In this document: positions 1 through 44,260 of the stretch, one piece after another | Layout: each line of letters begins with the position of its first letter | Position numbering within the stretch: position 1 is the stretch's first letter | IMG/VR virus record: IMGVR_UViG_3300025723_000069 | Span: 1 to 44,260 of that record | DNA length: 44,260 nt | Strand: one strand, 5' to 3' | DNA from: a virus | Lineage: Duplodnaviria > Caudoviricetes | Position numbers and translations under genes: made by a program | Notes under the pieces: model-generated | What the model was told of the DNA's origin: nothing | The model's input: only the letters and a program-made list of their open reading frames with translations | Databases searched by the model: none

Positions 1-1847
1 GCAAGTTTAATGCTGTTGATCAGTGTTTCGTCAAATACCAAGAATTCAACTTCATGTTCACGACGAAATCTTTCTTCCCCAATACGACTACGTTCTGTTT
101 CAGCCCACGCATCATCACGTTCTGGATGTTCTCTCCAGTGTGCCTTAAAGGGGAAAAATCCATTCTTACCTACTTCCTGGGTATTACCATGCTCATCATA
201 TCTTAGATTAGCTTCTTTCCATATCTGTGCAAATTGATCTTCATCACTGTTAGGTGTTGAAGTAATAATCGCTTTACCACCTGTGGCTAGTGTAGGTGAT
301 ATCGAAGTCCAGAATTCTGTGGCTACATTGGGCGGAACGAACGCAAACTCATCTGCATATAGCAATGATAAAGAAAGACCACGACCAGTTGTTTCAGTGG
401 TTGTCTGTGCAATAATACGCGAGCCATTATCAAAGTCAATACTTTGTTTGTTATAACTCTTTACTCCACATCGTATATGATCAGCACACAATTCATAGGC
501 ATAACGAATACGAGCCATGATCTCCTGTGCACCTGTATATTTGTGTGCGGCAATTAGAATGGTTGAATCTGGAACAAACATAGCAAACCATAGTAGATAC
601 CCTGCGGCAGTTGTGGTGTTGTGTGTAGGGATCATAGTTTCACCACAAAGGAAAAGATGTCTAGGGTGATCAACTTGAATACAGCGAACAGGAACTGAAT
701 CAACTGGTGTTATTTGAGTTATGTATAATCTTTTATTTTTTGGATGGCCCTTGCATTTTTTCTGCAGATCAGCCTTGCGTTTAAGGTTGAATACTCGGTA
801 TTTGTCAGTTGCAAATCCTAAAGTATAGTATTTTTCACCGTTGAGGGTTTTGAAATTGCATCTGCTTTTGATTCCTAGAGATGTTAGTAATTCTCTTACC
901 TGCTTGATTAAACTATATTTTTTTTGATAAAATTCGCATCTACCAGATCTATTATCAACAGACCCATCAGTGTCCATCAACCCTCTCAAAAGATCTAATC
1001 TTTGTTCTATAGATGATCTTAGATATATATCCGGAATATGTTTGTTTTTAAGTAATGAATGTTCTCTTAGAGTTGGCATCAAACCATATATAGTCCTAAC
1101 CTCGCTATTGGGGCTGTTGACCCTGGGAGGAGACAAAACATATCCATCACTCATTATCAAATTGACCATTTCTATATTATCAATATTTGATTGTGTGTAA
1201 CATCCTCCGGCTGAGGCTCCGTCACCTAACCATACCCCTAATGTATAGGGAGATACAGGTAGATCTTGATAGGAACCTTTTATTGCTTCAGTGATAGGTA
1301 TATATACCACTGTGTTGTTTTTTTCTTTGTAATCTAATATTTCTTTAGTTGTCAATACTTTTTGTTGTATATGCCAAAATCCAGAATTTACTTCCCATAG
1401 ATGCTCTGCATCTGCCAATACCGAATCGCCATTATCAAACTCTACTCGGTAGCAGGTTCGATTATGCATGACTTCGGTTGCAAATGTTACATTTACAGTT
1501 GTTCCGTCTGGGCCTAAGATGTTATCACCGACTTTGATATCTCCCATAGTTGTCCATCCTGTCGGAGTAGCTATTGGTGTATCTAGACTCAGTGCTTTAC
1601 CTGTCTGTCGAGGTAGTAGGTTTACATTGAACCTGTGATTGTGATAACTGTCAATCAGTCTTTTTTGATATTCAAAAGGCTCATATAATAATTTGCCCTT
1701 AGTAGGATGTTGGATGTGAAAGAAATGCTCTAGGAAATAATGTGGACCATTAACAGGATCCATACATTTTCCAAGGTCAACAATATCTTGCTCAGTGAAC
1801 TTTTGTGTAACATGAGCAGTCTTTACTAGTTTATTTTCATTTGCCAT
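1..1847 (-). CDS. terL: Terminase large subunit (T4 gp17-like), intein-containing, truncated by the left window edge
   Basis: Hand translation from ATG at 1847 (MANENKLVKTAHVTQ) is open to position 1. It shows PFEYQ (Q motif), Walker A PRQTGK|TTT split by an intein, TGRGLSLSLLYADEFAF (Walker B), IITSTPN (motif III) and RFRREHEVEF. Not in the ORF track. Confidence 0.95.
   Translation of the reverse strand, partial: MANENKLVKTAHVTQKFTEQDIVDLGKCMDPVNGPHYFLEHFFHIQHPTKGKLLYEPFEYQKRLIDSYHNHRFNVNLLPRQTGKALSLDTPIATPTGWTTMGDIKVGDNILGPDGTTVNVTFATEVMHNRTCYRVEFDNGDSVLADAEHLWEVNSGFWHIQQKVLTTKEILDYKEKNNTVVYIPITEAIKGSYQDLPVSPYTLGVWLGDGASAGGCYTQSNIDNIEMVNLIMSDGYVLSPPRVNSPNSEVRTIYGLMPTLREHSLLKNKHIPDIYLRSSIEQRLDLLRGLMDTDGSVDNRSGRCEFYQKKYSLIKQVRELLTSLGIKSRCNFKTLNGEKYYTLGFATDKYRVFNLKRKADLQKKCKGHPKNKRLYITQITPVDSVPVRCIQVDHPRHLFLCGETMIPTHNTTTAAGYLLWFAMFVPDSTILIAAHKYTGAQEIMARIRYAYELCADHIRCGVKSYNKQSIDFDNGSRIIAQTTTETTGRGLSLSLLYADEFAFVPPNVATEFWTSISPTLATGGKAIITSTPNSDEDQFAQIWKEANLRYDEHGNTQEVGKNGFFPFKAHWREHPERDDAWAETERSRIGEERFRREHEVEFLVFDETLINSIKL
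618..1595 (-). mobile_element. Class 3 intein (326 aa) with LAGLIDADG homing endonuclease, inserted in TerL Walker A
   Basis: Block A ALSLDTPIATPTGWTTMGDIKVGD starts with Ala. Block B is ADAEHLW, block F is PVRCIQVD, and block G is MIPTHN followed by +1 Thr. Endonuclease motifs PYTLGVWLGDG, KHIPDIYL and LLRGLMDTDG are present. Removing it restores PRQTGKTTTAAGYLLW. Confidence 0.95.
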
Positions 1848-1852
1848 ACGAG

Positions 1853-1858
1853 TATTTA
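1853..1858 (-). promoter_or_regulatory. Putative late promoter TAAATA for terL
   Basis: TAAATA 5 nt upstream of the ATG at 1847, no SD; the same motif recurs before many structural genes and resembles the T4 late promoter TATAAATA. Confidence 0.7.
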
Positions 1859-1861
1859 CTG

Positions 1862-1889
1862 AAAAAAATAGGCTCCGAAGAGCCTATTT
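1862..1889 (-). terminator. Intrinsic terminator with cUUCGg tetraloop
   Basis: Minus strand AAATAGGCTC-TTCG-GAGCCTATTT continuing into a T run, just downstream of the 1905 stop. Confidence 0.9.
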
Positions 1890-1904
1890 GGAAAAATGGA
1901 GTGT

Positions 1905-2600
1905 TTAATCACATTTACATTTTTTCATTGGTTCGTGACAAACCTTGCACTCTTTGGCTTCATTGATAAAGTTTTTATACTCAGCCATCAACTGCTCTTC
2001 CATGGTCATGTTAGCTTCTTGTTCTTTTTCTTGCTCGTGTCCCATGGGATTGCCATGAGGATTGTTTTTAGTAGCACGACCATGTGTACTACCATCATTT
2101 GGATGATTGGCAAATTCGTTACCGTCAAATGACTTGTGTGCATCTGGTCGATTAGGAGTAGTATCTACACCCGGAATACCAAATTCATCTTGGCCTTCGT
2201 CGGTTTCTTCTTCGTCACCTTCTTCACCGTCATGCTCGGGATTTAACTTATCTACAACTGACATCATGCCACGCATTTCGTCACCTGCTGATTGATCTGA
2301 TGCACTTGGTCCAACTGCTGTAACAGGCTCAGCTGTCATAACTGTTGGCTCTGGTTCCATACCAAGATGCTCTGGTTCTACTTTTTGTACACCAGCTAGC
2401 TTCATAATAGTAGCCAACATGTTACCTAATTCTTCGCCGTTGTCGGCTGTGATATTCAATGTAGCAGGTGTGCTAGGCTTTTCCATGCCACCCATCATTC
2501 CCATTGGACCACATTCTTCAACACTGATATTTTCTTTGATTACATTGGGATTAGTTGAATCTAGCTCTGCTAGGCGTTTCATTACGTCGATCATTTGCAT
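1905..2600 (-). CDS. Hypothetical acidic low-complexity protein, possible prohead core/internal head protein; C-terminal CxxC..CxC
   Basis: 231-aa ORF with SD-like AGGA, Glu/Met-rich, ends ECKVCHEPMKKCKCD. Function inferred from context only. Confidence 0.6.
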   Translation of the reverse strand: MQMIDVMKRLAELDSTNPNVIKENISVEECGPMGMMGGMEKPSTPATLNITADNGEELGNMLATIMKLAGVQKVEPEHLGMEPEPTVMTAEPVTAVGPSASDQSAGDEMRGMMSVVDKLNPEHDGEEGDEEETDEGQDEFGIPGVDTTPNRPDAHKSFDGNEFANHPNDGSTHGRATKNNPHGNPMGHEQEKEQEANMTMEEQLMAEYKNFINEAKECKVCHEPMKKCKCD

Positions 2601-2602
2601 AA

Positions 2603-3199
2603 TTATTTCCTTCTTGGATCTGGAGCAGACTGCAACATGCTCTGTGTGCTGGCCGGAGTATCAATATTGTATTTGGCCACACCTTCTGTAGGTATCTCTT
2701 CACCACGAGCTTTACGCTGTAATTTTAAGAGATCATTTAATTCTTTGACAAATCCTGAATTGTATTTGTCGCCATAGTAATCTTCAAATTGAGGACTACC
2801 TGCTTCTTTGTAATCTGGATCATCTAACAGTGCACCTTCTCGTTTTTCAACAGGTGTTTGATATTCTTCACTGGGTTCGCCAGGACGACGAACAGCTAGA
2901 TTACCTTTATTAATACCTAGACCTGAACTTATATATTCTGTAAGTTCTTGTTGAGTTGTAGGATAATCTAGATTAACTTCAAAGATTGAAACTTCACAAT
3001 TTCTAATCTGTGGGAAGTCTAGTGGGAATTGTTGAATAGGAGTAACTCCTACTTTCTTGAAAGAATCAACTTTAAAACGCTCCAACATAGACTTGAGTTT
3101 TGTCTCTTGCTCTGCTGTAAACTCTCCTGCTACTTTAACCCTAAAAGGATATTTTTTAGCAGAAGTTGATTCAGATAGATAATTTAGAAAAGTTTTCAT
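2603..3199 (-). CDS. Hypothetical protein, possible internal head protein with capsid-targeting-like N-terminus
   Basis: 198-aa ORF with TAAATA upstream; N-terminus MKTFLNYLSE resembles the T4 IPIII capsid targeting sequence MKTYQEFIAE. Confidence 0.6.
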   Translation of the reverse strand: MKTFLNYLSESTSAKKYPFRVKVAGEFTAEQETKLKSMLERFKVDSFKKVGVTPIQQFPLDFPQIRNCEVSIFEVNLDYPTTQQELTEYISSGLGINKGNLAVRRPGEPSEEYQTPVEKREGALLDDPDYKEAGSPQFEDYYGDKYNSGFVKELNDLLKLQRKARGEEIPTEGVAKYNIDTPASTQSMLQSAPDPRRK

Positions 3200-3205
3200 A
3201 GTGTA

Positions 3206-3685
3206 TTATTTATTCAGATTCTTTAATTTTTCTAAGATGCTATTACGATCTGTGAGTATATAGCCCTCGCCTTCAACAGCTCCTTCACCTTCTTGTCCGT
3301 GTTTTTTATCAATGGCTAACTTCTTAAGTTGCAGATCAACCATCTTTAATTTCTTATCAATCTTGTTGGTTTTAGCAGTAATAGCCGCGTTCATCATCTG
3401 TGCCGCAACTTCAAACATGCGAGCACCATGCCGAGCTTCGACATTCATTCCTAGGTCCATTAGATCATCGTAGGCTTGTTCTGCTTTGGCAGCCAGTGCA
3501 TCTAGTTCTGAATCGCTGATATCACCTAGCCCTTTTACACGTGGTAGAGCGGCTGATATTTTATCAAATTCTTCTAAGCGTTCTTCGAGAGTAATCACGG
3601 CCTGAGTTTGTACAGGTTCGCCCGGTGCAGGCATAACCATAGGGTCGTCTGGTAAGTCAAATACTTCTTGTAATTTCTTAGTCAT
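3206..3685 (-). CDS. Probable terminase small subunit (T4 gp16-like)
   Basis: 159-aa helical-looking protein near terL; ARMFEVAAQMM followed by a coiled-coil-like stretch recalls the gp16 core. Weak similarity only. Confidence 0.45.
   Translation of the reverse strand: MTKKLQEVFDLPDDPMVMPAPGEPVQTQAVITLEERLEEFDKISAALPRVKGLGDISDSELDALAAKAEQAYDDLMDLGMNVEARHGARMFEVAAQMMNAAITAKTNKIDKKLKMVDLQLKKLAIDKKHGQEGEGAVEGEGYILTDRNSILEKLKNLNK
3207..3212 (-). promoter_or_regulatory. Putative late promoter TAAATA overlapping the upstream stop codon
   Basis: AAT AAA TAA contains TAAATA, 7 nt before the ATG at 3199. Confidence 0.6.
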
Positions 3686-3689
3686 AATC

Positions 3690-4145
3690 TTACTTATTCC
3701 GTTTTTTTGTAGTCTTTGTATTTGTGAATATATCAGATTCGTTTATAACTCGAAACTTAATACCTTTGTTGCGACACCAGGCATTTGCGGCCTCCCACTT
3801 GGCTAGATTTTTAACATACTGCGTTTGATTGTAGGGATTTTTACCAACTTTTTCCAGCATCATTTGATTCTTTGGTTTTATTTCTACCATCTCTACATGT
3901 TTACCTTGATTCTTATCTATGTAGGTTATTAGAAAGTCTGGTACATAAACTGTTTGTTTACCAGTCAGGGGATCTCTGTAGGGAATTTTAACTGGTTCGC
4001 TGGCCCACTGTTGTATGCTAGGATTGTTGTCACAGAACATGCAAAATGTTGTTTCCCAAGAACTGCGACAATAAGGAGGTTTTGATCCCACATACTTGTC
4101 TGGGTTTTTGACTGTATAAATTCCCTGACTGTATTTTAAGCTCAT
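3690..4145 (-). CDS. Head completion nuclease (T4 gp4-like, TnsA-like PD-(D/E)xK)
   Basis: KNPDKYVG, RSSWE, WASEPVKIPY, YVPDF and VEIKP motifs. Confidence 0.9.
   Translation of the reverse strand: MSLKYSQGIYTVKNPDKYVGSKPPYCRSSWETTFCMFCDNNPSIQQWASEPVKIPYRDPLTGKQTVYVPDFLITYIDKNQGKHVEMVEIKPKNQMMLEKVGKNPYNQTQYVKNLAKWEAANAWCRNKGIKFRVINESDIFTNTKTTKKRNK
3691..3696 (-). promoter_or_regulatory. Putative late promoter variant TAAGTA overlapping the upstream stop codon
   Basis: AAT AAG TAA contains TAAGTA, 5 nt before the ATG at 3685. Confidence 0.5.
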
Positions 4146-4519
4146 GCTATGATTGTTCTAGCAACAGGTTCGAACGGTGTAAAGCCAGTGGCATTACCTA
4201 AAAAACTAGTTTTATATCTGTTGTAATTTAGTATTTCAGCAATGATGTTGTTTAATGAAACATCATTTAATCCTTTAAGAGAATCTAAAACATTAATAGG
4301 ATTGTAGCCATCTAATTGTGCTTGTTTGATTAATGCAATAGCTGTAGTTTCTGATGCACTAATATCAAATCCTCGGCTTTGAAAAAATCCTGTCATCATA
4401 CTATAGGTAGTGGAATCTATTGCCAATGGCTTAGAATAATAGGCATCCATGGCTGCTACTGTAGAATTATTGCTTACAGGGCTCGGTGGGAGATTGCTGT
4501 ATAGATTAGTTCCTGACAT
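4142..4519 (-). CDS. Hypothetical protein in the structural cluster
   Basis: 125-aa ORF, ATGA-type overlap with the gp4-like gene. Confidence 0.7.
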   Translation of the reverse strand: MSGTNLYSNLPPSPVSNNSTVAAMDAYYSKPLAIDSTTYSMMTGFFQSRGFDISASETTAIALIKQAQLDGYNPINVLDSLKGLNDVSLNNIIAEILNYNRYKTSFLGNATGFTPFEPVARTIIA

Positions 4520-4520
4520 A

Positions 4521-5603
4521 TTATATTTTCTTAGCCAGTGTCACTGGTCCTGCATTAATAGTCTGTACGCCATGTAATCCACCGCGACCGGAAGATACAT
4601 TAAATCCAAGATTAAGTGGACCCAATTGTTGCGTGCCTGATATTTGTAAGTGGCCCATGAATAGTCCTATAGACAATCCACTACTGGGTTGTTGTGCATA
4701 GGCCTTTTCAGCAAGGTTGGGATCTCCTCCCCAATTTTGAACATAGCCTACTAATGGTTTTTTATACTGTGGGTATGGTGGTTTCTTACCAAATACTGCG
4801 GCATCATTGGGCAATTTTCCATTGGCGGCAGGAGTTGAATTCAGGATGTTACCGCCTACACTCAATGGACTTGCAACATTATCATAGTATCTAAGGGCAA
4901 ATAATGGCGGATTAGTTACGGTGCCGTTATTTTTTTCAATTTCGCCTTCTAAATATACTACATTTTCATAAGCTACAGTCATCTTATTAGTTAATATGTT
5001 GTTACCATTAGATTGATCCAGTTTATCATGATCCCACGCTGTGACCAAAGGATTAACTAATATCATTTGTGTAAACTTTTGTTGATGTAATACAAAAATT
5101 TCTATTGTATCAAAGAATGGTTCATTTTGATAATTGCCTAAACCGTAGGCATAATCAGTTGTACCGTATTTGCTATTTTCCCAATAGGCTCTATTACCAC
5201 TACTATAATTACTATCTACAAAATAATACTTGTAATAATTTTTCCATAGACCGTTTGTTATATCACTATTATCATCATGAAATTCTATATTAACAGGTTC
5301 ATAGATCAACTTAGACTGTACATTTACTTTTCTATTGTATTGATTTACAGTTTCTGTAGTAATCTTAAATTTAGGCATATCAATTTTTTTAACCAATAAA
5401 CCTACATCTTTCTGTGCGCTGTTGGCCCATCCTTGATCCCCTACTACATTATCATTGATATTAAAATAAACATAATATAAGAAACCAAGTTTAGGTGCTC
5501 GAGCATAATTATTGGCTACATATAGTTTGCTGGCATGATCGAAACTTTTGAAGATTGTTCCCTGGCCATTGTTACTTACGAAATGATTGAAAGATGTACT
5601 CAT
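4521..5603 (-). CDS. Tail tube-like protein (gp54/gp19 family, possible tube initiator) with C-terminal extension
   Basis: LVKKIDMPKF..NQYNRK..YEPVNIEFHDD and MTVAYEN parallel the adjacent tube protein (VERPKP..DVYNSV..FDDIKLVVRDD..MTICYDN). Confidence 0.65.
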   Translation of the reverse strand: MSTSFNHFVSNNGQGTIFKSFDHASKLYVANNYARAPKLGFLYYVYFNINDNVVGDQGWANSAQKDVGLLVKKIDMPKFKITTETVNQYNRKVNVQSKLIYEPVNIEFHDDNSDITNGLWKNYYKYYFVDSNYSSGNRAYWENSKYGTTDYAYGLGNYQNEPFFDTIEIFVLHQQKFTQMILVNPLVTAWDHDKLDQSNGNNILTNKMTVAYENVVYLEGEIEKNNGTVTNPPLFALRYYDNVASPLSVGGNILNSTPAANGKLPNDAAVFGKKPPYPQYKKPLVGYVQNWGGDPNLAEKAYAQQPSSGLSIGLFMGHLQISGTQQLGPLNLGFNVSSGRGGLHGVQTINAGPVTLAKKI

Positions 5604-5608
5604 AGTTT

Positions 5609-5616
5609 TATTTATA
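5609..5616 (-). promoter_or_regulatory. T4-type late promoter TATAAATA
   Basis: Exact TATAAATA 5 nt upstream of the ATG at 5603. Confidence 0.8.
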
Positions 5617-5621
5617 TCAAC

Positions 5622-5647
5622 AAAAAAGCCCAGTATAAACTGGGCTT
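5622..5647 (-). terminator. Intrinsic terminator after sheath-tube operon
   Basis: Minus strand AAGCCCAGT-TTAT-ACTGGGCTT continuing into a T run. Confidence 0.85.
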
Positions 5648-5669
5648 AATTTGTAGTAAAAAAATACTA

Positions 5670-6305
5670 TTAGCTACCTATTGCTGATGTTCCTACTGTA
5701 CGACCAACTGGTTGGCCTAGGCCGATCAATCCACCTGCTTCATCAGTTTGTACTGCATTATCGTAACAGATAGTCATTTCAATAGTCATTGCTTCAGTAC
5801 CCTTAGAGTAGTCTCCTTGTGAGTAGGTTACAGCCTTAATCCAGCAACCTTGTACTTCGAATGATTCAAGCACGATTGGTTGATAAGCTCCGTTACCGCC
5901 ATCTAAGATTTCGATAACCATTGTAAACTTATAATCTAATCCACTTGCGGCACTAGCTTGCTCAAAAAAGTCAAATTGTTTCTGCATTTGTTGACCAACT
6001 TTATTGGTCACAATATTAGTCATGTCATCGCGTACAACAAGTTTGATATCATCAAAACTGTGTTTACCAGCTAGTTTTACTACACTGTTGTAAACATCTA
6101 ATTTAATTTCATCAAACTTTGGTTTTGGACGCTCTACATTCATAACTTGTTTAGTTAATTCTGTTGCCGGATCTCCGCCGACTCCAAAGTCAAACAATGA
6201 TACCCTAAATCTATAGGCTAACTTTGGCATCAACAAACCTTGGTTACTAGCACTTTGGTCTGTGTTCAGCGGAACTGTAAATCTTGATAAACTTGCGATT
6301 GGCAT
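5670..6305 (-). CDS. Tail tube protein (T4 gp19-like)
   Basis: 211 aa directly downstream of the sheath gene, SD AAGGAG; YRFRV, KLAGKHSF, GCWI and TICYD pattern. Confidence 0.85.
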   Translation of the reverse strand: MPIASLSRFTVPLNTDQSASNQGLLMPKLAYRFRVSLFDFGVGGDPATELTKQVMNVERPKPKFDEIKLDVYNSVVKLAGKHSFDDIKLVVRDDMTNIVTNKVGQQMQKQFDFFEQASAASGLDYKFTMVIEILDGGNGAYQPIVLESFEVQGCWIKAVTYSQGDYSKGTEAMTIEMTICYDNAVQTDEAGGLIGLGQPVGRTVGTSAIGS

Positions 6306-6325
6306 TTGTATGCTCCTTTTTTGTC

Positions 6326-9250
6326 TTATTTTGCTTGTGAACCGTAATTACCGGCTGCAATAGCTCCAGTATTCAACAGTCTTAATGGAATGTAAATAAA
6401 CTCCACTGCTTTGACTGGTTCAATAGCAATGTCTACATACAGTTCTGATTGATCAATTCTTGCAGGAGTATTGTTAGTTGAATCACAAACTACAACATAA
6501 TCGTAAATAGCTCGTTGACCTACTAATTCTAATAATAAACCTTCAATACTAGTTTTAATCTCTTTGCGTGTTTGACTATCATTTGGTTCAAACAAGAATG
6601 GTTTGCTTAGAATAGCTAGTTGTCTTCGTAGATATCCAACTAGTCGTGCTACATTAATTCTATCTAAAGAACTTGGTGCGTTTGCACGAGTATATTGCCC
6701 CATGTTAACTAAACCAACTCCTGGCAATGTTGCAATAGGATTAATTTTAACACCTGACAACACATCACGAAGTCCTTGATATAGACTTACAGTTTTAAAT
6801 TCGCCTGTATCATTAACATATCCAACTGAACTAGCATTGTCAACAGTACCACGGCGCGTACCTGCAGGTGCAAACCATAGATATGATTTGTTATCACTAT
6901 TAATGATAGTACGCAACATCATATGACTTGGAGGGACAACAATATTGTTTCCTAAGTTATCGTTAGTGTAACCACTGGGATAGAACACTGACATATAGTT
7001 ATCATATGTAACTAATCCAGTATCACCATTATCTGCGGCATTAGCAGTATTATTACCATAATTAGATAATGCTGTACCAGTTGGCTCTAAACGGAATGGT
7101 GTATCTGCAACAACAAATGCTGTTTGACCGATGTCTGTGTTGAACGCAACCATATCTTGAATTAGCTCTGTATAGCCAGGTGTAGCAATCAAATTAAAGT
7201 TCAATGTGTCTGTATCTCGAATGCTTTGATTTGTTGTAATCATAGCTTTGAGTGCAGATGTTATAACACCACGCTGTGCTAAACGACCAAATGTTCCGAC
7301 TCCGTTTGAATCGTTAGGGCTAGCTGTAACCCAACGGTCTGGATACTCGGAATTAGAAATATAATTTCTATGATATTTCTTAACATTATTACCGCTTCGA
7401 CGAGTGTTAAACAAACGTGTTCCTGTAGGATATAGCTGTGGATTAGGTGCATCAGCATCTACATAGTTAGTAACCAATAAATCAGCAATGCTCATCGGAT
7501 CATATGATGTTCCGTCATTGTATCTTGCATCAGCAAAAATCCAACCATTAGGGCTAGAATGATCAGTTACATCTTGTATTTCCCAAGCTGATCCGTCGTA
7601 GAGATAGATATTTTGTCCATATTGATCAGGAGTTGATGTATCGATCCAAATATCGCCTACAACCAACGGAGTGGTACCATCACTTTGAGTTGATGGCGCA
7701 CTTGCCTGAACCAATGGTCCATTAGGATCTGTAGCAGGGAAAACATTACCATAACCAACCCACTCATTACCTTCATTGTACATGATATCTACATCTAATG
7801 TACTGTCAAACCATAGTTTACCATCTGCAGGAGTAGTAAATGGAGCATACGATAATGCCTCATACACCAAGGGTCTCCAATTTGATGCTCGTAAATCATA
7901 ATTGTCGCCCATCGGAGCGGCATATAAATTTGCTGTTGAATCAACATTATATCCCATTAATGCAATTGAACCATGAGTATCTTGAATCTCAAATTCTCCA
8001 CCTAACACATGATTAATAGTAAGTCTATCTGTTACTGAATCCCATGTTGTTTTAATGTTAATCAAATCAGAATCAGCGTTAATACTACTAGCAATCAACT
8101 GACCTAGTGGTGTTGATGTAGTTGTGTTTATATGCACAGTTTTAGCAGTATTCCATTGTCCACTTGCTAATGTTTCTCTAATAACAAATGATGAATTACT
8201 TGATGTTGTTACTGCACTAGCAACACTGATTGATGTCGGTGAGTTAGAATATCTAATATAAAGTTCAAAATTACTGTTAGTAGCAGTAGTTGCCGCACCG
8301 TTGTCGTAATCACTCCATACCATTACTGTACCAACAGGAATTTTACTTCCGCCATGTACAGGATCAAGTGCAACTATAGCAGCCTCTGTGCTTGGATAGA
8401 TATTAGCTGTAACTCTAGTCCATGCTTGCGTAGCTCCATTATAATATTTTACATCCCAATTAGCACCAAGTACTGGTGTAGTTGTTTTGATCCAAATACT
8501 ACCCGTTGGTGCATTTAAATGATTTGTTCCTGTATTTGTAAAGTTAGGATATTGATAGTGCGGGCTAATTGCTAGTTTTTTACCACCATCAAATGTATTT
8601 TCTACAATTACCCAACCTGTAGTTGATCTGTAAAATAATTGATTTTGATTTTCACTAGTAATTGCTATGGCATAATCACCAACTGAACCAAAAGTATTCT
8701 TAGGAACTCCACCATTGGCCAATAAATCAGTAAGTTCTGAAATATTACTGTTATCAATGATCAACGGAGTTTTAACTGTGAATTTTTTAGTAACACTATT
8801 CCACTCGTTGATACCAAATAAACTATTTGAAGTATCGACCCAATATGTATTTGCTACAGGAGAACCTTCTGGTGCTGTACCACTAGGATGTAATGATCCT
8901 AGATCAACATCTGCACGAACAATATAAGCCTTACTACTAACACCTAATACACTGTAAGCCGCTTGTAATCCATACTCATTGAGCTCGCCACCATTGATTG
9001 GATTATTTTCTGCATCAGTTTGGAAATAAGGAGTACCAAATGTATCAGTTAAATCTCGTTGGCTGGTAATGACCCAGACTGTGCCAGCATTGGCTGATGT
9101 TGTTCCTTGTGCTGTACCTGTGCCGCTGGCATTTGCCTTATCTTGTGCTGTTGCTACAAATACCATTGGAACTGTTCCAGGTGCCGCAGGGTTATAGAAA
9201 CTTTCGTCTACTACTGTTACGCTTACGCCTGGTGATTGTAATGTTGTCAT
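6326..9250 (-). CDS. Contractile tail sheath protein (T4 gp18-like), enlarged
   Basis: N-terminal LQSPGVSVTVVDES; C-terminal WFAPAG, DRINVARL, FLFEPND, CDSTNNTP and IEPVKAVEFIYI. Confidence 0.95.
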   Translation of the reverse strand: MTTLQSPGVSVTVVDESFYNPAAPGTVPMVFVATAQDKANASGTGTAQGTTSANAGTVWVITSQRDLTDTFGTPYFQTDAENNPINGGELNEYGLQAAYSVLGVSSKAYIVRADVDLGSLHPSGTAPEGSPVANTYWVDTSNSLFGINEWNSVTKKFTVKTPLIIDNSNISELTDLLANGGVPKNTFGSVGDYAIAITSENQNQLFYRSTTGWVIVENTFDGGKKLAISPHYQYPNFTNTGTNHLNAPTGSIWIKTTTPVLGANWDVKYYNGATQAWTRVTANIYPSTEAAIVALDPVHGGSKIPVGTVMVWSDYDNGAATTATNSNFELYIRYSNSPTSISVASAVTTSSNSSFVIRETLASGQWNTAKTVHINTTTSTPLGQLIASSINADSDLINIKTTWDSVTDRLTINHVLGGEFEIQDTHGSIALMGYNVDSTANLYAAPMGDNYDLRASNWRPLVYEALSYAPFTTPADGKLWFDSTLDVDIMYNEGNEWVGYGNVFPATDPNGPLVQASAPSTQSDGTTPLVVGDIWIDTSTPDQYGQNIYLYDGSAWEIQDVTDHSSPNGWIFADARYNDGTSYDPMSIADLLVTNYVDADAPNPQLYPTGTRLFNTRRSGNNVKKYHRNYISNSEYPDRWVTASPNDSNGVGTFGRLAQRGVITSALKAMITTNQSIRDTDTLNFNLIATPGYTELIQDMVAFNTDIGQTAFVVADTPFRLEPTGTALSNYGNNTANAADNGDTGLVTYDNYMSVFYPSGYTNDNLGNNIVVPPSHMMLRTIINSDNKSYLWFAPAGTRRGTVDNASSVGYVNDTGEFKTVSLYQGLRDVLSGVKINPIATLPGVGLVNMGQYTRANAPSSLDRINVARLVGYLRRQLAILSKPFLFEPNDSQTRKEIKTSIEGLLLELVGQRAIYDYVVVCDSTNNTPARIDQSELYVDIAIEPVKAVEFIYIPLRLLNTGAIAAGNYGSQAK

Positions 9251-9281
9251 TTTAAAAACTCCTTAGTGGATTACTTTGTTT

Positions 9282-9316
9282 TATTTAGTCGCGTATCCAA
9301 AAAAAATCCATAAATA
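9282..9316. promoter_or_regulatory. Divergent TAAATA motifs: minus 9282-9287 (sheath) and plus 9311-9316 (HNH-like gene)
   Basis: Both motifs lie in the intergenic region; the sheath gene also has SD AAGGAG. Confidence 0.6.
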
Positions 9317-9346
9317 TCATGATATAAAAAGGGCATAAAAGGGCAC

Positions 9347-9682
9347 ATGCGTAATCTATGTAAACAATGCGGTCAAAGACCTGTGGCCATAAATTATTAC
9401 AAAGAAGGTCAGGCGTTCTATAGATCAAAATGTGATCATTGTGCTCGCGGACATCAAGAATCAAGGCCGCTATGGGCCTTATATGGTTATAAGAAAAAAT
9501 CAGTATGTGAAAAATGTAGTTATGCTTCTAGACATGAAGAACAGTTTAATGTTTTTTATGTTGACGGAAACTTAACCAATAACAGAGTTACAAATTTAAA
9601 GACAGTTTGTGCTAACTGTCAACGCATACTACACAAAGAAGGAGTTAAGTGGCGACAAGGAGATTTGATTCCCGACTTCTAA
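9347..9682 (+). CDS. Zinc-finger / degenerate HNH-fold protein
   Basis: Four CxxC pairs; FYVDGNLTNNRVTNLKTVCANCQRILH follows the HNH pattern but lacks two of the usual His residues. Confidence 0.75.
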   Translation: MRNLCKQCGQRPVAINYYKEGQAFYRSKCDHCARGHQESRPLWALYGYKKKSVCEKCSYASRHEEQFNVFYVDGNLTNNRVTNLKTVCANCQRILHKEGVKWRQGDLIPDF

Positions 9683-10356
9683 ATTAAATCTAGAGCAAGT
9701 TTTGCACTCAATGGCAAATCAGCAGAGGGTAATATATCTTTAACCTGTATAAACAGATCGTCAATAGTACCATTGTTGTCTAAAACATGATCAAATTCTA
9801 TACCCACCCAGGCAGTTTCGCTGGCATGTACTTTTAATCTTTCTAGCTTTGCTCGACTTATGGCCCAGGTTGTATTACCATTAGGCCCGCGGTTAACACT
9901 AATAGCCGCATCGTACCATTCTGGCTCTGGGCCACGAACAACACGAATTACAATACCACCTGCATCTTTGATTGATTTAATTTCATTAGGAAAACGGCAG
10001 TCACTAATAACTATGTCATCTTTTGAATTGCGTAATTTATTCTCTAATGAAGCAATCCAAATATCATTATGAAATGCTTTTCGACAAACTTCTGTACCCC
10101 AAAATTGCAGGATCCAGCGAGGTGTTATGTCCATACCAAGGCGTTGACTCCACCATTCATCTCGTTGTTCGCGCCATTCACGGGCTTGTTTTGTACGGCC
10201 CTCTAGCATAGTTCGGTCCCAACCAAACACTTGTGCTACTGCATCTTTAAGACTGTTAGCAAACGATTCTCTGCGATATTGATGATAATTTACTAGATAA
10301 TCAGCTATTGTGTCCTTGCCACTTGATATAAATCCGCATATTCCAATAATACTCAT
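9679..10356 (-). CDS. Deoxynucleoside monophosphate kinase (T4 gp1-like)
   Basis: IIGICGFISSGKDT P-loop, FANSLKD, TPRWILQFWGTE and ISDCRFPNE. Confidence 0.92.
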   Translation of the reverse strand: MSIIGICGFISSGKDTIADYLVNYHQYRRESFANSLKDAVAQVFGWDRTMLEGRTKQAREWREQRDEWWSQRLGMDITPRWILQFWGTEVCRKAFHNDIWIASLENKLRNSKDDIVISDCRFPNEIKSIKDAGGIVIRVVRGPEPEWYDAAISVNRGPNGNTTWAISRAKLERLKVHASETAWVGIEFDHVLDNNGTIDDLFIQVKDILPSADLPLSAKLALDLI

Positions 10357-10378
10357 AGCATCCCTTAATTGATACTAT

Positions 10379-10407
10379 AATTTATTACAATTAGATTATG
10401 ATGTCAA
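10379..10407 (-). promoter_or_regulatory. Sigma70-type promoter for the dNMP kinase
   Basis: Minus strand TTGACA-N17-TAAATT upstream of the ATG at 10356. Confidence 0.7.
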
Positions 10408-10423
10408 TATTTTATTAGCCAAT

Positions 10424-11191
10424 TTAACCGGTGATCCAGGTCAATGGTTGACCGCCATCTTTGTAGTTGATTAGGTCTTGCTCTAGCATTTCAATTTCAG
10501 CTTTGCCTTCAGCTTTGAGTGCGGCACCATTTAACTGCGTTCCACCTTGAGGACTTGTGATTGTAGCAAACTTTTCACGTGCCTCACCTAGCATAATTTT
10601 ACAGGTTGCTAGGGCGTAATCCCGTAACCACTGTTGTGCATAAGGATCTTGTAACAGATTAAAATCAGGACGATAATTACTCATCCAAACCAACAACTCT
10701 TCTTCAGCACGAGGGCGTTGCATTATAGTCAACAGTTTTGTAGTAGGATTAAAAGTAAAGTTTATGTCGCTACCAAACATTTTACCGACCTGTTTTTGGT
10801 ATCCAGCAAAGGCATAATAAGTAGCTAGGCCACCCATGTTTGTTGATGCGAGCAAATATGTATTACTATAGGCTAAGTTAAATGGTTCAAACAATGTACC
10901 CCCAGCCCCGCCACCGGATCTTGAACCAATGCTTCTACGGAACAATTGACGCACACTCATTACTTCTTTAGGCATGTAATAGTCTGTAACATCAACTTGG
11001 ATAGTTAGAAATCCAAAACTTTCCTCAACACTATTGCTACTACGCTGACGGAATTTTGCCAGGGCACGACCTATAGCAGTATTATAGTGTATGGGATCCA
11101 ATTCTACATCTACCATACCCGAGCCTAACATGGCTTTGATATAGTCGATAACTTCTTGGTATTGATTTAAGGATGGGTCGTTGTCTATCAT
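10424..11191 (-). CDS. Neck protein (T4 gp13-like)
   Basis: YIKAMLGSGMVDVEL at the N-terminus; WLRDYALATCKIMLG..KF..PQGGTQLNG..EIEMLEQDL at the C-terminus. Confidence 0.85.
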   Translation of the reverse strand: MIDNDPSLNQYQEVIDYIKAMLGSGMVDVELDPIHYNTAIGRALAKFRQRSSNSVEESFGFLTIQVDVTDYYMPKEVMSVRQLFRRSIGSRSGGGAGGTLFEPFNLAYSNTYLLASTNMGGLATYYAFAGYQKQVGKMFGSDINFTFNPTTKLLTIMQRPRAEEELLVWMSNYRPDFNLLQDPYAQQWLRDYALATCKIMLGEAREKFATITSPQGGTQLNGAALKAEGKAEIEMLEQDLINYKDGGQPLTWITG

Positions 11192-11196
11192 ATCGA

Positions 11197-11212
11197 TATT
11201 TAGCGATAAATA
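11197..11212. promoter_or_regulatory. Back-to-back late promoter pair TATTTA-GCGA-TAAATA
   Basis: Inverted TAAATA motifs 4 nt apart between the two divergent neck genes. Confidence 0.75.
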
Positions 11213-11233
11213 ACACTAACCAGGAGAACTAAA

Positions 11234-12439
11234 ATCCCAAGATTATCACTTTATAAACCGGAGAAAGGGCCGGACTTCCGCTTCATTGATCGCGTGGTCA
11301 ACGAGCAGTTTCAGGTTGGTGGTACAGATATTTTTATTCACAAATACCTCGGTCCAGTTGCTCCGCAAGATGGTGAATCTACTCCTACAACTCCTAATAC
11401 CAGTGCAAATCCTATTCCAGAACTAGGCATACAAGATGTCCTGTTCATGGAAAATCGCGATCGCAACTACGAGCCAGATGTATATACAATTCGTGGAATT
11501 TATACAATGGCTGATTTAGATTTTAATTTAAGTCAGTTTGGATTGTTTCTACAAAATGATACAGTATTAATGCACTTTCATTTACGCAACTGTGTGGATA
11601 CGCTGGGGCGTAAAATCATGCCTGGCGATGTGCTAGAATTACCTCACTTAAAAGATGAATATGCTCTAGACAACAATTTTGTTGCTCTTAAAAGATTTTA
11701 TGTTGTGCAGGATGTTACTCGTCCTGCCAATGGTTTTAGTCAAACATGGTATCCTCATTTAGTTCGCGCCAAGTGTGTACCGTTGATTGACAGTCAAGAA
11801 TTCAGTCAAATATTTGCACAAGATGCAGGCAATGGTGACGGAACTACACTAAAAGATTTACTCAGTACTTACAATCAAAGTATACAAATCAATGATCAGA
11901 TTATTACACAGGCTGCATTAGACGCACCTGTTAGCGGGTATGATACTAATCAGTTTTTTGTCATACCCATAAGTTCGAGTACAGGCCTAGTAAGTTATGC
12001 ACCTACTAGTGATGTCACAGATGATGCCAGTATAGATACCATGGATGCCAGCATGATTCTAAATACTCCTAATGGTCAAGTTTATGTAGGATATGCATCA
12101 GGTAATACTATACCTAAAAATGGTGCGGCCTTTGGATCAGGCACACAATTTCCTACAGATCCTAGCATAGGTCAATATTATTTGAGAGTTGATTATCTTC
12201 CTAATGTCTTGTACAGATTTGATGGCGGCAAATGGATTATGACTGAACAAAATGTACGCATGACTATGAATCAGTTTGGTGCACAGGATGTTAGTACTGG
12301 AACTTTCTTTGGCTCACAGATACGACAAACACAGAAGACCAGTTTCATCAACAATACTACAACTGCTACTATCAATGGAAAACTTGTTGTAGAGAAACAA
12401 GCATTGAATACAGCATTAAAACCCAAGGCGGACAACTAA
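11234..12439 (+). CDS. Neck/head-closure protein (T4 gp14-like), start probably at non-canonical ATC
   Basis: LSQFGLFL, KIMPGDVLELP and F..TWYPHL motifs plus position before the gp15-like gene. The frame is open 60 nt upstream of the track's GTG (11294), and AGGAG lies 7 nt before ATC at 11234. Confidence 0.65.
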   Translation: MPRLSLYKPEKGPDFRFIDRVVNEQFQVGGTDIFIHKYLGPVAPQDGESTPTTPNTSANPIPELGIQDVLFMENRDRNYEPDVYTIRGIYTMADLDFNLSQFGLFLQNDTVLMHFHLRNCVDTLGRKIMPGDVLELPHLKDEYALDNNFVALKRFYVVQDVTRPANGFSQTWYPHLVRAKCVPLIDSQEFSQIFAQDAGNGDGTTLKDLLSTYNQSIQINDQIITQAALDAPVSGYDTNQFFVIPISSSTGLVSYAPTSDVTDDASIDTMDASMILNTPNGQVYVGYASGNTIPKNGAAFGSGTQFPTDPSIGQYYLRVDYLPNVLYRFDGGKWIMTEQNVRMTMNQFGAQDVSTGTFFGSQIRQTQKTSFINNTTTATINGKLVVEKQALNTALKPKADN

Positions 12440-12440
12440 A

Positions 12441-13841
12441 ATGGATCATTTTTATTCGGGGCAAGTACGCCGATATCTAACCCAGTACATGAGATTAATG
12501 AGTAATTTTTCTTGGAAAGATAGCTCAGGTAAGTTAAGTCAAATACCAGTAATGTATGGTGATCCTAGTCGTCAGGCCAGTGCATTGTTGAAAAAGAATT
12601 CAGAGAATGTAATGCCTACTGCACCATTCATTGCTTGCTATATCAAAGGACTAGACTATGACCAAAGTCGACTACAAGATCCTACATTTGTCAGTAAGGT
12701 ACAAATTCGTGAGCGCGAATTTGATGAAACAACAGGTCAATACTTGAACACTCAAGGACTGGGATATACTGTAGAGCGTATTATGCCAAGTCCATACAAA
12801 TTAACATTTGTAGCAGACTTATGGACTACTAATACTGAACAAAAGTTGCAGATATTTGAACAGATTGCGTATTTGTTTAATCCTAGTCTAGAACTTCAAA
12901 CTACTGATAACTTTATAGACTGGACTAGCTTAACTGTATTACAATTAGAAAGTACAAGTTGGACTAGTCGTCAGATACCCCAAGGTGTTGATCAAAACAT
13001 TGATATAATGAATATGACATTTACAACACCTATATGGATTACACCTCCTGCTAAAGTTATGAAGATGGGTGTCATTACTAAAATTATTGCTAATGTTTTT
13101 GCTGATCAACAAGGCACTATCATAACTGACTACGATGATCCTAATGCTGTTTATCCTGGATTAGGTAATCTAGTTGAATCTGTGGTAGTTACACCTGGCA
13201 ATTTTGAATTAATGGTATTAGATGGTGTGGCCGGTTTGTTGACCAATGAAATAGACACAGCCTCAAGTGATACAACGATGCCTGGCAATACAGTATCGTG
13301 GCGTAAACTATTAGATTTATATCCTGGTCAATTCCGTGCAAATATCAGTCAGCTGAGATTATCTAAGCCCAACGGTAACGAAATTGTTGCTTACATTAGC
13401 TTAGATCCGTATGATGAGCGTAGAATGTTGCTGACATTTGATACAGATACTATACCTGCCAACAATGCCCTACTGAACCGTCCCTTAGGTACTGTAGATG
13501 CAATTATAAATCCTGAGACATTTGCTCCAGGAACACCAGTGACTAATGTTACATATCTAATATTAGAAAATATCAATGTTGTATCAGAATATGGTCAACC
13601 TGGTTATAGTGGCCCTGTGGCATGGAAAAATGCTGATCAAAGCGACTTTCAAGCATTGGCCAATGACATCATACAGTGGGATGGAGTTAAGTGGAATGTG
13701 ATATTCAATTCTGCTGATGTGGTTGAAGTTCATTACATAACTAATTCATATACAGGTATACAATACAAGTGGGACGGACATCAGTGGTCGAAGAGCTTTG
13801 AAGGCATCTACCCAGCATTAGGATGGCGTCTTGTGTTATGA
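12441..13841 (+). CDS. Tail terminator / sheath stabiliser (T4 gp15-like) with C-terminal extension
   Basis: HFYSGQVRRY, QIPVMYG, PSPYKL and QIFEQIAYLFNP; extension contains WDG..W motifs. Confidence 0.8.
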   Translation: MDHFYSGQVRRYLTQYMRLMSNFSWKDSSGKLSQIPVMYGDPSRQASALLKKNSENVMPTAPFIACYIKGLDYDQSRLQDPTFVSKVQIREREFDETTGQYLNTQGLGYTVERIMPSPYKLTFVADLWTTNTEQKLQIFEQIAYLFNPSLELQTTDNFIDWTSLTVLQLESTSWTSRQIPQGVDQNIDIMNMTFTTPIWITPPAKVMKMGVITKIIANVFADQQGTIITDYDDPNAVYPGLGNLVESVVVTPGNFELMVLDGVAGLLTNEIDTASSDTTMPGNTVSWRKLLDLYPGQFRANISQLRLSKPNGNEIVAYISLDPYDERRMLLTFDTDTIPANNALLNRPLGTVDAIINPETFAPGTPVTNVTYLILENINVVSEYGQPGYSGPVAWKNADQSDFQALANDIIQWDGVKWNVIFNSADVVEVHYITNSYTGIQYKWDGHQWSKSFEGIYPALGWRLVL

Positions 13842-13847
13842 TAAACA

Positions 13848-14297
13848 ATGAACGCTGAAACAACATCAACTCAACAAATCATTTGCAGTGGAGGTTTATT
13901 CCTAGCTCGAGATACTCGCAGATTTTTGTTTCTCTTACGAACACAAGGTAAGACCGCTGGTACTTGGGGGCTAGTTGGTGGTCGTAAAGAGCCTACGGAT
14001 GCCACAGCCTTTGAAGCACTGAGTCGTGAGATACAGGAAGAAGTAGGTGCTACGCCTAAGATAAAAAAGATTATTCCTCTAGAGCTGTTTACCAGCAATG
14101 ATCAAAACTTCCAGTACAACACCTATGTACTAATGATCGATCGTGAATTTATTCCTACACTAAATGAGGAACACAGTGGCTATGCTTGGACTGGATTTGA
14201 TCAATGGCCCAAACCCTTGCACCAGGGTGTAAAGAACAGTTTCAACAATCGTGCTGTTCGTGCTAAATTAGAATTACTATTAGACTTAATAGATTAA
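13848..14297 (+). CDS. Nudix hydrolase
   Basis: WGLVGGRKEPTDATAFEALSREIQEEVG Nudix box; LNEEHSGYAW. Confidence 0.92.
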   Translation: MNAETTSTQQIICSGGLFLARDTRRFLFLLRTQGKTAGTWGLVGGRKEPTDATAFEALSREIQEEVGATPKIKKIIPLELFTSNDQNFQYNTYVLMIDREFIPTLNEEHSGYAWTGFDQWPKPLHQGVKNSFNNRAVRAKLELLLDLID

Positions 14298-14500
14298 GGT
14301 AGAGTAGCGTAGAGATCACGCTTCTGTTGATTGGTCAACGGTGTGCCGTTAGAATCATTGATGTCTACACTGTTAGATACATCACGTTTAAAAATAACAT
14401 AGTCAGTATTATCTAGTGCAAAAGGAATATAAAGATTGTCTTCAAGCCTTTTAACTATCTCAATGTTGTTTGTAATTAAATTCTTTACTAATTGATACAT
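14294..14500 (-). CDS. Small fibre-associated protein (possible assembly chaperone)
   Basis: Start reassigned to ATG 14500 (MYQLVK; SD GGAG, 2 nt after the upstream stop); IPFALDNTDY motif; follows a fibre gene. Confidence 0.65.
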   Translation of the reverse strand: MYQLVKNLITNNIEIVKRLEDNLYIPFALDNTDYVIFKRDVSNSVDINDSNGTPLTNQQKRDLYATLP

Positions 14501-14502
14501 TT

Positions 14503-15672
14503 TTATAACTCCGATGATGCCGTCCATTGACCATAAATTTCTGCGTTTGTCCAAGCACCTATACCAGAAGCTGTATTTTGATAAAATCCGTTTACTCCAA
14601 CTCCTGTTGGACTAGGAGTAAGAGTAAGTCCGCCTCCTGAATAAGTACCAGACCATCCGGTACCGCCACTGGTATTCCAAAAAGAAAGAGACGGTGTACC
14701 TCTTTTAGTAACTTTAAAATTCACTGTAGATCCCAAAGCTCCTCCCCCTTGGGTTGTACCTCGTTGTATTGTCATACCAACATCTGTAGCTGTACCAGGT
14801 GGAGTTGTAACATCGTATGACATTTCATAATATCGCTGACACATCTGCAGTTCTCTAGTATAGTCTCTATAGTCAAAAGTTGTAGCCGACGCACCTGCTT
14901 CTAATTGCACGCCACTGATATACATTGTAGCACCATTGGTTGCTAATAAATTAGTTGAACCAGCAGAACCTATAGCAAAACTTTTTGTAGTCCATGCATT
15001 AGCAGTATCTTGGTAAGTTGATCCTGCGGCTAATGTAATGCCAAATTCTATACCAATTCCGGTGGTATTATTCCACGATCCTGTTGTTGGTCCCAGAATT
15101 GTCCGTGTAATTTGTACCCATGTATTTGCCGCTGATATAGTAAATGTAAATGGATAACTATAGGTATTGCCACTGTTAGATACATACCCGCTGAATGTTC
15201 CTGTCAGTGAACAGTTTACCCAGAATGATACCGATACCGATTGTGCAGAACTAGTTCCCCATGCTAGGTCAGCAACATTATAACCTTCTATACGTTGGCT
15301 GAAAGTTGCATAGACTCCCGAAGATACTGTTGTTGCAGATCCCGATGTGATCAATGCACTATTGGTATAACCTGTTGGAACACTTGCCGTGCTCTGTTCT
15401 AGATAAAAATATCCCAAAGCATTAGCCCAATAACCCCAGCGATCTAGTGTATTATATTTTAAAGTTGAACTTGCTACCTGATTACTCACAGGTGAGCTAC
15501 CTCTTTGTGCAAATGTCATTGCACCGTTGATCAATCTATTTTTAAAGGATGGGGGTGCTGAGACTCCACCAGCAAGTCTAGCCCAATAGTTAGTTGCACT
15601 GGTATAGGAATAAGTAATTCCATTGCTCAGTGTTGCAATTTGACCGTTAGTTGGGGAAGTTGGGAAGCTCAT
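14503..15672 (-). CDS. Fibre/receptor-binding protein with carbohydrate-binding-like domain
   Basis: N-terminal MSFPTSPTNG module, KNRLINGAM..QRG, DRW, QRIEG and GVQLEAG..AT.F..R....EL..CQRYY. Confidence 0.75.
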   Translation of the reverse strand: MSFPTSPTNGQIATLSNGITYSYTSATNYWARLAGGVSAPPSFKNRLINGAMTFAQRGSSPVSNQVASSTLKYNTLDRWGYWANALGYFYLEQSTASVPTGYTNSALITSGSATTVSSGVYATFSQRIEGYNVADLAWGTSSAQSVSVSFWVNCSLTGTFSGYVSNSGNTYSYPFTFTISAANTWVQITRTILGPTTGSWNNTTGIGIEFGITLAAGSTYQDTANAWTTKSFAIGSAGSTNLLATNGATMYISGVQLEAGASATTFDYRDYTRELQMCQRYYEMSYDVTTPPGTATDVGMTIQRGTTQGGGALGSTVNFKVTKRGTPSLSFWNTSGGTGWSGTYSGGGLTLTPSPTGVGVNGFYQNTASGIGAWTNAEIYGQWTASSEL

Positions 15673-15680
15673 AGTACTTG

Positions 15681-15686
15681 TATTTA
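15681..15686 (-). promoter_or_regulatory. Putative late promoter TAAATA
   Basis: 8 nt upstream of the ATG at 15672; a second copy lies at 15696-15701. Confidence 0.65.
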
Positions 15687-15732
15687 ACTAATTTTTATTT
15701 ATGTATGACTGAATTAATAAATGTTTGGATAA

Positions 15733-17211
15733 TCAAATTGTAAAAGATCCGCTGGCATTAAATTGATAAACATGAAGATGTGCGGATGTATTGTGAGTAT
15801 ATGTAGGACTTCCTGTAACGGAGGTAGCTGGTGAATAAGAGTCGCTCCAACTTACAATGACTACACCTTTGCCGCCGTTTCCGCCTGCAAATTTTGTACA
15901 TGGACTACTTTGGTAAGCACCTCCGCCTCCGCCTCCGCCGCCGGTGTTAGCACAGCCATTGGTTCCTGACGTTGCATTTGTTCCACTAACCCCACTTCCA
16001 AGTTTTGATCCACCGTAGCCGCCACCACCAGAGCCACCTGGTGCAGAATAGCCAGTGGCGGCATAAATGCCACCACCGCCACCACCGCCACCCGCATAAT
16101 ACACTGCAGATCCAGTTACACTTGACTGTAAACCAACTCCTCCAGCTCCTCCACCGCCTGAACAATATGTCGAAGACGGATTACCTCCAACTCCTCCAGC
16201 ACCTCCGCCACCACCGCCATTCTGCGGAACTCCGGTTATTCCTACTCCACCTGCATAACCTTGCCCACTAACAGGAGTCCCACCACTGCTATTACCGTAA
16301 GTAGATCCTCCACCACTGCCCCCAGCAAGTCCAGATGCTCCGTTAGTACAATAATATGAACCACCTTTACCACCACCACAGGTAGATATGCTTAAAGTAC
16401 CTATGCTACTTGAGCAACCTTTGGTAGTAGCAGAAGCGGCACCTGATCCTCCTCCTCCTACTGTCACCGCATAAACCGTACAAGCAGTTACACCTGCAGT
16501 TCCAGTTTTCATTCCTCCAGCACCTCCTCCTCCAGCACCCGGTGATTGATTACCCCAACCGCCTCCACCGCCACCTGCTACAACTAGATAACTAATTGAA
16601 CTAGGTTTAGATACGCTAGTTGTAACACTGTTACTAGATGTACTAGCAGAGCTGGTACCAACACTGTTGGTAGCAGTTACTGTAAACGTATATGTAGTAC
16701 CATTGGCTAACCCAGATACTGTAATAGTTCCGGATCCAGCTTGACTTAATGTTCCGGTAATCCCGCCAGGGCTACTTGTTGCTGTATAGCTTGTTATAGT
16801 TGCACCACCATTACTAGCAGGTGCTGTAAATGGCACACTGGCTGTTGTAACAGTGACTGTCACTGTTCCAATCGTTGGTGCACCTGGGACAACTGCTACT
16901 ATAGTTGTTGTTGTATTTGATTTTGCACCTGTACTACCAACTACATTTGTTGCAGTAACTATTGCATATATAGTATTGCCCACATCGGCTGAACCTAATG
17001 TATAAGTAGTTGCTGTGGCTCCACTGATTACAGTACTTGGGCTTCTATACCACTGATATGTATAGCTAATTGTAGATCGAGAAGTCCAAGTTCCGTTGGT
17101 CGTTGTCAACGTAGAGCCAAATTGAGTTGTTCCAGTAACAGCAGGAGCTATTGTATTGATAGGTGGGGAATCATAAGAACCTCCAACAAAGGCATTAAGA
17201 ATGCCACTCAT
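15733..17211 (-). CDS. Ig-like + fibronectin type III + glycine-rich virion protein (putative fibre tip/adhesin)
   Basis: YTYQWYR..ISGATATTYTL (Ig-like); PGAP..APASNGGATITSY..GLANGTTYTFTVTATN.VG (FN3); YLVVAGGGGGG..GGKGVVIV (Gly-rich). Confidence 0.8.
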   Translation of the reverse strand: MSGILNAFVGGSYDSPPINTIAPAVTGTTQFGSTLTTTNGTWTSRSTISYTYQWYRSPSTVISGATATTYTLGSADVGNTIYAIVTATNVVGSTGAKSNTTTTIVAVVPGAPTIGTVTVTVTTASVPFTAPASNGGATITSYTATSSPGGITGTLSQAGSGTITVSGLANGTTYTFTVTATNSVGTSSASTSSNSVTTSVSKPSSISYLVVAGGGGGGWGNQSPGAGGGGAGGMKTGTAGVTACTVYAVTVGGGGSGAASATTKGCSSSIGTLSISTCGGGKGGSYYCTNGASGLAGGSGGGSTYGNSSGGTPVSGQGYAGGVGITGVPQNGGGGGGAGGVGGNPSSTYCSGGGGAGGVGLQSSVTGSAVYYAGGGGGGGGIYAATGYSAPGGSGGGGYGGSKLGSGVSGTNATSGTNGCANTGGGGGGGGAYQSSPCTKFAGGNGGKGVVIVSWSDSYSPATSVTGSPTYTHNTSAHLHVYQFNASGSFTI

Positions 17212-18455
17212 GTCACATTAGTTCCTGTTAGTAACCATTGAGTTGTTGCTATTTTAATACAATTGGCAACACCGTACTGTGCCAAAGTTCTAGATCCTGA
17301 TGCACCACCCTGCGCCCACGTCAATGTGTCAGAGTTGATGGCAATTGTCACAGCCTGTGTTGACATATTAATAAACTGAATCACAGTACCTAAAGCGTAA
17401 GGTACTGATGCGTTTGCCGCAATAGTAAATGTTCTAGCATTAGCATCACTTGCAGGGTGAAAAATACACCACCCTGCATCCGAAGCAATAGTTGTGTATG
17501 CCGCACTTTGGCTATTTTGAGGAATACCAAGATTGGCATAAGTCCCAATTGTAGCGGTAGTTAATATTACTGCACCACCAATAGTTCCAACCGTTGTTAC
17601 CGATAGTGTGTTTGCACTTATAGTACTAGTTGCTGTGATACTAGTTGCTGTGATACTGGTTGCTGTGATACTATTACCAAAGATAGCATTAAATGTACCC
17701 GTTCCACCTACATTTAAATTACCACCAATACCTGCTCCACCTGCAACAGTAAGCGCACCGGTTGTGGTATTAGAGCTAACTGTGGTATTAATTATTGTAA
17801 ATATATCTGGAGAAGTAACCTGTGTTTGCGTAACTGTAGTGTACTGTATAGTTAATTGTTGAGCAGTAATTGTACCGCCAATATATAGATCGCCACCGAT
17901 ACCTACACCACCTGCTACAACTAATGCACCAGATGCAGTACCTGTAGTGGCAGTATTATTAGTAATTGCAAATGCACTGGTAGTTCCTGAACTGGCAGCG
18001 CCGACAGTAGCACCGGCTACCTGTAAATTGCCGCCTGCGACACTCAGCGGCACCCCACCAATATCAATGGTACTGGAAGTAACATACAAGGTACGGAATC
18101 TATATGAAGGACTACCTAGATCATAACTAGCAGTGGCACTGGGAATAATACTCTGTGTAATAGTACCACCACTGAATGCATTGGTGATTGTAGGGCCCGT
18201 GATATCCAACCAAGCAAAAGTCGTTCCATCTGTGGTATATCTCGCAATGGTATCTGTCAGTGTATTATACCAAAGATCACCAACTCCGGGATTGGCAGGT
18301 GGAGTACTAGAACTGGTTGTGCGTGTTCCGCCTCCCGAAATCTGCCCAGCGGCAACAATACCTCCGGCTATATTCAGTGCACCAGATCCTGTATTTGAAA
18401 TAGTTACGGTACCTGTGGAACTTTCTAAGAATGATAATTGGCCTGCTTGAGTCAT
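17208..18455 (-). CDS. Short fibre protein built from the same modules as the giant fibres
   Basis: PPANPGVGDLWY module, YDLGSPSYRFRTLY, GALxVAGGxGIGG repeats, TSPDIFTI and a distinct C-terminal domain. Confidence 0.8.
   Translation of the reverse strand: MTQAGQLSFLESSTGTVTISNTGSGALNIAGGIVAAGQISGGGTRTTSSSTPPANPGVGDLWYNTLTDTIARYTTDGTTFAWLDITGPTITNAFSGGTITQSIIPSATASYDLGSPSYRFRTLYVTSSTIDIGGVPLSVAGGNLQVAGATVGAASSGTTSAFAITNNTATTGTASGALVVAGGVGIGGDLYIGGTITAQQLTIQYTTVTQTQVTSPDIFTIINTTVSSNTTTGALTVAGGAGIGGNLNVGGTGTFNAIFGNSITATSITATSITATSTISANTLSVTTVGTIGGAVILTTATIGTYANLGIPQNSQSAAYTTIASDAGWCIFHPASDANARTFTIAANASVPYALGTVIQFINMSTQAVTIAINSDTLTWAQGGASGSRTLAQYGVANCIKIATTQWLLTGTNVT
17625..17673. repeat. 15-bp tandem repeat x3 (SITAT)
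   Basis: actagttgctgtgat three times with one mismatch. Confidence 0.9.
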
Positions 18456-18461
18456 ATGTTA

Positions 18462-18469
18462 TATTTATA
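18462..18469 (-). promoter_or_regulatory. T4-type late promoter TATAAATA
   Basis: Exact match 6 nt upstream of the ATG at 18455. Confidence 0.8.
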
Positions 18470-18483
18470 CTCAAAGAAAGCTC

Positions 18484-18512
18484 TTGACATTCTATATGCA
18501 GATAAGTAGTAT
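18484..18512 (+). promoter_or_regulatory. Sigma70-like promoter with overlapping TAAGTA for the oxygenase cassette
   Basis: TTGACA-N17-TAGTAT; TAAGTA at 18503-18508; SD GGAG before ATG 18537. Confidence 0.6.
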
Positions 18513-18536
18513 ATACATATACAACGGAGAAACCCC

Positions 18537-19253
18537 ATGGCAATTGTCATCGAAACCCCAGAGGATCAGATCACAGAAATAACCACCACAGAATCAGTAG
18601 TCAAGCCCAATGATGTACAGTTGCAAGTAGAATACTTGTTTGCCAGTTCAGTGTGGAGGACCAGTGCTCCACAATTCCTAGAAGATGTACAGGCTGTGGC
18701 AAAAACACAATTCAGCAAACGTAAAAAAGAACACCCAGAGATCTTAAAAACAGTTTATCCCACGGTGATGACTGACAATATCCACACAGATCCCCGTTGT
18801 GCCGAGTTTGTTAACTATGTTCAGCAAGCGGCATGGAATGTCCTAAACAATCAGGGTTACAATATGGATGTATTTGACATGATATTCTATGATTGTTTTG
18901 GACAAGAACATCACAAGTACAGCGGACATGATACTCATACACATCCTGGAGGTCAAATCACAGGATTTTATTTCTTAGAGACTCCAGAAAACTGCTGCCG
19001 TGTAGTATTCCAAGATCCACGTCAGGGCAAAAATCATGGTGCTATCGGTGAACGCAATATGAGCCAAGCTACATTGGCCAGTTATGAAATCAATTACCAA
19101 CCCCAGCCTGGTGATTTTTTCTTTACCAATTCTTGGTTGCCACACAGTTTCACACGCAATGCCAATGCCAAGCCAATGCGTTTTATTCATTTTACATTAG
19201 GTGTACAATATAAACCTCAGCAACCTATAGCTCCTGCCGCCAATATAGTATGA
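18537..19253 (+). CDS. Putative 2OG-Fe(II) oxygenase (TIGR02466 / 2OG-FeII_Oxy_5-like)
   Basis: HDTHTHPGG..ITGFYFL, FQDPR, PQPGDFFFTNSWLPH and R.IHF. Confidence 0.85.
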   Translation: MAIVIETPEDQITEITTTESVVKPNDVQLQVEYLFASSVWRTSAPQFLEDVQAVAKTQFSKRKKEHPEILKTVYPTVMTDNIHTDPRCAEFVNYVQQAAWNVLNNQGYNMDVFDMIFYDCFGQEHHKYSGHDTHTHPGGQITGFYFLETPENCCRVVFQDPRQGKNHGAIGERNMSQATLASYEINYQPQPGDFFFTNSWLPHSFTRNANAKPMRFIHFTLGVQYKPQQPIAPAANIV

Positions 19254-19507
19254 ATCGTTATCATATTCGTTTCAACAAATCTCGAGGTCAACCAGGGCGT
19301 GGCACCAAAAATCACGTTTGGCGAGTATTTGAGAACGGTGAGGAATACCTTTTTAAACACTTTAAGGTATCTGTACCTTGTTTTGATGAAACCACAGGTG
19401 ATGGTCTAGGCAACGATGATTGGAACTTCTGCTGTGAAGGCTATCTGAGTATAGACAAGGCCACATCCACAGCTATTATCACTGCCGAGCCTCCCGCTAA
19501 AGATTAA
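19250..19507 (+). CDS. Hypothetical protein coupled to the oxygenase
   Basis: 85 aa, ATGA overlap with the oxygenase stop. Confidence 0.75.
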   Translation: MNRYHIRFNKSRGQPGRGTKNHVWRVFENGEEYLFKHFKVSVPCFDETTGDGLGNDDWNFCCEGYLSIDKATSTAIITAEPPAKD

Positions 19508-19884
19508 ATTGCCGGCGGAATTTCTACTTCTTTCCAGCTTGTAGTAGGTTCATCCCAAATGTAACTTTTGCCATCAGTGGGCCTTGCTACTGGTGCAGTC
19601 CATGTCCAAGTTGCACTATCTATGGTCCAGCTAGGAAAAGGCTGTGGTGGGTAAAACACATCATTCTCGGAATCATAAACATATCCAATACCAGCATAAT
19701 TACCCCTCAAGGCTACACCTCCGTCGGGTTCACCGTCTTGTCCATAATGTACATTGCCGCGGGTGTTGTATGAAGTTTGACGCCACTGGCTAGGATCTCC
19801 CCATAGTCCTATATCCAATGTTTCTTGTTCTATTGCAATAACTCTGGTTACAATTCCATTTTCTACTTTGGCAAAATATGACAT
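19504..19884 (-). CDS. Conserved-type phage hypothetical protein, fibre-associated
   Basis: SD AAGGA; WRQTSYN, RGNYAGIGYVYD, PPQPFPSW and WDE...W motifs that I recognise from small genes beside phage fibre genes. Confidence 0.75.
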   Translation of the reverse strand: MSYFAKVENGIVTRVIAIEQETLDIGLWGDPSQWRQTSYNTRGNVHYGQDGEPDGGVALRGNYAGIGYVYDSENDVFYPPQPFPSWTIDSATWTWTAPVARPTDGKSYIWDEPTTSWKEVEIPPAI

Positions 19885-19899
19885 CAGTAATATTTCCTT

Positions 19900-22800
19900 T
19901 TATGCTTGCGGTTCGCCCCAACGTAGGGTTAAATTAGCGTTAATTGGCTGACCAGTGGTTGTATATACATTAATGAATAATACATCTGGTCCGTTTGGAT
20001 AACAATTTCTACCACCAATTGGAGTATTAGTTAATTCTTTCAACAATGATAAATCTAGTACATCTCGTTCAGCAGGGCTACTAACGAATGAGAATACAGT
20101 TTCTCCCGGTTGTGCAAATCCTGTTCTACTGAATGTTATGCTAGTAGAGCCAGCAATGCTATTCACGGTATAATTACTGATCCTAACCTGATTAGTAACA
20201 GGATTGATGTAGGTTACAACAGTTCCGCCAGTTATAGGACTATTATAATTTCCCGGAATATATACAGCATCACCTGCTTGAATACCAGTAACATTGGCCA
20301 GTGTTATAATATTAGTACCGGTAGCAGTTACTCCACTTGTAGCAATAACTGTGGTTGCGGCATTGTCAAATGTAATGCTTTGTCCTTGTGCAATTTGAGC
20401 AAAACTTGGCTGGCCGGTTTGAAGTCCTGCACTGGTTAAACTTTGCCATGTAATTCTACCAGAATAAGGATCACTGGGATAATTTTGTGGGTTTAATATA
20501 CCTTGAACAACCATAGCACAGTTGGTATTTGTTGTTCCGCCAGCAGTAACTTCAATTGCTTGCAATCTCATCTGGGCACGATTCAATAAATCTCGATCAC
20601 CTAAATCTCCTGCAATGGCATTACTCACACTTGGTGCTAATCGAATAGCAAATGCAGTTGTTGGTACTGTACTAACGTTAATGTTTGTAGAAACATAATT
20701 AAAAATGTATCCGCGATCATCGTCAAATCCGCCGTCAGCCAAATAAGCTGATCCCCAGTGAGTTAATTGTGGTGATGCTGTTTGCCCTACTAAAATTACT
20801 CCGGTCCCTGTACTATGAATTGATGCGTTGGTTCCAGTAAATGTTCTAGTCTGTCCAGCAACAAACTGGCTGTAACTTGTTCCACGTGTTAGTCCAGTTA
20901 ATGAATTTGTACTAGTAGTTATACCTGTATACTGTATAACTTCTTGGTCTACATATACATAACCACCACTCTTTGGAAAATATGTAACATCTCCTATATT
21001 CATGTAAGTATCAGTAACTCCCATAGAATTATACAAATAACTACGTGCACCCTCATTGATAACCTGATAACGAACAGGCATATTACCAGTTCTTTGGAAA
21101 GCTTCAATATTAACGTTGGAATTTTTTAAACGATGTATAGTAATAAAATTACCATCTGGACCTCGCAACATCCAATCAATAAATCCAGCACCATACCAAG
21201 TCCATTGCAATCCGATCATTTGCATTTTATTAACATTAAGATTATAACCACTAGGATTAAAGACTCCATTACTACCATCACACCGATCTATGTTCCATTG
21301 CGATTGCGGCACTATTGTGTCAACAACTTTGACTATTTTAATACCAGACTGATTTATATAACCACGAAACTCTGGATTGACCGAAATTTGCGTATCATTT
21401 ATAACGTTAGTTACAACATGAGTCATGCCTTTAATAACTACACGATCACCTGCTATTAATTGACCTGTAAATCGTGTATTAATACCATTTACAATATGAC
21501 TACCTGTTGTAACAGACACAAGACCTGCAATATTAGGAGTTGCGGTTCGTTGACCAATAGCTATTTGTATTCCATCATACTGCCAAAACATCCCATTTTG
21601 ATCATCAAATGTTCCTGCACGTACAGTTGAACCATACCAATTTCTTACAGATAATAATGCTGGGGTACCTAAAATAGCATTAGTTGATGTAGTTGTTAAC
21701 GATCCTGTAGAAAGGAAAAGCACAGTACGTTCATCAGTTACTGTGCTAACAGTATAAACACCGTTATATCCAGCATTACCGCAGTTACTTAATAAAACAG
21801 TTGCACCAACTTGACACCCATGATCGTTGTCATCAGTAACAACAGTGATTATACTACCAGTTGTAAGTCCATTGGCAGTAACTGATCGAATATTATAGTT
21901 AGGAGCAAACAATGCACCGGTATTATAATTAATTGCTTTACCAGATTGATATCGAAGATTTTTCTTACTTTGGCGTACAGCATCAGTTCCCGGACTAGGT
22001 CCGTTTGTACCTAACTGTACACCACCGTCAAAGGGTCGATGTATATAATAACTATCAGATCTCGGTGCTATATATCCCAAAGGCGTTCCCGATATTGATC
22101 CAACGTTTCTAGCAGAATAGCTGAATGTTGAAGAACTAAGAACTGATGTAACAAAAAATGGTCCCTGGCATAGATTATGACCATTGCTGCCATTGTAGCT
22201 AGAAATAATAGCAATAAAAGTATTTCCCGGAGCAAAGCCGTGTGGATCAGTTGATGTAACTGTGATTGTTCCTGTGGTAGAAGAACTAGATCCTGTTACT
22301 ACAAATGACACATTGCTTAATGTAGAACCAGTATAAAATCCGCCTTTACGTACAACAGTCGATGCCTGACTAACAACTGTACCACTAGTAACACCGACCA
22401 GGCCTTTGGCATAAAAATTAAATGATGTTGCACTGTTTACTGAATCAACAATAAAAGATCCTTGTGCACGGTCATAACTAGCAACTGTTTGTAATAATGC
22501 ATTACAGGTCAATGCTGTACCAGTTGATAGATTATGCGGGTAATTTGTATTCACAGTCATTAAACTTGATACACCCGCTTGTCCCCCGCTGGCATAACTA
22601 GCATCAGTGGTAATATTATTAACAGATAAGTCTGTTCCTGGTATTTCATAGATTCCAGGGTATCCTCTCATTTGACTCAATGTCTGCCACTTAGTAGGTT
22701 GCATACCATACTCAAAGTCAGCATCAATCATTGATTGAGGTGAGGCTACACGAGTACGTTCAAAGGCATCTGTTCCCATTGCCCATGGACGAGTAATAAC

Positions 22801-23115
22801 AGCACCTTGCGGATTTTCTGTAAATATTTGCAGGATATCAGTACTCAACATACCAGCGGTACTAGCACCTAGAGTAATAGTAGTTATACCATCAGACGAT
22901 TGTAGAGCTTGGGGAAAATTAGTGGTGTTGGCACGGCTCAAACTCATCGTAGTTCCGACAAAGTTTAAATCGGCAAAATTGTAAATTATTTGATTTCTAG
23001 TAACATTGGTAATAATCAATAACTGACTAAGATCATACCGTCCGGGTATTTGAACCGTTCCTACTCCGGCAGCTCCGGGAGTAAAAATATACGTTCTTTG
23101 CAGTTGTTTTGCCAT
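19900..23115 (-). CDS. Large virion structural protein with repeated TVT..HG beta-barrel-like modules
   Basis: 1071 aa, SD AAGGA; IDADFEYG.QPTKW, HRPFDGGV, RYQSGK and WYGAGF; repeats TVNTNYPHNL, TVTSTDPHGF and TVVTDDNDHGC. Confidence 0.7.
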   Translation of the reverse strand: MAKQLQRTYIFTPGAAGVGTVQIPGRYDLSQLLIITNVTRNQIIYNFADLNFVGTTMSLSRANTTNFPQALQSSDGITTITLGASTAGMLSTDILQIFTENPQGAVITRPWAMGTDAFERTRVASPQSMIDADFEYGMQPTKWQTLSQMRGYPGIYEIPGTDLSVNNITTDASYASGGQAGVSSLMTVNTNYPHNLSTGTALTCNALLQTVASYDRAQGSFIVDSVNSATSFNFYAKGLVGVTSGTVVSQASTVVRKGGFYTGSTLSNVSFVVTGSSSSTTGTITVTSTDPHGFAPGNTFIAIISSYNGSNGHNLCQGPFFVTSVLSSSTFSYSARNVGSISGTPLGYIAPRSDSYYIHRPFDGGVQLGTNGPSPGTDAVRQSKKNLRYQSGKAINYNTGALFAPNYNIRSVTANGLTTGSIITVVTDDNDHGCQVGATVLLSNCGNAGYNGVYTVSTVTDERTVLFLSTGSLTTTSTNAILGTPALLSVRNWYGSTVRAGTFDDQNGMFWQYDGIQIAIGQRTATPNIAGLVSVTTGSHIVNGINTRFTGQLIAGDRVVIKGMTHVVTNVINDTQISVNPEFRGYINQSGIKIVKVVDTIVPQSQWNIDRCDGSNGVFNPSGYNLNVNKMQMIGLQWTWYGAGFIDWMLRGPDGNFITIHRLKNSNVNIEAFQRTGNMPVRYQVINEGARSYLYNSMGVTDTYMNIGDVTYFPKSGGYVYVDQEVIQYTGITTSTNSLTGLTRGTSYSQFVAGQTRTFTGTNASIHSTGTGVILVGQTASPQLTHWGSAYLADGGFDDDRGYIFNYVSTNINVSTVPTTAFAIRLAPSVSNAIAGDLGDRDLLNRAQMRLQAIEVTAGGTTNTNCAMVVQGILNPQNYPSDPYSGRITWQSLTSAGLQTGQPSFAQIAQGQSITFDNAATTVIATSGVTATGTNIITLANVTGIQAGDAVYIPGNYNSPITGGTVVTYINPVTNQVRISNYTVNSIAGSTSITFSRTGFAQPGETVFSFVSSPAERDVLDLSLLKELTNTPIGGRNCYPNGPDVLFINVYTTTGQPINANLTLRWGEPQA

Positions 23116-23139
23116 TTTATTCTAAATCCTTGTTATTCG

Positions 23140-26100
23140 TTACATACCGAGTGCTATTGCCATAGCCGCCGCGGCTGCTGTTTGTGATATTGCTTGAGCA
23201 AAGTTTTGACTAGCTACAATACGAATTACATCTCCAGCGTTACGTGCTGTATTTAGTACCACATAAGGACTGGTGCTAGCATTATAGTCACCGCTGTTTA
23301 ACAAAACTCCGTTAGCAAACACTTGTAATTGATTGGCCACAAATCCGCCAGCTACAGTACAAGTGCTTTGTCCCTGTAACATAGTAAATTCTTGGATAGT
23401 TGTGGGCAGTATTTGAGCACCGTTGGTATAGATATTAGATGCATATAAATTACCTGCTATTCCAACTCCACCTGCAACTGTAAGGGCACCAGAATATGTT
23501 CCAATACTCTGCGTTGTATTAGTAATGGTAAAGATATCTGGTGTAACAACAGTAGTTTGAGTAATTGTTGTATATAGAATTGTCAACTGCTGTGCAGTAA
23601 TTCCGCCAGCAACATATAAATTACCTGCAATACCAACACCACCTGCAACTGTCAGTGCACCAGTTGTAGTACTTGTGCTCGAAGTTGTGTTAGAAATAGC
23701 AAATGTCGCAGTAGTGTTTAGGTTGTAAGCTGCCGCATAAACTGTACCCGTGGCATAGATATTATAAACACCACTAATGCTACCACCATTACCTGTGATA
23801 TTAACTGTGGCAAATGATCCAGTATTGGCTGCATAGATAGATCCATTAACACCAATGCCGCCTGCAACAATCAATGCACCAGTATAAGTTGATGTACTGA
23901 TGTTAGTACCAAGTATAGTAGCTGTGGTAAGTACCGTTAATGTGTTATTAGTTGCTGCACCACCAATGTATATATTACCACCAATACCAACACCACCAGT
24001 AACCTGCAATGCACCTGTTGTTGTACCTGTGCTCTGTGTTATATTACTAATCAGTACAGTTGCTGTTGTTGCAGTTAATGCCGCCGCTACGTAGGTATTA
24101 ACAGTAGCAGTTGTAACCAATGCCGCACCAGCAAGTATAATAGATCCACCAACTGTTAAAATATTAGTAACAGTTAGGCTACCACCAAAAGTTCCACTGT
24201 TGGCTACATTTAAGTTACCACCGATACCAACACCACCAGTTACAATAACAGCACCAGTTAAAGAAGATGTTGAAGTAGCCGAACTTGTAGCCAATAGTAC
24301 CGGAGCAGTGATTGTACCAGTTGAGAATATATTGTTAACGCCAGTGATACTACCACCAGTACCAACAATTACTACGGTACCAAATGATCCAGTATTAGCC
24401 GCATATAATGATCCACCAATACCAACACCACCAGCAACAACCAATGCTCCAGTATAAGTTGATGTACTAACGTTAGTACCTAGTATACTTGCTGTAGTTA
24501 GAACTGTTAGGGTATTAAATGATCCAAAGTTGCCAACATACAAGTTACCGCCGATACCAACACCGCCCGTGGTCTGGAAAGCACCTGTGTTTGTACTGGT
24601 ACTTTGTGTTGTATTGTTTATGACAAATGTTGCTGTAGTCGCAGTTAATGCTGTGGCAATATATGATCCAACAGTAGCTGTGGTAATCAGTGCCGCACCA
24701 GCAAGTATAATTGATCCGCCAACGGTTAAGACATTGTTAACGGTTACACTACCACCAAATGTTGATGTAGATCCGCCAACATTTAAGTTACCACCAATGC
24801 CTACACCACCTGTTACAATAACAGCACCTGTCAGTGTCGAAGTTGATGTAGCAGAACTTGTGGCAAGCAATACCGGTGCTGTAACAGTACCAGTAGCAAA
24901 AATATTATTAACACCAGTAATACTACCGCCAGTTCCAACAACTACTACAGTACCAAAAGATCCAGTATTAGCCGCATATAACGAGCCACCTATACCAACA
25001 CCACCCGCGACAATCAATGCACCGGTATAAGTTGATGTACTGACATTAGTACCAAGTATGCTGGCTGTGGTTAGAACTGTTAGAGTATTATTAGTCTCTG
25101 CACCACCAATGTATATATTACCACCAATACCAACACCACCAGTAACTTGGAAAGCACCTGTATTTGTACTGGTACTTTGCGTTGTATTGTTAATAACAAA
25201 GGTCGATGTAGTTGCAGTCAATGCCGCACTGATTACAGTACCAACAGTAGCAGTTGTAATTAGAGCCGCACCACCGACTATCAATTGTCCATTAATAGTT
25301 AATGTATTATTAATAGTTACACTGCCACTAAATGTTGATGTAGATCCGCCAACATTCAAATTACCACCAATGCCTACACCACCAGTTACAATTACTGCAC
25401 CTGTAGTAGTTGATGTTGAAGTAGCTGAACTTGTAGCAAGCAATACAGGTGCAGTAACAGTACCTGTGGCAAAAATATTATTAACACCGGTAATACTACC
25501 ACCATAACCAACAATACTAACTTGTGCAAAAGATCCAGTATTGGCAACATATAAATTACCACCAATACCAACACCACCTGCAACAACCAATGCACCAGTA
25601 TAAGTCGATGTACTGACATTAGTACCAAGTATGCTGGCTGTGGTTAGAACTGTTAGTGTATTAAATGATCCAAAGTTACCAACATATAAATTACCACCAA
25701 TACCAACACCACCAGTAACCTGTAGTGCACCTGAGTTAGTACCGGTGCTTTGTGTAATATTACTGATAACCAATGTTGATGTAGTTGCAGTCAATGCCGA
25801 AGAAATTACAGTACCGACAGTAGCCGTAGTAATCAATGCCGCACCACCAACTATTAACTGTCCATTAATAGTTAATGTATTATTAATAGTTACGCTACCA
25901 CTAAATGTTGATGTAGATCCGCCAACATTCAAATTACCACCAATGCCTACACCACCAGTTACAATTACTGCACCTGTAGTAGTTGATGTTGAAGTAGCTG
26001 AACTGCTGGCTGTTAGAATAGAAGTAGCCACTGTACCTGTAGCAAAAACACTGTTTACGCCAGTAATACTACCACCAGTACCTACAACAATAACAGTACC

Positions 26101-29100
26101 AAAGGATCCAGTATTGGCTGCATATAACGAACCACCAATACCTACACCACCTGCGACAATCAATGCACCAGTATATGTCGATGTGCTGACATTGGTACTT
26201 AATATACTTGCTGTGGTTAGAACTGTTAGAGTATTATTAGTCTCTGCACCATAGACATAGAGATTTTGTCCAATTCCAACACCACCTGCAACAACCAATG
26301 CACCTGTTACTGTGCTGGTACTTGGGGTTGTATTACTGATAATGAAAGTTGATGTAGTACCAGTAGTTACAGGGTTGATATAACTTTGAATTGTAGCAGA
26401 TGTAATGAATGCCTGCCCTTGGACTGAAATAGTTCCAACTACAGTTAAACTACCGCCAATGGTTGCACTGCTACCAACATTCAATGCACCGCCAATTCCA
26501 ACACCACCAGGTACAGTTATAGCACCTGTAGTAGTCGACGTTGAAGTAACTGTGCCAGCTAAATTAATAACTCCAGCCTGTATAGTACCTGTGGCAAATA
26601 AACTATTAACACCAGCAATATTACCGTTAGCACCTACAATATTAACAGTGCTGAATGATCCTGTACCTACAGCACTAATAACACCACCGCTGTATATATT
26701 ACCACCAACACCAAGTCCGCCGGCTACAACCAATGCACCATTTGTAGAAGTTGTACTGGTAGATGTATTGGTAATATTGATTGCATTGGTAGTTGTAGAT
26801 CCCCTATTGGTAATTGTCTGTAGTGTGCTTGAATTAGCAATGTACACACCATTGGTACTAGTGAATACCGAAGTATCAGTACCAGCAAGAATACCAGCGG
26901 CTACATATGGATTAACCAAACTAAAGATAGTTGCAGTTGAAAGTATAGATCCACCTGCGACAAATAAACTACCACCAACAAATAAATTGCCTCCAATTCC
27001 TAGGCCACCTGCAACAGTAACCGCACCTGTTGTAGTTGAAGTTGAATTGGCTAGGCTAGTAACAGTAACTGTACTAGCATAGATAGTACCCGATGAGAAA
27101 ATTGCAGTAACATTGCTGATAGCACCGCCGCCACCTGTAATGGTAAGAGTATTAATTGCTAACGTACCAGCAAGATTTAAGTTTCCACCAATACCGACAC
27201 CACCTGCTACTATTAGTGCACCTGTAGTAGTTGATGTTGAACTTGTTGTGTTAGTAATGTTGAATATACTAGCAGTACCTGTACTACTACCGCCACCGGC
27301 TGCATAGTTACCAATTGTAGCAGTGGTAATAATCTGTGCACCTGCAATGTAACTGGTATTTGCAATATAAACATTTCCACCAATACCTACACCACCAGTA
27401 ACAACCAATGCACCGGTAATTGTCGATGTTGATGTTGCAGTTCCAGTGACTGATATTGCATTGGCAATTATTGTACCTGTGGCATTTATACTACCAACAC
27501 CAGTAATATTGCTACCGCCACTACCTGTAATAGATATGGCAGCAAATGTACCAGTACCACCAACGTATAAATTACTACCAATACCAACACCACCTGCAAC
27601 AGTCAATGCACCTGTGGTAGTTGAAGTTGAAGTTGCTGTTCCACTGAAATACCCAGTTCCTGCAACTGTCACTAATCCTGTAGCTGGATTAATAGTAAAA
27701 CTACTTGTGGTATATTCAGCTTGATAATTTGCTGTATTATTGTTAGCATTGACAAATACAGGATAGTAAGTTCCAGCGGCAAATTGTGCCTGCGTTTGAA
27801 CATAAATTGTATTTGTGGCTGTTCCTGCACTTACACCGGCTAATGGTTGCCAAGTTGCAGTAGAACCATTAGATGTTAAAACATAATTATTCAATCCAAT
27901 TGGAATGAATGCAGTAGTGCCGGTGCCGCTTTGAATTGGTATACTACCTGCCGCACCGCCCGCAATGTTAGTAGTTGTGTTACTGCTTGCACCTAATAAA
28001 TTACCACCGCTATAGATATTTCCACTAACATTTAAATTGCCACCAACGCCAACACCGCCGGTAATTATTAATGCCCCAGTGTTTGTAGAAGTAGACTGTG
28101 TTGAACTTGTAACAAATATTGTATTGGCTGTGATTGTACCGGTAGCAGAAATATTAGTAACACCTGTGATATTACTGCTGCCAGATCCTGTAATAACAAT
28201 AGCATTGAATGTACCAGTTCCACCAACATTAATATTGCCGCCGATACCAACTCCGCCAGCAACAACTAATGCTCCCGATGCAGTGTCAATACTAGGAGTA
28301 GTATTAGTAATTGTGAATATGTCTGGTGATGTAACTAGTGTTTGAGTAACTGTTGTATAGCTAACTGTTAATGATGCCGCAGTAATACTGCCGCCAACGT
28401 ACAAATTACCACCAATTCCAACTCCACCAGCAACTGTCAATGCACCTGTGGTAGTTGAAGTTGATTGTGAAGTATTAGTAAAATTAACAGTTCCACCAGT
28501 TATTCCACTGAATGTACCAGTATTTCCAGCAAGTCCCTGTAATCCTTGAACGCCTTGAGTACCTTGATTGCCTTGGAGACCTTGAGTACCTTGAATAGAT
28601 ACACCTTGAACACCTTGAATTCCCTGACTACCGATAAGGCCCTGAATGCCTTGTAGGCCTTGAACGCCCTGAACACCTTGCGTACCAGTACCACCGACAA
28701 ATCCAGCTTGTCCCTGTAGTCCCTGCAATCCTTGAACGCCTTGACTGCCAGTTTGCCCTTGTAGGCCCTGAATACCTTGTGTACCAGTACTACCTGTAAA
28801 TCCACTTATACCCTGAACACCTTGAACTCCCTGGCTACCAGTTTGGCCTTGGGTTCCTTGAATACCATTACCACCTTGTAGGCCTTGCGTACCTTGACTA
28901 CCAGTTTGCCCCTGTAGTCCTTGCGTACCTTGACTACCAGTTTGCCCCTGTAGTCCTTGCGTACCTTGACTACCAGTTTGCCCCTGTAGTCCTTGCGTAC
29001 CTTGTGTTCCTTGACTACCAGATCCCTGTGTTCCTTGTACACCCTGTGTCCCTGTACCTCCATAGGCACCTACAGTAGCGGTAGTTAAGATAACTGCTCC

Positions 29101-32100
29101 GCCAATATAGCCAGTATTTGCTACGTATAAATTGCCGCCAATTCCAACGCCACCTGCAACAGTCAATGCACCAGTTGTAGTACTGATACTTTGAGTAGTA
29201 TTAGTAATTGTGAATATGTCTGGTGATGTAACCAGTGTTTGAGTAATTGTTGTATATTGTACAGTTAATTGGTTAGCAGTAATTGTACCACCGACATATA
29301 AATTTCCACCAATTCCAACTCCACCTACAACAGTCAACGCACCTGAATTAGTACTTGTACTAATTGTTGAATTATTAATATTAACTGTAGATGTTGTAGT
29401 ACCAGAGAAGAAACCAGTTTGACCTTGTAATCCTTGTGTTCCTTGTAGACCTTGAGCGCCTTGTAATCCCTGTACTCCTTGAGTACCCTGATTGCCCTGG
29501 AGTCCTTGAGTACCTTGGGTTCCTTGATTGCCTTGTAAGCCCTGAACACCCTGTGTTCCTTGTAAGCCCTGGAGTCCTTGAGCTCCCTGAGTACCTTGGG
29601 TTCCTTGCAGACCTTGTAGGCCTTGACTACCAGTTTGACCTTGTAGTCCTTGTGGCCCTTGTACACCTTGGAGTCCTTGCAGGCCTTGACCTCCTATACC
29701 TCCAACAAATCCTTGTAAACCCTGAACACCTTGAGGTCCTTGAATACCTTGTAGGCCCTGTGTACCTTGCAAGGCTACACCTTGAACACCTTGAACACCT
29801 TGTAGGCCTTGGAGCCCTTGTGATCCTAATTGTCCCTGTAGGCCTTGGAGCCCTTGCAAACCTTGTGCACCTAAAAGGCCTTGGAGCCCTTGAAGTCCTT
29901 GTGATCCACTACGTCCTTGTGGACCTTGAACACCTTGACTTCCAATATCTCCTTGTAACCCTTGAACACCCTGTGCTCCCTGTAAACCTTGATTGCCCTG
30001 AAGTCCTTGAGATCCCTGAGTACCTTGATTGCCTTGTAACCCCTGTGTGCCTTGTACGCCCTGCAGTCCTTGCAAGCCCTGTTGACCTTGTCCAGAATAT
30101 CCACCAACTGTAGCAGTAGTGACAATCTCATTAGCACCAATATATCCATGTCCGATTATATATAGAGTATTAACTGTAGCATTGGTTGCTGTAATTCCTC
30201 CACCGACGTATAAATCTTGTCCAATTCCCGCACCGCCGACTACTGTTAGAGAACCATTTGTTGATGTTGTGGCATTAACTCCACTGGTGATCACGGTATT
30301 GCTGACATTCAAATTGCCACCAATTCCAACTCCGCCACTTACTGTCAGTGCACCTGTTGTGGTACTGATACTTTGAGTGGTATTTGTAATTGTAAATATG
30401 TCTGGCGATACAACAGTAGTTTGAGTAATTGTAGTATATTGTACAGTTAATTGATTAGCGACAATAGCACCACCAACATACAAATTACCACTAACTGCCG
30501 CACCACCAAATACTTGTAATGCACCTGTAGTAGTTGATGTTGCCGAAGTAGTGTTAGTGACATACAATGTACCATTGTTGACAGCTAAATTACCAGAAAC
30601 TGCACTGTCACCGGCAACAGCCATACCGCCACCAGCAACTTGAAAACTCTGTAGTCCACCAGATGCTGTACTTGCAGTACCAATATTATTGACATTAAAT
30701 CCATAGATACTAGCATAAGCAATTTGCGTACCACCAGCACCCAATATTGTCTGTCCAGATAATCCAGGTGCATTTACAATAGTATTATTATTAGTAACCT
30801 GTAGGGTATAGTTGTTGACATTTCGATTTACACCGCCAGAATATATGTATTGATTAGCACCTAATATAAGGTTACCGCTGGCAATTAATGTTGTAAATGT
30901 ACCGGTACTTGCAACAATGTTACCAATTTGTGTATTTTGTATTCCACCACCGGCATATAATGCACCACCTATACCAACTCCACCTTTAACAGTTAATGCT
31001 CCAGTTGCCGTTGAGCTTGCTGTAGCAGTTGAATTGATTGTAGTCGTGCCTGTTGAAAATGTTGCCAACAGTGTTGTGTTTGGTCCGCCGGCGTATAATG
31101 ATAATTGATCATCTGGGCCAACACTTATTCTGCCAAGGCCAGTAACATAATCAACAACAATACCGTCGGTATATGCACCAGTGAATGTGTTTGTAGCATA
31201 CAGTCCATTTGCGGCTGTTATGTATGAACCAGCATTGATATTTCCAGTAATTGAAATATTAGTAGCAGTTATATTACCGCCAACATTTAAGTTACCACCA
31301 ACACCTACCCCACCACTGACAGTCAATGCACCATTTGTAGTACCTGTGCTTGCTGTTGCATTGGTAATATTAATTGCATTGGTAGTTGTAGCACCTCTAC
31401 CTGTTATAGTTTGTAGTGTACTAGTATTTGATATTGTAACAATGCCAGTATTTGTATTAACTGAAATATCTGTACCAGCAGTAATACTAGCAACACCGAA
31501 TGTTCCAATGGTAGCAGTTGTTAAGATCTGTGAACCAGCGACATAACTGGTTGCACCAGCATATAATGCACCGCCAATACCTACACCACCAGCAACAGTT
31601 AATGATCCCGAAGTTGTAGAAGTTGAAACTATGTTAGCAACTACATTTACATTACCAGAATTATTGATTACTAGACTACTTGTAGCACCAGCACCTACAG
31701 TACCGATAGTAAAGGACGAACCGTTCATACTAAACGGTGCATAAGTAGATCCAGCACTATTTAGGCTGGTAATATTGTTATTTCCAGCGGAACTTCCTAC
31801 TGTAAATGCCCACTGATCGCCTGAACCAGAACCTTTTAATGTTAATGCATATTGATTACCAGTTCCGTTTTCTGTAATTGTTAATGCTGAAGCATTTAAC
31901 GATCCTGCGGCATATATATTGCCGCCAACTCCGACTCCACCAGCTACAGTTAATGCTCCAGAAGTAGTATTTGTACTTTGAGTATTATTATTAATGTTTA
32001 CGGTAGCAGTAGTTGTACCAGAGAATATACCAGTTTGACCTTGTAGGCCCTGAACGCCCTGTAGTCCTTGAACACCTTGATTTCCCTGTAAGCCTTGAGT

Positions 32101-35100
32101 TCCCTGTATTGCTACACCTTGAACACCTTGGAGTCCTTGAGTCCCCTGTGTTCCTTGGTTACCTTGTGTTCCTTGTAAGCCCTGTACACCTTGAAGTCCT
32201 TGGAGTCCTTGAGTCCCCTGTGTTCCTTGGTTACCTTGTGTTCCTTGTAAGCCCTGTACACCTTGATTGCCTTGGAGTCCTTGATTGCCTTGGAGTCCTT
32301 GAACGCCTTGACTACCAGTCTGACCTTGAGTACCTTGGAGTCCTTGGCTGCCAGTTTGACCTTGAGTACCTTGAACTCCCTGGATTCCTTTTTCGCCTTG
32401 TAGGCCTTGAACTCCCTGAATACCTTGACTTCCAATAAGTCCTTGTAGACCCTGAACACCCTGAGTACCAGTATTTCCAAGTCCTGAATAAGATCCAACA
32501 GTAGCAGTGGTAATAATAACAGCACCACCAATATAACCGGTATTTGCTACATATAATGCACCTCCGATACCAACACCGCCAGCAACAGTCAATGCACCTG
32601 TAGAGGTTGACGTTGCAGTAGTGGAACCAGTAACTGATATTGTATTTGCACTAATTGTTCCAGTAGCACTGATATTAGTAACACCGGTAATATTACTGCT
32701 ACCAGAACCAGTTATAACAATGGCATTAAATGTACCTGTACCACCGACATTTACATTACCGCCAATTCCTACACCACCAGCAACAGTTAAAGCTCCTGTT
32801 ATGGTGCTAACACTAGGTGTTGTATTGGTAATTGTGAATATGTCTGGTGATGTAACCAGTGTTTGAGTAACTGTTGTATAACTAACCGTCAACGTGGCAG
32901 CAGTAATATTACCGCCGACTACTAAATCTCCACCAATTCCAACTCCACCGGCAACTGTTAATGCACCTGTAGTAGTCGAAGTAGCGCTGGTAAAGTTATT
33001 AATGTTAACAGTAGCGGTAGTAGTTCCAGAAAATACGCCAGTTTGACCTTGAATACTGGTTCCTTGAACACCTTGACTACCAGCACTGCCTTGGGTTCCA
33101 ATTAATCCTTGAATACCCTGACTACCAGTCTGCCCTTGAGTACCTTGAACTCCTTGGATTCCTTTTTCGCCTTGCAGGCCTTGAACGCCTTGCAGGCCTT
33201 GAACGCCTTGATTTCCTAGTAATCCTTGCAAACCCTGAACGCCTTGAGTACCAGTATTACCAATTGATCCGCTGTAACCTTGTGTTCCTATTAATCCCTG
33301 AACACCTTGATTGCCCTGGAGTCCCTGTAGTCCTTGTGCACCTAATAATCCTTGAACACCTTGTAGTCCTTGTGTACCTAATAATCCTTGTGCTCCTGTG
33401 TGTCCTTGAACGCCTTGTAATCCCTGTGATCCTTGAACGCCTTGTAATCCCTGTGATCCTTGTAATCCCTGTGATCCTTGAACGCCTTGTGGACCAAGTC
33501 CGGCATATGTTCCAATAGTAGCAGTAGTAATGATTTTAGCACCATCAATATAACTAGTATCTGCTACATATAATGCACCTCCAATACCTACACCACCAGC
33601 AACGGTTAGCGCACCAGTTGTAGGTGATATAGAAGCAGTCGATGCTGTGACTATAATTCCAGGTGAAGATAAAGTATAAGCAGTATCATCCCAATAAAGT
33701 GATCCGTTTACATTGATGGGAACTGTATTATCATATGAATTTGCCATAGTAAGATAGAAATCACCACCAGCATTTCTATCTTCAATAGTTTGTTGCACAT
33801 AAACATTATTAGCGTTGGTTGCAGTTGTACTAGAAATACTACTACTTGCAACCCAAGTTGCTGTGGTTCCATCACTATATAAAACTGTTCCAAGACCACC
33901 GAGTGGTACAAATGACGTATGACCTGGTGCACTCTGTATAACTAAAGATCCTGCATCACCGCCCGCAATATTAGTAGCAGTATTACTACTTACTCCCAAT
34001 AATGAACCGTTGCTATATATGTTTCCGGCATATATATTGCCGCCAACTCCTAGACCACCTGCAACTGTTATAGCACCAGATGTTGTCGAAGTTGAATTTA
34101 TATTTGATTGAACAACTATCTTACCAGGTACTGTTAACTTTCCATCAGCACCATATGTAAGTGTTCCGCCATTGGTAACAAATTGAATAGTAGCGGTAGT
34201 TCCTTGAGTTTGTAATGTTAGTCCGGTACCGCCATCAACAGTAAGACTATGATTAACTCCACTTTCTTGTATATAGGAACCATAAGCCCAATTTAATCTA
34301 TTATCATTAGTAAGATTAATATTTCCAGTAATATTGGCATCACCACCAATATTGGTAGAGCCACCAATATTCAATGCACCACCAATACCGACACCACCAG
34401 CAACAACTAATGCACCACTGCTGGTACTATAGCTAACCATTGTATTGGTAATAGTGAATATGTCCGGAGATGTTACTAGTGTTTGGGTAATTGTTGTGTA
34501 CTGTATTGTTAGTTGTTGCGCAGTAATAGTACCGCCAACAAACAAATTACCACCAATACCTACACCACCACTAACTGTTAACGCACCAGTATTGGTAGAT
34601 GTTGTGGCAGTAGAGTTATTAATATTAACTGTGGCAGTAGTAGTTCCAGAGAATACACCAGTTTGACCTTGTAGTCCCTGAACACCTTGCAAGCCCTGAA
34701 CGCCTTGCAAGCCCTGAACGCCTTGACTGCCAATAGTGCCTTGAACACCTTGCACCCCTTGCAATCCCTGAGTACCTTGATTGCCTTGTAAACCTTGTAG
34801 GCCCTGAACACCCTGACTACCAACAGCACCTTGCAATCCCTGCACACCTTGTGTACCGGTTGTACCAATTGATCCGCCATAGCCCTGAACACCAAGTTGT
34901 CCTTGAACACCTTGATTTCCTTGTAAGCCCTGTAGGCCTTGAACACCTTGACTACCACCAGCACCCTGTAAGCCCTGAACACCCTGTGATCCGGTACCAC
35001 CTTGGACTCCTTGAGTCCCTTGTGATCCAATACTACCTTGAGTCCCTTGATTTCCTTGTAGGCCTTGAGTCCCTTGATTTCCTTGTAGTCCCTGCGAGCC

Positions 35101-36891
35101 AGTGCCACCCTGGATGCCTTGAACACCTTGTGTTCCTTGTGATCCAGTAACTCCTTGTGATCCAGTACTTCCTTGTACGCCCTGTGAACCAACACTGCCT
35201 TGAGTTCCTTGAACACCCTGTGCGCCTTGTAATCCTTGACTACCAATAGTTCCTTGCAATCCCTGTACGCCTTGCGGACCCAGTCCTGCATAAGTTCCAA
35301 TGGTTGCGGTGGTAACAATTACTGCACCACCAATGTAACTAGTATTGGCTATATATACAGTACCGCCGATTCCGACTCCGCCCGCAACAGTTAGAGCACC
35401 GGTAGCAGTTGATGTTGCTGTTGTAATGCTAGTAACTGATATAGTATTTGCACTAATTGTTCCTGTGGCAGAAATATTAGTAACACCTGTGATGTTACTA
35501 CTACCAGATCCTGTGATGACAATAGCATTGAATGTACCAGTGCCGCCAACATTGACATTTCCGCCAATTCCTACACCACCCGCAACAGTTAAAGCACCCG
35601 TTGTAGTACTAATACTTTGAGTAGTGTTGGTTATGGTGAATATGTCTGGAGATGTTACCAGTGTTTGGGTAATTGTTGTGTACTGAATAGTTAGTTGTTG
35701 AGCAGTGATACTACCCCCGACTACTAAATTACCACCAATTCCTACTCCGCCGACTACTGTTAATGCACCAGTTGATGTACTTGTTGCACTGGTAGAATTA
35801 TCGATATTAACTGTACTTGTGGTCGTCCCGGAAAAAATACCGGTTTGCCCTTGAATACCTTGAACACCCTGGGTTCCTTGTGATCCAGAAACACCCTGTG
35901 ATCCAGTAACACCTTGTATACCTTGTGTTCCTTGCACCCCTTGCAAGCCCTGAACGCCTTGGAGACCTTGCAACCCCTGTAAGCCCTGAACGCCTTGGTT
36001 ACCTTGAAGTCCTTGAACACCCTGGGTTCCTTGTGTACCAGTTGTACCAATTGATCCCCCATAACCTTGAACACCGATTTGTCCTTGAACACCCTGGTTG
36101 CCTTGCAAACCCTGTGTTCCCTGAATGCCTTGTAAGCCCTGAACACCTTGATTGCCTTGAAGTCCTTGAACACCCTGTGTTCCAAGTTGCCCCTGTACAC
36201 CTTGCGAGCCAGTACCGCCTTGCACACCTTGAACCCCTTGAGTGCCTTGTGCACCAATCGCACCTTGCACACCTTGGGTGCCTTGAACACCTTGATTGCC
36301 TTGCAAGCCCTGGAGACCTTGGGCGCCTTGTGTTCCTTGACTACCAATAACACCTTGAGTGCCTTGATTACCTTGAAGTCCTTGGACTCCCTGAACACCT
36401 TGGGTACCTGTATTACCAATTAATCCTTGAACACCCTGTGTTCCTTGACTACCGACTTGACCTTGTGTTCCTTGGACTCCCTGAACACCTTGCGATCCAA
36501 TAGCACTTTGGACTCCTTGACTACCAATACCGCCTTGTGTGCCTTGCAGTCCTTGAGCTCCTTGACTACCAGTACCGCCTTGAGCTCCTTGGACACCCTG
36601 AGGACCTAGACCTGCATAAGAACTAATTGTAGCTGTGGTGATGATTGTTGCACCAGCAATAGTACTGGTTTGAGCAATATTGACTGCTCCACCAATTCCA
36701 ACACCACCAGCAACTACTAATGCCCCAGTTTGAGTATTAGTGCTGGGTGTAGTGTTTAAGACATTTAAATAATTTGTGGCTGTAACAGTTCCAGCTACCC
36801 TTGTCCACGCACTGGCACTAGAACTATAGGTATATGTAATGCCGTTTAATACTGCCGTTTGGCCATTGATAGGGTTACTTGGAAAGCTCAT
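23140..36891 (-). CDS. Giant fibre protein (4583 aa) with six Gly-X-Gln collagen blocks and Thr/Gly-rich repeats
   Basis: Single ORF; starts MSFPSNPING and ends AAAAAMAIALGM; many STxTGALxVxGGVGIGG units. Confidence 0.9.
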   Translation of the reverse strand: MSFPSNPINGQTAVLNGITYTYSSSASAWTRVAGTVTATNYLNVLNTTPSTNTQTGALVVAGGVGIGGAVNIAQTSTIAGATIITTATISSYAGLGPQGVQGAQGGTGSQGAQGLQGTQGGIGSQGVQSAIGSQGVQGVQGTQGQVGSQGTQGVQGLIGNTGTQGVQGVQGLQGNQGTQGVIGSQGTQGAQGLQGLQGNQGVQGTQGVQGAIGAQGTQGVQGVQGGTGSQGVQGQLGTQGVQGLQGNQGVQGLQGIQGTQGLQGNQGVQGQIGVQGYGGSIGTTGTQGTQGVQGLQGNQGVQGLQGLQGLQGVQGLQGVQGTQGIQGVTGSQGVSGSQGTQGVQGIQGQTGIFSGTTTSTVNIDNSTSATSTSTGALTVVGGVGIGGNLVVGGSITAQQLTIQYTTITQTLVTSPDIFTITNTTQSISTTTGALTVAGGVGIGGNVNVGGTGTFNAIVITGSGSSNITGVTNISATGTISANTISVTSITTATSTATGALTVAGGVGIGGTVYIANTSYIGGAVIVTTATIGTYAGLGPQGVQGLQGTIGSQGLQGAQGVQGTQGSVGSQGVQGSTGSQGVTGSQGTQGVQGIQGGTGSQGLQGNQGTQGLQGNQGTQGSIGSQGTQGVQGGTGSQGVQGLQGAGGSQGVQGLQGLQGNQGVQGQLGVQGYGGSIGTTGTQGVQGLQGAVGSQGVQGLQGLQGNQGTQGLQGVQGVQGTIGSQGVQGLQGVQGLQGVQGLQGQTGVFSGTTTATVNINNSTATTSTNTGALTVSGGVGIGGNLFVGGTITAQQLTIQYTTITQTLVTSPDIFTITNTMVSYSTSSGALVVAGGVGIGGALNIGGSTNIGGDANITGNINLTNDNRLNWAYGSYIQESGVNHSLTVDGGTGLTLQTQGTTATIQFVTNGGTLTYGADGKLTVPGKIVVQSNINSTSTTSGAITVAGGLGVGGNIYAGNIYSNGSLLGVSSNTATNIAGGDAGSLVIQSAPGHTSFVPLGGLGTVLYSDGTTATWVASSSISSTTATNANNVYVQQTIEDRNAGGDFYLTMANSYDNTVPINVNGSLYWDDTAYTLSSPGIIVTASTASISPTTGALTVAGGVGIGGALYVADTSYIDGAKIITTATIGTYAGLGPQGVQGSQGLQGSQGLQGVQGSQGLQGVQGHTGAQGLLGTQGLQGVQGLLGAQGLQGLQGNQGVQGLIGTQGYSGSIGNTGTQGVQGLQGLLGNQGVQGLQGVQGLQGEKGIQGVQGTQGQTGSQGIQGLIGTQGSAGSQGVQGTSIQGQTGVFSGTTTATVNINNFTSATSTTTGALTVAGGVGIGGDLVVGGNITAATLTVSYTTVTQTLVTSPDIFTITNTTPSVSTITGALTVAGGVGIGGNVNVGGTGTFNAIVITGSGSSNITGVTNISATGTISANTISVTGSTTATSTSTGALTVAGGVGIGGALYVANTGYIGGAVIITTATVGSYSGLGNTGTQGVQGLQGLIGSQGIQGVQGLQGEKGIQGVQGTQGQTGSQGLQGTQGQTGSQGVQGLQGNQGLQGNQGVQGLQGTQGNQGTQGTQGLQGLQGVQGLQGTQGNQGTQGTQGLQGVQGVAIQGTQGLQGNQGVQGLQGVQGLQGQTGIFSGTTTATVNINNNTQSTNTTSGALTVAGGVGVGGNIYAAGSLNASALTITENGTGNQYALTLKGSGSGDQWAFTVGSSAGNNNITSLNSAGSTYAPFSMNGSSFTIGTVGAGATSSLVINNSGNVNVVANIVSTSTTSGSLTVAGGVGIGGALYAGATSYVAGSQILTTATIGTFGVASITAGTDISVNTNTGIVTISNTSTLQTITGRGATTTNAINITNATASTGTTNGALTVSGGVGVGGNLNVGGNITATNISITGNINAGSYITAANGLYATNTFTGAYTDGIVVDYVTGLGRISVGPDDQLSLYAGGPNTTLLATFSTGTTTINSTATASSTATGALTVKGGVGIGGALYAGGGIQNTQIGNIVASTGTFTTLIASGNLILGANQYIYSGGVNRNVNNYTLQVTNNNTIVNAPGLSGQTILGAGGTQIAYASIYGFNVNNIGTASTASGGLQSFQVAGGGMAVAGDSAVSGNLAVNNGTLYVTNTTSATSTTTGALQVFGGAAVSGNLYVGGAIVANQLTVQYTTITQTTVVSPDIFTITNTTQSISTTTGALTVSGGVGIGGNLNVSNTVITSGVNATTSTNGSLTVVGGAGIGQDLYVGGGITATNATVNTLYIIGHGYIGANEIVTTATVGGYSGQGQQGLQGLQGVQGTQGLQGNQGTQGSQGLQGNQGLQGAQGVQGLQGDIGSQGVQGPQGRSGSQGLQGLQGLLGAQGLQGLQGLQGQLGSQGLQGLQGVQGVQGVALQGTQGLQGIQGPQGVQGLQGFVGGIGGQGLQGLQGVQGPQGLQGQTGSQGLQGLQGTQGTQGAQGLQGLQGTQGVQGLQGNQGTQGTQGLQGNQGTQGVQGLQGAQGLQGTQGLQGQTGFFSGTTTSTVNINNSTISTSTNSGALTVVGGVGIGGNLYVGGTITANQLTVQYTTITQTLVTSPDIFTITNTTQSISTTTGALTVAGGVGIGGNLYVANTGYIGGAVILTTATVGAYGGTGTQGVQGTQGSGSQGTQGTQGLQGQTGSQGTQGLQGQTGSQGTQGLQGQTGSQGTQGLQGGNGIQGTQGQTGSQGVQGVQGISGFTGSTGTQGIQGLQGQTGSQGVQGLQGLQGQAGFVGGTGTQGVQGVQGLQGIQGLIGSQGIQGVQGVSIQGTQGLQGNQGTQGVQGLQGLAGNTGTFSGITGGTVNFTNTSQSTSTTTGALTVAGGVGIGGNLYVGGSITAASLTVSYTTVTQTLVTSPDIFTITNTTPSIDTASGALVVAGGVGIGGNINVGGTGTFNAIVITGSGSSNITGVTNISATGTITANTIFVTSSTQSTSTNTGALIITGGVGVGGNLNVSGNIYSGGNLLGASSNTTTNIAGGAAGSIPIQSGTGTTAFIPIGLNNYVLTSNGSTATWQPLAGVSAGTATNTIYVQTQAQFAAGTYYPVFVNANNNTANYQAEYTTSSFTINPATGLVTVAGTGYFSGTATSTSTTTGALTVAGGVGIGSNLYVGGTGTFAAISITGSGGSNITGVGSINATGTIIANAISVTGTATSTSTITGALVVTGGVGIGGNVYIANTSYIAGAQIITTATIGNYAAGGGSSTGTASIFNITNTTSSTSTTTGALIVAGGVGIGGNLNLAGTLAINTLTITGGGGAISNVTAIFSSGTIYASTVTVTSLANSTSTTTGAVTVAGGLGIGGNLFVGGSLFVAGGSILSTATIFSLVNPYVAAGILAGTDTSVFTSTNGVYIANSSTLQTITNRGSTTTNAINITNTSTSTTSTNGALVVAGGLGVGGNIYSGGVISAVGTGSFSTVNIVGANGNIAGVNSLFATGTIQAGVINLAGTVTSTSTTTGAITVPGGVGIGGALNVGSSATIGGSLTVVGTISVQGQAFITSATIQSYINPVTTGTTSTFIISNTTPSTSTVTGALVVAGGVGIGQNLYVYGAETNNTLTVLTTASILSTNVSTSTYTGALIVAGGVGIGGSLYAANTGSFGTVIVVGTGGSITGVNSVFATGTVATSILTASSSATSTSTTTGAVIVTGGVGIGGNLNVGGSTSTFSGSVTINNTLTINGQLIVGGAALITTATVGTVISSALTATTSTLVISNITQSTGTNSGALQVTGGVGIGGNLYVGNFGSFNTLTVLTTASILGTNVSTSTYTGALVVAGGVGIGGNLYVANTGSFAQVSIVGYGGSITGVNNIFATGTVTAPVLLATSSATSTSTTTGAVIVTGGVGIGGNLNVGGSTSTFSGSVTINNTLTINGQLIVGGAALITTATVGTVISAALTATTSTFVINNTTQSTSTNTGAFQVTGGVGIGGNIYIGGAETNNTLTVLTTASILGTNVSTSTYTGALIVAGGVGIGGSLYAANTGSFGTVVVVGTGGSITGVNNIFATGTVTAPVLLATSSATSTSTLTGAVIVTGGVGIGGNLNVGGSTSTFGGSVTVNNVLTVGGSIILAGAALITTATVGSYIATALTATTATFVINNTTQSTSTNTGAFQTTGGVGIGGNLYVGNFGSFNTLTVLTTASILGTNVSTSTYTGALVVAGGVGIGGSLYAANTGSFGTVVIVGTGGSITGVNNIFSTGTITAPVLLATSSATSTSSLTGAVIVTGGVGIGGNLNVANSGTFGGSLTVTNILTVGGSIILAGAALVTTATVNTYVAAALTATTATVLISNITQSTGTTTGALQVTGGVGIGGNIYIGGAATNNTLTVLTTATILGTNISTSTYTGALIVAGGIGVNGSIYAANTGSFATVNITGNGGSISGVYNIYATGTVYAAAYNLNTTATFAISNTTSSTSTTTGALTVAGGVGIAGNLYVAGGITAQQLTILYTTITQTTVVTPDIFTITNTTQSIGTYSGALTVAGGVGIAGNLYASNIYTNGAQILPTTIQEFTMLQGQSTCTVAGGFVANQLQVFANGVLLNSGDYNASTSPYVVLNTARNAGDVIRIVASQNFAQAISQTAAAAAMAIALGM
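23880..26290 (-). repeat. 573-bp (191-aa) tandem repeat, a little over four units
   Basis: Anchor ttagaactgt recurs at 24498, 25071, 25644 and 26217 (period 573), with a diverged copy at 23928 (570). Confidence 0.9.
28519..36606 (-). repeat. Six collagen-like (Gly-X-Gln)n blocks: 28519-29052, 29416-30087, 32032-32478, 33040-33495, 34660-35280, 35842-36606
   Basis: 9-bp periodic ccttg/ccctg pattern translating to GLQ, GVQ, GTQ, GNQ and GSQ. Confidence 0.95.
28883..29004. repeat. Perfect 36-bp tandem repeat x3 plus a partial copy
   Basis: ccttgcgtaccttgactaccagtttgcccctgtagt at 28883, 28919 and 28955. Confidence 0.95.
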
Positions 36892-36897
36892 AATATG

Positions 36898-36903
36898 TAT
36901 TTA
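36898..36903 (-). promoter_or_regulatory. Putative late promoter TAAATA
   Basis: 6 nt upstream of the ATG at 36891, no SD. Confidence 0.7.
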
Positions 36904-36946
36904 CCGTTCTTGAAAAGATACGGTTATGTTTGCAATTTGCCGTATT

Positions 36947-37909
36947 TTATGGCGAACCTACGCAGGTACTTGGGAATTGTCGATTTCTGCCTGGCCATAA
37001 AATACGGACTGCTCCGCCCCCTCCTGAACCTGAGTAAAAACATTGAGAAGCACCATAAGCATATCCATAACCACCGGCACCTCCACCATAAAGGCCGCCG
37101 CCGGCATTTCCTTGTGCACCATTACAACAACCGTGGCCATTACCCCATTGTCCGCTGCCGCCGCCGCTCCCCCCTCCGCCTGGGGCAGCAACATAATAAG
37201 GAGCAGATGTTGCGTGAGTTCCTCCACTACCATTGCCGCCTTGGCCATATATACCCACACCGCCACCGGAAGAATGTTTTGTTATCCCTCCTACACCGGC
37301 TGCACCACCGCCACCGCCACTTCCTGAACAACCATCCGTAGGGGCCCAGTGTGCATTACCGCCATTTCCACTATACCCACCTGCTCCAGCACCACCAGAA
37401 CCATAGGCGGGATACCCCCCAATTCCAATTACACTTCCTCCACAGCCGCCACCTGAACCTGCATAGGTTCCGCCTGTAGAACAAAATCTTGCCTGGCAAC
37501 CGTATGTACCGCCTTGCCCACCACCGCCTAATACAACACCGCTAGATACAAAATAACTACAACCGCCAGAATTTCCACGCTGATTTCCGCCAGTACCTGT
37601 AAATCTAGCCCCGCCGGCACCGACAACAACTGTATATCCAGTACCAGCAGATACACCATAGTTGTTTATATATCCTAAACCACCACCAGCACCGCCACCA
37701 GCACCATTGCAACACCCAGCATAACCTGAATGTCCATTAGCACCACCACCTCCAACTGCTACTACAGATACTCTGTTAACTCCATAGGGAGCTATCCAAG
37801 TATAACTACCCGGAGTTGTGAATGATTGAGAATTTGAAGGAGCTATCCAAGGAGAAGCATGACCTAGCGATCTAGTTGATGCTCCCCCAAGTGTTAGATT
37901 TGTTGGCAT
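36947..37909 (-). CDS. Glycine- and cysteine-rich protein (putative fibre tip/adhesin)
   Basis: SD AAGGAG; FTTPGSYTWIAP.GV..VSVVAVGGGG..GGGGAVRILWPG; two GCCNG motifs. Confidence 0.8.
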   Translation of the reverse strand: MPTNLTLGGASTRSLGHASPWIAPSNSQSFTTPGSYTWIAPYGVNRVSVVAVGGGGANGHSGYAGCCNGAGGGAGGGLGYINNYGVSAGTGYTVVVGAGGARFTGTGGNQRGNSGGCSYFVSSGVVLGGGGQGGTYGCQARFCSTGGTYAGSGGGCGGSVIGIGGYPAYGSGGAGAGGYSGNGGNAHWAPTDGCSGSGGGGGAAGVGGITKHSSGGGVGIYGQGGNGSGGTHATSAPYYVAAPGGGGSGGGSGQWGNGHGCCNGAQGNAGGGLYGGGAGGYGYAYGASQCFYSGSGGGGAVRILWPGRNRQFPSTCVGSP

Positions 37910-37920
37910 TTATAATCTCC

Positions 37921-40900
37921 TTAAAACTGTGCTAAAGATGCTAGTACAGTATAAGCAGGTGTTGCCGCAGTTTTAATGATAGTATACGTATACGAGTCAA
38001 TTCCATTTATATATCCACTAGATGGAGCTGATCCGCCTTGCCAATAAACAGTAACATTACTCGACGAACCATCAATTGTTAATGTACCATTCATATAGTA
38101 AGCAGGTGATCCCTGTTTAGCAAGAATGGCAATACTTGCTGATTGTCCAACTGCAAGAACAGAATTTAATGTAACACCAGAACTGTATGTTAAATTCTGT
38201 GTCCAGTTAGCACCAGCATTGCTTGTATAGTATGTAACGGCTCCAGGAGTAAAGTAAGCTGTTGGAGTTGAGTTAACTGCACCGGCAATCACATTCACTG
38301 TTTCGTAGATGTTAGATATTGCCAGCGTTCCGCCAACACTTAAATTACCGCCAATACCAGCACCACCAGTTACAGTCAATGCACCAGTATTAGTACTTGT
38401 ACTTGCTGTTGCACTTGTAATGTTAACAGCGTTTGACACGGTGCCACCAGTAAATGATGCACCACCGCCTCCAGCATTGGCTATGGTAGGACCTGTAATG
38501 TCTAACCAATAAGAATTAGTACCATCGCTGGTATATCTGTAGATATCATCAGTTAATGTATCATACCAAATATCACCAACTGTGGCATTTGCAGGTGCAG
38601 TACTTGTACTCGACGACCGTACACCGCCACCAACAATAGTACCACCAATATTTAAGTTACCGCCTATACCAACCCCGCCTGCAACAGTCAACGCACCTGT
38701 TCCAGTACCTAAACTCTGTGTAGTATTGGTAATTGTGAATATGTCTGGCGAAGTAACTAAAGTTTGTGTAACCGTAGTATAGCTTACTGTTAATGTCGCC
38801 GCTGTGATATTACCGCCAACAACTAAATCTCCGCCAATTCCAACACCACCTGTGATTCGTAATGCACCTGTATTTGTTGAAGTTGCGGCAACTGCAGATG
38901 TTACAACAACACTACCGGATCCTTTTGGAGTAACAACAATATTAACACTAGCATCAGTACCAGTAGAACCTAATATTGCACCACTACCACTTGCGGCACC
39001 TGCTACGGTTATATAGTTTGTATTGCCTGCTTGTTGTGTGTTAAGAACTTGGAAGTTTGTTGCAACACCCGGAGTAGCACTGGTACTGCCGTTGAATGTA
39101 ATATTACCAGATCCGCCACCACCGATAATTAATCCTGTTGTAGATTCACCACCGGCTCTAATTACACCGTTACCGCCTGTACCTGCACCAATTAATTGTA
39201 CATAGTTAGCGTTGTTAGCACCAGCTGTTAGTGTACTGCCGGCATATAATTGACCGCCAACTCCAGCACCACCAGCAACAACTAACCCACCTGTAGTAGT
39301 TGAACTAGCGGCTATTGTTGAATTAATCGAAAGTTGACCAACAAATGTTGAACTATTTCCAACATTTAATGTACCGCCAATATTACCATTTCCAGCAACA
39401 CCTAGTCCACCAGCAATAGTTAATGCACCAGTTGTTGTACTTGTACTGGCCAAAGTTGAAGTTATGCTAACTTGTGATTGGAATGTTGAAGTATTTCCAA
39501 CATACAAACTACCACCAATACCTGCACCACCTGCTACAATTAATCCACCAGAATTAGTGCTAGTACTAGCAGTTGTTCCTGTGCTGTAAATTGCCACAGC
39601 ACTCAAATATCCGTTGGTATTAGATATTAACAATCCGCCAACATCGAGTGTACCACTACTGACATATAGAGTTTTAAATCTCTTTGTAGGTGATCCTAAG
39701 CTGTATGTATCGCTTACAGTAGGCAGTAGATCTCCACCTAATGTCAGTGTGTTATTAATACTGACTAAACCACCAATATTAACATTGCCACCAATTCCAA
39801 CACCGCCTGTAACAACCAATGCGCCTGTTGTAGTCGAAGTTGACTGTGCACCTGAAACAATTGAAGTAGTACCAGTACTAAACGTTGCCAATAAAGTACC
39901 AGCAGGGCCACCTGAGTAGAATGATAATTGATCATCTGGGCCAACACTAACACGACCACGTCCAGTAGCATAATCAACAATAATACCATCACTATAAGTT
40001 CCAGTGAACGTATTAATTGAGTAGAAACCATTATTTGCAGTTACATATCCGCCAACATTAATAGCCCCGCCAATTCCTACACCGCCAACTACTTGTAATG
40101 CACCAGAATTAGTTGATGTTGAAATTGTACCATTGGAAATTACTAGATTACCACTATCGAATCCGCCACCGGATAACAATGTTAATGATGTAGCAGTAAT
40201 TGCTCCACCAACATATAATCCACCGCCAACACCAACTCCACCTGTAACAGTTAATGCACCGGTGTTAGTTGATGCAGTACCAGTTCCACTTTGTACTGCT
40301 AATGTTCCTTGATCTGTTTCGCTACTTGTTAAGACGATTGATGTAGCAGTAATTACTCCACCAACAACTAATCCTCCACCAATTCCAACTCCACCACTAA
40401 CAGTTAATGCACCAGAACTAGTTGATGCAGAACCAGTAAAGTTATTGATATTAACAGTAGCTGTAGTTGTTCCAGAGAATACACCAGTTTGTCCTTGTAA
40501 GCCTTGGACACCTTGTAAGCCCTGAACCCCTTGATTGCCTTGTAAACCCTGTGTTCCTTGTATTGATACACCCTGGACACCCTGGACACCTTGCAATCCC
40601 TGAACACCTTGGTTACCTTGTAAGCCCTGTGTTCCCTGAGTACCTTGCAATCCCTGAACACCTTGGTTGCCTTGAAGTCCCTGAGTACCTTGAAGTCCTT
40701 GAACTCCCTGTAGTCCCTGAGCACCTTGTAGGCCTTGGGTTCCTTGAACACCTTGTAAGCCCTGCAAACCCTGAATACCTTGTGGGCCTAGGCTAGCGTA
40801 TACACCAATCGTAGCAGTGGTTAAGATTACTGCTCCAGCAACATAGCTGGTAGTATTGACGTATAATGCACCACCGATACCAACACCACCAGCAACAGTC

Positions 40901-43900
40901 AATGCACCAGTTGTTGTCGATGTAGCAATTGTACTACTAGACAATGCCATATTACCGGCAAACACAGTACCTGTGGCATATAAATTATTAACGCCACCGA
41001 TGTTACTGCCACCACCACCACCACTAATTCCAGATACTACAATAGCATTGAATGTACTGGTTCCAAAGACATTTAAATTACCGCCAATACCAACACCGCC
41101 ATTGACTACCAATGCACCTGTAGTTGTTGAATTTGATTGTAGATTTGAATTAATTGTATTGGTGCTACTGCTGAATGTTGCTACCAATGTTCCAGCTGGT
41201 CCACCAGTGTATAATGAAAGTTGATCATCTGCACCAACACTAATTCTACCATTTCCAGTGGCATAATCAACAATAATACCATCACTGTATGATCCAGTAA
41301 ATGTATTGATTGAGTAGAAACCATTATTTGCAGTGATATAACTACCGGCGTTGATATTACCACTTATTCCAACACCGCCTGCAACTATTAATGCACCTGA
41401 TGTAGCATTGGTACTGGTTGTTGAACTAACTAGGATGATATTACCAGTTTTGAATGTTCCGTATCCAGCACCAGCAAATGTACCAGTACTTGATTCAGCA
41501 CCAGTATTATACCATTCCAAATATTGACTATCATCTGCTAATACCAGTGCGGCATTACTATCAGTACTGGCTGTTCGATTAAAATAATGGAAACGGAGTC
41601 CAATATCTTTACCGTCATCAACTGTCCACTGTCCGTATACTCCGCCCGGAGGAGTATGAACTTCAATAATATTATCTGTATAGAACGTATTGGTACTCAA
41701 TACATAAGTAGCACTACCACTAAATGTTACTGGTCCTGCAAATGTTGTTGCACCAGCTACAGATAAGTACCCTCCTACGTTTACATTACCACCTACACCA
41801 ATACCTCCAGCAACTACAACAGCACCTGTAGTAGTACTAACACTTTGAGTTGTATTGGTTACATTAACTGTACTGGTAGTAGTTCCAGAGAAACTACCAG
41901 TTTGACCTTGTAAGCCTTGTAATCCCTGTAGGCCTTGAACGCCTTGGTTACCTTGCAGGCCTTGTGTTCCTTGAATACTAACACCTTGAACACCCTGTAA
42001 GCCTTGTACACCTTGGTTGCCTTGAAGTCCTTGAGCGCCTTGTGTTCCCTGTAAGCCCTGTACGCCTTGGTTGCCTTGTAAGCCCTGTGTTCCTTGTGTT
42101 CCCTGTAAGCCCTGTACGCCTTGGTTACCTTGAAGTCCTTGAGCTCCCTGTGTTCCTTGTAAGCCCTGGACGCCTTGGTTACCTTGAAGTCCTTGAGCTC
42201 CCTGTGTTCCTTGTAGTCCTTGTGTTCCCTGAGTACCTTGTAAGCCTTGTACGCCTTGGGCTCCTTGTAAGCCCTGAACACCTTGGTTGCCCTGCAATCC
42301 CTGAGTACCTTGGTTGCCCTGCAATCCCTGTACTCCTTGAGCTCCTTGTAAGCCCTGAACACCTTGGTTGCCCTGCAAGCCCTGCAAGCCCTGAGTACCT
42401 TGTGGGCCTAAGCTAGCATAAACACCAATCGTAGAAGTAGTTAGAATAACTGAACCGGCAATATAACTAGTTGTGTTGACATACAATGCCCCACCAATAC
42501 CAACACCACCTCCAACAACTAATGCACCTGTAGTAGTTGATATTGCGGCAGCGGTACTTGTAGCAGTAAATGTACCTCCAGTAATTTGTCCAGAAGCAGT
42601 TAAATTAGTAACACCACTAATGTTACCTCCAGAATTGGTTTCATTACCTGCAACTGTAAATGTTCCGCCAACACTTAAATTACCGCCAATACCAACACCA
42701 CCAGCAACAGTCAATGCACCTGTAGTTGTACTCAAACTTTGTGTTGTGTTAGTGATTGTAAAGATGTCTGGTGATGTAACTAACGTTTGAGTAACTGTTG
42801 TATAACTTACTGTTAATGTAGCCGCAGTAATATTACCACCAACATATAAATCGCCGCCAATACCAACACCACCTCCAACAGTTAGTGCACCTGTATTTGT
42901 ACTAGATGTTGCTGTAAAATTAGCAATATTAACGGTAGCGGTAGTAGTTCCAGAGAAGAATCCAGTGTGACCTTGGAGGCCCTGGACGCCTTGCAGGCCT
43001 TGAACTCCTTGATTTCCCTGTAGACCTTGTGTTCCTTGTATCGCTACACCTTGGACACCTTGATTTCCCTGTAAGCCCTGGACGCCTTGGTTACCCTGAA
43101 GTCCTTGGACACCTTGATTTCCCTGTAAGCCCTGGACGCCTTGGTTACCCTGAAGTCCTTGAGCTCCCTGTGTTCCTTGTAAACCTTGGAGTCCTTGAGC
43201 TCCCTGTGTTCCTTGTAAGCCCTGTACTCCCTGAGCACCTTGAGTTCCTTGATTACCTTGGAGTCCTTGAGCTCCCTGTGTTCCTTGTAATCCTTGAAGT
43301 CCTTGTGCCCCTTGAAGTCCTTGAGCTCCCTGTGTTCCTTGTAAGCCCTGGACGCCTTGGTTACCTTGAAGTCCTTGAGCTCCCTGTGTTCCTTGTAAGC
43401 CCTGGACGCCTTGGTTGCCCTGCAATCCCTGAGTACCTTGGTTGCCCTGCAATCCCTGTACGCCTTGGGCTCCCTGTAGTCCTTGAACTCCCTGATTGCC
43501 CTGCAATCCCTGTAGGCCTTGAATACCTTGTGGCCCTAAACTAGCATAAACACCAATTGTAGCAGTAGTTAAGATTACCGCGCCTGCAACATAACTGGTT
43601 GTATTAGCATACAATGCTCCGCCAATTCCAACACCACCTGCAACAACCAATGCTCCTGTTGTAGTCGATGTTGCGGCAGTAGAACTGGTGATACTTATAT
43701 TACCAGCAATTACAGTTCCTGTAGCATAGATATTGTTAACGCCAGAGATGTTATTATTGCTAGATCCTGTAACAACTAATGACTGGAATGTACCAGTACC
43801 AGCAACATTTAAATTGCCACCTACTCCAACACCTCCGGATACTACCAATGCACCAGATGAAGTACTTAAACTTTGTGTAGTGTTGGTAATTGTAAATATA

Positions 43901-44260
43901 TCTGGTGATGTAATCAGCGTTTGTGTAACTGTTGTATAACTAACCGTCAAAGTAGCCGCAGTAATATTACCGCCAACAAACAAATCACCACCAATTCCAA
44001 CTCCACCACTAACAGTTAATGCACCAGAACTAGTTGATGTAGCACTAGTGAAATTATTGATATTAACGGTAGCAGTAGTAGTTCCAGAGAAGAATCCAGT
44101 TTGACCTTGTAAGCCCTGAACGCCTTGCAGGCCTTGAACGCCTTGATTGCCCTGTAATCCTTGAGTACCTTGTATTGCTACACCCTGGACACCTTGAAGT
44201 CCTTGTAAGCCCTGAACGCCTTGATTGCCTTGTAATCCTTGAGTGCCTTGATTGCCCTGG
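37921..44260 (-). CDS. Second giant collagen-containing fibre protein, start beyond the right window edge
   Basis: The frame is open from 44259 (QGNQGTQ...), so the track's TTG start at 43983 is internal. It has the same modules as 23140..36891 and a C-terminal domain ending YTVLASLAQF. Confidence 0.9.
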   Translation of the reverse strand, partial: QGNQGTQGLQGNQGVQGLQGLQGVQGVAIQGTQGLQGNQGVQGLQGVQGLQGQTGFFSGTTTATVNINNFTSATSTSSGALTVSGGVGIGGDLFVGGNITAATLTVSYTTVTQTLITSPDIFTITNTTQSLSTSSGALVVSGGVGVGGNLNVAGTGTFQSLVVTGSSNNNISGVNNIYATGTVIAGNISITSSTAATSTTTGALVVAGGVGIGGALYANTTSYVAGAVILTTATIGVYASLGPQGIQGLQGLQGNQGVQGLQGAQGVQGLQGNQGTQGLQGNQGVQGLQGTQGAQGLQGNQGVQGLQGTQGAQGLQGAQGLQGLQGTQGAQGLQGNQGTQGAQGVQGLQGTQGAQGLQGLQGTQGAQGLQGNQGVQGLQGNQGVQGLQGNQGVQGLQGNQGVQGVAIQGTQGLQGNQGVQGLQGVQGLQGHTGFFSGTTTATVNIANFTATSSTNTGALTVGGGVGIGGDLYVGGNITAATLTVSYTTVTQTLVTSPDIFTITNTTQSLSTTTGALTVAGGVGIGGNLSVGGTFTVAGNETNSGGNISGVTNLTASGQITGGTFTATSTAAAISTTTGALVVGGGVGIGGALYVNTTSYIAGSVILTTSTIGVYASLGPQGTQGLQGLQGNQGVQGLQGAQGVQGLQGNQGTQGLQGNQGVQGLQGAQGVQGLQGTQGTQGLQGTQGAQGLQGNQGVQGLQGTQGAQGLQGNQGVQGLQGTQGTQGLQGNQGVQGLQGTQGAQGLQGNQGVQGLQGVQGVSIQGTQGLQGNQGVQGLQGLQGLQGQTGSFSGTTTSTVNVTNTTQSVSTTTGAVVVAGGIGVGGNVNVGGYLSVAGATTFAGPVTFSGSATYVLSTNTFYTDNIIEVHTPPGGVYGQWTVDDGKDIGLRFHYFNRTASTDSNAALVLADDSQYLEWYNTGAESSTGTFAGAGYGTFKTGNIILVSSTTSTNATSGALIVAGGVGISGNINAGSYITANNGFYSINTFTGSYSDGIIVDYATGNGRISVGADDQLSLYTGGPAGTLVATFSSSTNTINSNLQSNSTTTGALVVNGGVGIGGNLNVFGTSTFNAIVVSGISGGGGGSNIGGVNNLYATGTVFAGNMALSSSTIATSTTTGALTVAGGVGIGGALYVNTTSYVAGAVILTTATIGVYASLGPQGIQGLQGLQGVQGTQGLQGAQGLQGVQGLQGTQGLQGNQGVQGLQGTQGTQGLQGNQGVQGLQGVQGVQGVSIQGTQGLQGNQGVQGLQGVQGLQGQTGVFSGTTTATVNINNFTGSASTSSGALTVSGGVGIGGGLVVGGVITATSIVLTSSETDQGTLAVQSGTGTASTNTGALTVTGGVGVGGGLYVGGAITATSLTLLSGGGFDSGNLVISNGTISTSTNSGALQVVGGVGIGGAINVGGYVTANNGFYSINTFTGTYSDGIIVDYATGRGRVSVGPDDQLSFYSGGPAGTLLATFSTGTTSIVSGAQSTSTTTGALVVTGGVGIGGNVNIGGLVSINNTLTLGGDLLPTVSDTYSLGSPTKRFKTLYVSSGTLDVGGLLISNTNGYLSAVAIYSTGTTASTSTNSGGLIVAGGAGIGGSLYVGNTSTFQSQVSITSTLASTSTTTGALTIAGGLGVAGNGNIGGTLNVGNSSTFVGQLSINSTIAASSTTTGGLVVAGGAGVGGQLYAGSTLTAGANNANYVQLIGAGTGGNGVIRAGGESTTGLIIGGGGSGNITFNGSTSATPGVATNFQVLNTQQAGNTNYITVAGAASGSGAILGSTGTDASVNIVVTPKGSGSVVVTSAVAATSTNTGALRITGGVGIGGDLVVGGNITAATLTVSYTTVTQTLVTSPDIFTITNTTQSLGTGTGALTVAGGVGIGGNLNIGGTIVGGGVRSSSTSTAPANATVGDIWYDTLTDDIYRYTSDGTNSYWLDITGPTIANAGGGGASFTGGTVSNAVNITSATASTSTNTGALTVTGGAGIGGNLSVGGTLAISNIYETVNVIAGAVNSTPTAYFTPGAVTYYTSNAGANWTQNLTYSSGVTLNSVLAVGQSASIAILAKQGSPAYYMNGTLTIDGSSSNVTVYWQGGSAPSSGYINGIDSYTYTIIKTAATPAYTVLASLAQF
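40486..44260 (-). repeat. Four collagen-like (Gly-X-Gln)n blocks: 40486-40788, 41899-42408, 42964-43536, 44098-44260 (truncated)
   Basis: Same 9-bp periodicity, with many exact internal duplications. Confidence 0.95.

Follow-up and report, generated by a model that had tools for sequence, protein, structure and literature searches.

The 44,260-nt window, which is the whole stretch of DNA analysed here, encodes ten blocks of Gly-X-Gln triplets in two giant paralogous proteins. The new observation is that these blocks are variable-length cassettes placed at one repeated junction, interchangeable in relatives with other collagen chemistries. We consider it probable that they fold into collagen triple helices and lengthen a virion fibre predicted to contain three chains, with predicted trimer modules on both sides keeping the helices in register. 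Three-stranded rods held by their flanks are likely because each block fills a joint that is elsewhere empty or occupied by Pro-rich collagen.

Composition and genomic setting of the Gly-X-Gln blocks

Exactly ten Gly-X-Y blocks, the number given in an earlier note on this DNA, were found on the minus strand, six in ORF A and four in ORF B (reading frame 37921-44259; Table 1). They comprise 564 triplets, i.e., 1128 X/Y positions. Counting bore out the composition described in that note: Y is Gln in 468 of 564 triplets (83%), followed by Thr (35) and Ile (17), while X is mostly Leu (155), Val (119), Thr (89), Asn (49), Ser (48), Ala (29), Gln (23) or Ile (18). Side preference is pronounced, with only 7 Leu, 1 Asn and no Pro at Y, and with Gln and Thr at Y; known prokaryotic collagens place Pro, Gln and Thr on the same sides (PMC3368898). 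Proline, said to occur only as rare GPQ and often in the first triplet, was indeed found nine times, always as GPQ. This triplet opens six of the nine blocks that start inside the window, and the remaining three copies lie within block A5. The near-absence of charge was likewise confirmed (6 of 1128 X/Y positions), although it is a trait of the whole 4583-aa protein (62 charged residues) and not of the blocks alone.

The longest unbroken Gly-X-Y run was 74 triplets in ORF A and 55 in ORF B, compared to maxima of 10 and 9, respectively, in 1000 shuffles of each protein. Runs of 25-74 triplets far exceed the six consecutive triplets taken as the minimum for collagen, and the Pfam Collagen family PF01391 matched both ORFs far above its cut-off (E 1.5e-152 for A and 7.6e-76 for B). 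Together with the nine prolines and six charged positions, this match bears out the proposal of collagen-type blocks lacking the usual stabilisers. The ORF A blocks sum to 1181 aa, or 1189 aa with the tail of block A3, compared to the figure of about 1165 residues given previously. Similarly, the suggested 330 nm or so of helix holds as a summed length (~340 nm), but this length is discontinuous, consisting of six pieces of 43-74 nm.

Table 1. Positions of the fibre-type genes, Gly-X-Gln blocks and neighbouring features in the window.
Feature	Position	Strand	Remarks
ORF A, 4583-aa giant fibre-type protein	23140..36891	-	PF01391; PHROG tail-fibre collagen families; N-terminus with a small Trp domain; 45 repeats of the Thr/Gly-rich scaffold; six Gly-X-Gln cassettes; last 1789 aa free of collagen
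ORF B, paralogous fibre-type protein, 5' end cut by window end	37921..44260	-	2112 aa present; four cassettes, 18 scaffold repeats; whole in L077 (~2356 aa), N-terminal domain as in A
Block A1	35833..36606	-	aa 96-353, 258 aa; one in-register Gly-to-Ser
Block A2	34651..35280	-	aa 538-747; 70 triplets without break
Block A3	33031..33495	-	aa 1133-1287; 49 triplets, then 4-residue break and two triplets
Block A4	32023..32478	-	aa 1472-1623; 41 + 9 triplets
Block A5	29407..30087	-	aa 2269-2495; 35 + 40 triplets
Block A6	28510..29070	-	aa 2608-2794; 6 + 47 + 9 triplets; start corrected to 28510
Block B1, cut by window end	44089..44256	-	65 + 9 triplets in L077
Block B2	42955..43536	-	55 + 9 triplets
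Block B3	41890..42408	-	48 + 9 triplets; 42 + 9 in L077
Block B4	40477..40788	-	25 + 9 triplets; three-copy model with flanks spans 40000-40977
Collagen-free region of ORF A with six empty junctions	23140..28509	-	
ORF of 320 aa, rich in Gly and Cys, between B and A	36947..37909	-	PF21722 below cut-off; phrog_4474, E 2.8e-28
Myovirus structural genes	3..13841	.	terminase, head closure, two tube-like genes, sheath, neck proteins, sheath stabiliser

The source is an uncultured freshwater myovirus, and both giant ORFs lie inside its virion structural module together with other fibre genes. The sequencing runs carrying the locus are freshwater, and none of the listed holders of the locus is an RNA dataset. 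The 320-aa ORF probably encodes a fibre-associated accessory protein. In L077, another assembly of the same phage, a tandem paralogue lies upstream, and several giant paralogous genes are arrayed in tandem. With the low-complexity filter on, tblastn against cultured phages found nothing with 553 aa of B as query and a single weak match with the end of A.

The position of these proteins on the virion may differ from that of baseplate tail fibres. Whiskers on the head or the sheath, of the kind borne by "hairy" jumbo myoviruses, would be compatible with a triple helix, and we regard them as a real possibility, though not the favoured one. The nearest cultured sheaths (33-49% identity) include that of phage CBB, which bears 119-nm sheath hairs of unknown gene (PMC5259590), and phAPEC6 carries trimer-looking capsid hairs (PMC7247149). 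The scaffold repeat has a match (E 5.5e-42) to phrog_3018, a family annotated as head decoration, and the tandem arrangement of giant paralogues fits the same placement. However, the collagen blocks match PHROG tail-fibre families (low-complexity matches, PHROG labels being annotations), searches with the low-complexity filter on revealed no homologue of the scaffold among cultured hairy phages, and the word collagen does not occur in PMC5259590 or PMC7247149.

A repeated junction with exchangeable fillers

Every block sits in one repeated junction of the Thr/Gly-rich scaffold. ORF A has 13 such junctions, of which six are filled, six empty and one intermediate; an empty junction spans 28-30 aa and a filled one 179-285 aa. 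Filled junctions in relatives were judged by eye because the automatic count in 79 relative proteins contained much noise, with 40 junctions classed as short, 4 as filled and 176 left unclassified. On this basis, the same two flanks enclose Pro-poor Gly-X-Gln in L078 and L087, a mixed filler with 0.20 Pro per triplet in L098, Pro-rich collagen in L050 and L117 (0.53 Pro per triplet in L117) and a Tyr/Ser-rich collagen of 151 triplets in L046. The cassettes are optional in the group: 113 of 120 giant scaffold relatives contain no collagen.

The search for Gln-dominated collagens in other phages, proposed in the earlier note, revealed that the chemistry is not rare. It is widespread in uncultured phages, with runs of up to 468 triplets. 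A motif scan of 185,579 genomes returned 11 loci. They lie without exception on contigs of 0.7-6.6 kb, assigned to four freshwater-type bins, and are likely binned phage pieces, too weak for host assignment. In the ESM Atlas, the best score was 0.87, to collagen-like viral clusters and below the mark. No account of Gly-X-Gln or Gln-rich collagen was found among the open-licence papers listed; surveys in subscription papers and supplements may hold such sequences.

Evidence on a probable triple helix and on alternative folds

The glycine register is interrupted by 4-residue breaks in seven of the ten blocks, by a 1-residue break in one and by an in-register Gly replacement in one; the latter site is Gly in two other runs. 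Among distinct contexts, counted with related proteins included, Gly is replaced in register by Ser (33), Ala (29) or Asn (4) and by no other residue. Across 150 representatives at 50% identity, Ala or Ser accounted for 66 of 85 replacements, compared to about 30% expected from single-base changes. Nearly all substitutions in the core are thus by the smallest residues, a pattern that points to tight Gly packing and does not discriminate between folds. A rule by which four-residue collagen breaks read small-then-hydrophobic, for which our literature search returned no paper, fits all seven such breaks in the window; Asn occupies that position in 112 of 122 breaks in related IMG/VR loci, so the rule was given little weight. 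Collagen helices tolerate 4-residue breaks (PMC10765305).

All six listed strain indels inside blocks measure 9, 18 or 27 nt, and a 36-nt indel in L042 makes block A6 four triplets shorter. Whole-triplet indels are also expected from slippage in 9-nt repeats. Synonymous changes make up 31 of the 40 listed strain differences and 7 of 13 inside blocks, where the non-synonymous ones keep or restore register.

A three-copy model of block B4 with its flanks scored 0.55, compared to 0.00 for the best of three controls, and passed the mark. In a calibration using two copies and other alignments, this mark was attained by 20 of the 30 solved homo-pairs, compared to 1 of 23 single chains. The runs agreed in at least 88% of contacts, with pLDDT of at least 65. 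Confident contacts fell only in the two flanks (residues 5-57 and 170-322), which are accordingly predicted to form an intertwined homotrimer; trimerisation domains adjacent to the block are thus found at the level of the model. No low-error contact was named in residues 64-167, the block, where an unnamed residue signifies uncertainty. When a filled and an empty module were modelled as single chains with AlphaFold2, confidence was low (pLDDT 48.7 and 42.6). In the comparison with T4-type triple beta-helix fibres, a fold search with the low-confidence, all-beta empty-module model gave no match at E <= 0.001, which carries no information on the fold; the scaffold had no sequence relative in the PDB, and five collagen-free segments matched no Pfam family.

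Taken together, indirect tests favour a triple helix: the Gly register is kept, only Ala and Ser replace the core residue, Pro-rich collagen is exchanged at the same site and the flanks are predicted to be three-chain. The cassettes might instead connect the trimeric modules as flexible tethers of three chains that are mostly unfolded, being derived from collagen or only transiently helical. Such tethers would account for the missing stabilisers, the free variation of block length among strains, the optional nature of the cassettes and the pLDDT of 34-47 across the block in the single-chain model. We nevertheless consider them unlikely, as a tether requires neither strict Gly periodicity through 40-74 triplets nor Ala/Ser-only replacement, the same site holds Pro-rich collagen in relatives, and unfolded hydrophobic X residues would favour aggregation.

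Compact beads or a thick cable, formed by a chain that folds back or packs as a polyproline-II bundle, beta-solenoid or amyloid-like Gln zipper, are more improbable still. Richness in Gln, Asn, Thr, Val and Leu is typical of self-associating chains, the small-residue constraint suits any tightly packed Gly layer, and Gly-rich bundles are used in phage fibre tips (10.1101/2023.11.25.568672). However, those bundles consist of short helices with loops and an antiparallel preference, and their Gly content is raised with neighbours and exceeds one third (10.1101/2023.11.25.568672), whereas here Gly occupies 1.8% of X and 0.6% of Y positions in unbroken runs of tens of triplets. Turn motifs are absent across runs of 40-468 triplets, a period of 3 is unsuited to beta strands, and the flanks are predicted to hold three parallel chains.

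The blocks are not an assembly artefact, because L043 is 99.99% identical to the window over 10.9 kb, the L077 assembly rebuilds the ORF B gene whole, and all 30 bins across 28000-44260 have coverage in four other runs. Although window GC is ~0.40, Pro codons are GC-rich and block lengths differ among assemblies, the scarcely credible reading that Pro poverty merely follows from an AT-rich genome, or that the repeats are a functionless assembly or slippage artefact, is largely refuted: Pro content (0-0.77 per triplet) does not track flanking GC in 32 scaffold loci (rho 0.14, p 0.45), all four Gly and both Gln codons are used, strain differences are mostly synonymous or register-preserving, and independent assemblies agree. 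Same-phage copies (L042, L043, L076, L077, L079 and L082) were excluded from relative counts in this test and in the Gln-aromatic test described below.

Stability and relation to known collagens

Leu or Val follows Gln in 262 of 457 Y-to-next-X steps, whereas after a Y other than Gln it occurs in just 2 of 55 distinct contexts. Coupling in the window was 0.33 bits within the triplet versus 0.26 bits from Y to the next X, and the highest coupling was within-triplet in 20 and Y-to-next-X in 17 of 40 representatives. Since within-triplet coupling is as strong, the Y-to-next-X coupling is not proof of interchain geometry. Gln-aromatic pairing was weak, with an excess in 27 of 44 proteins; X was aliphatic in 78 of 95.

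Flank clamping, which the earlier note left out of account, is a better supported source of stability than the special Gln/hydrophobic chemistry suggested there, which neither these couplings nor the three-copy model, with no confident contact named in the block, establish. For the class as a whole, clamping can be no more than part of the explanation, because relatives hold unbroken runs of 370 and 468 triplets without the Thr/Gly scaffold. Gly-X-Gln might be a self-sufficient third solution beside Pro/Hyp and salt bridges, with Gln at Y packing across chains on the next-X Leu/Val, at the position pair of KGE/KGD, and giving stable neutral rods of hundreds of nm swapped as plug-in reach rulers; we find this rather doubtful.

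The side-tail proteins EPclA and EPclB from prophages of E. coli O157:H7 are trimeric and triple-helical, with trimerising flanks and a rise of 2.88 A (PMC3368898). They resemble the blocks in being phage-encoded Gly-X-Y without Hyp, with Pro at X and Gln/Thr at Y, but X is Pro in 48% and Asp/Glu in 36%, and Y is Lys/Arg in 31% and Gln in 14.5% (PMC3368898), in contrast to 1.6% Pro at X, 83% Gln at Y and 0.5% charge here. Each has one short domain, as opposed to six cassettes in a 4583-aa beta-type scaffold whose flanks are trimeric by model.

In streptococcal Scl2 and other bacterial collagens, a trimerising domain nucleates a triple helix that contains no Hyp; hydration networks are credited to polar residues, Scl2-type helices are stabilised by Pro (~12%) and charge pairs, and KGE/KGD is called general across life and highest in viruses (PMC8968730, PMC4066190, PMC11923368). 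The blocks depart from both patterns: X is Pro in 9 of 564 triplets versus 22-48% in the EPclA and Scl2 type, and Asp/Glu at X with Lys/Arg at Y is virtually missing, with no KGE or KGD among the listed Y-Gly-X steps and two GEK triplets.

Synechococcus phage S-CRM01, a cultured freshwater myovirus, encodes SCRM01_020 and SCRM01_023 (NC_015569.1), annotated as collagen triple helix repeat or tail fiber protein. They share Gln-rich Y, Thr/Phe/Asn/Val at X, few charges and similar small Trp-containing end domains, but GPQ recurs regularly, the proteins measure 376-578 aa and no Thr/Gly scaffold repeats were seen. The P-SSM2 orf028 collagen-like putative tail fibre and "Bacteriophage collagen" (Smith et al. 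1998, as cited in PMC1079782) likewise have long Gly-X-Y in myovirus fibre clusters and are assumed trimeric; their X/Y are described as often Pro, Ser or Thr, with no mention of a Gln-dominated, Pro-poor type (PMC1079782). Natural collagen free of Pro and charge, with variable copy number and a trimeric anchor, is found in Bucl8 (Gly-Ala-Ser)n of Burkholderia, and (Gly-Ala-Ser)19 gives a shallow triple-helix CD peak at 25 °C; however, Bucl8 is a bacterial outer-membrane protein with 6-38 triplets of small residues and a one-end clamp (PMC7682875). A Gly6 tract between clamps forms a helix (PMC13673506).

If the cassettes are clamped triple helices, three parallel chains would be fixed at both ends every 35-86 triplets, and a helix without Pro, Hyp or salt bridges would be stable enough in fresh water. 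Gln would be a tolerated polar Y residue, and adjacent Leu/Val at X may add packing. At 0.29 nm per residue, a cassette would contribute 30-75 nm to the fibre, and its length per residue would be several times that of a beta-fibre; the T4 long fibre spans ~0.05 nm per residue. A longer fibre would reach further towards host cells, and short breaks may act as kinks.

How long non-animal collagens remain folded without Hyp or chaperones has been called an open question, with salt bridges as the proposed general answer (PMC11923368). The blocks lack Pro and charge and therefore offer a direct test of the salt-bridge rule. The locus supplies its own controls, as the same junction is empty, holds Gly-X-Gln or, in relatives, holds Pro-rich or Tyr/Ser collagen, and this set allows clamp effects to be told apart from those of the triplet chemistry. 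A collagen that is neutral and unmodified, made in bacteria, could serve as a biomaterial part, and the scaffold suggests how phages may tune fibre length via cassette insertion.

Composition and genomic setting of the blocks

The ten Pro-poor Gly-X-Gln blocks described in the earlier note were recovered, six in the giant fibre-type protein A and four in its upstream paralogue B. They comprise 564 triplets, in which Y is Gln in 83% and X is chiefly Leu, Val, Thr, Asn, Ser or Ala, with nine prolines, every one as GPQ, and six charged residues. The near-absence of charge claimed for the blocks extends to the whole of A, which contains 62 charged residues among 4583 (1.4%), 42 Pro and one Cys, with Gly and Thr together at 38%. 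Collagens of all chemistries at loci with the same scaffold are also low in charge (median 0.03 per triplet), and no tracking of Pro content with GC was found in these loci.

The longest Gly-X-Y runs reached 74 triplets in A and 55 in B, versus maxima of 10 and 9 in 1000 shuffles. The blocks of A total 1181–1189 aa, which at a rise of 0.286 nm per residue amounts to about 340 nm; the previously estimated sum (about 1165 residues, 330 nm) is upheld, but not as one continuous helix, the length being divided into six pieces of 43–74 nm each. In six blocks, a 4-residue break lies precisely nine triplets upstream of the block end. The block sequence was borne out by other assemblies. In L077, a copy of this phage, B is whole (about 2356 aa), shares its N-terminal domain with A, begins with a block of 65 + 9 triplets and is preceded upstream by a third paralogue.

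The window is an entire contig (44,260 bases, GC about 40%). It carries the virion module of a myovirus, with genes for terminase and head closure, tube-like genes, and genes for neck proteins, a sheath of 974 aa and a sheath stabiliser. The closest cultured sheaths (33–49% identity) come from jumbo phages Phosso, fHe-Yen9, XbC2, CBB and Paride, and 19 of the 20 runs containing the stretch bear a freshwater or freshwater sediment label, five of the 20 being possible sources of it. Within the fibre cluster, an oxygenase encoded on the opposite strand may have a putative role in modifying virion proteins, and two Gly-rich, Cys-containing proteins are candidate polyglycine-bundle tips. A small Trp-containing module is repeated across the sheath, one neck protein and fibre proteins; a related module stands at the start of A, B, ORF 14503-15672 and genes 12, 13 and 23 of the cultured phage S-CRM01. 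These modules may be sites at which fibres dock to form a branched network. The fibres may attach at the baseplate or, as in hairy jumbo phages, at sheath and head.

Features of the window and of related loci (L-numbers)
Feature	Position	Strand	Remarks
ORF A	23140-36891	minus	4583 aa, six blocks
ORF B	37921-44259	minus	four blocks, truncated by window end
Terminase large subunit	3-1847	minus	intein-type LAGLIDADG homing-endonuclease insertion, PF14528 at aa 282-333
Tail-tube-like tandem pair	4521-5603 and 5670-6305	minus	phrog_4542; one extended, 360 aa
2OG-Fe(II) oxygenase and 85-aa ORF	18537-19507	plus	PF13759
Gly-rich, Cys-containing protein	36947-37909	minus	PF21722-type
Gly-rich, Cys-containing protein	15733-17211	minus	PF21722-type; fibronectin III domain
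Trp-containing module	6326-9250, 11294-12439, 17208-18455, 37921-38600		Pro-x-x-Pro ... Gly-Asp-x-Trp type
Tyr/Ser-type collagen	L046 518-13423; L051, L054, L055, L084
Unbroken Gly-X-Gln run	L021 4733-17107		468 triplets, Y-Gln 99-100%
Unbroken Gly-X-Gln run	L005 9296-13840		370 triplets, Y-Gln 99-100%
Gln-rich collagen, X often Phe, Trp, Tyr	L039 1-4503; L022 8138-11968

A common junction in the scaffold

Outside the blocks, A and B are chains of a repeat rich in Thr and Gly, of which A has 45 copies, B has 18 and ORF 17208-18455 has 2. This repeat had no match in Pfam or PDB, and its PHROG match carries a head decoration label. In alignment, every block with a visible start is hosted by one common junction between two scaffold repeats. 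Of the 13 junction copies in A, six are filled, six are empty and one is of 58 aa; the distance to the next repeat is 179–285 aa at filled junctions and 28–30 aa at empty ones. In relatives, with fillings assigned by eye, what lies between these two flanks differs: Pro-poor Gly-X-Gln in L078 and L087, Pro-rich collagen in L050 and L117, Tyr/Ser-rich collagen in L046 and a mixed type in L098. Collagen is wholly absent from 113 of the 120 giant proteins in which the scaffold was detected. Filled and empty junctions, varied fillings and collagen-free relatives mark the collagen as an optional, exchangeable cassette. The second Pro-poor type in related scaffolds has Tyr and Ser alternating at X, in up to 151 unbroken triplets.

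Probable triple helix and its possible stabilisation

Indirect evidence indicates that the blocks probably form a triple helix. Where Gly is replaced in register in a Gly-X-Gln context, Ser took its place in 33 distinct contexts, Ala in 29 and Asn in 4. Arg, Val, Asp, Glu and Cys, to which about 70% of the single-base changes would lead, did not occur. In a set of 150 representatives at 50% identity, Ala or Ser accounted for 66 of 85 replacements. The single replacement in the window, at residue 129 of A, is Gly in two other runs. All six in-block strain indels among the rows listed span 9, 18 or 27 nt, and L042, another copy of this phage, is shorter by 36 nt in a block; slippage alone could explain this whole-triplet pattern. 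X is the side taken by Leu, Val, Asn and Pro, and Y that taken by Gln and Thr. In host-guest work, Y suits Leu, Asn and Phe poorly and Gln fairly well. Side preferences published for Pro, Gln and Thr agree with those in the blocks (PMC3368898, section 6). A passage from other published work names only Hyp, Arg and Met as best at Y.

Block B4, modelled in three copies together with its flanks, gave a score of 0.55 versus 0.00 for the best control. In a two-copy calibration, 20 of 30 solved homo-pairs attained the score mark, as did 1 of 23 single chains. Contact agreement was at least 88% and pLDDT at least 65. Confident contacts lay only within the flanks, none being named in the block, so the model supports flanks that hold three chains and is silent on the helix.

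We consider it fairly likely that the blocks act as clamped triple-helical extenders. The flanks would gather three chains and anchor them at either end of every cassette, and a quarter of A's residues would supply about 340 nm; a beta-fibre provides far less length per residue than a collagen helix. In the cited passages, a Pro-free tract can adopt the helix when held between clamps (PMC13673506), and a Pro-free, neutral natural repeat gives a shallow triple-helix signal (PMC7682875). Clamps fall short as a full answer, since scaffold-free relatives bear unbroken Gly-X-Gln runs of 370 and 468 triplets. One hint in the sequences favours the stabilisation by Gln and hydrophobic X proposed in the earlier note: Leu or Val follows Gln in 262 of 457 steps, but of the 55 distinct contexts in which Y is not Gln, only 2 are followed by Leu or Val and 38 by Ser or Thr. 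Interchain i to i+2 salt bridges are described at the Y-Gly-X pair (passage in PMC11923368). Coupling within the triplet equals that from Y to the next X in strength, so this preference is no proof of geometry.

Distribution and relation to known collagens

In the suggested search for such collagens in other phages, one 13-residue motif matched 41 loci, spread over 34 IMG/VR contigs. Compositions with 60% or more Gln at Y and 10% or less Pro were found in 45 of 51 distinct collagen ORFs at motif-matched IMG/VR loci, 49 of 113 collagen-bearing protein matches and 31 of 138 representatives at 50% identity (7 at the window's strictness). The L021 and L005 runs are longer than those of human chains, which a published passage puts at 330 triplets. 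The aromatic X residues of L039 and L022 make amide-aromatic pairs possible. In bacterial genome bins (L065-L075), mostly of freshwater Betaproteobacteria including Polynucleobacter, the motif occurs on short contigs only. These are probably pieces of phage DNA caught up in the binning and hint at the host faintly at best.

By sequence tests, the blocks of A and B are those of a collagen-like protein, and their mode of working is like that of known phage collagen fibres. However, studied phage and bacterial collagens have Pro at X and charge pairs, whereas the blocks lack both hallmarks; the Gln-rich version of S-CRM01 contains GPQ. Among the papers listed by searches of an open-licence library, none described a Gln-dominated, Pro-poor collagen. 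This chemistry is widespread and its triple-helical fold is putative, but the natural controls built into the locus make the question of collagen stability testable.
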